Translations under genes and position numbers: made by a program
NCBI GenBank assembly: GCA_043811795.1
Contig: JBDRMV010000116.1
Location: 1 to 33,919 of the forward strand
DNA from: a bacterium
Lineage (GTDB): Bacteria; CG03
Direction of reading: 5' to 3'
Length of the DNA stretch: 33,919 nucleotides
The notes under the pieces: generated by a model
The model's input: only the letters and a program-made list of their open reading frames with translations
Told to the model about the DNA's origin: nothing
Databases searched by the model: none
Shown: positions 1 through 33,919 of the stretch, piece after piece
Numbering within the stretch: position 1 is the stretch's first letter
Layout: the number at the start of each line of letters is the position of its first letter

Positions 1-273
1 TTCCGACTATGAGTTAAGGGCAGTGCTTAACGGGGAGAATCAGCCGGCGGATGATGTGTTTGTGGATGACACGGACGAGCTGACGAATGACAATCAGGCG
101 ATGACGGCAGCTATGTTTTATGGCAATGAGAGTGGGGCAGCTGTGTCGTCAGCAGTCGGGAGTGAAACAAGAGGTCTGTGGTTCAGGATAAATACGCCGT
201 ATGAAATTACGGACACATCGGAGCACTCGATTTATGTGTCGATAATAGCGACGCAGGGAGGATAAGGAGGGAA
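1..273 (+). repeat. Direct repeat, copy 1 (copy 2 at 1118..1390)
   Basis: Hand alignment of 1..265 with 1118..1382 gives 29 mismatches (~89% identity). Both copies continue as taaggagggaa past the stop. Confidence 0.95.
2..265 (+). CDS. Secreted beta-rich subunit, paralog A (5'-truncated by window edge)
   Basis: Frame is open from base 2 (SDYELRAVLNGENQPADD...IIATQGG*). It is collinear with the 3' end of 798..1382 at offset 1117 with no indels. Confidence 0.85.
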   Translation, partial: SDYELRAVLNGENQPADDVFVDDTDELTNDNQAMTAAMFYGNESGAAVSSAVGSETRGLWFRINTPYEITDTSEHSIYVSIIATQGG

Positions 274-283
274 GATAAAATAA

Positions 284-323
284 TAGATTGAGAAATTGAG
301 AAATTGAGAGATTAAGAGATTAA
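284..323 (+). repeat. 8-bp purine-rich tandem repeat (AGA(A/G)ATT(G/A))
   Basis: agattgagaaattgagaaattgagagattaagagattaag; a degenerate version follows paralog B at ~1390-1418. Confidence 0.7.
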
Positions 324-797
324 GGCGTATAGCATCTGAGTTTTGCGGAGGCGCTGCGCGCATGGCGCTTGTATTTGCACTTGTGCGCTTATGTTCGCCT
401 TAGACGAATGCTCTTAATCAGGAGAGGTGCTGAAAATGTAACAGGATAGTAGTTTATAAATTTTGAGGTATGGCGTTAGAGCGTATGTTGCGTTCACGCA
501 GTATTACCGTTGTTGAGCATAGGACAGCCGGGAATAATAAGAGAAAAATTTGGCAGCCGCAGGCATTAGCCTGCGTAAAGCCGCAATATATAGAGGAAAA
601 AAGCAAGTTGGAAATAAGGTGGAAGATGGTTGTAGCGGTGCGATTTATCGCACAATGAAAAAGGAGGTGATGCGTATGAGAGAAACTGTAGGGGCAGAGA
701 TTGCTTTGCCCGATAGACGATGGAGGATGAGGAACGTTGACAGTTGTTGCGCTCGCGCTTTTACGCGCTTGTGTACTGAAAGTGTAAGGAGGAAGAG

Positions 798-1382
798 ATG
801 AGTAGAAGAATGTTGATTGGGCTGGTGATGATGGTGACGTTTGCGGTGCTGGGTTATGCTTCCACGGATACGATAAGGCTGACGGTTACGGTGGCTCCGG
901 GAATAAATGTGGAGGTGTGGTATCTGGACTCGACTGCAGTCATGGATGTTTATGATTTCGGGTCGGATTTGCTGGCGAATCAGGCAACCCCGACGTTTGC
1001 GTCAATAACGGTGAAGAATGCGTCGATTGGATTAACCCAGGACTGGTACATCAGGGCATCAGATGCAATAGGTTCTGTGCAGGACTGGAATCTGGCGGAT
1101 ACCGTTACATCAGGCACTTCCAACTATGAGTTAAGGGCAGTGCTTAACGGGGAGAATCAGCCGGCGGATGATGAGTTTGTGGACACCGAGGACGAACTGA
1201 CGAATGACAATCAGGCGATGACGGCATCTGTGTTTAATGGCAGTGAGAACGGGGCATCAGTGTCGTCAGAAGACGGGTTTGACACAAGAGGGCTGTGGTT
1301 CAGGATAAATACGCCGTACGAAATTACGGACACGTCGGAGCACTCGATTTACGTGTCGATAATAGCGACACAGGCGGGCTAA
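798..1382 (+). CDS. Secreted acidic beta-rich protein, paralog B; candidate fimbrial/fibre subunit
   Basis: RBS aggagg upstream; Sec signal MSRRMLIGLVMMVTFAVLGYA; mature N-terminus STDTIRLTVTVAP with alternating hydrophobic residues; C-terminal beta strand HSIYVSIIAT. Confidence 0.75.
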   Translation: MSRRMLIGLVMMVTFAVLGYASTDTIRLTVTVAPGINVEVWYLDSTAVMDVYDFGSDLLANQATPTFASITVKNASIGLTQDWYIRASDAIGSVQDWNLADTVTSGTSNYELRAVLNGENQPADDEFVDTEDELTNDNQAMTASVFNGSENGASVSSEDGFDTRGLWFRINTPYEITDTSEHSIYVSIIATQAG

Positions 1383-1538
1383 GGAGGGAATGAGAAAATA
1401 AGAGATTAAGAGTTTGAGGTGATAGGTATATGTTGTGTGTGCGTGAAACGCGCAGAACACCACATAGAGAAATGAAAATAAGGAGTTAAATGTAGGTAAT
1501 TAAAAGAATTGAGAGATGATTATTAATTTTAGGAATTT

Positions 1539-3449
1539 ATGAAAAAGAGAGCCAGAATCTTTGCAGAATTGCTTGTCGTAGCAGGTCTGTTTATAAGAGG
1601 CCCTGCGTTCGGCTCTAATTCTGCTTCCGTGGCCCTGAAGATTATGGTTGATCCTTTTGAACCGTCAAGGATAACCGACTTCCAGGCGGGTTACGGCTCG
1701 GCTCTCGGCGAGGTTGATCTTAAATGGACCGCGCCCGGTGACGACGGGATAAAAGGCCAGCTCAGAGCGGGAGCGTATTTAATAAAATACGACAAAAAGA
1801 GTCCTGCTGATTTTGCGGAAGATACAACTTCCTGGTGGAAAAATGCGGGAAGATATTTAGTTGACAGTTCATGGATCCCGAATCCGCCGGGCACTGCCGA
1901 CACGAAAACGATAAACGCTTTTACGCATCAGGAAATTTACGACAGGGAAACATTTTATTTTGCCATTCAGTCAGTGGACAAAGTCGGCAGCGAATCTGTG
2001 ATTTCAGACATTGTTTCTGCCGTGCCGAGGTGGGATATAACGCCGCCTACGACGATTTCGGACCTCGTTGTTTCGTATAACGATAACAGAACAGGCGTTG
2101 TTCTTGAATGGACTGCGCCCAAAGATGTTTTCTTTCAGACGTATGAATCTAAAGTCGACGGCTATATTATAAGAAGGTCGACGGTTTCTCTCGGGGAACT
2201 TTCAGGCGTTGCGACAGCGTGGTGGAGCGCGGCGTCCGAAATTTCACCGCCAGAGCCCGCCGAACCCGGGACGGGAGAATCAATTGAATTGAATGACCTC
2301 ACGGGAGGCGTAACATATTATTTTGCGATAAAGAGTTTTGACGAGCAGGGCAATGTTTCGGAGATTGACACTCTGTTTACGGGGCGGGAAGGTATTTACA
2401 TAATGAAAGACGCGGCGACGCCGAACCGGGTTTCGGGAATTTGGGGTCAAATTGAAGGAAATAAATTCATAATTCACTGGTCCACCGTCGAAAAGAATAA
2501 CGACGGAACAACGGAGTGCGAAGACCTCGCGGGATATTATATAAGGTGTTCGCTGAATCCGTTTGACGCAGGAGTTATAACCGCAACGGTCGGCGCTCTC
2601 ACCACTTCGTACGAAACGTATTATTCGACAAATACTCCGGTTTATTATTATTCAATTACCGCTTTTGACGGCGCGTATCCGTGGATAAACGAGAGTGAAC
2701 TCTCAATGAGGATTGATTCTTCGGACGAGGTATCCCTCTGGCTCTGCTCGCAGAGAGCGGCGATAAGAATTCCGAAGACAGTTCAGGCAATAATGAGAAA
2801 AGAAAATAATTCTTACGGGGATAATATTGATATGGAAATTGAGCGGATTACAGGCGAGGAGAAGAGCAGGATTCTCTGCAGTTACAGGTTTGACGCGGTC
2901 AAGAACGTTTCAAAAGACACCGCCGGTAAATTTGTTTTCAGAAGGCCTTACGCCGAAATTCGGCTTTATTATTCGGGCGGGTCGGGTCCCGCCGCCCTGC
3001 AGGCGGAGGACAGTTATTCTATAATGTGGTATAATGGCAAAGAATGGCTCAAACTCGGCGGTGATGTTAATAAGAAGGAGGGTTTTGTATCCGTAAAGAC
3101 GGAGCGTATAGGGAAGTATCAGCTTCGCCGCTCAATCCGGGCGACGAAGTTCACTCTGGTCAATGGACCGATTCCGAAAATTATCACGCCGAATGGGGAC
3201 GGGCTTAATGATTTCTGCGAGTTCTTCTATGATAATCCGCAGAATTTTGCTCCTGCCGGAAAGATTTTTGACATAACGGGAGCTTTTGTTACGAATATGG
3301 CAAACGGTCCGTTGAGAAGCAATTCGTCGGGCTCTTTGAGGTGGAACGGATTTGACAGCTCCGGCAGGGTTGTCAGGTCGGGCATTTATATTTACCAGAT
3401 TGATGCGGGCGGGGAAGTTTATAACGGAACAGTGGTGGTGGCAAGATGA
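1539..3449 (+). CDS. Secreted fibronectin-III-like repeat protein with T9SS type-B-like (CHU_C/FlgD-Ig-like) C-terminal domain
   Basis: Signal peptide; repeated LxWTAP...Y.I...WW..A...P..PGT...YFAI.S.D..G..S.I FN3-like units; C-terminus PKIITPNGDGLND...KIFDITG...WNGFDSSGRVVRSGIYIYQI...GTVVVAR. Confidence 0.8.
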   Translation: MKKRARIFAELLVVAGLFIRGPAFGSNSASVALKIMVDPFEPSRITDFQAGYGSALGEVDLKWTAPGDDGIKGQLRAGAYLIKYDKKSPADFAEDTTSWWKNAGRYLVDSSWIPNPPGTADTKTINAFTHQEIYDRETFYFAIQSVDKVGSESVISDIVSAVPRWDITPPTTISDLVVSYNDNRTGVVLEWTAPKDVFFQTYESKVDGYIIRRSTVSLGELSGVATAWWSAASEISPPEPAEPGTGESIELNDLTGGVTYYFAIKSFDEQGNVSEIDTLFTGREGIYIMKDAATPNRVSGIWGQIEGNKFIIHWSTVEKNNDGTTECEDLAGYYIRCSLNPFDAGVITATVGALTTSYETYYSTNTPVYYYSITAFDGAYPWINESELSMRIDSSDEVSLWLCSQRAAIRIPKTVQAIMRKENNSYGDNIDMEIERITGEEKSRILCSYRFDAVKNVSKDTAGKFVFRRPYAEIRLYYSGGSGPAALQAEDSYSIMWYNGKEWLKLGGDVNKKEGFVSVKTERIGKYQLRRSIRATKFTLVNGPIPKIITPNGDGLNDFCEFFYDNPQNFAPAGKIFDITGAFVTNMANGPLRSNSSGSLRWNGFDSSGRVVRSGIYIYQIDAGGEVYNGTVVVAR

Positions 3450-3640
3450 GGAGCGTGAAGCGTGAAGAGAAAAGAGTGATGAGTAATGAGGGAAGAGTGA
3501 AGAATATGGAAAATAAAAAATTGAAACGATTTATTTTTCACACTGTACACTTCACATTTAACACTTCGCGCTTTGCACTTCGCGCTTTACACTTTACTCT
3601 TTACACTTTGCTCTTTACACTTTGCTCTTTATACGTCACG
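3446..3640. repeat. Heptamer repeat pair: purine (GTGAAGA-like, 3446-3503) and complementary pyrimidine (CTTTACA/CTTTGCT, ~3537-3640)
   Basis: Read directly from the sequence; the pyrimidine arm encodes the signal peptide h-region. Confidence 0.8.
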
Positions 3641-5116
3641 GTTTTTGCCGCTTTTGAAGATATCGGCGTCGGCGCACGTCCGATTTCAATGGCGAACGCT
3701 TTCACGGCGGTGGCGGACGACGTTCATTCGGTGTATTACAATCCTGCGGGTCTTGCGGGTTTAACAAAGTATGAAGTTGCCTCTTCCTACGGGAAACTTT
3801 TCTGGGGTCTTACGGATAATTCGAACATCGGGGTCAGTTTTCTGGCCGGCGCCGCTCCGGTCAGCCGGCTCAGGGGTGTTGTGGGTATTGGGATTAACCA
3901 GTTGAAACTTGACAATCTCTACCGGGAAGACCAGTACATACTGTCCTACGGACGGGAAATTAACTCTGGGAGGTTCGGGATGCTCGGCCTCGGTTCTTCT
4001 CTGAAAATTTTATCGCACAAGTTCGGCCGCGATGATTATACCGATAATGCAATAGATGAAACAGGGGTCTCTCATGACGGCGTCCCCGACCCTGTTTTTG
4101 CAAGCGGCCGCGGCAAAATGTCTTTTGCGGTTGATTTCGGCGTGATAAAAAATTATAATAATATGAAAATGGGTATTTCACTGCTTAACATAAATCAGCC
4201 GTCGGTCGGGCTGAGCGATAAAGGCGACAGGGTGCCGTTCGGGTTTAAGTTCGGTTTTTCGCATAAAGGAGAGAAGAGCATTCTCGCTTTTGAATTTTCA
4301 AGGAAGGACAGGGACAATATCCTGCGCAGCGGTCTGGAACTTTCTGTTTTTGAAAAGTTCGATTTCAGATGCGGTCTTGAAATCGGCAGCAGGGATTTTG
4401 CGAATATAAATTTTGGGTTCGGTTACCGGATTGAAAATAAATTCTTTATCGACTATTCTTTTATCCTTCCCACTATGGGGATAAAGGAGACATACGGGAC
4501 GCACAGGGTTTCTTTGAATGCGAAATTCGGGAAGAAGGTTCTTACGGAAAAAGCCCCGGTCAAAGAGCGCATAGAGGACGCCGAGAAACATTATATGAAG
4601 GGCGTTGATTTTTATCTTGAAGAGGACCTGAAAAATGCGGAGAAAGAGTTTAAAAAGGTTCTCGAAATAGACCCCGGCAACCAGCCGGCAATTGATATGC
4701 TGAAGGAATGCGGCGCGGGCGACGAGGCGAAGAAACCCGAGACGATGAAACCCGAAGAGAAAAGCGTGGAAATACCCGAAGAAGAAAAAGAAGCTCTCAA
4801 AAAGAAATATTTCGGAAGCGCTACGAAGTACTACTTAAAGGAAAATTATACAAAGGCGGTAGAAATGTGGGAGAAGGTTCTTCAACTGGACCCGTCTCAT
4901 GAGATTTCGCGGCAGAAAATTGAAAAAGCCGAAAAGATGAAAGCGCTCAAGGATAAAGCGGGCAAAGGGTCGCAGGTTGAATACCATTATATGAGGGGCG
5001 TTGATTTTTATCTTGACGAAGACATCGGAAACGCGAAGAAAGAGTTCAAAGAAGGTATTAAGATCGACCCGAACCACCGGCCGACGATTGATATGCTGAA
5101 AGAATGTGAGAAGTGA
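3506..5116 (+). CDS. PorP/SprF-PorV/PorQ-like outer membrane beta-barrel fused to C-terminal TPRs
   Basis: Mature N-terminus FEDIGVGARPISMANAFTAVADDVHSVYYNPAGL is the FadL/PorV-superfamily plug motif. Amphipathic strands end THRVSLNAKF and are followed by three TPR-like units. Start moved from 3446 to ATG 3506 because 3446-3503 is repeat DNA. Confidence 0.8.
   Translation: MENKKLKRFIFHTVHFTFNTSRFALRALHFTLYTLLFTLCSLYVTVFAAFEDIGVGARPISMANAFTAVADDVHSVYYNPAGLAGLTKYEVASSYGKLFWGLTDNSNIGVSFLAGAAPVSRLRGVVGIGINQLKLDNLYREDQYILSYGREINSGRFGMLGLGSSLKILSHKFGRDDYTDNAIDETGVSHDGVPDPVFASGRGKMSFAVDFGVIKNYNNMKMGISLLNINQPSVGLSDKGDRVPFGFKFGFSHKGEKSILAFEFSRKDRDNILRSGLELSVFEKFDFRCGLEIGSRDFANINFGFGYRIENKFFIDYSFILPTMGIKETYGTHRVSLNAKFGKKVLTEKAPVKERIEDAEKHYMKGVDFYLEEDLKNAEKEFKKVLEIDPGNQPAIDMLKECGAGDEAKKPETMKPEEKSVEIPEEEKEALKKKYFGSATKYYLKENYTKAVEMWEKVLQLDPSHEISRQKIEKAEKMKALKDKAGKGSQVEYHYMRGVDFYLDEDIGNAKKEFKEGIKIDPNHRPTIDMLKECEK
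4589..5106 (+). repeat. Intragenic ~122-bp duplicated TPR module (4589-4710 and 4985-5106)
   Basis: cattatatga(a/g)gggcgttgatttttatcttga...attgatatgctgaa(g/a)gaatg at offset 396, encoding HYMxGVDFYLxED...IDMLKEC twice. Confidence 0.9.
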
Positions 5117-5134
5117 AGAGGGAAGAGTGAAAAG

Positions 5135-5890
5135 ATGTTGAAGAAGATGGAAAACAAGAGATTTGTCGTTTGTTGTTTCCGTTCTATTCTTTACACTTTA
5201 CTCTTTACACTTTACTCTTTACACTTTACGATTTCTGCGGCTGAGGAAAAAAAGGTCTTTAAAAGAAACGTAAAGCTTGTTCTTCACAAAAAAGTTGAGT
5301 CGGTGAAAGTCCAGGGTTTTTTAGGGAGAGGGGAACGTCTTATGACGATTCCGATGCTGAAAAAAGGGAACGAATTTTACATAAATCTGAATCTCGGCGC
5401 CGGGTTTTATCCGTACAGATATCTGGTTGACGGGGAAAGATATATCACCGACCCGTACAACAAAGAAGACATCGTCCAGGGAGAGATTAAATATTCCCTT
5501 CTAAAGGTCTGGCCGGATAATCCCGAACTCTTTTTGAGCATGGCTTCCGATTTTATCGCAAAGAAGAAAGTTGAATGGGCAATTGATGTATATATCGAAG
5601 GGATTAAAACATTCCCGAAGGAAGTCAAACTCTATTCCGCCCTCGGGGAGTTTTATGAGGGGAAAAAATGGTTTGATTTTGCAGCGGACTGCTATCATTC
5701 GTATCTTGAGAATGACCCGGAAGATGCCGGAATGAGGTACAGGATCGCGAGTTGCTACGAGAAATTTTATCTTGATACTGACAAGAAAAAATTCGGGGAA
5801 TACGCGGTGTTTCACTGGGAAAAACTGTTCGGCACGAAGTACGAGGAAGAAGCAAAAAAACACATAAAAGAGTTGAAGAGTAAAGAGTGA
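5135..5890 (+). CDS. Exported CBM48/AMPK-beta glycogen-binding-like domain plus TPR protein
   Basis: Signal peptide ending TISA; VKVQGF...IPM.K....F...L.L..G.YPYRYLVDG...TDP.N matches the early-set/CBM48 pattern; TPR-like helices follow. Start is 5135 or 5147. Confidence 0.7.
   Translation: MLKKMENKRFVVCCFRSILYTLLFTLYSLHFTISAAEEKKVFKRNVKLVLHKKVESVKVQGFLGRGERLMTIPMLKKGNEFYINLNLGAGFYPYRYLVDGERYITDPYNKEDIVQGEIKYSLLKVWPDNPELFLSMASDFIAKKKVEWAIDVYIEGIKTFPKEVKLYSALGEFYEGKKWFDFAADCYHSYLENDPEDAGMRYRIASCYEKFYLDTDKKKFGEYAVFHWEKLFGTKYEEEAKKHIKELKSKE
5188..5229 (+). repeat. Perfect (TCTTTAC-ACTTTAC)x3 heptamer array
   Basis: Six heptamers read directly; complementary gtgaagagggaagagtgaa lies at 5113-5131. 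Confidence 0.9.
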
Positions 5891-5899
5891 AGATAATTT

Positions 5900-5921
5900 G
5901 TAGGCACGGTTTCAACCGTGC
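5900..5921 (+). repeat. GTAG-family REP
   Basis: GTAG followed by the perfect hairpin GCACGGTT-TC-AACCGTGC. Confidence 0.65.
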
Positions 5922-5936
5922 TGATTGGAGGAAATT

Positions 5937-6410
5937 ATGAAGTTCAAGAGAAGGAAGAAGCTTATTGAAAAGCGTTTGCAGATTAAAATTGCCGTTTATG
6001 TCGCGGTGGCGCTGCTCGTTGTCCTTGTTTTCTCGCTGATTTTTACGCATGCGACAATCAAATCGATTTTCCCGAGAATTCTTTCAACGACGATGGGTGC
6101 GAGAATTGCGGCAATTCAGACGAAACTTCTGATATTCGGAGTTGTCTATCTGATTTTTGCGGCGTTTATTTCCATCCTTATCTCGCACAAAATTGCAGGA
6201 CCCATTTTCAAGTTCAAAAAAGAAATAGGGAATATGATAAAAACCGGCGATATTTCACAGAGAATTTTTCTGCGTCAGGGCGACGAGTTGAAAGATTTAG
6301 CTGATTTGATGAACCAGCTGCTTGATATGATTGAAGCGTCTGCGGGCAAAGAAACGGCTGAGCGGCTCCGGCGGGTGGCGGAAGTGCAGGCGGAAAAGAG
6401 TGAAGAATGA
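5937..6410 (+). CDS. Small 2-TM HAMP-domain membrane protein with no output domain
   Basis: Two hydrophobic segments, then SHKIAGPI...GDISQRIFLRQGDELKDLADLMNQLL (HAMP); ggagg RBS before ATG 5937. Confidence 0.75.
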   Translation: MKFKRRKKLIEKRLQIKIAVYVAVALLVVLVFSLIFTHATIKSIFPRILSTTMGARIAAIQTKLLIFGVVYLIFAAFISILISHKIAGPIFKFKKEIGNMIKTGDISQRIFLRQGDELKDLADLMNQLLDMIEASAGKETAERLRRVAEVQAEKSEE

Positions 6411-6460
6411 AGTTGAGTCCGCCTGAAGCGGACGAAATCCGCCGAAGGCGGGAGAAAAGA

Positions 6461-6682
6461 ATGAAGAAATATATGAGAATCGGTGAAGTCGCGAAATTCT
6501 GCGGCGTTGCGAAAACGACAATCAGGCATTATACGGACATAGGAATCCTGCCTTTTGAAGGCAAGACGCCCTCGGGCCACCGCCTGTACGCTGCCAGAAA
6601 AACGCTGGTGAGAGTACAGATTATTAAAAGCGCCTCGCGTCCCCGCGCGTCGCTGAAAGACGTGAAAGAAAAATTGAGATAA
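6461..6682 (+). CDS. MerR-type HTH DNA-binding protein (HTH domain only)
   Basis: MRIGEVAKFCGVAKTTIRHYTDIGILP...SGHRLY. The upstream 6407-6460 is palindromic repeat DNA, so ATG 6461 is preferred. Confidence 0.8.
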   Translation: MKKYMRIGEVAKFCGVAKTTIRHYTDIGILPFEGKTPSGHRLYAARKTLVRVQIIKSASRPRASLKDVKEKLR

Positions 6683-6719
6683 AAAGTAAGGAAGAGACTA
6701 AGATATTGAGGGGGGTGTT

Positions 6720-7100
6720 GTGAGAAATAAAATTTTAATGGGCGGTGTTTTTTTACTTATTTTTGCTACAGGTATAAGAGCTGAACTTCCTCCTTGGCTT
6801 TCAGCAGTGCCAAAAATTGTTACGCCCGACGGCAACAACCACAACGATATATTTTATATTTTTTACAACCTCCCTGCTGATCCGGGAAGAGTGTCGGGAA
6901 AGGTTTTCAATTTGATAGGTATGAAAATGGCGGATTTCAGAAATGTCGGAGGAGAAGCCGTGGCAAAATATCCTGAGCCTGATGGAACTTGGGAAGGATA
7001 CCTTTACTGGGATGTCGGTTCCGCTCCGTCGGGTATTTATATTTATCAGATTGAATCGGGGAATGAAACTTATACAGGGACGGTTGTCGTCGCCAGATAA
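6720..7100 (+). CDS. Signal peptide plus stand-alone T9SS type-B-like CTD
   Basis: Signal ending GIRA; VPKIVTPDGNNHND...SGIYIYQIESGNETYTGTVVVAR is homologous to the C-terminus of 1539..3449. Confidence 0.8.
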   Translation: MRNKILMGGVFLLIFATGIRAELPPWLSAVPKIVTPDGNNHNDIFYIFYNLPADPGRVSGKVFNLIGMKMADFRNVGGEAVAKYPEPDGTWEGYLYWDVGSAPSGIYIYQIESGNETYTGTVVVAR

Positions 7101-7104
7101 GAAC

Positions 7105-9312
7105 GTGAAGAGGGAAGAGGGAGGAGGGAAGAACAAGAAATTAAATCGGGAAAAGTTTGAAATTTGTTGTTTCCGCTTTATTCTTTATTCTTTACTCTTT
7201 GCTCTTTACTCTTTACTCTTTACGGTTTCCGCTGACTTTGAAGACCTCGGATGGGGTGTCGCTTCCGCCGGCCTTTCCAACTCCGTGATGTTTTCAAAAA
7301 AGATTCCTGCCCTGATTTCCATAAATCCCGCCGCATCTTCCTTTACTAAAATGCCGGCGGTGTGTGTTGAATACGAGAATCTTTATCCTAATCTTTCCGA
7401 CGGCAGTAAACTTACGAGAAACATTATCACTTATTCGCAGCAGCTTGAGTCCGCGGGTTTCGGCGCCGGCCTTGAAAATTTCACTCTTGACGGCCTTTAC
7501 ACGGAAAGGATTATTCTTGTGAATTATTCACAAAGGTTAAAAAACGAATTATTCTGGGGCTTGAATTTCCGCCACCTCCAGAAAAAATACGGCAGAGATG
7601 ATTATACGGATAATGCGATTGGTCCAGGTGGTGTGGTCTATCAGCCCGCCAAACCGGACCCGCTCTTCAACAACAACGGTTTCAAGAAGAACGGCTACAC
7701 GTTTGACGTCGGTGTTTCGAAACTCGTCAGGGATTTCTGGCACCTCTCGGGCGCCGTTTCCTATCTGACAAGTCCTGATGTTTCTCTCGGCGGCGGGGAC
7801 AAAAGAAAACCTACTTTTACAATGGGCGCTTCTTTTGAGGACCGCCTTGTAACGGTCGGGAGCATATTTAGTTTTCACGACGGAGATTACAACTCCGGCA
7901 TTGGCTTTGAAAGGTCTTTGCCGGACAGGCCTTTTAAGGTAAGGGGAGGTCTTTCAATCGGGAACAGCCAGGTCCGGCTTTTGTCCGTCGGTTTCGGATA
8001 TGTGCATTCCGGCAGGTTTTTGGTGGATTATGCCTGGACGTATCCCCTTGTGGGTTTGAAAGAAACGGGCGGCCGGCACAGGGTTTCGCTTTCCATGTAT
8101 TTAAGGAAGGAAGAAGCGGAGAAGGAGGATAAAGTCGCCGCGCTTTCGGATTTGGAGCAGTATCTTGAGAAAGCCAGAGAGGCGTTTGCAAAAGAGGACT
8201 GGCTGACCGCGCTGTCCTACGGGAAAAAAGTTCTGGAACTTGAGCCCAAAAATGAGGAGGCGAACGAAATACTCTCAAAGTCCGTCGCTAATCTTCGCGA
8301 ACTTTCCAAACCGTTTATTACGGAGGGGTTTTATTTTATAGAAAAAGGCAAATTTAATATTGCCGAGGAAAAGTTCGACACTGCTCTTGAAATCAATCCC
8401 GAAGGCGACGACATAAAACAAATCTGCCTGAAAATTAAGAAAATAACAAGGATAATTCCGCAGGCGGCGGAGAAGGATAAAATTTCCCGTCTTTTAAGAA
8501 CGTCAGTGAATGCTTATATCAATGATGACGTTATGCTTGCTTTGAATTCCGCATTGTATGTTTCTCAGATTGATTTCACCGGCATTGGTTCGAAGTTCCG
8601 GGACCTCATGAAGAGCGAGTATCCTTCCCAGTACCAGCAGATTGCGATTGTCGCAGGGATGAATCTTGTCGAGCAGAAACTTTATGCTTCTTTGAAAAAC
8701 ATATATAATGCAAGATATGACCTGGCGATAATGGACTGCGATGATGTCCTTAAACTTGAGCCCGAAAATGTTCTGGCTATGACCCGGCTGGGTTCCGCTT
8801 ATTACGCTCTCGGTAACAAGGCAAAGGCGGTCAGCGTCTGGCAAAAGGCGCTTGAATACGAGCCGGATAACAAAGACATTCTGGATTTTCTCGGGATGTC
8901 GGGCGGGGCGATAAAGGATGTCTATGAAAAGAAAAAGGAATCGGAGTCCGCGGCGGAAAAGACGGTGAAGGACTCCTACCTGCGCGGCATCGCGGCTATG
9001 AAGAGAGGAGAAATTGAAAAAGCGAAAACGCTTTTTGAAAAAGCGGTTTCGATAAATGTCACTGACGGAGCATCGCTGGATTATCAGAAGAAGTCCTCTG
9101 CCAAACTCAGCGAGTGCGAGAAACAATTGGAAAAGAAGAGCGGGCAGGACATGAATATGATGAAAGTTTACTTCGGCAGCGGAATGTCGTATTATAAAAA
9201 CGGCGAATACGGAAAAGCGGTGGACGAGTTTGAGAAAGTTCTGAAAATCAAACCGGACCATCCGCAGTCAAAGAAAATGATTGACTTATGCCGCCAAAAA
9301 ATGAAAAAATAG
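7105..9312 (+). CDS. Second PorP/SprF-like beta-barrel fused to a long TPR array
   Basis: Signal ending TVSA; DFEDLGWG...INPAA; shares GRDDYTDNAI with the first barrel; last strand RHRVSLSMYL followed by ~400 aa of TPR-like helices. GTG 7105 chosen to avoid overlap with the CTD gene. Confidence 0.75.
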   Translation: MKREEGGGKNKKLNREKFEICCFRFILYSLLFALYSLLFTVSADFEDLGWGVASAGLSNSVMFSKKIPALISINPAASSFTKMPAVCVEYENLYPNLSDGSKLTRNIITYSQQLESAGFGAGLENFTLDGLYTERIILVNYSQRLKNELFWGLNFRHLQKKYGRDDYTDNAIGPGGVVYQPAKPDPLFNNNGFKKNGYTFDVGVSKLVRDFWHLSGAVSYLTSPDVSLGGGDKRKPTFTMGASFEDRLVTVGSIFSFHDGDYNSGIGFERSLPDRPFKVRGGLSIGNSQVRLLSVGFGYVHSGRFLVDYAWTYPLVGLKETGGRHRVSLSMYLRKEEAEKEDKVAALSDLEQYLEKAREAFAKEDWLTALSYGKKVLELEPKNEEANEILSKSVANLRELSKPFITEGFYFIEKGKFNIAEEKFDTALEINPEGDDIKQICLKIKKITRIIPQAAEKDKISRLLRTSVNAYINDDVMLALNSALYVSQIDFTGIGSKFRDLMKSEYPSQYQQIAIVAGMNLVEQKLYASLKNIYNARYDLAIMDCDDVLKLEPENVLAMTRLGSAYYALGNKAKAVSVWQKALEYEPDNKDILDFLGMSGGAIKDVYEKKKESESAAEKTVKDSYLRGIAAMKRGEIEKAKTLFEKAVSINVTDGASLDYQKKSSAKLSECEKQLEKKSGQDMNMMKVYFGSGMSYYKNGEYGKAVDEFEKVLKIKPDHPQSKKMIDLCRQKMKK
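7175..7223 (+). repeat. Seven TCTTTAC-like heptamers encoding the signal peptide h-region
   Basis: gctttat-tctttat-tctttac-tctttgc-tctttac-tctttac-tctttac; purine counterpart at ~7105-7132. Confidence 0.9.
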
Positions 9313-9341
9313 ACCGGAAGTGAATATGAAAATGAAATAAT

Positions 9342-9571
9342 ATGAAACGTTCATGCCGGCAAGCCGTCACAAATTATGAAATGTAAATATATATGTTGTA
9401 GCATGCGAGCTTGCTCGCAAGATGAAAGCAAGCTTTCATGCTACAATGCGGAAATGAAAGCAAGCTTTCATGCTACAATGCGGAAATGAAAGCAAGCTTT
9501 CATGCTACATTGATGAGCAGTAATAGGGGTATTTACAGATGAAACGTTCATGCCGGCAAGCCGTCACAAAT
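9342..9571 (+). repeat. 33-bp exact direct repeats (9342-9374, 9539-9571) bracketing a REP cluster
   Basis: atgaaacgttcatgccggcaagccgtcacaaat occurs twice. Confidence 0.9.
9398..9509. repeat. GTAG-family REP doublet (REPIN-like) with tandem amplification of one arm
   Basis: GTAGCATGCGAGCTTGCTCGC (9398-9418), then three inverted copies in 32-bp units atgaaagcaagctttcatgctacaatgcggaa (9422, 9454, partial 9486). Confidence 0.8.
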
Positions 9572-9585
9572 GGGAATGAAAATCT

Positions 9586-9628
9586 AATCCCCCATTCCCC
9601 CTTTACAAAAGGGGGACAGAGGGGGATT
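9586..9628. repeat. Nested C5/G5 palindrome
   Basis: aatccccc-attccccctttacaaaagggggacaga-gggggatt. Confidence 0.7.
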
Positions 9629-9646
9629 TTTGGAATCTATTTACGG

Positions 9647-11032
9647 ATGAAAAAAAGCAGGAACAAAATCCACTTTTTGCGTTTTTATCTTTTTACCTTT
9701 TTGTTTTTTTGCGGTTTTACTTTTTCTTTCGCGTCGGTTCCGGATACCTCGGTCATTGAAAAGCAGGTTTCTTCTGTTCTTCAGAATGTTTTCAACATCA
9801 GGCAGTTTTCCGTTTCCGTAAGAATTGATGATTATGTAGAGATTATCAACATGGGCAAGGATAAGATGAATATTCTGCCGGGGGTCCCGATTGAGGAAAA
9901 GCTGATGGGCGCTCCGTCAAAACAGCTGGTCCAAAAATACAGGTTTTTGATAACGGTCGTTCTTCCGAGGAACGTTACGCTTGAAATGGAGCAGAGGGTC
10001 GAGCGTCTTTTGAAGGTCTGTTTGAGTTTAAAAGAAACCGATTCCCTGAAGATATTGAGAGAAGAATTTGTCAGCGCTCCGCCGGCCCCCCCCGCGGCAG
10101 AGGCGGAAGCGGTTTCTCCTCTTGCCGGTTTCGGGTTCAATGTTTTGAAATATTTTTCAAATCCCTCTAATATTCTGCTGGTAGCGGTTGTTTTAATAAT
10201 GTTTATTTTTCTTTTCGGGCCTCTGCGGTCTTTTATGAGATATGCGGCGACTTATTTTGCGAATGTTTCGCAAAAGGCGTCTCCTGAAACTCTGGAACTC
10301 GGCACCGGCGCTGTAAGGGGAAATCCCCTTGGGCCCGTCAATCTTCTCACTTCGCCCGAAGCGAAAGAGGCGAGCGGCGAAACAGCGGACGTCCCTTTTT
10401 CTTTTGTAAATGAAAAAAATATCTCAAACCTTGCTTTTCTCCTGCGTGACGAGGACTCGGAAAAAATCGCAAACATCGTAGGTTTCTTCAAGGAGCCGCT
10501 TATAGAAAATTTCGTCAGTTGTTTTCCCGAAGAAAAACAGTCGGATATAATGAGTTTCCTGGTGTATAAGAAGGAATTATCTTCGGATGGCATCAGGGGG
10601 CTGGAGCAGGAGATAAAGGAAAGGATTGATTACGTTTCGGGAGGGAAAGAGCGGCTGCTGAGGATGCTTGAGAATTCTTCCCGGCAGGTCCAGGAGCAGT
10701 TCCTGCAGCACATTGCCGACGAGGATCCCGTTCTCGCTACGGAACTGAGGAATTCAATCTTCCATTTTGAAGATCTTGCAAGGCAGGAAACATCCGTCGT
10801 TCAGACAGTCCTGAGGTTTGTTAATACGCGCGCGCTTGCGCAGGCGCTGCAGTTTTCCGACCCGGAAGTAAAGGATAGAATTTTCTCTATACTTTCGGAG
10901 GGCGCGCGGGATATTGTAACGGAGGAGCTTGAACTGTTGCCGGAGAATCAGACAGCTTCCCTGCGTGAGCAGAAGAATATCGTTGTCGTGGTAAGACGGC
11001 TGAAGGATGCCGGAACGATAGAACTCGGTTAA
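9647..11032 (+). CDS. FliF(RBM3)-like periplasmic domain + TM + FliG middle/C-terminal domain fusion
   Basis: Signal ending FSFA; IEKQVSSVLQNVF...FSVSVRID and RFLITVVL...EQRVERLLK...DSLKILREEF resemble FliF-C; TM NILLVAVVLIMFIFLF; PFSFV...LAFLLRDE (FliG-M); SGGKERL...IFHFEDL...VLRFV...LAQAL...RIFSILS...EQKNIVVVVRRLKDAGTIEL (FliG-C). The FliG part is high confidence, the FliF part moderate. Confidence 0.75.
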   Translation: MKKSRNKIHFLRFYLFTFLFFCGFTFSFASVPDTSVIEKQVSSVLQNVFNIRQFSVSVRIDDYVEIINMGKDKMNILPGVPIEEKLMGAPSKQLVQKYRFLITVVLPRNVTLEMEQRVERLLKVCLSLKETDSLKILREEFVSAPPAPPAAEAEAVSPLAGFGFNVLKYFSNPSNILLVAVVLIMFIFLFGPLRSFMRYAATYFANVSQKASPETLELGTGAVRGNPLGPVNLLTSPEAKEASGETADVPFSFVNEKNISNLAFLLRDEDSEKIANIVGFFKEPLIENFVSCFPEEKQSDIMSFLVYKKELSSDGIRGLEQEIKERIDYVSGGKERLLRMLENSSRQVQEQFLQHIADEDPVLATELRNSIFHFEDLARQETSVVQTVLRFVNTRALAQALQFSDPEVKDRIFSILSEGARDIVTEELELLPENQTASLREQKNIVVVVRRLKDAGTIELG

Positions 11033-11054
11033 AAATAGTGATTAGAAGAAATAT

Positions 11055-11219
11055 GGCGAGCGGTTTGTTGGCTCGGCATTGCCTTCCCACGCTTGAGGGT
11101 GGCTCGCTCCGCAGTCCTGCGGGGAGAAAGCAGAGACCCTCGGACTGACGGGCTTGTCAGGCAACGCCGTGCCTCCTGCGGAGATGTCGGTGAGCGTCCC
11201 CGCTGGCCAAACCGCGAGC
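11055..11219. other. GC-rich multi-stem structured intergenic element upstream of motA
   Basis: Outer stem gcggtttg/caaaccgc; cggcattgcct (11074-11084) pairs with aggcaacgccg (11159-11169); inner hairpin ctccgcag-tc-ctgcgggg. Confidence 0.5.
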
Positions 11220-11241
11220 AATTCGGTTGAGGTGAAATAAT

Positions 11242-11997
11242 ATGGATTTGATGACAATTTTGGGTCTTCTGGTGGGCGTGGCCGCGGTCTGGTTCGTTCT
11301 CGCTTCGGGCGGTATTATGGGCATGCTTTTTAATATTAACGCCGCGATTCTCGTCTTCGGAGGCGTTTTAGGAGCGACACTGATAACCTACCCCGGGCGC
11401 CTGATAAAAAGAATCCCGAAAGGCGTTTGGCTTATGTTTTTTCCGCTGCGAATTGATTTGCCGAGCGACATTATAAAGGTCTTTGAGACCTGTTCAAAAA
11501 AAATTCACAAAGAAGGGATAAGCACGGGTCTGCTTGAAATTATTCCGTCAAGGAACAAATTTTTTGTAAAGGCGATAAATTTCCTTGTGGACGGGTTTGA
11601 AGATGATTTTATAAGAGAAACAATGGAAAACGAAATTGATAATTTCAAAAAAAGACACAATCAGGCGGCGGATGTTTTTAAGTCGATGGGAGCTTACGCG
11701 CCGATTTTCGGCCTTCTCGGGACGCTTATCGGCGTTGTTCAGGTCTTGCAGAACCTGACCGACCCGGCGAGCATGGGCTCTTCAATGGCTATCGCCATCA
11801 CGACGACGTTTTACGGGATTTTTTCGACGAACTTTATTTTCCTGCCGATTGCAGGGAAACTTTCCGTTCAGACAAACAGGGAAACATTAATAAAAGAATT
11901 AGTCATAGAAGGAACCCTCGGCCTGAAGAAAGGCGAAATACCTTCTATTCTGAGACATCGGCTTCAGTCGTTCCTTGCCGATTATGAAAAAAAATAA
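11242..11997 (+). CDS. motA: Stator A subunit (MotA/PomA/MotP family)
   Basis: MDLMTILGL..., VFGGVLGATL, VDG, APIFGLLGTLIG, GSSMAIAITTTFYG, LPIAGKL, IEG; ~250 aa; gaggtg RBS. Confidence 0.92.
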   Translation: MDLMTILGLLVGVAAVWFVLASGGIMGMLFNINAAILVFGGVLGATLITYPGRLIKRIPKGVWLMFFPLRIDLPSDIIKVFETCSKKIHKEGISTGLLEIIPSRNKFFVKAINFLVDGFEDDFIRETMENEIDNFKKRHNQAADVFKSMGAYAPIFGLLGTLIGVVQVLQNLTDPASMGSSMAIAITTTFYGIFSTNFIFLPIAGKLSVQTNRETLIKELVIEGTLGLKKGEIPSILRHRLQSFLADYEKK

Positions 11998-12655
11998 ACC
12001 CGGCCCTGCGGGTCGCATCAAACAGCCGGAAAAACCGAAAGAAGGATCTCCTGTTTGGCTCACGATTTACTCCGACCTTATGACTAATCTGATGCTTTTT
12101 TTTCTTATGCTTTACGGGATTACCAGGATGAGCGTCGAAACAAAATCAACAATTCTTGAATCCCTCGCAATGCAGTTCAAGAATCCCGAGAAGCAGAAAG
12201 CCATTATGAAATCGTACGAAAAGACTGCCGCCGACATTGAAAAGTTTATGGTTAACGTCCGTGAAAATCCTGTCGTGGAAGAGGTGCTTGCGGAGCAGTC
12301 GGGGTACAAAATTCTTCTAAAAGCGCCCGTCCTTTTTCATTCGGCGCGTGCTCAAATCAGGGATGAATCAAAAATTCAGCTTTTAACGCTTGCGCAGTTT
12401 CTCGCCGCAATTCCGAATACGGTCGAGATTATCGGGCACACGGATGACATCCCCGTAACGGGAACGAAGTGGAAAAACAATTGGGAACTTTCTCTGGCAA
12501 GAGCCGAAAGCGTGAGGAATTTTCTCGTGTCTCAGGGGATAAAAAAGGAAAAATTCTGTATTGCGGGGTATGGTTCCAAGAGGCCTATTTGCCCGAACGA
12601 TAGCCAGGAAAACCGCCGCCGCAACAGGAGAATAGAAATAATTGTTTTGAAATAA
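11984..12655 (+). CDS. motB: Stator B subunit (MotB/PomB) with OmpA-like peptidoglycan-binding domain
   Basis: WLTIYSDLMTNLMLFF with the essential Asp (gac 12074-12076); GHTDD, NWELSLARA, NRRIEI; overlaps the motA stop. Confidence 0.92.
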   Translation: MKKNKPGPAGRIKQPEKPKEGSPVWLTIYSDLMTNLMLFFLMLYGITRMSVETKSTILESLAMQFKNPEKQKAIMKSYEKTAADIEKFMVNVRENPVVEEVLAEQSGYKILLKAPVLFHSARAQIRDESKIQLLTLAQFLAAIPNTVEIIGHTDDIPVTGTKWKNNWELSLARAESVRNFLVSQGIKKEKFCIAGYGSKRPICPNDSQENRRRNRRIEIIVLK

Positions 12656-12755
12656 TGGAACGCGCGCATCTGCGTAATTTAAATGAACCCTGATAGGAAT
12701 TGTATAAAAAATATTCGTATAATAGAAACCGCAATGATAAATAAAATAAAGGAAT

Positions 12756-12898
12756 AGGCGTATGCACATGAATCAAGTTGGTATATTAAACAGGGAAAAT
12801 CGGGTCACCTCTATTTTTTCTTACGATACAAAAGTAAAAAATAGAAGTGACCCATTTTCGCATTATAAGGCGATTACTGGAATCAAGTGCATACGCCT
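12756..12898. mobile_element. MITE-like element with terminal inverted repeats and target-site duplication
   Basis: TIR aggcgtatgcac/gtgcatacgcct; flanking direct repeat ataaaggaat at 12746-12755 and 12899-12908; internal IR gggtcacctctatttttt/aaaaaatagaagtgaccc. Confidence 0.8.
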
Positions 12899-12918
12899 AT
12901 AAAGGAATTTCCAACAGG

Positions 12919-14457
12919 GTGAACATAAAGAGGAGAATCATTTTAACGGCGGTTCTGCCGGTCGCCGGCGTTTTGATTGTTTCGCTTATAGCGGGAGATT
13001 TTTTCACGGGCTCTTTTGAAAAAAAATGGATAAACGCTCAACTTGAAAAAAGATACGAGAAAGTTGAAGTCATTTTCGACAGACATTTTTCAATTCTGCG
13101 GTCGCCGGAAAAGGAAATATTCACCGCTCTTGTAATGAAGATGCAGTCATGGGGGGAACTGAACAAATTTTTTATCCGTTTTTCGCCCCTTTATCCCCAA
13201 CTGGAGAAGATTTCAGTCTCCCGCGGAGATGACAATATCGCAGGGATTTCAAAACTTTCCGTAAATTCATTCGGGAATTTTCCGGTGAATGAAAAAACAA
13301 ATCTCAGCGATATCTTCCAGGTGGGCGGCATGTCTTATACGGCGTTTAAAATTGAAGGCGAAGACGGCTACGAAATTTCCGGAATTATAGGGCTTTCTTC
13401 TCTTTTTGAAAAAGCGGCAGGGTTTTCTTTCAGTCCCGGCGGTTCGGTAAAAATTTATTCCAGGGCTCCGAATTCCGAAGCGTCCGTCGGCGCTGCAAGG
13501 TCTTTCCCGCTGCTCAAAGGTCTGTGGTCCGTTGAATTCACGGATGATTTTACGGCCGTTTATAAGATGAGATCTAATTTCAGAAATATTTTTATATTGT
13601 TTGCCGCCGCGGTATTTTTTCTGATGTATATTATTTCGGTATCTTCCGCGCGCAGGATATCTTTCCGGCTGGCGGCCCTTCGCGGGGACGCTAATATATC
13701 CGAAAGCGAAGATGAAATATCCGTTATTTCAAAACAATTTAAGGAACTTCGCAAGACGCAGAACGAACTCCGCCGGCAGATAAGTTTGCAGGACGCCGTC
13801 GGCATCCTCGGCAAGAATGTTTCCATGATAGGCCATGAATTAAGAAATCCGCTGGCGGCGATAAAGAACGCGCAGTATTTTATTTCGTCGCAGTTGCCTG
13901 ATGAAATAAAAAAAGGTCTGGTGGGGAAACATCTGCAGATAATAAAAAACGAGATAAAATTAATTTCGTCAATGGTTGAGGATTTGCTGACCCTTTCAAG
14001 AGTTAAGCCGCCCGTGTACGCTGAATGCGACGTAAACGCGCTCATCAACGAGTCGGTCGATTTATTCGCGGCGGACACCCAGCTTATTGACTTTATTGTA
14101 AAACCCGGGAGAATTTCAAAAGTGCCGGCGGACGCTTCGGAGATAAAGCAGGTTTTCCTGAACATCATAAGAAATTCCTGCGAGGCGATTACGCCGCCCG
14201 GGGAAATAAAAATAGAAATTGGAGAACAGGAAAATTTTGTAAAAATCAAATTTACCGATACCGGCTGCGGGATACCGCCGGACAAGCAGGAAGAAATATG
14301 GAAACCCTTTTTCTCGACCAAGAGTTCCGGTATGGGCTTCGGGCTTTCAACCGTAAAAAGAATCGTGGAGGAAAGGCACAAGGGCAAGGCGGAGATTAAA
14401 AGCCTGCCCGGGAAGGGTACCGAAATAACGATTTATCTGCCGCAAAAGCAGGAATAA
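12919..14457 (+). CDS. Membrane sensor histidine kinase (HisKA-HATPase)
   Basis: Two TMs around a periplasmic domain; H-box GHELRNPL, N-box QVFLNIIRNS, DTGCGI, PFFSTK, GMGFGL. Start uncertain; GTG 12919 lies outside the MITE. Confidence 0.9.
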   Translation: MNIKRRIILTAVLPVAGVLIVSLIAGDFFTGSFEKKWINAQLEKRYEKVEVIFDRHFSILRSPEKEIFTALVMKMQSWGELNKFFIRFSPLYPQLEKISVSRGDDNIAGISKLSVNSFGNFPVNEKTNLSDIFQVGGMSYTAFKIEGEDGYEISGIIGLSSLFEKAAGFSFSPGGSVKIYSRAPNSEASVGAARSFPLLKGLWSVEFTDDFTAVYKMRSNFRNIFILFAAAVFFLMYIISVSSARRISFRLAALRGDANISESEDEISVISKQFKELRKTQNELRRQISLQDAVGILGKNVSMIGHELRNPLAAIKNAQYFISSQLPDEIKKGLVGKHLQIIKNEIKLISSMVEDLLTLSRVKPPVYAECDVNALINESVDLFAADTQLIDFIVKPGRISKVPADASEIKQVFLNIIRNSCEAITPPGEIKIEIGEQENFVKIKFTDTGCGIPPDKQEEIWKPFFSTKSSGMGFGLSTVKRIVEERHKGKAEIKSLPGKGTEITIYLPQKQE

Positions 14458-14638
14458 GTATGCACGTGCCAACCAACAATCTTTTCACCTTCTGGGGGGT
14501 GACAAGCGACGAGTGTCCGCCGGCGGCGGATGAGAGGAGCACAATCAGGGGGGGAAATCCCCCCTATTGAATCAAGCATCCGGGAATTACTTGTGTCCGT
14601 AAGGGTACAGGCGAGTGAGTAAGTATAACGGAGGGGCA

Positions 14639-15013
14639 ATGGATAAAAAAAAGATATTAATTGTTGACGACGATTTCAGTGTGCGGGAAACGCTCGGGGA
14701 TATTCTGCGTTCCTGCTCTTATGAGGTTTTTGAGGCGGCCACCGGCGCCGAGGCGGCTAAACAGGTTGAGCTGGAGGAATTCGATTGCGTAATTGTTGAT
14801 TTGCGCCTGCCGGATGCGACCGGACATGAAGTCATAGAGAAAATCTCCGGTAGAGTAGAAAAAAACAAAATTATTATCATCACGGGATACGCTTCGTCCG
14901 AAGTGCTTTCAAAAGCGCTGCTTGATGCGGAGTATTTTCTGCTTTTGAAACCCGTTACGCCGGAGCAATTATTGGCGGTTGTCCGGAAAATTGCAACCGG
15001 CGGAAAAAAATAA
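14639..15013 (+). CDS. Single-domain response regulator (CheY-like receiver)
   Basis: ILIVDDD, VDLRLPD, IITGY, LLKP; ggagg RBS; no output domain. Confidence 0.9.
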   Translation: MDKKKILIVDDDFSVRETLGDILRSCSYEVFEAATGAEAAKQVELEEFDCVIVDLRLPDATGHEVIEKISGRVEKNKIIIITGYASSEVLSKALLDAEYFLLLKPVTPEQLLAVVRKIATGGKK

Positions 15014-15014
15014 A

Positions 15015-15800
15015 ATGGCTGAAGAAGCAAATTGGAATGTTCCATACGGCAATTTAATGACGATTCTTATGATATTTTTTCTGCTCCTTTACGCTTTTAC
15101 GTTTCTCACGGGCAACGTCAATTACGAAAGAGTCGTCGCTTCGCTTTCCGCCGGTTTCGGAAAAACCACGCCCTTTAAGGAGGTTGCTCTCGCGGAATAC
15201 CTTGAAGATTACTTTTCAAAGAAACAGGGTTTTCTCAGAAAACTTCAGATTGATGCCGACAGAATAAAACTTATTTTCAACATACCGATTTTTTTCAAAA
15301 AAGGGAGCACTGAAATTAAGCCCGCGGCGGTCAAAATTTTGGATGATATCTGTCTGGTGATGCTGGACATACCTAATAACATTATCATAGAGGGTTATTC
15401 GACCGAGGAAGCGGGGCAGAATGAGATGCTTATTTCAGCAGGCAGGGCTTTGGGAATCGGGAAGTTTTTCATTGACAAAGGTATCGACCCGTACAGAATA
15501 GTAATCAAAGGGTGGGGGAGCAGCCGTCCGTTTGCCACCGAATCCGACAGAAAAAACAACATCCTCAACAACAGGGTGGAAATAAGCATTCAGCGCGCCG
15601 TCTCTATCGCAATGCCCCCGACAAGCGAGAAATTACAGAGGATGAAGGAACTCCATTTTTACGGCAATTATTACTACGGGCAGGGGGATATTAAAAAGGC
15701 GGAGGAATATTTCGAGAAAATTCTTGAAATCGACCCCGCTCACTGGAAAGCGAAACAAATGATAAGAAAAATCAAAAAACAAAAAAGGGGTCAGCTCTGA
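15015..15800 (+). CDS. Atypical MotB paralog (Asp->Asn, degenerate OmpA domain, C-terminal TPR)
   Basis: WNVPYGNLMTILMIFF; IEGYST in place of GHTD; ISAGRA; NNRVEI; C-terminal GNYYYGQGDIKKAEEYFEKILEIDPAHWKAK. Confidence 0.8.
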   Translation: MAEEANWNVPYGNLMTILMIFFLLLYAFTFLTGNVNYERVVASLSAGFGKTTPFKEVALAEYLEDYFSKKQGFLRKLQIDADRIKLIFNIPIFFKKGSTEIKPAAVKILDDICLVMLDIPNNIIIEGYSTEEAGQNEMLISAGRALGIGKFFIDKGIDPYRIVIKGWGSSRPFATESDRKNNILNNRVEISIQRAVSIAMPPTSEKLQRMKELHFYGNYYYGQGDIKKAEEYFEKILEIDPAHWKAKQMIRKIKKQKRGQL

Positions 15801-15842
15801 TTTTTTTAATAAGCTGCCTGTGGAAAAAATAGAACTGACCCC
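15787..15842. repeat. GGGGTCAG...CTGACCCC palindromic doublet spanning the gene junction
   Basis: ggggtcagctctgattttttt / aaaaaatagaactgacccc; same core as the IR inside the 12756-12898 MITE. Confidence 0.7.
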
Positions 15843-17319
15843 ATTTTTTCAAATTAATTATAAAAAATTCGGGCTGATAGTTATATTAGCGGTTGCTGCG
15901 GTTTTCTACGCATTGAACCTCAACCTCTATCAGGTGGGGCACATCAACGACGATGCCTACTATGTGAATGCGTCGAGGTGGCTTGCGGGAACCCAGAACG
16001 TCCAGAAACAACTCGGTTTGAGGTCTCTTGGTTTTCCCGTTTTACTCGCGCCTGTCGCGGCATTGTTTCCGGAAAATAATTTTCCGTTCAAGGCGGTTGC
16101 AGCCGGCTTTTATCTTGCGGCCGCCGCCCTGCTTTTTTTTCTGTTTGCGGAAATTCTTGACAAAGAAAAACTGTTGATTTTAACGGCGCTGACGGCGCTG
16201 AATCCGCTGGTCGTCCGTCTCAGCGGCACCGTGATGAGCGAAGGGGCTTTTCTTTTTTTCACAGTCCTTTCCCTTTACCTGCTGGAGAAATGTCTTCAGG
16301 AAGATTTCTCTCTCAAGAGAATTTTTCTAACGGGTTTGTCTGTTTTTTACCTTTCGTTTATCAGACCGGAAGGTTCTGTTTTTTTTATTGCTGTTTTAAT
16401 TTATCTTGCCGTTAAAAGAAGATGGAAAACATCTCTTTATCTGACGTTTTTTTTCCTAATTCTCTTGTGCCCGCTGCTTCTGAATGTTTTCAAACTCGGC
16501 GGGAGCGCCGACAGATACTTTACCGAGTGGTCGTATTGTTTTTTCAGGGGTCACGCTCTTAATCTTATTTTTAGCAATGCGGTTTTTTATTTGAAGGAGT
16601 TTGTTTCGCTTTTCGGGCTTACGGAGGAAATCCGGCTTTCTGCGGGAATTCTTTATTTTGCTCTTGCGGGCGGTATTCTTTTCTTTTGCGGGTTTGGCTT
16701 TTTGATTTGTCCTTCGGGACATACAGCAGGTATTTTAAGGGTTTATATTACACTTTATATTCTGCTCCATATTGTATGGCCGGCCAGGGAAAGCAGGTTT
16801 CTGCTCGGTATAACGCCGTTTGCCGTTTTATTTCTTATTTACGGCCTTGCCGCCGCCGGCAGGAGAGTGATGCTTGCGGCTGTTGCGGTGATTTTGATTT
16901 CATACATTTATCAGGATGTTTTCTTGTGCGGGAAGAAGTTTGACTGGGTAAGTCATGAGACGTTCGGATACGTGAGGGATAAATTTCCGGCGCGGGCGGT
17001 TTTTATTGCGGAGGCGCCGTCGCCGTTTTTCCTCCGGACGGGAAGGAAGGCGTTGCCTCTGTTTCATAGCGCGTCGGCGGCCGATTTCTTTTTTGATTTT
17101 TTGAATAGCGGAGCCGACTACATTATTCTTTTTGATAAAAAAAGTACGGCCCTTTATAAATTCCCGACAATAATCAGCGCCGGAATAGAAAAGACGAGAA
17201 AGTTTGTTATGGACAAGAGGAGGTTCGAGCCCGTTTACGTTAATTCCGAGGAGCGCGCCGTCATTTTCAGGGCAAAAGATGATTTCAAGAGGACGTTTGT
17301 TCATGCCTGCAGTAGATGA
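15820..17319 (+). CDS. GT-C fold glycosyltransferase (ArnT/PMT-like)
   Basis: Polytopic; NDDAYYVNA after TM1; GFPVLLAP, VMSE, IRPEG, RFLL motifs. Confidence 0.75.
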   Translation: MEKIELTPFFQINYKKFGLIVILAVAAVFYALNLNLYQVGHINDDAYYVNASRWLAGTQNVQKQLGLRSLGFPVLLAPVAALFPENNFPFKAVAAGFYLAAAALLFFLFAEILDKEKLLILTALTALNPLVVRLSGTVMSEGAFLFFTVLSLYLLEKCLQEDFSLKRIFLTGLSVFYLSFIRPEGSVFFIAVLIYLAVKRRWKTSLYLTFFFLILLCPLLLNVFKLGGSADRYFTEWSYCFFRGHALNLIFSNAVFYLKEFVSLFGLTEEIRLSAGILYFALAGGILFFCGFGFLICPSGHTAGILRVYITLYILLHIVWPARESRFLLGITPFAVLFLIYGLAAAGRRVMLAAVAVILISYIYQDVFLCGKKFDWVSHETFGYVRDKFPARAVFIAEAPSPFFLRTGRKALPLFHSASAADFFFDFLNSGADYIILFDKKSTALYKFPTIISAGIEKTRKFVMDKRRFEPVYVNSEERAVIFRAKDDFKRTFVHACSR

Positions 17320-19157
17320 AAAAAATTAAACCCGGATTCATATTGTTTGTCATTGTCGCTGCCGCTGCGGTTTTTTATATATTAAACCTTGATTTTTATC
17401 CGATAGGGTATTTCAATGACGATGCTTATTATATAAATGCAGCCAGATGGTTTGCAGGAACACAGATAATACAAAAATTTCTCACCAGCTCCTCGCTGGG
17501 TTTTTCCGTACTGCTTATACCGGTTGCCCGTCTTTTTCCGGAAGTTAATTTCCCGTTCCGCCTGCCGTCCCTTCTCTTTTCTCTCGGCACGCTTATCCTT
17601 TTATATTTTTTCTTAAGGAAAACTCTTGGTAAAAAAATGACTCTGATATTAATATTGCTGACTGCATTTAATCCATGGTTTGTTCTGTTAAGCGGTAGTG
17701 TAATGTCCGAGGCGGCGTTTCTTTTCCTGAGTATTTTATCGTTATATCTTTTTGAAAAATATATGGATAAAAGCAAATTTTCATACGCAGGAATTTTCTT
17801 TATTGCTTTAATTCTTTCTTTTCTTTCATTCGTAAGATCGGAGGGTTTTCTTCTCTTTTTCTGTATTTTGGCATATTTCATCATATCAAAATCCTACAGG
17901 GAAGCCCTTTACCTGACGTTTTTTTTCATTGTCTTAATTTTGCCGGTAAGCAGGTTTAATGTTGAAAACAGTATTGATAGGTATATATTCGGATGGTCAT
18001 ATCCTGTCTTTTCCCTGGATTTTTTAAAACTATTAATCAGGAGTTTTATCTATTATCTGAAGAATCTGACATATACGGTTCTTCTGACGGATTTTATAAG
18101 AACGCAAGCCGGCAATTTTGAAATCATTCCTGCAATCGCCTTTTTCTTCGTTTATATTGCCGGTTTTTTTTACGCTTATTTTAAGAAAATAAATCCGGCA
18201 GTAAAAATATATTTAATTCTTTATCTGGTTTTCCACATTATCTGGCAGGCTCTCTGCGGGCGATATCTAATCGGCGTTCTTCCGTTTTTGATACTTTTGT
18301 TTTTAAGCGGTGTGAAACATTTTGGAGAAAAAGCGGTTTTTGCTGTCAGCGGTATTATTTTTACTCTTTTTATAACACAGGATGTTCTTATGATAAGGCA
18401 GAAGAGTCCGCCTTTAGATCCTGAAACTTTTTCCTTTATAAGAGAAAATACTTCCCCCTCTGCAATTTTTGTTTCAAACTATTCTTCCCGGTTTTTTCTT
18501 TATGCCGGAAAAAAAGTATATAAATTACCTTCTCATAAATCTTGTGATGATTATTTTAATGCAATTTTAAAAACCGGAGCCAAATATATCGTCCTTTTTG
18601 ACGCAAGTAATTTAATAACTAATTATGATTTTCCAAACGCAGCATTCGGCCCGAATCGCAGGACGGAGAAATTTGTAAAAGATAAAAAGAGGTTTGAAGT
18701 TTTTTATGTGAATCCCCGGGAAAGAGCCGTTATTTTCAAGGTTAAGGAAGATTTTAAGAAAAAATTCCTTTCTTCGTGCAGGTTAGCGTCAAGAGGCACT
18801 GAAATGCTGTGGCAGGGAAAGCATGGAGAGGCAGAGATGTATTTTCTGGATGCAAAAAAAGAAAACCCGTATATACCGGCGGTGATAAACAATTTTGCTT
18901 TGCTGTACATTGAGCAGAAACGCCTTGATGAAGCCGAAATAATTTTACTGGAAGGGATTAAAAATACGGAAAATTCCCCTATTCTTTATGCGCTGCTCGG
19001 TAAACTTTATAAATTGAAGGGTGATTCGGAGAACTCGGAAAAGAATTACATGAAAGCGGTTAAAATATCAAGGGAATTATATGACAGGGCATCGGAGAAA
19101 TTGGCGCTGGACGAATTGAATAATCTGCCGGTAATGAAAGAAGATGAAGAAAATTAA
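17316..19157 (+). CDS. GT-C fold glycosyltransferase paralog with C-terminal TPRs
   Basis: NDDAYYINA, VMSE, VRSEG; collinear with the previous gene plus a TPR tail (NNFALLYIEQKRLDEA, YALLGKLY). Confidence 0.75.
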   Translation: MKKIKPGFILFVIVAAAAVFYILNLDFYPIGYFNDDAYYINAARWFAGTQIIQKFLTSSSLGFSVLLIPVARLFPEVNFPFRLPSLLFSLGTLILLYFFLRKTLGKKMTLILILLTAFNPWFVLLSGSVMSEAAFLFLSILSLYLFEKYMDKSKFSYAGIFFIALILSFLSFVRSEGFLLFFCILAYFIISKSYREALYLTFFFIVLILPVSRFNVENSIDRYIFGWSYPVFSLDFLKLLIRSFIYYLKNLTYTVLLTDFIRTQAGNFEIIPAIAFFFVYIAGFFYAYFKKINPAVKIYLILYLVFHIIWQALCGRYLIGVLPFLILLFLSGVKHFGEKAVFAVSGIIFTLFITQDVLMIRQKSPPLDPETFSFIRENTSPSAIFVSNYSSRFFLYAGKKVYKLPSHKSCDDYFNAILKTGAKYIVLFDASNLITNYDFPNAAFGPNRRTEKFVKDKKRFEVFYVNPRERAVIFKVKEDFKKKFLSSCRLASRGTEMLWQGKHGEAEMYFLDAKKENPYIPAVINNFALLYIEQKRLDEAEIILLEGIKNTENSPILYALLGKLYKLKGDSENSEKNYMKAVKISRELYDRASEKLALDELNNLPVMKEDEEN

Positions 19158-19221
19158 ATCCGGATTCATGCTGTTTGTCATTAGCGGCGGATACGGAGGA
19201 TACGGAAAGGAGGTAAAATAA
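19144..19221 (+). pseudogene. Stub of a third GT-C copy
   Basis: atgaagaaaattaaatccggattcatgctgtttgtcatt matches the first 39 nt of the 17316 gene with 4 mismatches, then diverges and stops after 25 codons. Confidence 0.6.
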
Positions 19222-19229
19222 AATTTACA

Positions 19230-19925
19230 TTGCTGATGCCTACGCGTAATGAGATTGAAGGGTTAAAGGAAATCATGCCGCGGGTCAAAAAAGAATGGAT
19301 AGACCAGATTATTGTTATAGATGCGAATTCTACCGATGGCACGATAGAATATGCCAGGGAACATAACTATACGCTGGTATTGGAGAAACGCCCGGGCGGG
19401 GTCAGGTATGCCCTGCCGGAAGTAATGGATAGGATAAAGGGAGACGTGGTTATAACTTTCAGCCCTGATGGGAACTGTATCCCGGAACTTATTCCCGATT
19501 TAATAAAAAAAATGGAGGAAGGGTATGATATGGTTATTGTTTCCCGTTATGCTGCAGGGGCGAAAAGCTATGACGACAGTATTATAACTGCTTTCGGGAA
19601 CTGGTTATTTACGACGTCCATTAATATACTTCACGGCGGCAGATATACTGATACGATGGGTATCTTCCGCGCTTATAAAGCGAACCTTTTCAGGGATTTG
19701 GAACTGGATAAAGACGGGGGCTATTCAATGGCAGAGAAAATATTTCGCATAAATGTGGGCTGGGAACCTCTTTTATCAGTCAGAGCCGCCAAGAGGGAAT
19801 TAAAGATTGCGGAAATTCCGGGCGATGAGCCTGCGAGGTCGGGCGGAAAGTCAAAATTGAGAATATTCAGGCACGGTGCGGCGCACCTTTTTCAGGTTTT
19901 TTGGGAGGTATTTTTCTGGCGGTAA
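19230..19925 (+). CDS. GT2 glycosyltransferase (Dpm1-like polyprenyl-phosphate sugar synthase)
   Basis: PTRNE, IIVIDANSTDGT, GYDMVIVSR, YTD...FRAY, EIP...R.GGKSKL; the true start may be ATA at 19218. Confidence 0.8.
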   Translation: MLMPTRNEIEGLKEIMPRVKKEWIDQIIVIDANSTDGTIEYAREHNYTLVLEKRPGGVRYALPEVMDRIKGDVVITFSPDGNCIPELIPDLIKKMEEGYDMVIVSRYAAGAKSYDDSIITAFGNWLFTTSINILHGGRYTDTMGIFRAYKANLFRDLELDKDGGYSMAEKIFRINVGWEPLLSVRAAKRELKIAEIPGDEPARSGGKSKLRIFRHGAAHLFQVFWEVFFWR

Positions 19926-19936
19926 GCAAATGGGGC

Positions 19937-19965
19937 TTGACAAATGTACAAATTCAAACTAAAAT
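19937..19965 (+). promoter_or_regulatory. Sigma70-type promoter for the pilin gene
   Basis: TTGACA-17 bp-TAAAAT. Confidence 0.75.
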
Positions 19966-20002
19966 ATGATGACTCAACTTGAGCAAAAAGGGGGTGAGTA
20001 AA

Positions 20003-20452
20003 ATGAAGAAGAAAGGTTTTACGCTGATTGAACTAATGATTGTCGTTGCAATTATCGGTATTTTATCGGCGGTTGCCATTCCAAGATTCGCCAGCATGAT
20101 TCAGAAAGCGAACGAGGCGGCATGCAAGGGAAACCTCGGAGCTATCAAGAGTGCCGTGTCTCTCTACTACGGCGATCAGGAAGGGCTGTATCCGCAGGAG
20201 GACTTTGACGTCACCAACAGCGCGTTTCTTCCCACCTACATCGCTGATATGCCCACTTGTAAGCCGGGAGACGGCACGAGCAGTGCTGCTACTCTAACTC
20301 AAACCGATGGCTCTGTCCCCATCGTGGCGACAGCGGCAGGCGGCTGGTGGTACAACATGGGCTCGACAAATCCCGGTGGAACTTATGCCGGTGATGTCCG
20401 CGTTAACTCAACGGCCACGGACACGAAGAATGTTTACCTTAGCGCGTGGTAA
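20003..20452 (+). CDS. Type IV (major) pilin
   Basis: MKKKG|FTLIELMIVVAIIGILSAVAIP class III signal with E5; own promoter and terminator; Thr/Ser-rich head. Confidence 0.9.
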   Translation: MKKKGFTLIELMIVVAIIGILSAVAIPRFASMIQKANEAACKGNLGAIKSAVSLYYGDQEGLYPQEDFDVTNSAFLPTYIADMPTCKPGDGTSSAATLTQTDGSVPIVATAAGGWWYNMGSTNPGGTYAGDVRVNSTATDTKNVYLSAW

Positions 20453-20471
20453 GTGTAGATTGAGTTTTTTT

Positions 20472-20508
20472 TCAGGGGCAGGTGCAAACCTGCCCCTGAT
20501 TTTTTTTT
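20472..20508 (+). terminator. Rho-independent terminator
   Basis: 12-bp stem tcaggggcaggt/acctgcccctga followed by T9. Confidence 0.9.
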
Positions 20509-20583
20509 AGCAATTCTTTTTGTTTCTCATGTTCTTCCTTTTTCAGGGAATAGCCATTTTGTGCAATCTCATGGTTTCTTAAA

Positions 20584-22563
20584 ATGATTAGTATCTCCCT
20601 TATCAGGTATTTATTGTTTTCTGTGCTTTTACTGGCGCCATTTTTTAACGGCTTGAAAGATACTCTTCCTCTTTTTATTTTTGAAACGGCGGTTTTTATC
20701 ATATTTTTTATGTTTGTAAAATTTTCTACTATTAAGAAAACTGCTCTTGATACGCCCATATTGCTATTTTTCACATTTATACTATTTTCTGCATTCACTA
20801 CTTATTATCTGAATTCATCGATAACCGTTATTTTTATGCTGATTTCATTCTGTCTTTTGTTTTATGTCACAGTATCCGTCTATGATGAACAGTTTCAAAA
20901 ATATTTTTATTACGGGTTCATTGCGGTTTCCTTCATAATTTCCGTAATTATACTGGTTCAGTTTATTTGCGGAAAGGCGCCGAAAGCAACTTTCCCCAAT
21001 CAAAACTTAGCAGCAGGTTATATTGCCTGTGCTGCAACATTTGTTTTTTCACTTCTGGTTTTTAATGCCGGAAATCTTAAATCAAAAATGGCGCTCTTTA
21101 TTTTTTACCTGTTTGCAATTGCAGCGACACATTCAAGGGGCGGACTTTTTGCTTTATTGTGCGGTATTGCTGTTGTATTTTTCTTGAAATTCAAAAAATG
21201 GGGGAGCGTAATTTTTATCGTAATGTTTCTGGTTGCCTTTATATCGATTCCAAAAAAGACGCTGATAAAGTTCGCTAAAATTGACAGCGGAGATGCTTAT
21301 GCGCTAAAACGAATTGCCGTATGGAAATCGGCGGTCGATATAATAAGAGAAAAACCAATTTCAGGAACAGGGCCGGGTAATTTTGAATTTTTATTTTACA
21401 AATACAATTTTCCTGCGGAGACCTCAATAACAAGATATGGGAAATCGGCGAGATTTGCGCATAATGAATTCCTGCAGATTGCCGCCGAAGGCGGGATTTT
21501 TACTTTTTTTGCTTTTATATGGATTGCTGCAATTATCTTCAAAAATGGTCTCAGAACCCCGTCAATAACTCTACCGGCTCTATCCGCGATAATAGGCCAT
21601 TCGCTTGTTGATTTCAATCTGCACCTTCCCGCCACAACAATTCTGACGATATTTCTGGCAGCCGATATTTTTTACGAAAAATCTGATAAAAACAGGAAGC
21701 TGAATCCGGGATATGTCAGGATAATTTTGATAACATTACTGGTTTTTAATTTGTTTAATTTTTTTTACAAGCCATTTGATGCCCAAAAATACAAAGGAAT
21801 TGCCGATAAACTTATACAGGAGAAACCCGAACAGGCACTCAAAATTTATGAAAAAGCGGCAAAATTTTCACCAAACGACTTTGAAATAAGACGAATTATG
21901 GGTGAATTATTTTATACAAAAGGCAGCAGAACCAAAGCGATTGAAAACCTTAAAATGTCAATTGAATTGAATCCCCATAGCCCTTTTTCCGTTATGTCTC
22001 TCGCTAAGGTTTATTATGATGCTGATGAATTTAATAAGGCAGCGTTTTACCTTCGTAAAGCAATAGATATTGAGCCGAACTATCTTTTAGCAAAATTTTT
22101 CTTCGCAAAAACAAATGAAAAACAGGGGAAAGTTGAACGAGCAGTGGAAGAATATAAAGATATTATTAAAATAAACAAAATTTTTGAGAACAGAACTTTT
22201 TCATCCAACTATGAAAAAACACTGTTTCGGATTGATATGTCCGTTGTTTATAATTCGCTGGGTTTTCTTTATATGAATAGCGGTGGATTCAGGAACGCTA
22301 TTTTCAATTACAATAAATCAATTGAAATAAACCCGTCAAATGCGGAAGCGCATTCAAATCTGGCTTCCGTTTATTATATCAAAAAGGACTATAAATCCGC
22401 GCTAAAACATGCCAATCTTTCTGCGCATTATGAAAGCGAAGAACCTTTGCGCTTAAAAAATCTCATTTTAATACACCGGAAACTTGGCAATAAAAAAGAA
22501 ATAGCGAAATTGAAAAAGAAAATGGAAAATCTTGAAAAAAGAAGATATGCCAAAGAGAAATAA
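20584..22563 (+). CDS. O-antigen-ligase (Wzy_C) family protein with TPRs; probable protein O-oligosaccharyltransferase
   Basis: TFPNQN, THSRGG, R..VW, GTGPGNF, AHNEFLQIAAEGG, HSLVDFNLH; C-terminal TPRs; lies directly after the pilin. Confidence 0.8.
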   Translation: MISISLIRYLLFSVLLLAPFFNGLKDTLPLFIFETAVFIIFFMFVKFSTIKKTALDTPILLFFTFILFSAFTTYYLNSSITVIFMLISFCLLFYVTVSVYDEQFQKYFYYGFIAVSFIISVIILVQFICGKAPKATFPNQNLAAGYIACAATFVFSLLVFNAGNLKSKMALFIFYLFAIAATHSRGGLFALLCGIAVVFFLKFKKWGSVIFIVMFLVAFISIPKKTLIKFAKIDSGDAYALKRIAVWKSAVDIIREKPISGTGPGNFEFLFYKYNFPAETSITRYGKSARFAHNEFLQIAAEGGIFTFFAFIWIAAIIFKNGLRTPSITLPALSAIIGHSLVDFNLHLPATTILTIFLAADIFYEKSDKNRKLNPGYVRIILITLLVFNLFNFFYKPFDAQKYKGIADKLIQEKPEQALKIYEKAAKFSPNDFEIRRIMGELFYTKGSRTKAIENLKMSIELNPHSPFSVMSLAKVYYDADEFNKAAFYLRKAIDIEPNYLLAKFFFAKTNEKQGKVERAVEEYKDIIKINKIFENRTFSSNYEKTLFRIDMSVVYNSLGFLYMNSGGFRNAIFNYNKSIEINPSNAEAHSNLASVYYIKKDYKSALKHANLSAHYESEEPLRLKNLILIHRKLGNKKEIAKLKKKMENLEKRRYAKEK

Positions 22564-22640
22564 AATCCGGATAATTTTTATGCCGTTTATTGTAAATTTA
22601 CGAGAAGCCCCGGGTCTACTGACTTTTACGGGAGGCTATT

Positions 22641-22669
22641 TTGACTCAATGACAAAATTATATTAACAT
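22641..22669 (+). promoter_or_regulatory. Probable sigma70 promoter for hicB
   Basis: TTGACT-17 bp-TAACAT, then ggagg RBS. Confidence 0.5.
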
Positions 22670-22686
22670 ATACAAAGGGAGGAAAA

Positions 22687-23016
22687 ATGATTAGACCAAA
22701 GTTTGAAGGAAAGCTAAAAGTTCTTTTGCTCAAAGGCCTCGCAGAAGAAAATACTGTTGCGTATTGTCCTTCCCTTGAACTTTCCACCTGTGGAAGCTCC
22801 TCCGCAGAGGCAAGAAAAAATTTCCTCGTAGCGTTGCGAATTTATCTTAAAGAAACCATTAAACACGGAACACCGGAGAAATATCTTATTAAATTGGGAT
22901 GGAAAGTAAACGCTTTAAATTTGACAATGATTCCTCCGCGTGAGAAATCATATAAAAACATTCCGCTTCACCTTTTAAATAAAGTTGAAATACAGTTGCC
23001 TTCAAAGTACAAATGA
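22687..23016 (+). CDS. hicB: HicB-like antitoxin
   Basis: VAYCPSLELSTCGSSSAEARKNFLVALRIYL (HicB partial RNase H fold); ATGA-coupled to a hicA remnant. Confidence 0.7.
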   Translation: MIRPKFEGKLKVLLLKGLAEENTVAYCPSLELSTCGSSSAEARKNFLVALRIYLKETIKHGTPEKYLIKLGWKVNALNLTMIPPREKSYKNIPLHLLNKVEIQLPSKYK

Positions 23017-23319
23017 GTCGCCTGACTCCGCTTCACCGGCGAAAAATTGAAAAAGTAATATTGCGTTTTGGCTGTAAATATATCGGGCAGGAAGGTTCTC
23101 ACAGAATAAGTATTCAGTCAAATACGTCATTGCGAGGAGTCCGCCTCAGGCGGATGACGTGGCAATCCCCTGCGGGGAGTACCTAAAGGTAGGCTGCGCA
23201 CGCTCCGCACTCTCGAGATTGCTTCTCCGCCTGCGGCGGATCGCAATGACACGGAGTTCACTGAACATTTAAAACTTTTGAATGTGAGCAGTAAGGAATT
23301 TTACCGTTATATAAAGTAG
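23013..23319 (+). pseudogene. hicA: Disrupted HicA toxin
   Basis: MSRLTPLHRRKIEKVILRFGCKYIGQEGSHRI (GSH motif), interrupted at ~23109; C-terminal KLLNVSSKEFYRYIK* at 23272-23319. Confidence 0.7.
23109..23269. mobile_element. Palindromic MITE (RPE-like GTCATTGCGAG...TCGCAATGAC core)
   Basis: Imperfect TIR agtattcagtcaa/ttcactgaacatt flanked by TA; inner gtcattgcga (23126)/tcgcaatgac (to 23250); gcaatc/gattgc. Confidence 0.75.
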
Positions 23320-23326
23320 TTTTATA

Positions 23327-24091
23327 ATGATTTTTTTTGTCTTTATCATCGGGCTTGTCTTCGGTTCGTTTGCGAATGTGCTTATTTATAGAATGCCCCT
23401 CGGGAAATCAGTCGTTTTGCCGCGGTCTTTCTGTCCCGCCTGCGCCGGAACAATTTTATGGTATGACAATATACCGCTCGTAAGTTTCATTCTCCTGAAA
23501 AGACGCTGCAGGTTCTGCGGAGCAAAGATTTCCGCGCAGTATCCGCTTGTAGAATTATTCACGGGGCTGGTTTTCGCGTGTATATTTTATTTTTTCGGTT
23601 TCACAACGACCGCTCTGATTCTGGTAATCATTTCTTTCCACACGATTGCAATTTCGCTCATTGATTTCAAGCACGGAATAATTCCGGACGAATTGAATCT
23701 GTCGCTTTTTGTTTTGGGGGTTATAATTCCGGGCCCGTTTTTTAGGGGGGCTTTCTGGAAAATGCCGCTTTATTCCGTTTCCGCCGGGCTTTCCGCCGGG
23801 CTCGTTCTGTTTCTGATAGCGGTTATTTTTTCGCGCCTTTTCAAGCAGGAAGCGATGGGTATGGGGGATGTGAAACTGATTGCCGCTCTTGCCGCTTTCA
23901 CGGGGTTTCCGTCGATATTCTGGCTGATTTTTCTTTCGTCGGTCTTCGGTTCGATTGTCGGTATCGTAGTAAAAATAATAAAGAGAGAGAAGGGTTTTAC
24001 CAAAATTGCATTCGGCCCATATCTTTGTCTCGCCGCGATTTTTTATGTTTTGTTCTCGGAGCATCTGCCGGCTCTTTTATTATTCGGATAA
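23327..24091 (+). CDS. pilD: Prepilin peptidase/N-methyltransferase
   Basis: GSFANVLIYRMP, RSFCPAC, CRFC, ID...IIPD, MGMGDVKL, FGPYL. Confidence 0.93.
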   Translation: MIFFVFIIGLVFGSFANVLIYRMPLGKSVVLPRSFCPACAGTILWYDNIPLVSFILLKRRCRFCGAKISAQYPLVELFTGLVFACIFYFFGFTTTALILVIISFHTIAISLIDFKHGIIPDELNLSLFVLGVIIPGPFFRGAFWKMPLYSVSAGLSAGLVLFLIAVIFSRLFKQEAMGMGDVKLIAALAAFTGFPSIFWLIFLSSVFGSIVGIVVKIIKREKGFTKIAFGPYLCLAAIFYVLFSEHLPALLLFG

Positions 24092-24106
24092 AATTTATAC
24101 AACCAG

Positions 24107-24262
24107 TTCTAAAAATCAGTTTTTCACTAGACGAGAAATTTTTAACGGAGAAAAAATTTAAAATTACATAACTCACTCGCTGCGCTCGTTCAAACAAATG
24201 CAATTTCTGAACGATTTTTTCTCCTAAATTTCTCTATATCGTTTCAAAACTGATTTTTAGAA
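24107..24262. mobile_element. AT-rich nested inverted-repeat element (MITE-like)
   Basis: Perfect 17-bp IR ttctaaaaatcagtttt/aaaactgatttttagaa, with inner pairs gagaaattt/aaatttctc and ggagaaaaaa/ttttttctcc. Confidence 0.7.
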
Positions 24263-24291
24263 TTGCCAACTTCTTACAAAATTTGTAAAAT
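24263..24291 (+). promoter_or_regulatory. Probable sigma70 promoter
   Basis: TTGCCA-17 bp-TAAAAT. Confidence 0.55.
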
Positions 24292-24315
24292 AGTGCAGAG
24301 TGTAGCGAGGAATAT

Positions 24316-24531
24316 ATGAAGTGTCCCAAATGCGGTAAGGAAAACAAAAAACGCGCGGAATTCTGCAAGTTCTGCGGCGAGAACTTAAAAGAGCCCGAGC
24401 AGCAGCTGACTCTTTCTTTTATGCTGAAATCGCTTTTTGTGATATATGTTCTGATTTTTCTTTTTTACGTGACATATCTTGCGGTAGAGCCGCAGTTTCA
24501 GAAATTTGTAGACAGCCTTGCGACGAAATGA
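24316..24531 (+). CDS. Zinc-ribbon membrane protein
   Basis: CPKCG...FCKFCG followed by one TM; gagg RBS. Confidence 0.75.
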   Translation: MKCPKCGKENKKRAEFCKFCGENLKEPEQQLTLSFMLKSLFVIYVLIFLFYVTYLAVEPQFQKFVDSLATK

Positions 24532-24560
24532 AGGCGCCCTGCACAAACCCTGTAAACGGG

Positions 24561-25133
24561 GTGAAGGTGGGGATTACGGGTTCCCTCGCCTCGGGGAAAA
24601 CGACAGCCCTGAAGGTTTTCCGCTCCTCCGGCTACCGAATTGTTTCAGCGGACAGGATTTCTCACCAACTCCTGAAAAAAGGGTCTTTCTTTTATGAAAG
24701 AATCGTCCGCCGTTTTGGGAAAGGAATTCTTTCGGCGAACAGGGAAATTTCAAGAAAAAAACTGGGAAAAATTGTATTTGCAGATAAAAAGGAGAGAAAA
24801 TTTCTTGAAAGTCAACTGCATCCCGGGATTAAAAAGAGAATAGCGGAACTTGTAAAAAAAGCGGGAAACCTTGCTGTTGAAAATTCTCTCCTGTTTCAAA
24901 TGAAAACGGAAAATTTATTTGACTTCGTAATTTACGTAACCGCGGTTCCTTCGAAAAAGTCGGAGAATTTGAAGCGCAGAAAAATACCCCCGGGAAAAGC
25001 AAAACTTATATTGAAAGCGCAGGGGAGCGCCGCATTGCGAAAGGCGGATTTTGTCGTGCAAAACAATTTTTCTGTTTCAGACTTGCGAAAAAAAATAAAC
25101 AAAATAATTCAAACGATTTCTTATCCCTGCTGA
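24561..25133 (+). CDS. coaE: Dephospho-CoA kinase
   Basis: VGITGSLASGKTT, AD.ISH, R.KLG.IVF, LHP; conserved neighbourhood with pilD. Start is 24528 or 24561. Confidence 0.9.
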   Translation: MKVGITGSLASGKTTALKVFRSSGYRIVSADRISHQLLKKGSFFYERIVRRFGKGILSANREISRKKLGKIVFADKKERKFLESQLHPGIKKRIAELVKKAGNLAVENSLLFQMKTENLFDFVIYVTAVPSKKSENLKRRKIPPGKAKLILKAQGSAALRKADFVVQNNFSVSDLRKKINKIIQTISYPC

Positions 25134-25134
25134 T

Positions 25135-27225
25135 ATGAAAGCGCATCTTAAAAACAGGGTAAAAATATCCGTGGGGTTTTTCTTATTATTGCTCATTTTT
25201 TTTCATAAGATTATTTTTACGGGGCAGAGTTTTTTTGTCAGGGATACTCTTATTCAATTCCACCCGTGGAGGGTTTTTGCGGCGGAACAGATAAAGGACG
25301 GGAAGATTCCGCTCTGGAACCCCTACACTTACAGCGGGATGCCTTTTCTGGCAAATATGCAGTCGGCCGTGTTTTATCCCCCGAATATCCTGTTTTATGT
25401 GCTTCCGTTTGCCGCCGCCTATAAATTTTACATCCTTTTTCACTTTTTCCTTGCGGGTTTTCTCATGTATCTTTTGATGAGGGATTTCGGAGTAAGCGAA
25501 AATGCTGCGTTTGTTTCCGGAGTTGTTTTTGCGTTTAACGGTTATCTTCTCGCAAGGATAGAGTTTTTGAGCGTTCTCGGAACCTCAGTGTGGCTTCCGG
25601 CAGCGTTTCTTCTCCTGAGGAAATGTTTGGAAAAAAACAGCAGATTCAAAAGCGTAATTTTTCTCGGGACCGTTTTTGCCGTTCAGTTCCTTGCCGGTCA
25701 TCCGCAGGTTCTGCTTTACGGGATTTTTCTTTTACTGTTCTATGCGGTCTGTAACGATGTGAAATACAGGAAAATAAAAGCGCTCTCGAGGCTTGCCGTC
25801 GCGGGCCTGATTGCGGTTTTAATTTCAGCAGTTCAGTTGATACCTGTGCTGGAATTCCTTTTACATTCCACCAGGGCGGGCGGACTGGATTACGGGATTG
25901 TTACGACCAATTCTCTTCCGCTTCGCGGCCTGTTTAATTTTTTCAACCCTTTTCCGGAATATCACCACAATTTCTGGGCTTCTGCCTGTTACATCGGTAT
26001 TATTCCCGTTCTTCTTTCGGCGGCGGCTCTTTTCCCGGGACGCCACCCTCCAGCGACCCTGATAAGGAAAAAGAATGTAAGAAAAATAGCGCTTTTCTTC
26101 GGCGCCGTATTTTTAATATCCATCTTTTTTGCCGCAGGTAAATTTAATCCGCTGTTTAAATTTTTTTACGGTTCTGTTCCGCTGTTCGGTTCAATAAGGT
26201 ATCCTGCGGCAATTCTCTATCTTTCGGTTTTTTCCGCGGCCGTTTTAGCGGGTTTCGGTCTTGACCGTCTCCGGTTTTTACCCCGCTCTTGCGCGCAGGG
26301 GCGGGGTTCACGGACTGCTCGAACAATAATTGCGGTTCTGGTTATCTGTGATCTTTTTATCGCAGGCCGGAGGTTTAATTCTATCACTGACCGAAAAATA
26401 TTTACCGTTTACGGCAATAAGATAGCGTTCCTTCGGGCGAATAACGGTTTTCACAGGTTTTTTCTCACCCCGAAGACCGACAGCGCAAGGATGGTTCGGG
26501 GCCTCAGTTTTTTCGGTGCATGGTCAAACTGGAAGGACAATCTTTACGGGAATACCAATATGTGTTTCCGCCTTTTTAATGCCGGCGGCCAGGACTTGAG
26601 GATAAAGCGTTGCGATGACTTTTTGAACAGAGTGGCCGCGTCGGGTTCAATAGCGCGCGCCGAAAAACTGCTTTCAATGCTTAACGTTAAATATGTGTTA
26701 AGCATGGACGGGGTAAAATCGCAAAAATACAAAGAGGTTCTCGGCGGTCCTGTCAAAATTTATGAAAACGGAAATTTTCTGCCCCGTGCATTTTTTGTCC
26801 GGAAGGCGGTTATTAAGGAGAAAGCGGAAGTTCTTGATTACCTGGCGGGCGGGCTGTTTAATCCGCTAAAAGAAGTCGTTCTTGAGAAAGCCCCGGAAGA
26901 ACGCACGGAAAAACAGGCACTGTCCGGCAATGAAAAGGGTTCGGCAGAAATAGTTCACTATAATGCGGGTGAAGTTGTTGTCAGAGTTTTTGCCCCCGGT
27001 GACGGCTGGGTTGTTTTAAGTGATGCGTATTTCCCGGGCTGGAAGGCGTATATTGACGGCGAGAAGACGGAAATTTTTAGGGCTAATTATATTTTCCGCG
27101 CGGTTTCCGTAGGTCCGGGGCGCCATACGATTAAGTTTGTGTATAAGCCGGTGTCTTATAAAATCGGCGAGGCGGCAACTGTTGTTTCGCTGCTTTGTGT
27201 TTTGGCGGTTGTTTTAATAAAATAA
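25135..27225 (+). CDS. YfhO-family GT-C membrane glycosyltransferase
   Basis: PLWNPYTYSGMPFLAN, AGHPQ, LPRAF, SDAYFPGWKAYIDG, GRHTIKFVY. Confidence 0.8.
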   Translation: MKAHLKNRVKISVGFFLLLLIFFHKIIFTGQSFFVRDTLIQFHPWRVFAAEQIKDGKIPLWNPYTYSGMPFLANMQSAVFYPPNILFYVLPFAAAYKFYILFHFFLAGFLMYLLMRDFGVSENAAFVSGVVFAFNGYLLARIEFLSVLGTSVWLPAAFLLLRKCLEKNSRFKSVIFLGTVFAVQFLAGHPQVLLYGIFLLLFYAVCNDVKYRKIKALSRLAVAGLIAVLISAVQLIPVLEFLLHSTRAGGLDYGIVTTNSLPLRGLFNFFNPFPEYHHNFWASACYIGIIPVLLSAAALFPGRHPPATLIRKKNVRKIALFFGAVFLISIFFAAGKFNPLFKFFYGSVPLFGSIRYPAAILYLSVFSAAVLAGFGLDRLRFLPRSCAQGRGSRTARTIIAVLVICDLFIAGRRFNSITDRKIFTVYGNKIAFLRANNGFHRFFLTPKTDSARMVRGLSFFGAWSNWKDNLYGNTNMCFRLFNAGGQDLRIKRCDDFLNRVAASGSIARAEKLLSMLNVKYVLSMDGVKSQKYKEVLGGPVKIYENGNFLPRAFFVRKAVIKEKAEVLDYLAGGLFNPLKEVVLEKAPEERTEKQALSGNEKGSAEIVHYNAGEVVVRVFAPGDGWVVLSDAYFPGWKAYIDGEKTEIFRANYIFRAVSVGPGRHTIKFVYKPVSYKIGEAATVVSLLCVLAVVLIK

Positions 27226-27396
27226 AAAAATGATTGCAGGGTATGAAGTGAAAAATTTTGTAAGAAATTGCAGCGAGCGGTTTTGGTTGTGGTCGTAGAT
27301 GTGCCGTGGCGTGCTGAAAGCTGCATTAAGGGGAAATGTCATATTGCCTGCCTGGCGGCAGACAGGTAAAGCACCGTCCCCCCATGGGAGGAAAAA

Positions 27397-28407
27397 ATGA
27401 TTCAGGAAGCGATTGTAAAACTGTGTAACGGGATGGATTTGTCGCCGGAAGAAATGAAAACCGTATTCAGGGAAATAATGGACGGGGATGCAACGCCTTC
27501 GCAGATGGGTTCATTCCTTACCGCTCTGCGTCTCAAGGGGGAGACGATAGAGGAGATTACGGCTGCTGCCGAAATTATGAGAGAAAAGATGGTAAAAATA
27601 AACGTCCGTTCGGGCGAAGAAACAATCCTGGACACCTGCGGCACGGGCGGTTCGGGAACGAACACGTTTAATATTTCAACCGCATCCGCTTTCACGGTGG
27701 CCGGCGCCGGGGTGAAAGTCGCCAAGCACGGCAACAGGTCGGCGTCTTCGCATTGCGGCAGTGCGGATGTCCTTGAGGAACTCGGGGTGGATATAATGAT
27801 GCCCCCCGATAAAGTTGCAGAATGCGTGAAGAAGACAGGTATAGGTTTTCTTTTTGCGCGTCTTTTTCACCCTGCGATGAAAAACGTTGCAGCAACAAGA
27901 AAGGAAATGGGCGTTAGAACAATTTTTAACATTCTCGGGCCCCTTTCTTCCCCCGCCGGAGCGGATGCTCATGTCTTGGGCGTCTATGACGCATCGCTCG
28001 TGGAAGTCATGGCGAACGTTCTGAATAATCTGAAAGTTAAAAGGGCGTTTGTCGTTCACGGAATGGACAATCTTGACGAGTTGACGGTAACAGGCCCGAC
28101 TCTCGTCGCCGAGGTCAAAGCGGGGAAGGTCTCGGCGTACAGCATAAGCCCCGGGGACTTTGGTTTGAAAGTTTATCCTCCCTCCGAACTCGCCGGCGGC
28201 GACGCCAAAAAAAACTCTTCTCTCGTCCTATGCGTTTTGAAAGGAGAAAAGGGCGCGAAAAGAGATATTGTGCTTTTGAACTCCGCCGCCGCCCTTGTCT
28301 GCGCGGGAAAAGCGGAAGGAATCAAAGATGGTATAAAACTTGCCGAAAAATCAATAGATTCCGGAGCGGCGCTTGAGAAACTGGAAAAACTGAAAAAATT
28401 CAAGTAA
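27397..28407 (+). CDS. trpD: Anthranilate phosphoribosyltransferase
   Basis: LRLKGET, DTCGTGG, NISTA, KHGNRSASS, GSADVLE, RTIFNILGPL. Confidence 0.97.
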   Translation: MIQEAIVKLCNGMDLSPEEMKTVFREIMDGDATPSQMGSFLTALRLKGETIEEITAAAEIMREKMVKINVRSGEETILDTCGTGGSGTNTFNISTASAFTVAGAGVKVAKHGNRSASSHCGSADVLEELGVDIMMPPDKVAECVKKTGIGFLFARLFHPAMKNVAATRKEMGVRTIFNILGPLSSPAGADAHVLGVYDASLVEVMANVLNNLKVKRAFVVHGMDNLDELTVTGPTLVAEVKAGKVSAYSISPGDFGLKVYPPSELAGGDAKKNSSLVLCVLKGEKGAKRDIVLLNSAAALVCAGKAEGIKDGIKLAEKSIDSGAALEKLEKLKKFK

Positions 28408-28429
28408 TTAAGAATTCCTTCTAACCGCT

Positions 28430-29125
28430 GTGAAAATCGTTCTTGCCACAAAAAACAAAGATAAAATCAGGGAAATTAAAGATATTCTAAAAGATACCGT
28501 GGTTGAATTTGTCGGCTTGGACGAATTTGAATTCCTCGGGGTAGTGGAAGATGGAAAAACTTTTTTTGCAAATGCGAAAAAAAAGGCGTTTGAGACATCC
28601 CGGCATACCGGTCTTCCGGCTCTGGCTGACGATTCAGGCCTTGTCGTCCCCGCTCTCGACGGCGCCCCGGGGCTATATTCGTCAAGATATGCGGGGAAAA
28701 ATGCGACTTATGAGGACAACGTCGGAAAACTGCTGAAAGAACTTACGGGTAAAACGGACAGGAAAGCGAAATTTGTCTGCGTGTGCGTTTTGTTTTTTCC
28801 CGGCGGTAGATATTTCACAGCGCGCGGGGAAATTAAGGGTTTGATAACGGAAGAACCCATGGGGCGTGCGGGTTTCGGTTACGACCCTGTTTTTTTTGTG
28901 CCCGGGATAAGAAAAACCCTGTCCGAAATTCCGCAGTTTGAGAAAAATAAAATGAGTCACAGGGGAATTGCTTTCAGGAAAATGGCAGAAATAATAAAAA
29001 GAATGAAGTTGAGTCCACCGCAGGCGGACGCCACCCTTCCTCCACAGGCGGACGAAGACGCCCACCACCATGATAAGGATGGAGAGCAGACGAAATCCGC
29101 CGTGGCGGGAGTGAAGAGTGAATAG
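28430..29125 (+). CDS. rdgB: dITP/XTP pyrophosphatase (HAM1/RdgB) with repeat-derived C-terminal tail
   Basis: ATKNKDKIRE, DDSGL, GAPGLYSSRY, GFGYDPVF, KNKMSHR. Confidence 0.95.
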   Translation: MKIVLATKNKDKIREIKDILKDTVVEFVGLDEFEFLGVVEDGKTFFANAKKKAFETSRHTGLPALADDSGLVVPALDGAPGLYSSRYAGKNATYEDNVGKLLKELTGKTDRKAKFVCVCVLFFPGGRYFTARGEIKGLITEEPMGRAGFGYDPVFFVPGIRKTLSEIPQFEKNKMSHRGIAFRKMAEIIKRMKLSPPQADATLPPQADEDAHHHDKDGEQTKSAVAGVKSE

Positions 29126-30587
29126 CAGTTTATTGTACATTACACTTTATATTTTACTTTTTACGGTTAATATTTTTGCTTCGGATTTCAACGAAGTTTT
29201 AAAAGTTATTTTCAATTACCAGATGGAAACAGCGCAGGAAAAACTGAAAAAAGCAAAATTGACGGAAAGCGAAAGAAATTTTGCGGAAGGAATTTATTTT
29301 TTTTACGAGGGGGAATACGGTAAATCTCTTGAAAGACTAAACAGGGCGCCGATCGCATCTGAATTTGACTGGAGAGAGCACGTTCGCGGAATGCAGGAAA
29401 TCTCCGCCGGTTTTGAGCAGGAGAAAATATCCGGTTTCCTTGTGCGCTATCAGCCCGCCGACCGCATTATGCTTCCTTACCTGAGAGACCTGATGCCTTT
29501 AATAAACAGGAGGATGAAGCGGATTTTCGGTATGAAGGCTGACGGCATTGTTCTTGAGATATATCCCGACAAGGAAAAGTTCCTGACCGCTTCCCTGCTG
29601 AGTGAAGAAGAACAGAAGCGCTCGGGAACCGTTGCGATTTCAAAATTCAACCGGCTGATGATTCTTTCACCGCGCCTGCTTCCGTACGGGTATAACTGGC
29701 GGGATACGGTTTCCCACGAATACATACACTGCATAATAGGTCATAAGACCGCGCTGAATATTCCTCTTTACCTGAACGAAGGAATTGCGAGGACCTGCGA
29801 GTCGTTGTGGAGGGAAAAAGAGGTTTCCCTTGACCCCGCCGTCAAGAGCACTCTCGGCCTGGCAAAAGAGACAGGGTTTATCCCGTTTGAAAAATTCAAG
29901 AGAGGGATGCCGTCCCTCCCGAACCAGGAAGAGGTCTCTCTCGCCTTCGCCGAGGTTAACTATATGGTATTTTCTTTGATTGAAAAATACGGTTTTAAGA
30001 AATTATCGGGGTTGCTGACCGGCGCGGGCCTGCTGGGTTTCGAGAATGCCTTTCGCAAACAGTACGGTCCGCTGGACGAATTTCTTGCGGATTACTGGAG
30101 CGCTCTCAAAAACAACGACTGGCAGTACAGCGGCGTTCTCCCTGATTTTATCTACTGGGAAAAAACAGACGAGTTTGCTCTTTTTTCTGTAAGGGATTTC
30201 ATCCGTCTCGGCGACCGGCTGCGTATGAAAAAAGAATTCCCGCTCGCTCTTCTGCAGTATAAAAAAGCGGAAGTGAAAGAGCCCGAAAATTCAATCGTTC
30301 TTGTGAAGATTGCAAAGACATACGAAGCGATGAAAGAATTTGCCAAAGCGGAAAAATATTTTTCGCGGGCTCTGGCAGCGGGACCGGACAACTTTGTCTG
30401 TCTCACTTCTTTCTCAAGATTTTTGTTCAATAAAGAGCGGTTTGAAGAATGTATTCCCCTCCTGAAAAAAGCGCTGGACAGGAACCCCTTTTACGGAGAA
30501 GGTTATAAAATGCTGGCTGAAATTTATAAAAAGCAGGCGAACCCGCAGGCGGAGAAAAAATACCGCCGGATGGGGGAATCGCTGTGA
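29118..30587 (+). CDS. Exported gluzincin (peptidase MA-like) with TPRs
   Basis: Signal ending NIFA; HEYIH...PLYLNEGIA; TPR-like helices at both ends. Confidence 0.75.
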   Translation: MNSSLLYITLYILLFTVNIFASDFNEVLKVIFNYQMETAQEKLKKAKLTESERNFAEGIYFFYEGEYGKSLERLNRAPIASEFDWREHVRGMQEISAGFEQEKISGFLVRYQPADRIMLPYLRDLMPLINRRMKRIFGMKADGIVLEIYPDKEKFLTASLLSEEEQKRSGTVAISKFNRLMILSPRLLPYGYNWRDTVSHEYIHCIIGHKTALNIPLYLNEGIARTCESLWREKEVSLDPAVKSTLGLAKETGFIPFEKFKRGMPSLPNQEEVSLAFAEVNYMVFSLIEKYGFKKLSGLLTGAGLLGFENAFRKQYGPLDEFLADYWSALKNNDWQYSGVLPDFIYWEKTDEFALFSVRDFIRLGDRLRMKKEFPLALLQYKKAEVKEPENSIVLVKIAKTYEAMKEFAKAEKYFSRALAAGPDNFVCLTSFSRFLFNKERFEECIPLLKKALDRNPFYGEGYKMLAEIYKKQANPQAEKKYRRMGESL

Positions 30588-32284
30588 AAAAACTTTCGGA
30601 AGAACAGATTAAGAAAATAATTCCGGATTACAAAGAAGATGCTTATCTGCTGACGAAGGATGAAATCCGTAATCTCCGTGAAAGGTCAGCCCTCTCCGGC
30701 CTCCCCGGAAACACAGAGATAAAAAAAGCGCTCACGGAGAATTTTATAGGCGGCGTCGCAGGTTCAATTGCCGTTTATATGGATATAAACAATTTCAAGG
30801 CATACAACGACAATTACGGTTTTATCAAAGGCGATTTCGTCATAAAGACGCTGGCCGGTGAATTTTCCCGACGGGCGGCCGGTTTTGCCGGTCACATTGG
30901 CGGCGACGATTTTGCGGCTATAATGGATGACAAAGTTTTTGCTCAATTTTCACGCGGCTTATTATCATTTTTTGAAGAGAACCTGCGGGATTTTTATGAT
31001 GAGGCGGATTACGAAAGGGGCTGTATCATAACTTTCGACAGGGACGGCAACAGGCACAGTTTCCCGCTGATGGGGATAACAGTTGTCGCTTTCGGCAAAA
31101 ACAAAACCTTTAAGACCGCCGGGGATGTTGGTGAGTTCGCCGCACGGTTAAAGAAAATGGCGAAATTGAGAGATAAGAAAACTATCGGGAATTCCATTGT
31201 TTTTAAGTATGACGGTTCTTCTGTCACCCCGCTTGACGATATTATAGAAGACGATGACCTCCCGCTTAAAATAAGAAGGAGTGTCGTTGAGGCGCTCGGC
31301 GAAATAAAGGACTTACCTTATGAGAACGTTCTTGTAAAAATTTTAAAGGAGCCGCGTTATTACTTGCTGAAAAAAAGCGCTCTTTACGCTTTGGGACGTT
31401 TGCGGAGCAGGGAAACAATTCCGGTCGTTTCCGGATTTCTTTCCGACGCTTCGGCGCATTTGAGGATGCGGGCGGTTGAGGCGCTCGGCGAAATGGGTTC
31501 GGCGCAGACGGGGAGCGCCGTGGCGGCTCTGACCGGTGATAAAAATTTTTATGTAAAGAAAGCGGCTGTCCTTGCTCTCGGTAAAATTGCCGATAAAAAA
31601 TTTACGGACGTTTTAAGGCGTTGTCTTGAAGACAGAGATGTGCGTTCGGAAGCGTTTATTTCGCTTGCGATGCTCGGTGATGAAGACGCGGTCTCGGCTC
31701 TTCCTGTTTTTATAAACGACGATTCCAACCCGAAACTTTTGAGAATTACCGCTCTAAAGATTATGTCCGGAATAAAAGATTACCGCAGGGGTTTGCTCGT
31801 TCTCAGAAACATAACGGAGAAAACCCCCGAAATGATTATTGAATGTTTGTATGCGGTTTCAAAAATTCTGCGCAATTCCGGTTTTACGGTAAGAGAAGAT
31901 GATGTGCAGGAGGTCTTTTCGCTTGTTTCCGGCAAATTGTGGAGAGTGAGGCGTGCGCTCGCCGAATTCTGCGGCGAGGTCAAAGGACCCTTGAGCGAGA
32001 AAACGCTGGAAAAATTGAGCGGCGATTTTTTTGAGAGCGTCAGAGCGAAGGCGGTGGAGGCATTCGGGAACTTTCCAGGCAGGGCGTGGCATCTTCTGAA
32101 GTTCTTTTCCGACCCGAGCATTTCCGTAAGGAATGCGGCGGTTACAAGCATTAAATTTATGGATATTCCGGAAGACGGGAAGGGCGATATTGTGGAAAGT
32201 TTAAGAGTTCTCCTGAAAAGCCCCTCTCACGAAATTGCGGACAATGCCGCAAAGTCAATCATACACATCCTCAGAAAAAAGTAA
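30584..32284 (+). CDS. GGDEF-domain (GGDDF variant) protein fused to HEAT repeats
   Basis: LSGLPGN, YMDINNFKAYNDNYGFIKGD, GHIGGDDF; repeated R..AVEALG units. Confidence 0.85.
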   Translation: MKKLSEEQIKKIIPDYKEDAYLLTKDEIRNLRERSALSGLPGNTEIKKALTENFIGGVAGSIAVYMDINNFKAYNDNYGFIKGDFVIKTLAGEFSRRAAGFAGHIGGDDFAAIMDDKVFAQFSRGLLSFFEENLRDFYDEADYERGCIITFDRDGNRHSFPLMGITVVAFGKNKTFKTAGDVGEFAARLKKMAKLRDKKTIGNSIVFKYDGSSVTPLDDIIEDDDLPLKIRRSVVEALGEIKDLPYENVLVKILKEPRYYLLKKSALYALGRLRSRETIPVVSGFLSDASAHLRMRAVEALGEMGSAQTGSAVAALTGDKNFYVKKAAVLALGKIADKKFTDVLRRCLEDRDVRSEAFISLAMLGDEDAVSALPVFINDDSNPKLLRITALKIMSGIKDYRRGLLVLRNITEKTPEMIIECLYAVSKILRNSGFTVREDDVQEVFSLVSGKLWRVRRALAEFCGEVKGPLSEKTLEKLSGDFFESVRAKAVEAFGNFPGRAWHLLKFFSDPSISVRNAAVTSIKFMDIPEDGKGDIVESLRVLLKSPSHEIADNAAKSIIHILRKK

Positions 32285-32286
32285 GA

Positions 32287-32315
32287 TTGTGATTTACGGG
32301 TTCTTTTATTATAAT
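32287..32315 (+). promoter_or_regulatory. Sigma70-type promoter, probably giving a leaderless nfeD mRNA
   Basis: TTGTGA-17 bp-TATAAT ending 6 nt before ATG 32322; no SD. Confidence 0.55.
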
Positions 32316-32321
32316 TGCGCT

Positions 32322-33611
32322 ATGAAAATAACGAAGATTTTTCTTATTGCTTTTATCACGGTTTTTCTCGGTTCAGTTTCTCACTCCGCCACCTGCAGGA
32401 TTTTTACGGTTGAAGGTATAATAGACCCTGTGGTCGCCGATTACATTGAAAAGGGCCTGGCGAAGGAAGATTTTGATATTGCCCTTATTGCGCTGAACAC
32501 ACCCGGTGGGCTCATGGAATCGATGCAGGATATTGTAAGGGCGATGCTTAACTGTCCGGAGCCCGTCTGCGTGTGGATAGGCCCGTCGGGCGGGCGCTCC
32601 GCTTCGGCGGGCGTCTTTATTACCGTCGCCGCGGATTTTTCAGCGATGGCTCCGGCGACGAATATAGGCGCCGCCCATCCTGTCCAGATGGGAATCGGCG
32701 GCCAAGAGGGAAAACAGCAGGACGAGATGATGGAAAAAGTCGTAAACGATGCCGTCGCCTATATTCAGTCAATCGCCCGCGAGCGCGGCAGGCCCCTCGA
32801 CTGGGTAAAGGACGCCGTTAAAAAGAGCGTTTCAATAGGTGAGAAAGAAGCGTTAAAAATTGGCATTATCGATTTTATCGCCGAGACCCCCGAGGAAATG
32901 CTGAAAAAGATTAACGGCCGGCAGATTGAAAAAAAAGGCAGGCAGATAAAAATCAGCACGAAACATATGACAGTTGAATACGAGACACTCTCCGTGTGGA
33001 AGGATTTTCTTCACAAACTCGCAAACCCGAACATCGCCTTTGTTCTTATGATTATAGGCGTGTGGGGGATTATCCATGAAGCGTCCAGCCCGGGGGTGGG
33101 TTTCGGAGCGGTCATAGGAGGCATTTCTCTTCTTCTGGCTTTTTCCGCGATGAGAGTTCTTCCGATAAACATGACGGGGCTTCTTCTTATAATCCTCGGT
33201 GTCGTTTTGCTTTTCCTTGAAATTTTCACCCCGACTTTCGGCATCCTGACGGTCGGCGGGCTGGCGTCGTTTGCTCTCGGAGGGATGATGCTTATTGATA
33301 GGGCAAAAATGAACATAGGCGTTTCGCTTGGGACAATTCTCCCTTCCGTGGTTCTGCTCGCCGCTTTTATGTTTTTTGTTGTGGCGGTCATTGTGAAGAG
33401 TCAGAAGAAGAAAATAGAAACGGGAGTGCAGGGCATGCTCGGCGCGGAAGGTGAGGCAATGGGGAAAATTTCGGGGAGAGGGCAGGTTTTTGTTCACGGC
33501 GAAATATGGAACGCCCGTTCGTCGGAAAAAATAGAGAAAGGCAAAAGAATCAGAGTCGCGGAAGTTGACGGAAACACGCTGGTTGTCGAGGAAATACGGG
33601 GCGGGGTCTGA
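32322..33611 (+). CDS. nfeD: Long-form NfeD membrane serine protease (ClpP class)
   Basis: LNTPGG, SASAG, MAPATNIGAAHPV, EKVVND; TM region; C-terminal OB fold GQVFVHGEIWNA. Confidence 0.92.
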   Translation: MKITKIFLIAFITVFLGSVSHSATCRIFTVEGIIDPVVADYIEKGLAKEDFDIALIALNTPGGLMESMQDIVRAMLNCPEPVCVWIGPSGGRSASAGVFITVAADFSAMAPATNIGAAHPVQMGIGGQEGKQQDEMMEKVVNDAVAYIQSIARERGRPLDWVKDAVKKSVSIGEKEALKIGIIDFIAETPEEMLKKINGRQIEKKGRQIKISTKHMTVEYETLSVWKDFLHKLANPNIAFVLMIIGVWGIIHEASSPGVGFGAVIGGISLLLAFSAMRVLPINMTGLLLIILGVVLLFLEIFTPTFGILTVGGLASFALGGMMLIDRAKMNIGVSLGTILPSVVLLAAFMFFVVAVIVKSQKKKIETGVQGMLGAEGEAMGKISGRGQVFVHGEIWNARSSEKIEKGKRIRVAEVDGNTLVVEEIRGGV

Positions 33612-33613
33612 GA

Positions 33614-33919
33614 GTGGCGGAAGAAGATATCATAAAAGCGAGGAAGGAGCACCTGAACTGGTTCTTCGAAAATTCAATTGACCCGTATCCTGCGAAAGTT
33701 CCGAAGTCTGGCGACGCCGGTGAAATAATTTCAAGGTTTGAAAAGGATGATGTTTCGTTTGACGCCTGCGTTTCGGGGCGCGTAACAGCGATAAGAAAAA
33801 TGGGGAAGGCGTCTTTCGCCGAGGTCTTTTCAAATTTCAAAAAGATTCAGATATACATAAAAAGGGACGACGACCAGAATAATTACGAGATTTTCAGGAG
33901 AACGGATATCGGGGATTTT
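33614..33919 (+). CDS. lysS: Lysyl-tRNA synthetase (3'-truncated by window edge; absent from the ORF track)
   Basis: Manual translation from GTG 33614: ...IDPYP...VSGRVTAIRKMGKASF...IQIYI...TDIGDF (class II LysRS anticodon domain). Confidence 0.9.
   Translation, partial: MAEEDIIKARKEHLNWFFENSIDPYPAKVPKSGDAGEIISRFEKDDVSFDACVSGRVTAIRKMGKASFAEVFSNFKKIQIYIKRDDDQNNYEIFRRTDIGDF

Follow-up and report, generated by a model that had tools for sequence, protein, structure and literature searches.

What would a flagellar-type rotor and stator do beside outer-membrane barrels and surface proteins that resemble those of the T9SS? The question is raised by a locus of an uncultured groundwater bacterium, in which both sets of genes follow one another. 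The window, i.e., the whole stretch of DNA analysed, is a complete contig of 33,919 nucleotides from assembly GCA_043811795.1 (92.6% complete, 161 contigs, 1795 ORFs). The motor module lies within a small phylum of 26 species, whose members carry the NCBI label Elusimicrobiota. An earlier note on this DNA had proposed a rotary envelope machine, acting either as a rotating surface filament or as a differently energised T9SS-like system. We thus examined the gene run, the motor, its outer-membrane neighbours and the alternatives to such a machine.

Gene content and the fibre-like subunits

ORF calls combined with Pfam and NCBIfam searches showed that positions 1 to 15800 form a single co-directional run on the + strand (Table 1). 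All genes named for this run in the earlier note were confirmed in position and strand. Its list was incomplete, since it omitted the secreted TPR protein, the HAMP-like membrane protein and the MerR regulator. The locus extends 5' onto a second contig, C109, which overlaps the window by ~140 nt, and is one of three paralogous motor loci in the source genome.

Table 1. Predicted features of the gene run, with the family matches recorded for each.
Feature	Position	Strand	Family evidence
Fibre-like secreted subunit, C-terminal fragment (gene start on C109)	2..265	+	no Pfam family
Fibre-like secreted subunit, 194 aa	798..1382	+	no Pfam or NCBIfam family
Cargo 1, FN3-repeat surface protein with type-B-like T9SS CTD	1539..3449	+	fn3 + CHU_C
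Barrel 1, PorP/SprF-PorV-like outer-membrane barrel with C-terminal TPR tail	3446..5116	+	PorP_SprF 42.8 bits (cut-off 22.3)
Secreted TPR protein, 251 aa	5135..5890	+	MamA/TPR matches (NCBIfam)
Small membrane protein with weak HAMP-like segment	5925..6410	+	HAMP 19.6 bits (below cut-off)
MerR-family HTH regulator	6407..6682	+	MerR 53.8 bits
Stand-alone CTD protein, 126 aa, signal peptide and type-B-like sorting domain	6720..7100	+	CHU_C 24.5 bits (below cut-off)
Barrel 2, 14-strand FadL/PorV-like outer-membrane barrel, motor-adjacent, ~400-aa TPR tail	7063..9312	+	
Rotor-like fusion: TM1, periplasmic RBM3-like domain, TM2, linker, FliG_M, FliG_C	9647..11032	+	
Stator A subunit, MotA/PomA-like, flagellar-type	11242..11997	+	MotA_ExbB 92 bits
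MotB1, stator B: plug, channel Asp (YSDLMT), OmpA-like peptidoglycan-binding domain	11975..12655	+	MotB_plug 45.5 / OmpA 71.4 bits
Membrane sensor histidine kinase	12847..14457	+	HisKA + HATPase_c (Pfam)
Stand-alone receiver, CheY-like response regulator	14615..15013	+	Response_reg 81.6 bits
Second MotB: plug, OmpA, C-terminal TPR	14979..15800	+	MotB_plug 35.1 / OmpA 50.5 / TPR_2 29.9 bits

Several accessory genes recur in related loci. The MerR gene also precedes the small CTD gene in L009, L010, L011 and L014, the histidine kinase is conserved in L009, L010 (partial) and L014, the receiver in L009 and L014, and the HAMP-like protein in L009. The secreted TPR protein has a weak carbohydrate-binding-module-like N-terminal part (AMPK1_CBM, 22.6 bits, below cut-off), and its paralog on contig C125 lies beside a cargo/barrel pair. 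Glycosyltransferase/GT-C and Wzy_C/TPR genes flank the locus, next to motors.

The two fibre-like products are paralogous (83% identical) and carry ordinary signal peptides; a custom HMM found five such paralogs in the genome. Their structure neighbours in the Atlas were Fimbrial, K88 and CS1 subunits, at TM values of 0.52-0.59 that lie under the Atlas naming bar and give leads only. Tandem fibre-like genes are present in the window and on C109; L009 and L011 have such genes too, and in L034 they lie close to a type-3 motor. Together with the flanking glycosyltransferase and Wzy_C/TPR genes, these tandem genes and fimbrial leads favor a surface-fibre machine, in which MotAB and FliG would assemble, rotate or retract a filament of the ~190-aa subunits and the barrel would be its outer-membrane port, giving a flagellin-independent rotating appendage. 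However, the fibre HMM was without a match in all 79 metagenome loci and next to type-2 loci within the phylum; a rod, hook or export gate that could carry torque or subunits was not found either; and the ordinary signal peptides and sub-threshold fold labels also count against it. We consider this machine decidedly unlikely; the rotating filament proposed earlier has the gene neighbourhood in its favor and little else.

The rotor-like fusion and the adjacent stator genes

The C-terminal part of the fusion resembles FliG. Pfam detected FliG_C (83 bits) and, weakly, FliG_M, and the family profile matched the FliG MC of T. maritima at E 3e-41, in an alignment in which the MFxF-like motif is kept and the torque helix retains its acidic pair. 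Foldseek searches with the AF2 model likewise returned FliG MC (E 5e-11) and stator-bound FliG_C (8ucs_H, E 9e-4). The likeness of the periplasmic part to FliF is weak: Pfam matches stayed below cut-off, the C123 paralog reaching 22.7 bits over the whole YscJ_FliF_C profile against a cut-off of 23.8, and the model matched FliF RBM3/S-ring structures with E values near 0.02 (0.015-0.05, probability 1.0, about 140 columns). FliF RBM1-2 and FliG_N are missing. The designation "FliF-FliG fusion" holds for FliG_M/FliG_C and their fusion to a membrane part, but its FliF portion is reduced to an RBM3/TM2-like piece. We also compared the positions that we take to be those of R281 in E. coli FliG and of the EHPQR-like FliM-binding motif; the motif is not kept and the R281 equivalent is an invariant Gly. 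Of 169 family proteins compared, 114 retain the periplasmic domain and its invariant LPGVP loop; this argues for a periplasmic partner.

MotA is of the flagellar kind. Its best NCBIfam matches were flagellar motor protein, MotP and PomA (179-191 bits), against 18.9 bits for TolQ, and it aligned over its full length with PDB MotA 9lu9 (175 bits). The second MotB has Asn in place of the channel Asp (YGNLMT), and this Asp-less form was observed in the window, in L009, in L014 and in five further two-MotB loci. In type-2 loci, FlbD precedes MotA (83-90 bits), the fusion proteins bear a cytoplasmic TPR tail, and a cytoplasmic coiled-coil protein of 1000-1650 aa is always inserted. Two further motors of the TolQ/ExbB type are encoded elsewhere in the genome.

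A full flagellum encoded elsewhere, which would have spoken against the machine proposed earlier, was not found. The source genome, at 92.6% completeness, gave no match to FHIPEP (FlhA), Flg_bbr_C (rod/hook), YscJ_FliF (the FliF N-terminal part), FliMN_C (FliM/N) or flagellin, and in the phylum FHIPEP (FlhA) above cut-off and Flagellin_N were each found in 0/26 genomes. Could the locus then be the functionless, decaying remnant of a lost flagellum? The FliF piece, FliG, FlbD and MotAB are indeed all of flagellar families, in a phylum without flagella. However, the fusion occurs with intact frames in 21 of the 26 genomes (14/14 high-quality ones), with up to three paralogs each, and the family extends to 259 representatives of 50%-identity clusters at E <= 1e-30. 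Seven genes showed dN/dS values of 0.10-0.31 against their L009 orthologs, and the new domain architecture and gene order are conserved. An RNA library contains contigs from a close relative that cover parts of the locus; this also speaks against decay, with DNA carry-over being possible. A mere remnant is therefore highly improbable.

T9SS-like neighbours and their gene linkage to the motor

Cargo 1 scored 23.3 bits for CHU_C as a whole protein and 28.8 bits with its last 120 aa in isolation (cut-off 27), with weak TIGR04131 and TIGR04183 scores for the CTD; its gene overlaps that of barrel 1 by 4 nt. Barrel 1 reached 57.7 bits for PorV_fam in NCBIfam, below the cut-off of 90. Barrel 2 had no Pfam barrel match and no PorV/PorQ family match; it shares 28% identity with barrel 1 along 536 aa. 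Its AF2 model (pLDDT 81.7) shows 14 strands at residues 99-346, followed by the helices of the TPR domain at 352-748, and Foldseek matched it to FadL (E 9e-8) and to chain 6h3i_F of a type 9 translocon entry (E 1.4e-7). When 41 motor-adjacent barrels and barrel 1 of the window were scanned, 39/42 matched the PorV/PorQ family (E <= 0.001). The barrels of the earlier note are real, but PorV/PorQ fits them as well as its PorP/SprF label.

CTD and barrel genes are common and often paired. We counted about 23 CTD proteins and 33 PorV/PorP-like barrels in the genome, 16 of the 33 directly preceded by a CTD gene. Among 22 CTDs scanned, 21 matched TIGR04183 (E <= 0.01) and 14 matched CHU_C. Six orthologous loci have barrel 2, and in 5 of them the stand-alone CTD gene lies upstream of it; the sixth is cut inside that barrel. 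The genome also encodes a SprA/Sov-like protein of 1708 aa (TIGR04189, E 3e-51, 173.8 bits; family cut-off 200), which falls short of the model by about 600 aa. Such a protein occurs in 25 of the 26 genomes. GldL, GldM and GldN were undetected in the source genome, and GldL above cut-off and GldM were each found in 0/26 genomes of the phylum, with models that matched nothing in 14 control genomes either and so had no positive control; GldK gave just a generic FGE-sulfatase-like match.

The linkage of motor and barrel/CTD genes, on which the earlier proposal depended, was found in three paralogous types of locus, in nine families of the phylum and in numerous metagenome loci. The gene immediately upstream of the fusion codes for a barrel in 20/29 genome loci, and a barrel is encoded within two upstream ORFs in 23/29. 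Since only 33 of the 1795 ORFs of the source genome encode barrels, the 20/29 adjacency is far above chance. MotA follows within four ORFs downstream in 22/31 loci. In metagenome loci, a barrel is adjacent upstream of the fusion in 33/57, while the other 24/57 have a motor module, often with FlbD, MotA and MotB, and no barrel within two upstream ORFs. Type-3 loci, including that of the source genome on C78, often have no adjacent barrel, and the orthologous loci L012 and L015 have no adjacent MotAB. Thus, the motor output may not be the barrel. The fusion and MotAB, with or without FlbD, could act in the cell or at the inner membrane beside barrels that are only co-regulated neighbours; in type-2 loci their target might be the large coiled-coil proteins, with the module working as a cytoskeletal motor, a track motor or an ion-motive-force sensor. 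The 24 barrel-less metagenome loci, the coiled-coil insert and the cytoplasmic TPR tail fit such an output. It is nonetheless unlikely in our judgment, given that the barrel gene directly precedes the fusion gene in three paralog types, in nine families and in numerous metagenome lineages, and given the conserved periplasmic domain with its LPGVP loop, and a weakly supported contact of that domain with a TPR tail.

This contact was predicted between the TPR tail of barrel 2 and the periplasmic domain of the fusion, with a complex score of 0.40 compared to 0.00 for the best of 3 controls; at least 47% of contacts agreed between runs, and the partner pLDDT was at least 64. Of 80 solved complexes, 58 reached the mark for this score, as did 2 of 110 mismatched pairs. 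Both of these mismatches, but only 7 of the 80 solved complexes, scored 0.60 or lower, and 0.40 lies in a range where passes are oftener wrong than right unless the guess is already likely. The fixed TPR coupling proposed earlier gains weak support from this model, but sits poorly with the barrel-less metagenome loci.

A candidate envelope motor compared with known systems

Taken together, the motor and the T9SS-like barrels and CTDs look like an undescribed envelope machine; our literature search found no published description of such a system. The reading that we prefer, and to which we give an even chance, is that a non-flagellar MotAB/FliG motor replaces GldLM/PorKN in a T9SS-like secretion or surface-protein system. 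Wall-fixed MotA5MotB2 units would use the proton (or sodium) gradient to push FliG_C of the fusion, which would oligomerise via its RBM3-like domain. Movement would cross the periplasm through the TPR tails of the barrel and of the Asp-less second MotB, and would reach barrels of the PorV/PorP-like kind, which would hold or gather surface proteins tagged with a CTD. The module would thereby do the job of GldLM/PorLM and the PorKN ring in Bacteroidota, i.e., power the secretion of CTD proteins, their attachment to the surface or their lateral movement, with the histidine kinase and receiver tuning the motor. The interpretation in the earlier note is partly supported: its differently energised T9SS-like system agrees with the SprA-like protein, the common T9SS-type CTDs and the undetected GldL/M/N; ring formation, rotation and coupling to barrels are what we infer from sequences and models. 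Several points count against this reading: a wide ring that pulls outer-membrane barrels along through the wall is difficult to imagine in mechanical terms, the two TolQ/ExbB-type motors could serve outer-membrane processes, and the fusion lacks FliG_N and does not keep the FliM-binding motif or the R281 equivalent.

The same parts could instead form a Tol-Pal-like tether linking inner membrane, wall and outer membrane, where ion-motive force holds or remodels the envelope, for example at division, with neither cargo secretion nor movement. The 5:2 motor, OmpA-like anchor, TPR and barrel resemble Tol-Pal/CpoB and PorE-PorP as described in excerpts of PMC12204202 and PMC9143113, respectively; moreover, the Asp-less MotB2 with its TPR looks like a static anchor, and Wzy_C/TPR and GT-C genes adjoin motors. 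However, the genome already has its two separate TolQ/ExbB-type motors, cargo is suggested both by the T9SS-like setting and by the CTD gene that recurs upstream of the barrel, and FliG_C/MotA torque parts are known from no tether system. A tether of this kind is improbable.

How does the preferred motor-driven T9SS-like system compare with known machines? With the flagellar motor, it shares the FliG_M/FliG_C fold including the torque helix and the type of MotA. MotB likewise combines a plug, the channel Asp and an OmpA-like anchor, the RBM3-like domain stands in the periplasm ahead of a TM, which is the arrangement at the C-terminus of FliF, and type-2 loci have FlbD (FlbD/SwrD) in front of MotA. 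In contrast, FliF and FliG parts are here one polypeptide lacking RBM1-2 and FliG_N. Neither the EHPQR-like site for FliM nor the equivalent of R281 is retained, and searches of genome and phylum detected no FliM/N, no export apparatus and no rod, hook or filament. An extra Asp-less MotB with TPR and T9SS-like outer-membrane gene neighbours are further differences.

With the T9SS of Bacteroidota, the system shares CTDs of both motif types, 14-strand PorV/PorP-family barrels encoded beside CTD cargo and a candidate SprA-like giant barrel. The barrel gene directly before the motor genes recalls porP-porK-porL-porM-porN, which are co-transcribed and whose PorP associates with PorKLMN according to excerpts of PMC5445135. 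The TPR and OmpA-type wall-anchor domains recall PorE (TPR + OmpA_C), for which excerpts of PMC9143113 describe a complex with PorP and a type B CTD protein. The receiver in the motor locus is reminiscent of PorX, which binds PorL. In contrast to those systems, the source bacterium falls outside the FCB group, to which the abstracts surveyed confine the T9SS, GldL/M/N were undetected and GldK was only FGE-sulfatase-like, MotAB would act on a cytoplasmic FliG domain instead of a periplasmic GldM shaft, TPRs are fused to the barrels, and the SprA-like protein, at ~1700 aa, is below the family cut-off.

The Agl-Glt machinery of Myxococcus combines a TolQR-like AglRQS motor, TPR and outer-membrane barrel Glt proteins and the coiled-coil AglZ. 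Here as well, genes for an ion-driven 5:2 motor stand together with those for TPR proteins, barrels of the outer membrane and adhesin-like proteins of the surface, and type-2 loci add a large coiled-coil protein in the cytoplasm. Weak matches were obtained with the GltC and Tgl TPR models, and no Glt orthologs were identified. The motor differs in being a flagellar-type MotAB that has FliG as its partner, whereas that of Agl-Glt is TolQR-like with TonB-like GltG/J, and the CTD and PorV-like parts are T9SS-type.

The rotor-like fusion and the stator

The FliG_C protein of the window, hereafter the fusion, was investigated by structure prediction (AF2, mean pLDDT 69). The model contains a TM helix (residues 6-27) and a periplasmic domain (35-139) of alpha-beta-beta-alpha-beta topology, whose long hairpin surrounds an invariant LPGVP loop. 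Near 173-190 comes a further TM segment, which a disordered linker connects to FliG_M and FliG_C. The FliG C-terminal torque domain was recognized at 83.2 bits (PF01706, cut-off 23.3); FliG_M scored 20.3 bits in the window fusion, under the cut-off of 25, and 42.8 and 33.7 bits, above it, in the two paralogs of the same genome. In Foldseek searches the C-terminal half matched FliG MC structures (E 5e-11), and 1qc7 and 8ucs_H (FliG_C bound to stator) were aligned with TMt values of 0.83-0.92. The N-terminal half matched FliF RBM3/S-ring structures (E 0.015-0.05, probability 1.0, about 140 columns). Both same-genome paralogs fell just under the YscJ_FliF_C cut-off, one of them spanning the whole profile (22.7 vs 23.8 bits). 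Pfam detected no FliG_N in the window fusion, and the FliF-like part, in which only RBM3/TM2-like similarity was seen, is joined directly to the FliG part. The earlier note had called this protein a FliF-FliG fusion, which was right in outline: it holds the last FliF module plus FliG_M and FliG_C, and nothing more of FliF or FliG.

Fifteen homologs could be aligned along their entire length (alignment A1). A comparison of the family profile with Thermotoga maritima FliG MC (E 3e-41) showed conservation of an MFxF-like hinge and of the two paired acidic residues in the torque helix. The EHPQR-like FliM-binding motif is not kept and reads DESSEK-like, and an invariant Gly stands at the position of the E. 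coli FliG Arg that pairs with MotA. The family comprised 7082 representatives at E <= 1e-3 and 259 at E <= 1e-30, with coverage of the whole profile in most of the best 150 matches; the LPG[VI]P loop was found in 114 of 169 fetched members.

The best NCBIfam matches of the window MotA were flagellar MotA/MotP/PomA models at 176-191 bits, all under the equivalog cut-offs of 237-394, and TolQ scored 18.9 bits. Moreover, flagellar MotA and PomA structures from the PDB could be aligned with the protein over its full length (148-175 bits). Five genes of the MotA_ExbB family were found in the genome, namely three MotA and two TolQ/ExbB-like genes. The first MotB, MotB1, has a plug, the channel Asp (YSDLMT) and an OmpA-like peptidoglycan-binding domain. 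The window thus encodes a flagellar-type stator, that is, a MotA with a large cytoplasmic domain and a MotB with plug, Asp and peptidoglycan-binding domain.

MotB2, the second MotB, has Asn at the channel-Asp position. The same loss of Asp, to Asn or Thr, was observed in the second copy of all eight two-MotB loci in which the pattern located the site, i.e., the window and seven further loci from the same genome and from relatives (L006 on contig C78, 2251-2943; L009; L014; L025; L027; L031; L034). The first copy retains Asp in every two-MotB locus where it could be read. An envelope tether is one of the main rival explanations of the locus.

We then searched the genome (1.74 Mb, 161 contigs, 92.6% complete) for other flagellar parts. 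No match was obtained for FHIPEP (PF00771), Flg_bbr_C (PF06429), YscJ_FliF (PF01514) or FliMN_C (PF01052), and each flagellar-family search matched its positive control in four flagellated genomes. Across 26 species genomes of the phylum, the FlhA export gate (FHIPEP) was over cut-off in 0/26 and Flagellin_N (PF00669) was found in 0/26; the FliG fusion was present in 21/26, including 14/14 of the high-quality ones. A hidden flagellar locus was excluded as the source of the three FliG_C matches of the genome, all three being TM fusions followed by MotAB.

Homologs are labelled by NCBI as Elusimicrobiota MAGs, and the sequencing runs containing the window sequence are groundwater metagenomes. 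Further neighbors by Atlas features, with the same Pfam set and scores of 0.87-0.94, come from Elusimicrobiota, Cloacimonadota, Bdellovibrionota, Myxococcota and Thermodesulfobacteriota and are taken as leads only. According to these leads, the same rotor-stator core devoid of T3SS export parts would also occur in other phyla, and cultured, tractable hosts may be found among Bdellovibrionota and Myxococcota.

That the locus is a dead remnant is another main rival explanation. Comparison of seven genes with a 92%-identical ortholog locus gave dN/dS values of 0.10-0.31; the histidine kinase gene was left out, its value being saturated (dN 2.0) and almost certainly faulty. In addition, contigs of a close relative (90-99% alike) from one groundwater RNA library partly cover the genes of the cargo, TPR/HAMP, barrel 2, the fusion, MotA/MotB1 and MotB2. 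As such a library can contain DNA, expression is no more than hinted at.

Gene content and surroundings of the locus

The window corresponds to one entire contig, C116. From 1 to 19157, every long ORF lies on the plus strand, and gaps are short or the genes overlap. All genes listed in the earlier note were recovered with Pfam and NCBIfam; three small genes had been omitted from it.

Features of the motor locus and FlbD/SwrD-family genes of other loci (window positions unless a locus, L, is named)
Feature	Position	Strand	Support or context
Secreted 194-aa protein, two copies, no family	2-265, 798-1382	+	no match in Pfam or NCBIfam
FN3 protein with CHU_C-type sorting domain at end	1539-3449	+	Pfam, NCBIfam
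PorP_SprF barrel with TPR tail (barrel 1)	3446-5116	+	42.8 bits, cut-off 22.3
TPR protein, secreted	5135-5890	+	Pfam, NCBIfam
Membrane protein, HAMP-like	5925-6410	+	Pfam, NCBIfam
MerR regulator	6407-6682	+	Pfam, NCBIfam
Signal peptide plus C-terminal sorting domain (CTD), 126 aa	6720-7100	+	Pfam, NCBIfam
Second barrel-TPR protein (barrel 2)	7063-9312	+	no Pfam barrel match; AF2 model
FliG_C protein with two TM segments (fusion)	9647-11032	+	Pfam, NCBIfam
MotA	11242-11997	+	Pfam, NCBIfam
MotB with plug and OmpA domain (MotB1)	11975-12655	+	Pfam, NCBIfam
Histidine kinase	12847-14457	+	Pfam, NCBIfam
Receiver, stand-alone	14615-15013	+	Pfam, NCBIfam
Second MotB: plug, OmpA domain, TPR (MotB2)	14979-15800	+	Pfam, NCBIfam
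FlbD/SwrD-family gene, among others	L022:14912-15139; L091:11551-11775; L087:11758-12030		PF06289; directly before MotA

The assembly break at the 5' end falls within tandem paralogs of a fibre-like subunit gene. Positions 1-140 of another contig of the genome, C109, join the window 5' end (1-140) when reverse-complemented, with an overlap of about 140 nt. This contig extends the locus upstream by two further fibre-subunit paralogs, an Ig-like secreted protein, two Wzy_C membrane proteins, a TPR protein and another MerR. A fibre machine is a further main rival explanation, to be weighed with this run of fibre-like genes at hand.

On the 3' side of the motor (15820-24091) we observed two paralogous PMT_2 (GT-C) glycosyltransferases, a GT2, a Wzy_C/TPR protein, a prepilin peptidase and a type IV pilin-like protein with N-methylation motif. 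Wzy_C/TPR genes also occur 3' of the motor on contig C123 and on C109, and the glycosyltransferase and Wzy_C genes near motors suggest glycosylation of surface proteins. Further on, a HEAT-repeat protein with a partial GGDEF match (32.5 bits, part of the domain only) lies amid housekeeping genes (30584-32284).

At gathering scores, nothing in the window matched Rfam. Scanning for promoters and terminators was uninformative (32 promoter-like sites vs 19.4 expected; 22 terminator-like sites vs 18.6 expected) and revealed no clear terminator in the intergenic gaps. A CTTTACA-like unit of 7 nt is repeated in tandem, with 6 to 13 copies, at 3537-3631, 5188-5229 and 7176-7223, where the signal peptides of barrel 1, the secreted TPR protein and barrel 2 are encoded. 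Since seven is not divisible by three, gain or loss of a copy would shift the frame; the repeats may serve on/off switching of these outer-membrane genes or may only reflect an aromatic-rich signal peptide that the proteins share. Between barrel 2 and the fusion, a gap of 334 nt holds a perfect 32-nt tandem repeat (9422-9509, 2.8 copies, palindromic core), possibly an operator or a regulatory region that varies; a relative's DNA contig has 155 other letters in place of 9313-9741.

Outer-membrane barrels, motor types and the T9SS-like setting

Barrels of the 14-strand PorV/PorQ/PorP family are present both in the window (barrel 1) and before the C123 motor (PorV_fam, 136.3 bits, cut-off 90). 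Among 42 barrels, i.e., 41 motor-adjacent ones plus barrel 1, 39 matched the PorV/PorQ family at E <= 0.001; barrel 2 was among the three that did not. The AF2 model of barrel 2 (pLDDT 81.7) shows 14 strands and, after them, a helical repeat domain of 400 aa, and matched the structures of FadL (E 9e-8) and of the type 9 translocon entry chains 6h3i_F and 8gl6_F.

The three FliG_C loci of the genome represent three types. Type 1, that of the window, is confined to one family (f1), and its second MotB additionally bears a TPR tail. Type 2 (C123) has a fusion of about 640-700 aa with a C-terminal cytoplasmic TPR, in the order barrel, fusion, coiled-coil protein of 1000-1650 aa, often FlbD (83-90 bits), MotA, MotB and Wzy_C/TPR protein. 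The coiled-coil protein, for example that of the C123 locus (L005, 9731-13420, minus strand), had SMC-like matches only and no signal peptide. The FlbD/SwrD-family gene (59-90 bits overall) directly precedes MotA in type-2 loci of non-flagellated genomes; none was found in the 11033-11241 gap of the type-1 window locus. In type 3 (C78), a fusion of about 465 aa is followed by MotA, MotB and the Asp-less MotB.

Linkage was counted over the three own loci and 29 loci fetched from genomes, with the upstream ORF in view for 29 fusion genes. A same-strand barrel lay directly upstream in 20/29 and within two ORFs in 23/29; the six loci without one were C78, L015, L034, L035, L036 and L037. MotA was found within four downstream ORFs in 22/31 loci. 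As for the remaining nine, five reach the end of the sequence before a fourth ORF, in L018 MotA lies farther downstream, in L012 and L015 its expected place is taken by unrelated genes, and L019 comes from a record labelled Clostridia. Among the seven type-1 orthologs (52-92% identity), barrel 2 preceded the fusion in 6/7 and MotA followed it in 5/7. The small CTD gene stood before barrel 2 in five of the six orthologs having that barrel, and the sixth sequence ends inside it. We rejected the idea that barrel adjacency merely results from barrel abundance, the background being 1.8% of ORFs.

Metagenome loci (n = 79) were found with a narrow alignment (A6), which samples a type-2-like subfamily only. 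The fusion ORF was present in 74/79, the upstream ORF was in view in 57, and a barrel lay directly upstream in 33/57. The remaining 24/57 form a second class, in which fusion(-FlbD)-MotA-MotB stands beside unrelated genes. This barrel-less class is the strongest fact against a fixed coupling to barrels, and it is here that the last main rival explanation, a motor with another output, comes in.

We also investigated whether other T9SS-like parts are encoded. PorP_SprF matched in 17/26 phylum genomes at E <= 0.001. A SprA/Sov-like protein of 1708 aa (C61:4202-9328, L004 703-5829) matched TIGR04189 in four stretches (E 3.3e-51; 173.8 vs cut-off 200 bits) and Pfam SprA_N weakly; it belongs to a genome outside the FCB group. 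SprA-like proteins of about 1700 aa occur in 25/26 phylum genomes, none of them over cut-off. GldL and GldM (TIGR03513, TIGR03517, PF12081) and GldN had no match in the genome, and across the phylum GldL was over cut-off in 0/26 genomes and GldM was found in 0/26; in these searches no positive control matched, and divergent forms of GldL and GldM are possible. GldK, likewise searched without a positive control, gave a sole, generic match (55 bits vs cut-off 350) that is absent from the sister genome. The PorU model NF033707 mostly matched CTD parts; a protein of 801-815 aa with a CTD at its end (C118:28947-31352) matched it over model positions 366-728 (35.7 and 19.6 bits).

HMMs for barrels and CTDs, built from the genome and its relatives, were applied to the 1795 own ORFs. 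This identified 33 barrel-family ORFs, 18 of them with TPR, and 24 CTD ORFs, one being a false match on an OmpA protein. A CTD gene lay directly 5' of 16 of the 33 barrels. A scan at E <= 0.01 then covered 22 CTDs, of which two belong to the window, and left out two further candidates and the false match: TIGR04183 (type A) matched 21/22, TIGR04131 (type B) 5/22, CHU_C 14/22 and Por_Secre_tail 11/22. The window cargo CTD matched CHU_C at 28.8 bits (cut-off 27). A PNGDG-like motif, typical of type B CTDs, was seen by alignment in both window CTDs. Two giant CTD-tagged proteins were also observed, of 5388 aa (C118:3-16169, cut by the contig start) and 4813 aa (C64:9675-24116); a barrel-TPR gene lies directly 3' of the former.

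Finally, complex prediction for the barrel 2 TPR tail with the fusion periplasmic domain gave a score of 0.40, the best of three controls reaching 0.00, with a contact agreement of at least 47% and a partner pLDDT of at least 64. This points weakly to contact: the mark was reached by 58/80 solved complexes and 2/110 mismatches, and scores of 0.60 or less came from only seven of those 80 complexes and from both passing mismatches.

Proposed working and comparison with known systems

In peptidoglycan-anchored MotA5B2 units, ion flow produces torque on FliG_C, and FliF RBM3 domains form rings. With the parts and their folds, the conserved gene order and the lack of detectable flagellar and Gld core genes in hand, we propose that the fusion oligomerizes and is driven by MotAB. 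Its periplasmic face would meet the TPR tail of the adjacent PorV/PorP-like barrel, and the Asp-less MotB2-TPR would contribute a wall-anchored scaffold. The assembly could power export via the SprA-like channel, or attachment or movement of CTD proteins, and the receiver protein may tune the motor. One paper describes type B CTD proteins as held by PorP-like barrels, to which the PorKN ring and PorE, a TPR/OmpA protein, also bind (PMC9143113); another reports co-transcription of porP with porKLMN (PMC5445135).

We consider the chances evenly balanced for the whole mechanism, in which a MotAB-driven fusion coupled to barrels energizes a CTD-protein system. The narrower claim of a functional, non-flagellar MotAB/FliG module is held much more firmly. 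Rather doubtful, in our estimation, is the most far-reaching reading, a new ion-driven rotary envelope machine whose rod-less FliF/FliG-fusion ring is turned by flagellar-type MotAB and, through TPR coupling to PorV-like barrels of a T9SS-like system, powers CTD secretion or surface movement instead of GldLM/PorKN.

Outside flagella, no MotA-FliG torque interface is known. It is surprising to find this interface kept under purifying selection across a phylum without flagella, fused to a FliF piece and linked genetically to T9SS-like outer-membrane parts. One review (PMC9127263) counts three known PMF-driven rotary motors, the T9SS being listed next to Fo ATP synthase and the flagellar motor, and in a survey of MotAB relatives (PMC12505986) the clade of flagellar-type stators is regarded as flagellar. 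T9SS abstracts confine that system to Bacteroidota or the FCB group. If true, the mechanism would be a new way of energizing outer-membrane secretion or gliding, and the locus would represent a T9SS-like system outside FCB with its motor swapped. It would also offer a rotor-stator module that occurs in nature apart from the export apparatus, and so might help in understanding how the flagellar motor came together in evolution.

Compared with the flagellar motor, the likeness lies in the rotor-stator at the inner membrane; the system differs in that export gate, rod, hook, filament, FliM/N and FliG_N are all absent. Compared with the T9SS, the likeness lies at the outer membrane, and the difference is that GldL/M/N were not detected. 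Because the module fits neither system, and because a literature search, with supplementary files outside its scope, found no description of it, we rate it as a new kind of system of uncultured hosts, with a function that we infer, resembling the flagellar motor on one side of the envelope and the T9SS on the other.

Follow-up and report, generated by a model that had tools for sequence, protein, structure and literature searches.

A candidate donor-strand fibre locus with a proposed CTD-barrel anchor in an outer-membrane bacterium

We describe a bacterial locus that probably encodes a donor-strand fibre anchored to the cell through a C-terminal domain (CTD) and an outer-membrane barrel. This reading draws on the gene set, its conserved order, three classes of protein that differ in whether they carry a strand, a body or both, the fold class of the subunit, and the likeness between the strands of cognate subunits and adaptors. 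Donor-strand exchange is known from three kinds of structure, namely chaperone-usher pili, TasA-like and archaeal fibres, and the WxL/Elr pili of Bacillota. The locus was recognized in a stretch of DNA of 33,919 nucleotides, termed here the window, and extends beyond its start.

Organization of the locus

An open-ended 87-amino-acid frame at 2..265 (plus strand) forms the 3′ end of a further subunit gene, copy B, and is 83% identical to residues 108-194 of the product of 798..1382. The 5′ part of copy B lies on contig C109 (C109:479..3, minus strand), whose reverse complement has an exact 141-base overlap with the start of the window. The window begins inside the locus. Contig C109 carries two further subunit copies, a conserved secreted protein with two Ig domains (the two-Ig protein) and a large protein with a terminal subunit domain. 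The original prediction for this DNA had anticipated additional subunit copies and a tip candidate upstream, and both are found on C109. Its statement that no usher or chaperone is present holds for the window, but the window opens inside the locus and more of the genes reside on C109. A scan of the genome contigs gave one locus. Relatives of the source bacterium are labelled Elusimicrobiota at NCBI.

Subunit gene copy C (798..1382, plus strand) encodes a 194-amino-acid protein with a signal peptide, an N-terminal amphipathic strand and an Ig-like body. Residue 22 (nucleotide 861) follows a signal-peptide-like stretch and opens STDTIRLTVTVAP, the proposed donor strand (residues 22-34; 861..899, plus strand), which shows hydrophobic alternation. 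The next gene (1539..3449, plus strand) encodes a 636-amino-acid adaptor, a candidate terminator, in which a signal peptide is followed by a strand, FN3 domains, a middle part and a CTD resembling those of the type IX secretion system (T9SS). Its N-terminal strand, SNSASVALKIMVDP (residues 26-39; 1614..1655, plus strand), leads into the linker FEPS and then the first FN3 domain. The cleavage sites of both proteins were read by eye. Pfam matches of the adaptor to FN3 and CHU_C are sub-threshold; the C-terminal sorting or docking domain (residues 545-636; 3171..3446, plus strand) falls below the cut-offs of both Pfam CHU_C (E 7.3e-5, 23.3 bits against 27) and the NCBIfam type A model Por_Secre_tail (20.8 bits against 23).

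The gene immediately downstream (3446..5116, plus strand), whose start overlaps the adaptor stop by 4 nt, encodes an outer-membrane barrel of the PorP/SprF-PorV type with C-terminal TPR repeats. It exceeds the cut-off of Pfam PorP_SprF (PF11751; 42.8 bits against 22.3) and remains below that of NCBIfam PorV_fam (57.7 bits against 90). Behind it lies a gene for a TPR protein, secreted or membrane-bound, that matches AMPK1_CBM weakly (5135..5890, plus strand); it keeps this place in the sister genome and may belong to the system. Further along, a small protein of 126 amino acids (6720..7100, plus strand) has a CTD directly after its signal peptide and no other part (CHU_C E 3.1e-5, below cut-off); it is conserved in G001, G004 and G008. 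A second PorP-like barrel with a long TPR region (6943..9312, plus strand) is related to the first (phmmer E 1.4e-32), and comparison with the sister genome suggests that its true start is probably near 7105.

Subunit fold and the conserved module

The subunit matches no Pfam or NCBIfam family; its own family comprises 646 representative clusters at E≤1e-3, for which there is no Pfam name. An AF2 model from a 125-row alignment is an Ig-like sandwich (pLDDT 89.5, pTM 0.80); an earlier model from a shallow 12-row alignment was useless (pLDDT 44.6). As the first DSSP strand of the monomer model begins at residue 38, residues 22-36, and with them the proposed donor strand, are unpaired in it. Large hydrophobic residues occupy positions 26, 28, 30 and 32 in 95, 98, 96 and 83% of 125 family members, respectively, and the alternate positions in 1-10%. 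Mutual information couples residues 32 and 34 of the strand with residues 76/77, 172 and 190 of the body, while residues 24-30 are too conserved to be informative.

In structure searches this fold resembles donor-strand pilins, including CfaB, in agreement with the predicted likeness to class 5 pilins. Four Foldseek matches in the PDB reach E≤1e-3, to a TasA fibre (8aur), TLP-1a (9ikj), CS20 pili (8eht) and the CfaB trimer (4y2l), and the scores against such fibres are middling. In an unbiased VIA search, donor-strand fibre subunits account for 19 of the best 50 rows and for all 10 of those 50 that begin at or before model residue 25. Sequence comparison gives no such relationship: profile searches with the subunit and in the genome brought up no relative among known pilin, WxL, PapD or usher families, and the PDB profile search with the subunit yielded nothing meaningful, its best match being a designed Pizza protein (E 0.0058). 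Natural tandem or fused forms of the subunit (P0075 and others) revealed no self-complemented design that would expose a groove. A homotrimer prediction (three mature subunits, 125-row alignment), run without controls, gave 0.26 and 0.31 against a mark of 0.42 and is evidence neither way.

Paired subunit and adaptor genes occur at 13 loci in 10 genomes of the phylum; G001 has three such loci. The repeated module consists of a large protein with a terminal, strandless subunit domain, the secreted two-Ig protein, one to three subunits, the adaptor and a PorP/PorV-like barrel. In 11 of the 13 loci the contig also carries the two-Ig gene; in the genome described here (G000) this gene is on C109, which abuts the window, and in the thirteenth locus the contig begins at the subunit gene. 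A barrel gene lies behind the adaptor in 10 loci, the other three contigs ending at that point, and seven of these 10 share the 4 nt overlap between adaptor and barrel genes.

Three complementary classes of protein emerge from this comparison, carrying the body only, the strand and the body, or the strand only together with an anchor signal. Free subunits retain both strand and body (all 125 aligned members) and match the family HMM from position 4-24, a range that excludes three copies cut by contig ends and a subunit-CTD fusion in L038. In 19 of 19 fused proteins, by comparison, the subunit domain closes the chain, with 1-4 residues left behind it, and begins at HMM position 46-53, directly after an FN3 domain, so that the strand part is absent. 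The adaptors show the converse arrangement. None of the 13 is matched by the subunit HMM, in keeping with the view that subunit and adaptor are otherwise unrelated, and each has a strand-like N-terminus, which extends to every paired locus the original observation of a subunit-type strand on an adaptor that has no subunit body. The strand is kept in three of three close orthologues of the window's adaptor (P0163-P0165). It stands apart from the adaptor's own first domain, as the original prediction requires, being outside the first FN3 and behind a proline-rich linker; 12 of the 13 adaptors show this separation.

The two-Ig protein has only weak matches to FixG_C and fn3_5. DUF916 (WxLIP_PGBD) is matched by one of 14 two-Ig proteins, at E 0.091, and a PDB profile search returned EfmWxLIP1 at E 0.43. 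A word-index search with the family brought up 56 close relatives but did not connect it to DUF916, and no C-terminal membrane helix is visible in the alignment. It is the best candidate for a periplasmic chaperone that caps subunits, a putative role.

Strand likeness between subunits and adaptors

As predicted, both mature N-termini fit the pattern [IV]xLx[VI]xVxP, in STDTIRLTVTVAP from subunit residue 22 and in SNSASVALKIMVDP at adaptor residues 26-39. The pattern has 11 matches in the 1,135,780 residues of the genome's six-frame ORFs of at least 80 amino acids (n = 6,520), and this locus accounts for four of them, in three subunit copies and in the adaptor. Because the motif was fitted after the fact, a position-specific scoring matrix (PSSM) was built as well, covering subunit residues 24-34 and derived from 114 distant family members, with the kin of this genome excluded. 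The window's adaptor strand scores 6.9 bits, a value equalled or exceeded at 359 of 1,070,580 positions (3.4e-4), and by best score this adaptor ranks 221st of the 6,520 ORFs. Its best match in the stretch before the first FN3 is the proposed strand, and over the roughly 28 positions between signal peptide and FN3 the probability of such a score by chance is about 0.01. Judged from these figures, the strand likeness in the window itself is above chance, but weak when taken alone. Across the adaptors, the best match before the first FN3 coincides with the proposed strand in 12 of 13, with a three-residue offset in G008, and the tail frequencies range from 6.5e-6 to 1.2e-3.

A likeness that is specific to each locus can be seen when the strands are compared pairwise. 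The 8-mers of subunit and adaptor score 23.5 on average within a locus and 18.1 across loci, a result reached by 18 of 100,000 permutations. Some cognate strands are nearly identical (DVYLYVTP/DVYLYVRP, WEDGFTIT/WGDGFTIT and ADVTYSV/ANVTYTV). Two genomes contain more than one locus, and in them the cognate adaptor comes out on top in five of five cases (three in G001 and two in G009), once by a single point. When one locus per genus is retained (seven loci), the observed cognate value is reached by 227 of 5,040 permutations, or by 515 of 5,040 after trimming, which indicates that the cognate signal rests on a few loci. The strand pair of the window itself has a generic likeness only: its top 8-mer has a score of 13 and comes 13th among the 13 adaptors (10th after trimming).

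Two other measures were considered. A strict alternating-hydrophobic pattern is present in seven of 13 adaptors and in one of 62 other FN3 proteins, whereas relaxed patterns, found in 12 of 13 and 22 of 62 (the latter mostly in signal peptides), do not discriminate and were rejected as an adaptor marker. A cognate test on the whole N-terminal 110 amino acids was noisy (observed value reached by 156 of 100,000 permutations) and was replaced by one on anchored regions, since the best matches often fell in signal peptides.

Proposed assembly, alternatives and known systems

The assembly that we infer comprises strand insertion, polymer formation, a chaperone, docking of the CTD on the barrel and a route across the outer membrane. 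Subunits of about 190 residues would be linked by their amphipathic N-terminal strands, each donated to the body of the neighbour on the distal side. The distal end would be formed by the large FN3-rich protein, which can only accept a strand because the subunit body that makes up its last domain lacks a free one. The FN3-CTD adaptor would take the proximal end; it has a strand but no body, so that it can only donate and growth would stop there. The T9SS-like CTD of the adaptor would attach the fibre to the PorP/PorV-like barrel of the following gene, and the two-Ig protein would cap subunits in the periplasm. A possible route across the outer membrane would be an SprA-like translocon, with the CTD protein carrying the rest. 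The genome contains an SprA-like frame of 1,714 amino acids (four matched segments, best E 1.1e-19, below cut-off). A PorU model gave 13 partial, sub-threshold matches in the genome at its C-terminal, CTD-like end, one of which is the window's adaptor; a GldM model had no genome match, but its control matched nowhere either. The subunits and the tip candidate carry only a signal peptide, and we count this against the fibre, whose crossing of the outer membrane it leaves unexplained. In sum, the interpretation offered in the original prediction is partly supported.

An unlikely alternative is that the shared strand is a handle for a common third party (the two-Ig protein, the barrel or the SprA-like translocon), and that the subunits are single Ig-like proteins of the surface or periplasm which form no polymer and share with the FN3-CTD protein the machine that exports or docks them. 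The strand likeness of neighbours would fit co-evolution with one locus-encoded receptor equally well, two of the possible partners are always in the locus (two-Ig gene and barrel on the same contig in 11 and 10 of 13 loci), the fold scores are only middling, and strand insertion is itself deduced. This account nevertheless leaves three features unexplained, namely the strandless subunit body that ends the large proteins (19 of 19), the strand without a body in the adaptors (13 of 13) and the tandem subunit copies, and the Foldseek matches under E 1e-3 are all to donor-strand fibres.

Less probable still, in our estimation, is a one-to-one docking that tethers a large surface protein to the barrel by insertion of the adaptor strand into that protein's C-terminal subunit-like domain, the small subunits acting as spacers, caps or decoys and no long fibre being made. 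In many genomes the fused proteins, which reach 3,414 amino acids, far outnumber free subunits; several loci have a single free subunit; and in one protein (L038 7911..9107) the subunit domain is fused directly to a CTD. These observations favour docking, but the 125 aligned free subunits all keep both strand and body, and subunits are duplicated in tandem here (at least three copies) and in G001 (three copies). The likeness could also be fortuitous or generic, as an alternating strand may open any beta-rich secreted protein; the subunit would then be an Ig-like domain complete in itself, and the strand of the adaptor would belong to that protein's own fold. Such a reading would accord with the weak similarity of the window's strand pair and the relaxed patterns in other FN3 proteins, but is very improbable given the near-identical strands at several loci, the preference for the cognate adaptor within genomes, the placement of the PSSM matches, the proline-rich linker and the unpaired strand of the monomer model.

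A donor-strand fibre of this kind would most resemble the Elr/WxL pilus of Enterococcus faecalis, first described in October 2026 and, as far as the description goes, reported in Bacillota only (bioRxiv 10.64898/2026.10.17.759780). In outline, that pilus comprises a large tip whose C-terminal domain is an acceptor only, a pilin, a strand-only wall-anchored terminator and a chaperone of two domains (bioRxiv 10.64898/2026.10.17.759780). As read from its genes, the present locus shares these parts and this logic, including an operon-encoded candidate chaperone of two domains and the absence of an usher. The host in the present case has an outer membrane, however; anchoring would rely on a T9SS-like CTD and a PorP-like barrel rather than on LPxTG and sortase, as outlined for Elr; and the chaperone candidate is soluble, without a C-terminal membrane helix, whereas chaperones of WxL pili are membrane-anchored DUF916/DUF3324 proteins. 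The WxL family (PF13731), which in such pili marks the pilins and the C-terminal end of the tip, has no match in the genome at E≤0.1, although the control matched in Lactococcus. Of the 29 Pfam families matched by the 125 members, the 25 matched most often do not include WxL. An atlas feature score of 0.84 for WxL was noted and is a lead only.

Class 5 chaperone-usher pili (CFA/I with CfaB and CfaE; CS17 and CS20) share with the proposed fibre an Ig-like pilin fold with an N-terminal extension and a tip protein with a C-terminal pilin domain. They differ in sequence (5-14% identity to the subunit), and the base proposed here joins a strand, without a subunit body, to FN3 domains and a CTD. Neither the usher (PF00577; control matched in E. 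coli) nor the PapD-like chaperone (PF00345) has a match at E≤0.01 in the genome, whose completeness is 92.55%. Strand complementation is also outlined for TapA of Bacillus subtilis TasA fibres (PMC10151520), but these and the archaeal bundling pili or threads belong to another kind of host envelope and have no barrel or CTD partner; the subunit family has no Pfam match to Peptidase_M73/TasA. [quoted passage not shown] They differ in having 10-12% identity to the subunit, no sequence match in the PDB profile search, and an 8-nm tubule in which the donor is protomer n+4 (PMC11494351).

The proposed anchor resembles T9SS type B, in which a CTD protein is encoded beside a FadL-family, PorP-like barrel; according to the outline of that system, type B CTD proteins bind their cognate barrels, and such pairs anchor cargo on the cell surface (PMC9143113). 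Unlike the type B examples, the present host lies outside Bacteroidota, the CTD is below the cut-offs for both type A and type B, the barrel has a TPR tail of its own and the N-terminus of the cargo copies the pilin strand. In Porphyromonas, type V pili (FimA/Mfa1, anchored by FimB/Mfa2) likewise are outlined as exchanging subunit strands and as using an outer-membrane-anchored base subunit that stops elongation (PMC8512630). Their subunits are lipoproteins matured by proteolysis, whereas no such lipobox is seen here, and they gave no fold match among the matches listed in the structure searches.

A full-text literature search found nothing that joins Elusimicrobi* with donor strand, and the matches listed for type IX secretion, donor strand and PorP together concern type V pili or T9SS alone. 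We tentatively raise the possibility of a new, usherless class of donor-strand pilus in outer-membrane bacteria, a counterpart of Elr/WxL that might be chaperoned by the two-Ig protein, assembled tip first, ended by a strand-only FN3 terminator, exported through its CTD and an SprA-like protein and anchored by a PorP-like barrel, with orthogonal systems coexisting by virtue of strand 'codes'. Specificity becomes testable by swapping strands among the three loci of one genome. If the proposal is correct, the system would be novel in three ways, as it would belong to a deep-branching outer-membrane phylum, do without an usher, and couple its terminator to a type-IX-like CTD and a PorP-like barrel; the assembly logic would have arisen or spread far beyond the known groups. 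Strand-exchange fibres would for the first time be connected with type-IX-style anchoring at the surface, and there would be an explanation for the retention on the cell of hundreds of very large FN3-rich proteins with this unnamed domain at their end.

Genes of the locus

The original prediction held that the product of 798..1382 forms a fibre by donor-strand exchange, and that the base of this fibre accepts the N-terminal strand of an FN3-CTD adaptor that docks on a barrel. Translation verified the two reading frames concerned and the N-terminal peptide of each at the coordinates given. The contig belongs to a draft genome of 1.74 Mb, which comprises 161 contigs and is 92.55% complete. The subunit (194 amino acids) falls into no family in Pfam or NCBIfam, and the adaptor (1539..3449, forward strand, 636 amino acids) gives three sub-threshold domain matches, namely FN3 (23.6 bits, cut-off 25), CHU_C (23.3 bits, cut-off 27) and Por_Secre_tail (20.8 bits, cut-off 23). 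Its gene overlaps by 4 nt that of barrel 1 (3446..5116, forward strand), which scores 42.8 bits with PorP_SprF, above the Pfam cut-off of 22.3, and 57.7 bits with PorV_fam, below the NCBI cut-off of 90, and which is extended C-terminally by TPR repeats. In a second pair, a 126-amino-acid protein comprising only a signal peptide and a CTD (6720..7100, forward strand) is followed by barrel 2, which is PorP-like with a long TPR region (6943..9312, forward strand). The pair is conserved in three related genomes (G001, G004 and G008), and its possible roles are those of a plug, a decoy or an additional site for anchoring.

A further subunit gene (copy B) is represented at 2..265 by its 3′ end. In reverse complement, a second contig, C109, finishes with the very 141 bases with which the window starts. 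This overlap makes it most likely that the contigs adjoin, the assembly having probably broken at the repeat. Read in the window direction, C109 carries a large protein, cut by the contig end, with FN3 and then a C-terminal subunit-like domain; a MerR gene; a secreted 300-amino-acid protein with two Ig-like halves (2IG); a divergent subunit copy (187 amino acids, 54% identical); and finally the 5′ part of copy B. Both the further subunit copies and the tip candidate (the large protein) that were to be sought upstream are thus found on C109, and with the window copies there are at least three tandem subunit genes. Between the tip and 2IG genes lie two Wzy_C (O-antigen-ligase-like) membrane proteins and a TPR protein (locus L005, 2199..6065, minus strand), an arrangement that recurs in locus L006 of genome G009. 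Pilin glycosylases exist within the Wzy_C family, and by analogy these proteins may glycosylate fibre proteins.

Directly after barrel 2, the stretch 9539..15800 encodes a FliG_C-domain protein (497 amino acids), MotA, MotB, a histidine kinase, a response regulator and a MotB_plug-OmpA-TPR protein. Their order is repeated in the sister genome (L018, 9270..12000). Neither FlhA (FHIPEP) nor a flagellin N domain was found in the 92.55% complete genome. The stretch is a stator-plus-FliG_C module, orphaned in an organism that seems to lack flagella, and it may power type-IX-like export or another process. Membrane glycosyltransferase-like genes (PMT_2 twice, GT2, Wzy_C-TPR and YfhO) occupy 15820..22563 and 25135..27225, and among them are a type IV pilin-like gene (N_methyl, 19979..20452) and a prepilin peptidase gene (23327..24091).

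The subunit family and its three protein classes

A word-index search recovered 12 relatives of the subunit, and 1.84 billion representatives searched with a profile yielded 646 at E ≤ 1e-3, of which 161 reach E ≤ 1e-10 and 10 reach E ≤ 1e-30. The family is present in 17 of 26 genomes of the phylum (E ≤ 1e-8) and in none of 15 genomes of other phyla (E ≤ 1e-3); some relatives are labelled Elusimicrobiota by NCBI. Members are either free proteins of about 175–220 amino acids with a signal peptide or C-terminal domains of large proteins, the longest having 2,819 amino acids in the profile-search list and 3,414 in related genomes. One relative, P0075 (499 amino acids), has two tandem subunit domains after an unrelated N-terminal domain.

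Among 125 aligned free members, residues 26, 28, 30 and 32 are large and hydrophobic in 95, 98, 96 and 83%, against 1–10% at the intervening positions, a pattern predicted to form an amphipathic strand starting about four residues past the predicted cleavage site. AlphaFold2 gave an unusable model from a 12-row alignment (pLDDT 44.6), and one with pLDDT 89.5 and pTM 0.80 from 125 rows. DSSP assigns nine strands to the latter, all from residue 38 on and none in residues 22–36, despite a pLDDT of 85–93 there. Foldseek against the PDB returned four matches at E ≤ 1e-3: the TasA fibre (8aur), TLP-1a (9ikj), CS20 pili (8eht) and the CfaB trimer (4y2l). The next were FimG, CS17, Pyrobaculum bundling pili, CupE, Csu and the Sulfolobus thread, and TM-scores of these PDB matches were low (0.26–0.46). 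For TLP-1 fibrils, the closest predicted relative described comes from a Flavobacteriales bacterium (PMC11494351).

We examined the neighbourhoods of family members in related genomes, identifying subunits with an HMM and CTD, barrel and 2IG proteins with phmmer queries, and found 13 subunit–adaptor pairs, spread over 10 genomes. The genes are usually arranged as a large protein ending in the subunit domain, a 2IG protein, one to three free subunits, sometimes a second 2IG protein, the adaptor, and one or two barrels. A 2IG gene lies on the same contig in 11 of the 13 pairs and on abutting C109 in the present genome; the remaining contig begins at the subunit. A barrel follows the adaptor in 10 of 13, the other three contigs stopping there, and 7 of these 10 have the 4-nt overlap. 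The fused tip protein is upstream on the same contig in eight pairs, and on a neighbouring contig in the present genome and in one G001 locus (G001a).

The HMM match begins at position 4–24 in free subunits, a range that leaves out three copies cut by contig ends and one subunit–CTD fusion. In all 19 fused proteins it begins at position 46–53 and ends at the extreme C-terminus (1–4 residues left); the domain directly follows the last FN3 strand, so that no free strand is available. The HMM matches none of the 13 adaptors. In all of them a stretch resembling a strand lies after the signal peptide and before the first FN3, and in 12 it is followed by a proline-rich linker. Free subunits, fused proteins and adaptors are complementary classes. 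The subunit–CTD fusion (L038, 7911..9107, on contig C42 of G016; 398 amino acids) joins an N-terminal strand and subunit domain directly to a CTD amid barrels and unrelated secreted proteins, and resembles a subunit and its anchor combined in a single protein.

Likeness of subunit and adaptor strands

The original pattern, [IV]xLx[VI]xVxP, matches 11 times in 1,135,780 residues of six-frame open reading frames (ORFs), four of them within this locus. Because it was fitted after the fact, we built a position-specific scoring matrix (PSSM) from residues 24–34 of 114 distant family members. The window's adaptor strand, ASVALKIMVDP, scores 6.9 bits, which 359 of 1,070,580 positions equal or beat; the adaptor ranks 221st of 6,520 ORFs, and the chance of such a match within the short stretch from signal peptide to FN3 is about 1 in 100. 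The likeness is real but weak, and the case on the window alone would be thin. Applied to all 13 adaptors, the PSSM places its best pre-FN3 match on the proposed strand in 12, with a shift of three residues in G008; tail frequencies run from 6.5e-6 to 1.2e-3.

The best ungapped 8-mer between subunit and adaptor N-terminal regions averages 23.5 within loci and 18.1 between loci, a within-locus mean reached by 18 of 100,000 permutations (47 with 12 residues trimmed). Some cognate strands are nearly identical, as in DVYLYVTP/DVYLYVRP (G016), WEDGFTIT/WGDGFTIT (one G001 locus) and ADVTYSV/ANVTYTV (one G009 locus). The signal is uneven: the window's own pair scores 13, the lowest rank, and with one locus per genus (seven loci) 227 of 5,040 permutations do as well as the real pairing (515 when trimmed). 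A comparison within genomes is independent of kinship between them, and there the cognate adaptor is the best match in all five cases (three loci in G001, two in G009), once by a single point; the chance expectation is about 1 in 108. Simple alternating patterns discriminate adaptors poorly, relaxed forms occurring in 12 of 13 adaptors versus 22 of 62 other FN3 proteins, and in 9 of 13 versus 21 of 62; the strict form occurs in 7 of 13 versus 1 of 62. The three G001 loci (L018, L023 and L036) have separate strand types (TVNLTVTV, DGFTITL and NVTLNVT), each with a matching adaptor, which suggests orthogonal systems in one cell.

A candidate donor-strand fibre and its anchor

The component genes and their arrangement are established directly, as are the three protein classes, the class of fold and the likeness of the strands. 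The reading we favour, and consider probable, is a donor-strand fibre with a CTD–barrel anchor. Subunits would cross the inner membrane by Sec and be capped by the 2IG protein. The terminal domain of the tip protein would accept the strand of the first subunit, later subunits would join likewise, each inserting its strand into the preceding body, and the last would receive the adaptor strand; as the adaptor has no body, growth would end there, and its CTD would bind the barrel. Parts lacking a CTD might cross the outer membrane by carriage with the adaptor through a SprA-like translocon. The genome has a 1,714-amino-acid SprA-like frame (four segments, best E 1.1e-19, below cut-off) and 13 matches, the adaptor among them, to the C-terminal, CTD-like end of the PorU model; the GldM model found nothing in it, nor in control genomes.

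The strand common to subunits and adaptors might instead be a handle for one mutual partner, with no polymer formed, which we regard as unlikely though it is the best of the alternatives. Less likely again is that only large surface proteins are docked, one to one, by the strand pairing. Chance likeness, for which the window's own low-scoring pair might speak, is very improbable beside the five within-genome matches.

The elrABCDE WxL locus of Enterococcus faecalis is described as making a pilus by donor-strand exchange (preprint, 17 October 2026; bioRxiv 10.64898/2026.10.17.759780). In that account the tip, ElrA, has an acceptor domain at its C-terminus but lacks a strand; ElrB, with a donor strand only and LPxTG, is put at the base as terminator; ElrE (DUF916/DUF3324) is a membrane-anchored chaperone; and the authors give the system as confined to Bacillota (48 of 4,698 genera screened). 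The four roles proposed for the present locus follow the logic of Elr, with different parts. Profile searches of the genome gave no WxL, PapD_N or usher match. In contrast to ElrE, the 2IG proteins have no C-terminal membrane helix, and DUF916 matches only 1 of 14 (E 0.091); the anchor signal is not LPxTG but a T9SS-like CTD adjoining a PorP-like barrel. For this last pairing there is independent precedent in the T9SS, whose type B CTD proteins are reported to be anchored at the surface through binding to cognate 14-stranded barrels of the PorP-like kind (PMC9143113).

As a kind of structure, donor-strand fibres are already known, and among the matches listed by full-text literature searches none describes one in this phylum. 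What we rate as new here is the unnamed subunit family, the unnamed chaperone candidate, and the kind of terminator and anchor.

Follow-up and report, generated by a model that had tools for sequence, protein, structure and literature searches.

Two putative type-IX-like pairs of tail protein and outer-membrane barrel beside FliF–FliG/MotAB genes in an uncultured relative of Elusimicrobia

In those parts of the review literature that we draw on here, type-IX secretion, with its type-B tails and PorP-like carriers, is described as restricted to Bacteroidota or to the FCB group (PMC7463736, PMC10202324, PMC11205867). The window, that is, the whole stretch of 33,919 nucleotides that was analysed, holds two genes for tail-bearing proteins, CTD1 and CTD2, each with a barrel gene behind it. 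In what kind of host do these pairs occur, how might tail and barrel act together, and with what else? In rpoB phylogenetic placement the host lies beside Elusimicrobiota and outside Bacteroidota, and its GTDB phylum comprises 26 species genomes. On these placements the host (1.7 Mb, 92.6% complete) is an uncultured Elusimicrobia relative and not a member of Bacteroidota, which bears out the non-Bacteroidota context supposed in an earlier note on this DNA.

Two tail genes and two barrel genes

CTD1 (1539..3449, forward strand, as are all features below) is a secreted protein of 636 residues in which a signal peptide and fn3-like repeats precede a CHU_C/type-B-like sorting domain at residues 545–636; its reading frame holds PKIITPNGDGLND internally and SGIYIYQIDAGGEVYNGTVVVAR at the C-terminal end. 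CTD2 (6720..7100, 126 residues) consists of a signal peptide and a CHU_C-like tail only and is free of cargo, with PKIVTPDGNNHND internally and SGIYIYQIESGNETYTGTVVVAR at the C-terminal end; its orthologues are 133–171 codons long. The translations of both frames contain the PKIxTPxGxxxND motif and the SGIYIYQI...YxGTVVVAR ending that the earlier note had read in them, and its second CTD protein stands as far as the tail motifs go, the passenger being absent. The two tails are identical at 37 of 102 aligned residues (E 3e-14). In Pfam, full-length CTD1 scores 23.6 bits for fn3 and 23.3 bits for CHU_C (PF13585), the latter under the cut-off of 27, which the last 100 residues alone exceed (29.6 bits) and CTD2 does not reach (24.5 bits). 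CHU_C is matched by 22 of 23 aligned family tails (E≤0.01), and a search with TIGR04131, the NCBIfam type-B tail model, gave no match at E≤0.01. These similarities support a reading of both tails as CHU_C/type-B-like T9SS CTDs.

Barrel 1 (3446..5116) comprises a PorP/PorV-family 14-strand outer-membrane barrel (approximately 3650–4540) followed by a C-terminal tail of TPRs. The gene starts at ATG 3446, within an ATGA that also holds the CTD1 stop; ATG 3506 is a second possible start. Barrel 2 (7105..9312) belongs to the same clade, with the barrel at approximately 7237–8100 and a TPR tail of about 400 residues that ends in MIDLCRQKMKK; it starts at ATG 7063 or at GTG 7105, which flank the CTD2 stop at 7098–7100. 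Both tail genes are overlapped or abutted by barrel genes, and these coordinates confirm that a barrel gene directly follows each CTD gene. Outside a shared decapeptide (see below), the two barrels are 28% identical (E 4e-46). Barrel 1 scores 45.3 bits against Pfam PorP_SprF (PF11751), over the cut-off of 22.3, and stays under the curated cut-offs of TIGR03519 (46.5 versus 90.55 bits) and PorV_fam (NF033709; 57.7 versus 90 bits), the last of which is passed by 13 other frames of the host genome. Barrel 2 alone has zero barrel-family matches in Pfam, and PF11751 is matched by 12 of the 29 members of the barrel clade. The profile scans proposed in the earlier note were accordingly positive for CHU_C (CTD1 tail) and Pfam PorP_SprF (barrel 1), and negative at the curated cut-offs of TIGR03519, PorV_fam and TIGR04131. 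In the 5′ module of barrel 1 (3455..3631), an array of GTGAAGA purine heptamers is paired with one of CTTTACA pyrimidine heptamers, and the latter encodes the signal peptide; similar modules lie at 5100–5229 and 7107–7223.

The arrangement recalls the Flavobacterium johnsoniae SprB–SprF type, in which, in the portions of the literature cited, a CHU_C-type tail protein is encoded beside a dedicated PorP/SprF-family barrel (PMC12618676, PMC9143113, PMC12635249). This likeness, drawn earlier, is upheld by the tail–barrel adjacency together with the family matches, and it extends to the several conserved motifs of the CHU_C-type tail and to a carrier with a periplasmic C-terminal tail. Unlike SprB–SprF, the pairs lie in a host outside Bacteroidota in which GldKLMN was not found, the barrels are fused to a TPR tail of 200–400 residues where SprF has a short Cys-X-Cys tail, neither the PorP nor the type-B tail model of NCBIfam is reached, and the cluster runs on into FliF–FliG/MotAB. 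The tail-only CTD2 and barrel 2, to which a TPR tail is fused, resemble the PorP–PorE–PG1035 trio of Porphyromonas gingivalis, in which, in the part of the account cited, an outer-membrane barrel has two binding partners, a small type-B tail protein and a periplasmic one (PMC9143113). Here, unlike in that trio, barrel and periplasmic part are a single fusion protein, and the PorK/N ring was not found in the host genome. PorE is made up of TPR and OmpA-like domains. By eye, the barrel 2 tail of Elusimicrobiota ends in a LysM-like sequence.

Predicted docking of the tail on the barrel

The AF2 model of barrel 1 (pLDDT 92.5, pTM 0.88) has 14 strands, with the segment N-terminal to strand 1 placed inside the barrel. 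Its best TM-scores are those to PorV (8gl6_F and 6h3i_F, both 0.74), followed by FadL-family structures at approximately 0.70, and the modelled fold is of the PorV/FadL 14-strand type. The complex modelling covered cognate pair 1. The CTD1 tail docks on barrel 1 with an ipSAE of 0.94 in three of three runs, against 0.03 for the best of three controls. Since PorV–tail complexes have already been solved (8GL6 series), the score may stem from resemblance to them and not from binding by this particular barrel. Of 157 solved complexes, 116 reach the ipSAE mark used, as do 2 of 215 mismatched pairs; both counts apply only approximately, since the analysis used its own alignments. The runs share at least 99% of their contacts, with a partner pLDDT of at least 88. 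The AlphaFold check suggested in the earlier note turned out in favour of docking for this pair.

In the model, the tail sits on the long-loop face of the barrel and contributes the motifs TPNGD, IFD, YIYQI and GTVVVAR to the predicted interface. On the barrel side the interface is formed by loops that include residues 126, 128–131 and 134–135, seven of the ten residues of the decapeptide GRDDYTDNAI. This decapeptide (4025..4054 in barrel 1, domain residues 126–135) stands at the start of L3, the longest loop of the model, and recurs in L3 of barrel 2 (7591..7620); both sites translate exactly as had been reported, and the two 30-nt stretches differ at five nucleotides, all synonymous. Because the barrels are otherwise 28% identical, an exact run of ten residues is far beyond chance; the explanation is a loop motif, K.L...[YF]G[SR]D[DE]YT.[NT]AI, whose deep conservation takes in both barrel lineages and two phyla. 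The suggestion that this conserved loop serves CTD docking is consistent with the predicted interface. The predicted position of the tail, like the best TM-score, is shared with PorV and its substrate tail in the SprA translocon (6H3I and 8GL6 series). Unlike in that system, sequence identity to PorV is 14–15%, and each cargo here has its own barrel, whereas PorV is one shuttle for all type-A tails.

Pairing across the genome and the FliF–FliG/MotAB cluster

The host genome encodes approximately 30 PorV-family barrels, and in 17 of the 22 assessable cases the barrel comes after a tail-bearing gene, with the tails identified by visual inspection. Among phylum relatives of barrel 1, 26 of 30 follow a ...GTVVVA(R/K) tail. 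The five barrels that follow type-B-like tails group together as a single clade (one label change, a value as low being found in 0 of 500 shuffles). Tail–barrel pairing is genome-wide and goes beyond the two pairs described before.

A search of the genome for an SprA-like translocon, likewise suggested earlier, yielded a candidate: a frame of 1708 residues with four collinear TIGR04189 pieces (68, 61, 48 and 27 bits), all under the cut-off of 200. Of the 26 phylum genomes, 25 carry exactly one copy of the gene, and its product has no Pfam match and no match among PDB sequences. The host genome further encodes a PorU-like peptidase of the C25 family that itself bears a tail. Profile searches of the host genome for GldL and GldM (PorL/PorM) gave no match, GldK gave a weak generic match only (55 bits versus a cut-off of 350), and GldN was not matched in the two genomes searched, nor in any control genome of that search. 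Judged by these profiles, the canonical Bacteroidota T9SS is absent from this 92.6% complete genome.

Between the two pairs lie genes for a 251-residue protein (5135..5890; signal peptide, weak AMPK1_CBM-like match, TPRs), present at this place only in the host genus, for a 161-residue membrane protein with a HAMP-like region (5925..6410), and for a 91-residue MerR-family HTH protein (6407..6682), whose gene keeps its place immediately before the tail-only gene within the same GTDB family (matches at three loci). Downstream of barrel 2 follows a FliF–FliG fusion (9647..11032), with a transmembrane segment, a periplasmic alpha-beta-beta-alpha-beta domain, a second transmembrane segment and cytoplasmic FliG middle and C domains. 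It scores 83.2 bits against FliG_C (cut-off 23.3), and in Foldseek its model finds FliG (1lkv, E 4.7e-11; TM-score 0.92 on 1qc7) and FliF RBM3 (E approximately 3e-3). The stator genes motA (11242–11997) and motB (11975–12655) come next (11242..12655), and a block at 12847..15800 encodes a histidine kinase (12847–14457), a response regulator (14615–15013) and a second MotB-like OmpA protein with TPR (14979–15800). In Elusimicrobiota, the kinase homologue sits between barrel 1 and the tail-only gene.

The order of large tail protein, barrel, tail-only protein, barrel, FliF–FliG fusion, MotA and MotB recurs in five genomes. It is found in 9 of 10 loci, selected for twin tail matches, from the phylum of a MAG labelled Elusimicrobia by NCBI, and FliG-like, MotA and MotB genes follow in all six of these loci with enough downstream DNA. 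In addition, a barrel gene immediately precedes 25 of the 44 FliG-like genes of the phylum, at distances of −52 to +215 nt, with stop/start overlap in two genomes. The two pairs form the conserved front half of a FliF–FliG/MotAB cluster that is kept across two phyla. The parts resemble the flagellar motor core (FliF MS-ring, FliG, MotA5B2) in the matches to FliG middle and C domains and FliF RBM3 and in the MotA and MotB that follow. Unlike in the flagellum, FliF and FliG are fused and shortened, rod and hook give way to outer-membrane barrels and tail proteins as partners, and the FlhA export gate (PF00771) was not matched in the host genome by a search whose control matched 5 of 14 genomes. 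We note that the earlier note overlooked the FliF–FliG/MotAB context, the genome-wide pairing and the cargo-free nature of the second tail protein.

Proposed roles of the pairs and alternatives

The part families and folds, the conserved gene order and the predicted docking are computed, and the reading we favour, at a probability of about two in three, is that of two carrier/anchor pairs of type-IX kind, in which the tail is held on a dedicated barrel that likely works with a motor. We infer the topology, the export route and any coupling to the motor as follows. The type-B-like CTD protein would be exported by Sec and cross the outer membrane, probably via the single SprA-like protein of the genome; its tail domain would then cap the long-loop face of its dedicated PorP/PorV-family 14-strand barrel, with loop L3 (GRDDYTDNAI) as part of the docking surface, and hold the protein at the cell surface. 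Pair 1 would carry an fn3-rich, adhesin-like passenger, whereas CTD2, with no cargo, and barrel 2, with its long periplasmic TPR tail, would make a fixed structural module. Because the cluster is conserved with FliF–FliG, MotA and MotB, both pairs most likely work with a flagellum-free motor.

The nature of the barrels themselves admits two other readings. That they are FadL-type channels for hydrophobic compounds, with unrelated tail proteins as neighbours, is very improbable: the FadL-family TM-score is close to that of PorV and 9 of the 29 barrels match Toluene_X (PF03349) at E≤0.01, but barrel 1 reaches 13.4 bits against a cut-off of 29.7, a barrel profile searched against PDB sequences prefers PorV (E 1.1e-7) to TodX (E 0.04), the adjacency to tail genes is conserved, and the predicted docking far exceeds the best control. 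Where the earlier note had named clustering with FadL transporters as part of an adverse outcome, PorV came out as the best solved relative in that profile search. Improbable too, if less so, are self-contained two-partner exporters, each barrel bringing out its own tail protein with neither SprA-like pore nor type-IX translocon. The one-barrel-per-cargo pattern, the failure to find GldL and GldM and the distant, sub-threshold SprA-like match would fit such exporters; however, the 14-strand model with its internal N-terminal segment resembles PorV and FadL, both of them carriers rather than pores for proteins, the SprA-like gene is kept in nearly every genome of the phylum, and a PorU-like peptidase with its own tail is present.

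The motor poses a separate question. The pairs could be ordinary cargo carriers that merely adjoin the FliF–FliG/MotAB genes, a reading to which we give some, though minor, weight: the gene order varies, with the kinase relocated and three extra genes inserted in the host genus, and MotAB lies approximately 4 kb away in type II clusters, but the order persists across two phyla, and barrel genes stand directly upstream of FliG-like genes in the counts given above, in two genomes with overlapping stop and start. Slightly likelier, yet still tentative, is a rotary envelope machine without a flagellum, in which MotAB would turn the FliF–FliG ring and the pairs would make up the part in the outer membrane and at the surface. 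The inner-membrane ring would then reach the surface-docked type-B tails via the periplasmic TPR tails of the barrels; the fn3-rich CTD1 would be an adhesin that is moved or exported, and the tail-only protein would serve as a fixed cap. Throughout Elusimicrobiota, such a machine would parallel the gliding and type-IX transport of Bacteroidota, with flagellar motor parts in place of GldLM and GldKN.

In the favoured reading of carrier/anchor pairs, the carrier logic of one barrel per cargo, with some 30 barrels, occurs in the 1.7-Mb genome of another phylum without the GldKLMN engine, and its type-B-like subclass is joined to a FliF–FliG/MotAB cluster conserved across Elusimicrobiota. The predicted interface names specific residues, in loop L3 of the barrel and in TPNGD, YIYQI and GTVVVAR of the tail. 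If the parts work together, they would link two of the known proton-driven envelope motors. They also offer a candidate mechanism for the display or movement of surface proteins in these bacteria, most of which lack flagella.

Two tail/barrel gene pairs and their families

All genes of window positions 1-16000 lie on the + strand. Among them, as the earlier note had it, are two pairs of a secretion-tail protein and an outer-membrane barrel. Besides a signal peptide and fn3-like repeats, CTD1 (1539-3449, +; 636 aa) has a C-terminal domain that carries the motif PKIITPNGDGLND; the protein ends in SGIYIYQIDAGGEVYNGTVVVAR. The start codon of barrel 1 (3446-5116, +) overlaps the CTD1 stop codon within an ATGA. 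Next come three small + strand genes, for a signal-peptide/TPR protein of 251 aa, a TM-HAMP protein and a MerR-like protein. CTD2 (6720-7100, +; 126 aa) consists of a signal peptide and the same kind of tail, with nothing else, and is directly followed by barrel 2 (+; start at 7063 or 7105, end at 9312). Aligned with each other, the tails agree at 37 of 102 residues (E 3e-14), and the two barrels share 28% identity (E 4e-46).

Just upstream of CTD1, positions 1-273 and 1118-1390 form a 273-nt direct repeat (89% identity), which stems from two tandem paralogous genes for a secreted protein of ~194 aa without a family match. Purine-rich 8-nt repeats (GAGAAATT or AAGAGATT) occur at 274-333, 1376-1427 and 6668-6711 and precede several genes at short distance, CTD1 and CTD2 among them. 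The window has no match to any Rfam family, and hence no c-di-GMP riboswitch was found there.

Barrel 1, the 251-aa gene and barrel 2 open with the same module (3455-3631, 5100-5229 and 7107-7223, respectively), in which a purine heptamer array (GTGAAGA-like) lies upstream, and the signal peptide is encoded by a pyrimidine heptamer array (CTTTACA-like, 6-13 units). By pairing with each other, the arrays form a long hairpin about the start codon (z of -4.95, -4.62 and -3.41 for the three modules; 0/200 shuffles fold as well). A strict pattern finds only four such heptamer arrays in the host genome, three of them in the window. The same-genus metagenome-assembled genome (MAG) has other unit numbers, and there barrel 1 and the 251-aa gene seem, by eye, to have swapped modules. 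Neisseria opa genes use CTCTT repeats for on/off switching. Because seven is not a multiple of three, slippage in the heptamer arrays could switch all three genes on and off in the same manner.

Pfam gives partial support to the proposed family assignments: CHU_C matches the C-terminal 100 residues of CTD1 at 29.6 bits (cut-off 27), and PorP_SprF matches the domain of barrel 1 at 45.3 bits (cut-off 22.3). In NCBIfam, the type-B tail model has no match at E<=0.01 and barrel 1 stays under the cut-offs of both PorV_fam (57.7) and the PorP family (46.5). Taken at full length, CTD1 (23.3 bits) and CTD2 (24.5 bits) fall just under the CHU_C cut-off. Within 23 aligned tails from the host phylum, 22 match CHU_C, 11 FlgD_ig and four Por_Secre_tail, and among solved structures the tail profile matches FlgD, PorZ and the tail of PorU (6za2, E 0.0016). 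Barrel 2 alone matches no Pfam barrel model; both BLAST and the tree place it in the same clade as barrel 1.

An AlphaFold2 model of the barrel 1 domain, built on an alignment of 29 relatives (pLDDT 92.5, pTM 0.88), has 14 strands after a short N-terminal segment. Its best structural matches are PorV in the SprA translocon (8gl6_F and 6h3i_F, TM-score 0.74 for both), with FadL close behind at about 0.70. On the sequence side, the FadL family scores 13.4 bits on the barrel 1 domain, and the best solved relative of the clade profile is PorV (E 1.1e-7) as against TodX (0.04), in favor of the PorP/SprF-like reading that the barrels had been given.

The shared loop and its predicted contact with the tail

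The decapeptide GRDDYTDNAI is, as had been reported, encoded in both barrels, at exactly 4025-4054 and 7591-7620. It stands directly after strand 5 and opens the longest loop, L3 (domain residues 126-154 in the barrel 1 model). Recent gene conversion was rejected as the source of the shared peptide: the two 30-nt stretches differ at five positions, all of them synonymous, which points to selection acting on the peptide, and the motif is old in each of the two barrel lineages. When 31 barrels of two phyla are aligned, both lineages retain K.L...[YF]G[SR]D[DE]YT.[NT]AI..G...DPVF, and the counterparts of the decapeptide are GSDDYTENAI in one Elusimicrobiota barrel 2 and GSDDYTNNAI in the same-genus barrel 2. 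Because the motif spans both lineages of two phyla, we read the exact match in the window, from these sequences, as two near-ancestral versions of an old, constrained loop.

The same loop had been proposed as a site of tail docking or of barrel-barrel contact. In complex predictions of the barrel 1 domain with the CTD1 tail (cognate pair 1 only, with self-built alignments), ipSAE is 0.94 in 3/3 runs, as against 0.03 for the best of three controls, with at least 99% contact agreement between runs and a partner pLDDT of at least 88. The docking mark is reached by 116 of 157 solved complexes and by two of 215 mismatched pairs, counts that are only rough with self-built alignments. The predicted interface comprises barrel 1 residues 50-60, 85-93, 123-150, 186-195, 222, 246-250 and 274-281, and takes in all long loops of one barrel face; in the tail, the contacts involve the TPNGD, IFD, YIYQI and GTVVVAR motifs. 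Decapeptide residues 126, 128-131 and 134-135 fall within it, in line with the proposed role. The docking face would be the outer one, since the short turns lie on the other side and the N and C ends are periplasmic. As PorV-tail complexes have already been solved, the docking pass may show likeness to these rather than binding by this particular copy.

The host and its type-IX-like parts

The host genome is a 1.74-Mb MAG of 161 contigs (92.6% complete). Its GTDB phylum holds only 26 species genomes, and the host is therefore not a member of the Bacteroidota, as the earlier note suspected. A pattern search with rpoB returned only ~50%-identity relatives from many phyla, and rpoB was therefore taken from three named Elusimicrobiota MAGs. 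In the resulting tree (21 rows), where the Chitinophagales and Thermodesulfovibrionales MAG rows fall unreliably among Firmicutes and no sound Bacteroidota row is present, the host is sister to these three NCBI-labelled MAGs (SH-aLRT 100) on a long branch. The trpD gene gave a mixed signal (Omnitrophota, Nitrospirota, Elusimicrobia) and was therefore left out of the taxonomy.

Barrel/tail pairing is the rule in the host genome. Of 31 barrel places, nine lie at contig edges; among the 22 assessable, 17 directly follow a tail-bearing gene (tails judged by eye) and five do not. The tails come in two flavors, one of which, TPNGD...GTVVVA(R/K), is found in five tails (CTD1, CTD2 and those on contigs C125, C69 and C52). 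The barrels behind these five form one clade (SH-aLRT 80; 98 when C36, without upstream sequence, is included). This type-B-like tail clade requires a single label change, reached by 0/500 shuffles; only this result is used, because automatic labels missed some tails of the other flavor.

A search with the barrel 1 protein alone gave one true relative, from the same-genus MAG. Across the host phylum, barrel 1 relatives are present in 25/26 genomes, and an upstream frame ending ...GT(V/I)V(V/I)A(R/K) precedes them at 26 of the 30 loci read; PorV_fam matches number 6-35 per genome in all 26. Of 61 sampled genomes in the phylum of a named Elusimicrobia MAG, PorV_fam matches 60 at E<=1e-10 and 44 over cut-off, and the type-B-like tail profile matches 49. 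At one locus (L244, G023:C89), a barrel of the barrel 1/2 clade ends in ...RRVEMTIIK, which by eye resembles an OmpA-type peptidoglycan-binding end; if so, a PorP-like barrel and a PorE-like anchor would be joined there in one protein.

The host genome has PorV_fam matches at 33 places (13 frames over cut-off) and CHU_C matches at 14. A search for an SprA-like translocon yielded one 1708-aa frame, matched by the SprA model in four collinear pieces, but all of these are under cut-off and the frame has no Pfam or PDB sequence match. The gene is single-copy in 25/26 phylum genomes, the exception being 63% complete. Similar to the PorU sortase is an 815-aa Peptidase_C25 protein (G000:C118:28905-31352; 194.6 bits), which carries a sorting-type tail of its own; its contig ends 210 nt after the gene. 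For the T9SS ring and motor proteins, GldM and GldL have no match in the host genome, GldK has only a weak generic one, and GldN has none in two genomes, with the control genomes likewise giving none.

A FliF-FliG/MotAB cluster behind the pairs

The protein after barrel 2 has two TM helices, an alpha-beta-beta-alpha-beta domain in the periplasm and a FliG-like part in the cytoplasm (FliG_C 83.2 bits). Its model (pLDDT 70.7) matches the middle and C domains of FliG (E 4.7e-11) and RBM3 of FliF (E about 3e-3). MotA, MotB, a histidine kinase, a response regulator and a second MotB-like protein follow this FliF-FliG fusion, and FlhA was not found in the host genome. The true start of the fusion gene is probably ATG 9647, not 9539. 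Between barrel 2 and this gene lie 2.8 perfect copies of a 32-nt unit, each with a palindrome (9422-9509), and a ~30-nt stretch is repeated at 9341-9373 and 9539-9571.

The type-B-like/PorP-like pairs are the fixed front half of this FliF-FliG/MotAB cluster. Annotation with self-built HMMs gave 44 FliG-like genes across the host phylum, of which 25 directly follow a barrel gene of the PorV/PorP family (gaps of -52 to +215 nt) and 35 have MotA downstream on the same strand, 21 of these within 300 nt. The full order (large tail protein, barrel, tail-only protein such as CTD2, barrel, FliF-FliG, MotA, MotB) recurs in four genomes (G016, G010, G011 and G009); G018 keeps it from the tail-only protein onward, and G015 keeps tail-only protein, barrel and fusion. 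Two tail/barrel pairs are also present at nine of ten loci fetched from the Elusimicrobia phylum, loci picked for twin tail matches, and the fusion, MotA and two MotB genes follow at 6/6 with enough downstream DNA. These loci carry a homologue of the window kinase (E 1e-17 to 1e-28) between barrel 1 and the tail-only gene.

The host genome has three FliG_C genes. The two further clusters (C123:13420-17174 and C78:1356-5851) are of two types, both recurrent across the host phylum: in one, a PorV-like barrel-TPR gene precedes that of a 708-aa FliG-like protein, and MotAB lie about 4 kb off; the other combines a FliG-like protein with MotA, two MotB and a weak barrel match of ~300 aa.

We found no published account of this tail/barrel and motor system, in a search that lay outside subscription journals. 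Literature on Elusimicrobia or Elusimicrobiota and type IX secretion gave, in the portions available, passing mentions only, and that on FliG, MotA and Elusimicrobia gave unrelated work only. CTD2 and barrel 2, with its fused TPR tail, resemble PorP-PorE-PG1035 as described in PMC9143113.

The barrel 2 tail ends in MIDLCR(Q/K/E)KM.K in 7/7 orthologues of the host's GTDB family (window 9270-9312), with a Cys ~8 residues from the end, for which the Cys-X-Cys tail of SprF (PMC12635249) offers a comparison. Neither the barrel 1 orthologues of genus g3 nor the copies in Elusimicrobiota have this Cys, which is thus no general SprF-like feature. The Elusimicrobiota barrel 2 tail ends in ...W.KIY.AN...L.....GQEL.IP, LysM-like by eye (loci L263-L270 and L334-L342 compared), and in the host's family a possible disulfide anchor may have taken the place of a peptidoglycan anchor in the barrel 2 tail. 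According to PMC12635249, SprF is tied to the gliding track via its periplasmic tail. The tail/barrel pairs would work like SprB-SprF, the adhesin/carrier pair of gliding Bacteroidota, and the barrel TPR tails could, by analogy with SprF, reach the FliF-FliG ring, a motor link drawn from gene order alone.

What the first reader, a model, noticed from the sequence alone, without database searches (positions are those of the whole stretch)
15015..15800. Second MotB with the essential Asp replaced by Asn and an appended TPR
The TM reads WNVPYGNLMT (AAT at 15051-15053) versus WLTIYSDLMT in MotB1. Established: the equivalent of E. coli MotB D32 is required for ion flux, and D32N inactivates the stator. 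The peptidoglycan-binding motifs are also altered (GHTD->GYST, NRR->NNR), yet the ORF is intact and has gained a TPR resembling the barrel-tail TPRs. Inference: an asymmetric MotA5-MotB1-MotB2 stator, a brake or clutch expressed with the HK/RR, or a structural linker analogous to the TPR+OmpA architecture of T9SS PorE.
Basis: partly seen in the sequence, partly recalled or inferred. Interest (0 to 1): 0.8.

Follow-up and report, generated by a model that had tools for sequence, protein, structure and literature searches.

The report
Aspartate-less second MotB stator subunit
A conserved second copy of the stator protein MotB that lacks the ion-carrying aspartate sits beside a normal MotB, a single MotA and a FliG-like rotor protein in bacteria that have no flagella, which points to an asymmetric ion-driven rotary motor of an undescribed sort.

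Summary
The ORF at 15015-15800 (261 aa) is a MotB-type protein with a TM helix, plug helix and OmpA-like fold. Asn13 (AAT 15051-15053) stands where MotB carries its essential Asp. The peptidoglycan motifs are degenerate (GYST, NNR) and a C-terminal 1.5-TPR tail is appended.

It is neither an error nor decay:
- All 9 of 9 family orthologues keep Asn and the TPR.
- dN/dS is 0.06-0.11, and near 0 in the TM and plug.
- TM identity among orthologues is 0.96.

In the genomes read (16 of the phylum's 26) and in 55 metagenome loci, a MotB2 lineage carries N, T, S or A, and rarely D, at this site. It lies in a conserved cluster: TPR protein, FliF-RBM3/FliG-MC fusion "rotor", one MotA, a canonical MotB1 (Asp invariant), then MotB2, usually with HK/RR genes. 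The flagellar export gate FlhA reaches its cut-off in 0 of 26 genomes of the phylum.

My best reading (about 0.5) is that MotB2 is the non-protonatable half of a MotB1·MotB2 heterodimer inside one MotA pentamer. Its TPR would tie the stator to TPR-tailed PorV-like outer-membrane barrels. A non-conducting brake unit or a free scaffold remain possible. No complex model could be run.

This is a new variant of 5:2 motors, set in what may be a new rotary envelope machine.

The parts
15015..15800 (+). MotB2 gene (261 aa plus stop); its ATG starts one base after the stop of the response-regulator gene
15051..15053 (+). AAT codon = Asn13 at the position of the MotB channel Asp
15024..15107 (+). TM helix (residues 4-31 of the model); 0.96 mean pairwise identity over residues 7-33 among 7 family orthologues
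15111..15155 (+). Plug-like helix (residues 33-47)
15234..15593 (+). OmpA-like / MotB C-domain fold (residues 74-193)
15393..15404 (+). GYST in place of the GHTD peptidoglycan-binding motif
15567..15575 (+). NNR in place of NRR
15627..15794 (+). Three-helix TPR tail (residues 205-260, pLDDT about 97)
11984..12655 (+). MotB1: canonical MotB with Asp31, GHTD and NRR
11242..11997 (+). MotA, flagellar (PomA/MotP) type; the only MotA of the cluster
9647..11032 (+). Membrane protein with a FliF-RBM3-like periplasmic domain, a TM helix and FliG middle and C domains (the ORF is open from 9539)
12847..14457 (+). Membrane histidine kinase, inserted between MotB1 and MotB2 in this family
14615..15013 (+). 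Single-domain (CheY-like) response regulator
6943..9312 (+). 789-aa TPR protein, conserved upstream of the FliG-like gene
3446..5116 (+). PorV/PorP-like barrel with a TPR tail

Best explanation
MotB2 is an obligate, non-protonatable B subunit of a non-flagellar, flagellar-type 5:2 stator. One MotA pentamer encloses a MotB1·MotB2 heterodimer. MotB1 supplies the only ion-carrying Asp and the peptidoglycan anchor. MotB2 supplies a second TM and plug helix whose small neutral polar residue (Asn here) fills the second Asp site. In this family MotB2 has also exchanged peptidoglycan binding for a TPR tail that ties the stator to TPR-bearing envelope parts (PorV-like barrels, the 789-aa TPR protein). 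The stator turns a ring of the FliF-RBM3/FliG-MC fusion protein, under control of the adjacent HK and CheY-like RR. Shown here: domain make-up, conservation, selection, gene linkage, lack of flagellar export genes. Inferred: the heterodimer, ion flow through one Asp only, TPR docking, and rotation.
For: Asn and the TPR are kept in 9 of 9 family orthologues. dN/dS is 0.06-0.11, against 0.10-0.20 for MotB1; the TM plus plug segment gives 0-0.07. TM identity is 0.96, against 0.99 for MotB1 and 0.29 and 0.66 for the two TM segments of the FliG-like protein in overlapping sets of family-level sequences. All faces are therefore constrained, as expected for a helix buried in a pore. Residues seen at the site across the lineage are N, T, S, A or D, and never a large hydrophobic or basic one. 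Each cluster holds one MotA, one MotB1 and one MotB2. In 55 metagenome loci, 42 have a non-Asp B2 and 36 of these have a B1(D) upstream on the same strand. B1 and B2 genes often overlap; at C78 the overlap is 4 bases. MotB1 has D31, T34 and N35 invariant in 32 sequences. A TPR protein gene follows the TPR-less paralogue's B2 in 7 of 7 assessable family genomes and in several metagenome loci, so the fusion here suggests a B2-TPR partnership. A heteromeric AglR5QS motor has been predicted for Myxococcus (PMC11761067, passages read).
Against: In locus L070 MotA is followed directly by the HK with no MotB1, and the only MotB on the 8.7 kb held is an Asn-type MotB2-TPR. L109 holds B1(D) plus B2(N) plus a near-duplicate B2(D), which fits exchangeable subunits better than a fixed heterodimer. 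Some lineages keep Asp in B2 (L099, L100, L102). From recall (Zhou et al. 1998; I saw only its citation in PMC9389320), D32N in E. coli MotB is inactive and, as I remember, dominant. That argues that a one-Asp dimer need not work. The B2t N-terminus is short and acidic, so its topology is not secured by the positive-inside rule.
Confidence: 0.5

Rival explanations
1. Brake or clutch. MotB2 homodimers assemble with MotA into non-conducting units. These compete with MotA5MotB1(2) units for the FliG-like ring and lock or disengage it, with the amount or activity set by the HK/RR pair.
For: Asn mimics a permanently protonated Asp (PMC9389320). The CheY-like RR gene ends one base before the MotB2 start, and RR/HK genes accompany the cluster in the family genomes and in many metagenome loci. 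L109 has an N copy and a D copy of B2 side by side. L070 has MotA with only an Asn-type MotB nearby.
Against: All these genes lie on one strand, mostly overlapping or closely spaced, with no clear internal terminator (counts at chance level). That gives no obvious way to vary B2 against B1. Loss of Asp arose several times on the tree, which is easier to explain if the Asp is simply dispensable.
Confidence: 0.2
2. Free scaffold. MotB2 does not enter the MotA pore. It is an inner-membrane-anchored periplasmic linker, comparable in role to stator-scaffold proteins such as MotY or the TPR proteins PflA/PflB (recalled), that positions stators relative to outer-membrane parts.
For: The peptidoglycan motif is degenerate and a TPR tail is present in this family. 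The TPR tail resembles the barrel tails.
Against: The TM is 0.96 identical among orthologues, with a MotB_plug match and a plug helix; a mere lipid anchor would drift. Other MotB2 lineages keep GHTD and NRR and have no TPR, yet also lack Asp.
Confidence: 0.15
3. Sequencing error, private mutation or a decaying duplicate.
For: None found.
Against:: conserved Asn, purifying selection, independent assemblies.
Confidence: 0.01

Closest known systems
MotB / PomB / MotS, B subunit of flagellar 5:2 stators
   Same: MotB_plug-type TM plus plug helix. OmpA-like C-domain whose model superposes on MotS, MotB and PomB C-domains (Foldseek E 1e-9 to 1e-8, TM-score by target 0.67-0.85). Encoded with a flagellar-type MotA (E 1e-50 to solved MotA).
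   Different: Asn in place of the channel Asp. GHTD and NRR are lost. A TPR tail is appended. There is a second, canonical MotB in the same cluster. No flagellar export gene was found. All NCBIfam MotB equivalogs score far below cut-off (73 bits against 283 at best).
AglR-AglQ-AglS gliding motor of Myxococcus xanthus
   Same: One A subunit with two different B paralogues. An A5:B:B' heteromer has been predicted (PMC11761067).
   Different: AglQ and AglS are both said to keep the conserved Asp (PMC9389320). They are TolQ/R-type and lack an OmpA-like domain, a TPR and a FliG partner.
T9SS PorE (TPR plus OmpA_C lipoprotein; architecture recalled)
   Same: A TPR and an OmpA-like domain in one periplasmic protein, in a genome with PorV/PorQ-like barrels and an SprA-like protein.
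   Different: MotB2 has an N-terminal MotB TM and plug instead of a lipoprotein signal. Its single TPR is C-terminal. Pfam finds no propeller or CRD.
ExbD / TolR with TonB / TolA
   Same: 5:2 motors in which an extra TM protein carries the output to the outer membrane.
   Different: TonB and TolA are not B-subunit paralogues. MotB2's TM is homologous to MotB's own.

Membership tests
MotB (flagellar stator B subunit) | N-terminal single TM plus plug (Pfam MotB_plug) | tested here: met
   PF13677 E 1e-7, 31.8 bits against cut-off 24; helices 4-31 and 33-47
MotB (flagellar stator B subunit) | Conserved channel Asp in the TM (E. coli D32) | tested here: not met
   Asn13; Asn in 9 of 9 orthologues
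MotB (flagellar stator B subunit) | OmpA-like C-terminal fold | tested here: met
   PF00691 E 2.6e-13; Foldseek hits to MotS, MotB and PomB C-domains
MotB (flagellar stator B subunit) | Peptidoglycan-binding residues (Asp of GHTD; NRR). The motif roles are recalled. | tested here: not met
   GYST and NNR here; variable G[YF][SA]x and x[NDE]R in the 9 orthologues; the Arg of the LSxxRA motif (R144) and R187 are kept
MotB (flagellar stator B subunit) | Encoded with MotA | tested here: met
   The same-strand cluster MotA-MotB1-HK-RR-MotB2 was read on one contig in 5 other family genomes and fits split contigs in 2 more; the HK-RR-MotB2 part is present in all 8
MotB (flagellar stator B subunit) | Works in a flagellum | tested here: not met
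   FHIPEP/FlhA: no match in G000 (92.6% complete); over cut-off in 0 of 26 phylum genomes
NCBIfam MotB/MotD/MotS equivalogs | Score over the curated cut-off | tested here: not met
   Best is MotD, 73 bits against cut-off 283
AglQ/AglS-type paired B subunits | Two B paralogues with one A subunit | tested here: met
AglQ/AglS-type paired B subunits | Both B subunits keep the Asp; TolQ/R-type parts | tested here: not met
   B2 has Asn; MotA is flagellar type; the Agl statement comes from PMC9389320
Physical MotB1-MotB2 heterodimer in MotA5 | Direct or predicted binding | not testable with these tools
   Complex prediction: queue full, then withdrawn; seven chains would exceed its limit
Zorya ZorAB defence | ZorA-type A subunit and ZorC/D partners | tested here: not met
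   No PADLOC match for MotA, the FliG-like protein or the TPR protein; only generic ZorB-MotB likeness
T9SS PorE | Lipoprotein with N-terminal TPR, propeller, CRD and OmpA_C (recalled) | tested here: not met
   Only MotB_plug, OmpA and one C-terminal TPR were found

The most novel reading that the evidence does not exclude
MotB2 is the Asp-less half of a heterodimeric axle in a previously undescribed rotary envelope machine. A ring of a FliF-RBM3/FliG-MC fusion protein is spun by flagellar-type MotA5(MotB1·MotB2) units. It is coupled through TPR contacts to PorV/PorQ-like barrels and an SprA-like translocon. The machine would then be a MotAB/FliG-driven counterpart of the GldLM-driven type IX secretion or gliding apparatus, in a non-flagellated lineage. 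It would also be a natural demonstration that a 5:2 motor can run on one ion-carrying Asp.
Probability: 0.3. Interest if true: 0.95.

Novelty: new variant of a known kind. Interest (0 to 1): 0.8.

Why it matters
Current models of 5:2 motors have the two B-subunit aspartates take turns carrying the ion. A natural, strongly conserved stator whose second B subunit cannot be protonated is a ready-made test of whether both are needed. It would also show what a one-Asp axle does to step size, torque or direction.

The context matters too. Flagellar-type MotA, MotB and a FliF/FliG-fusion rotor occur in bacteria without flagellar export genes, next to type-IX-like outer-membrane parts. This suggests that the flagellar torque module is used for something other than a flagellum. 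NCBI's record for the two named members of an orthologue's 90% cluster calls them 'hypothetical protein'. My eight literature searches found no description of it.

Tried and rejected
- **The search for homologous proteins** timed out. I did not repeat it and used the search of protein representatives instead.
- **The search for related loci on genome contigs** gave only the same-genus genome. The narrower A2 worked. One of its two patterns contains the Asn, so N:D ratios from these loci are biased; adjacency to MotB1 is not.
- **Complex prediction** (MotB1 plus MotB2) had a full queue five times and was then withdrawn. Nothing was folded.
- **The promoter/terminator scan** of 9000-16200 gave counts at the shuffled expectation (13 against 8.6±2.7; 11 against 10.7±3.2). 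It is uninformative on operon structure.
- **Sequence search of the periplasmic domain** of the FliG-like protein against PDB found nothing at E ≤ 10. The fold search found FliF RBM3.
- **GldM and GldL models** found nothing in G000, but no control genome rang either, so absence is not shown.
- **Contigs of an RNA library** (X4, 95-99% alike) cover 15021-15257 and 15316-15785. This does not prove transcription.
- **Runs X1 and X2** cover the codon and no difference is listed at 15051-15053, but 17 differences were not shown, so only X3 is counted.
- **An inverted-topology idea** (acidic N-tail) was set aside. The L070 MotB2-TPR has an equally acidic N-flank with intact GHTD and NRR.
- **Zorya** was rejected.
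- **Literature searches** found no Asp-less MotB paralogue and no non-flagellar FliF/FliG fusion. Supplements were not seen.

Full report
**1. The observation**

The window is contig C116 of a 1.74-Mb, 161-contig genome that is 92.6% complete. The ORF at 15015-15800 (+) starts at an ATG one base after the stop of a response-regulator gene and encodes 261 aa.
- Codon 13 is AAT (15051-15053), inside WNVPYGNLMT. MotB1 (11984-12655) has WLTIYSDLMT.
- Pfam finds MotB_plug (1e-7), OmpA (2.6e-13) and one TPR (TPR_2 4.6e-7, residues 213-243).
- An AlphaFold2 model built on 37 sequences has mean pLDDT 83.5. It shows a TM helix (4-31), a plug-like helix (33-47), an OmpA-like fold (74-193) and three C-terminal helices (205-260, pLDDT about 97).
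- Foldseek puts the middle domain on PA0833, MotS, MotB and PomB periplasmic domains (E 5e-10 to 1e-8).
- GHTD reads GYST (15393-15404) and NRR reads NNR (15567-15575).

**2. It is not an error, a private change or decay**

Full-length orthologues (54-97% identity) occur in 8 of the 9 other genomes of the same family. The ninth is 63% complete.
- All 8, plus the window, read PYGNLMT and keep the TPR tail.
- Nei-Gojobori dN/dS is 0.086 (G000-G001), 0.113, 0.085, 0.082, 0.063 and 0.106 for the closer pairs. MotB1 gives 0.10-0.20.
- By segment, the TM plus plug gives 0 to 0.07, the OmpA-like part 0.08-0.23 and the TPR tail 0.06-0.19.
- Mean pairwise identity among 7 non-redundant orthologues is 0.96 in the TM, 0.77 in the plug, 0.56 in the OmpA-like part and 0.67 in the TPR. 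I left out G001 and G008 as near-copies. MotB1's TM gives 0.99.
- As a control, I used 6 family-level sequences of the FliG-like protein (the window, 2 family genomes and 3 metagenome loci). Its two TM segments give 0.29 and 0.66.
- A contig of an independent metagenome run (X3) is identical over 15005-15082.

**3. A lineage of Asp-less second MotBs**

The genome has five MotB_plug genes: two in the window, two in tandem on C78 and one on C123. It has three flagellar-type MotA genes plus two further MotA/ExbB-family genes on C150 and C6, which I did not examine further.
- On C78 the order is FliG-like, MotA, MotB1 (Asp), MotB2' (Thr: WKTPYGTMM), then a 300-aa TPR protein. The two MotB genes overlap by 4 bases.
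- This Thr paralogue is present in 8 of 8 family genomes examined. A TPR gene follows it in 7; the eighth is cut by a contig end.
- Elsewhere in the phylum, MotA is followed by MotB1(Asp) and a second MotB. That second MotB carries N (G012, G017, G023), S (G016), T (G019) or A (G011, G014).

The scan of 1.84 billion representatives gave 286 proteins at E ≤ 1e-10. The best full-length hits are mostly N, T or S types.

I built a FastTree of 150 rows (45 from genomes, 105 representatives of 190-320 aa with a recognisable TM motif).
- MotB1 forms a 42-row group (support 99) with 41 Asp.
- The MotB2-like rows fall in two neighbouring groups. The 42-row group has N 20, T 11 and D 11. The 9-row group has N 5, S 2, T 1 and A 1.
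- These groups are not resolved into one clade. The starred branches force at least 3 changes for N.

So Asp was lost several times in MotB2-type proteins, while MotB1 has D31, T34 and N35 invariant in 32 sequences.

**4. Linkage**

Fifty-five metagenome loci were found with the patterns [VL]PYGNLMT and MIFFL[LVI]LY. The first pattern biases the N:D ratio but not the gene context. I tallied them.

| Class of locus | Count |
|---|---|
| Non-Asp MotB2 (34 N, 8 T) | 42 |
| – with MotB1(Asp) upstream on the same strand | 36 |
| – upstream MotB present but cut by the contig end | 2 |
| – not assessable (L072, L093) | 2 |
| – no MotB1 (L070, L071) | 2 |
| MotB1(Asp) plus MotB2(Asp) | 3 |
| Single MotB or cut | 10 |

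- Of the 36, 31 have MotB1 directly adjacent and 5 have it across the HK-RR genes.
- In L070, MotA runs straight into the HK gene, and an Asn-type MotB2-TPR lies divergently.
- L109, counted among the 42, has MotB1(Asp), MotB2(Asn) and a near-duplicate MotB2(Asp).
- The usual order is TPR protein, FliG-like, MotA, MotB1, MotB2, then HK and several RR genes.
- In the window's family the HK-RR pair sits between MotB1 and MotB2. It is present in 8 of 8 other family genomes. MotB1 lies on the same contig in 5 of them, and split contigs are consistent with the same order in 2 more.

**5. What changed when**

The L070-type protein (the P0002 cluster, 37% identical) already has Asn and the TPR tail but keeps EGHTDN, SNLELS..RA and NRRIE. 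All 9 proteins of the window's family have lost GHTD and the first Arg of NRR, and they vary there: GYST, GFST, GFSG, GFSR, GFAG, GFAA. They keep R144 and R187.

So the order was Asp loss, then TPR gain, then decay of the peptidoglycan site. Impaired peptidoglycan binding is an inference from motif roles that I recall. It was not tested.

**6. The machine around it**

- **MotA** is a full-length flagellar-type protein. It matches a solved MotA at E 1.2e-50 and PomA at 2e-42. NCBIfam MotP, PomA and MotA models reach 1e-52 to 1e-56 but stay below their cut-offs.
- **The gene upstream** (9647-11032) has FliG_C (2e-23) and a weak FliG_M match.
  - Its model (pLDDT 71.6, pTM 0.34, so the domain arrangement is unreliable) shows a signal or TM helix, an α-β-β-α-β periplasmic domain, a TM helix, a disordered linker and FliG-like helices.
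  - Foldseek gives FliG MC domains (E 3e-11 to 1e-8), FliG_C bound to MotAB (8ucs), and separately the RBM3/collar region of the MS-ring protein FliF (E 4e-3 to 2e-2). SpoIIIAG (5wc3) and a needle-complex chain (2y9j_Y) follow at E 0.1-0.16.
- **It is therefore a short FliF-like ring module fused to FliG MC.** The genome has three such genes, each beside a MotA/MotB set.
- **Across the phylum's 26 species genomes,** FliG_C is found in 21 (14 of 14 high-quality). FHIPEP/FlhA is over its cut-off in 0 (one 18.7-bit match).
- **This is a flagellar torque module without a flagellum.**
- **Type-IX-like parts are also present.**
  - PorV/PorQ-family barrels carry C-terminal TPR tails: four score over the NCBIfam cut-off and two, including the window's, score below it.
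  - There are 6 PorP/SprF matches.
  - An SprA-like frame of about 1700 aa occurs in 25 of 26 genomes, as collinear pieces that each score below the cut-off. It lies 3.5 kb from MotB2 in G004 and G008.
- **MotB2's tail** matches those barrel tails best.

**7. How it most likely works**

The TM of MotB2 is constrained on every face as strongly as MotB1's. Its Asp site accepts only small neutral or polar residues. There is one MotA per B1-B2 pair.

The simplest reading is one MotA5 ring around a B1·B2 heterodimer, in which only B1's Asp carries the ion. Asn is the usual mimic of protonated Asp (PMC9389320). It could pass the MotA interface without binding an ion, so alternate steps would be unpowered or the step would be doubled. 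In this family the B2 periplasmic domain no longer looks able to hold peptidoglycan. It ends instead in a TPR that could dock on TPR-tailed barrels or the 789-aa TPR protein. B1 would anchor to the wall and B2 to outer-membrane parts.

All of this paragraph is inference. I put it at about 0.5. The points against it are L070, L109, the Asp-bearing B2 lineages and, from recall, the dominance of D32N in E. coli.

The rivals are a non-conducting MotA5B2(2) brake or clutch under HK/RR control (0.2), a free scaffold outside MotA (0.15) and error or decay (0.01).

**8. Comparison and novelty**

MotB2 works like, and descends from, MotB, but it fails three defining tests: the Asp, the peptidoglycan residues and flagellar context. 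It is closest in logic to the AglQ/AglS pair, for which an AglR5QS heteromer has been predicted (PMC11761067). There, however, both subunits are said to keep the Asp (PMC9389320). It is not PorE or ZorB.

NCBI's record names the two named members of an orthologue's 90% cluster 'hypothetical protein [Elusimicrobia bacterium ...'. Eight searches of the held library found no description. Subscription journals and supplements were not covered.

I rate it a new variant of a known kind, set in a system that may itself be new.

Noticed in passing
window 9647-11032; also G000 C78:4454-5848(-) and C123:13420-15492(-): Three membrane proteins join a FliF-RBM3-like periplasmic domain to FliG middle and C domains. 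Each lies beside a MotA/MotB set, in a genome and phylum without FlhA.
   Followed up: partly
G000 C61:4361-7558 (L120-L123, L137); G004 C93 and G008 C141: An SprA-like frame of about 1700 aa (T9SS translocon family; collinear pieces each below cut-off) is found in 25 of 26 phylum genomes. In G004 and G008 it lies about 3.5 kb from MotB2. GldL and GldM models found nothing in G000, but the controls did not ring either.
   Followed up: partly
window 1539-3449 and 3446-5116: An fn3 protein with a weak CHU_C / T9SS-tail-like C-terminus is followed directly by a PorP/SprF- or PorV-like barrel with a TPR tail. The pairing recalls type-B CTD cargo with its PorP-like partner.
   Followed up: no
window 6720-7100: A small 126-aa ORF overlaps the start of the TPR gene. 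Its C-terminus is like that of the 1539-3449 protein, with a weak Por_Secre_tail match (4.8e-4). Similar small ORFs precede the TPR gene in G001, G004, G007 and G016.
   Followed up: partly
L109:374-2513: A metagenome locus has three MotB genes in a row: MotB1(Asp), MotB2(Asn) and a near-duplicate MotB2(Asp).
   Followed up: partly
L070:1824-5648: In this locus MotA is followed directly by the HK with no MotB1. An Asn-type MotB2 with a TPR tail and intact GHTD and NRR lies divergently.
   Followed up: partly
G000 C123:7785-13420: The third set has a single 340-aa MotB(Asp) with a long insertion before its final NRRVD motif. A 1229-aa protein lies between the FliG-like gene and MotA.
   Followed up: no
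L047:3180-4058 (G006): The G006 orthologue of MotB2 carries an insertion of about 23 residues in the loop before the degenerate NRR site, in frame.
   Followed up: no
window 15820-19157, 19230-19925, 20584-22563, 25135-27225: Downstream of MotB2 lies a run of envelope glycosylation genes: two PMT_2-type glycosyltransferases (one with TPRs), a GT2, a Wzy_C/O-antigen-ligase-like protein with TPRs, and a YfhO-like protein. A type IV pilin (19979-20452) and a prepilin peptidase (23327-24091) sit among them.
   Followed up: no
window 30584-32284: A 566-aa protein has a partial GGDEF match (residues 62-116) followed by many HEAT repeats.
   Followed up: no
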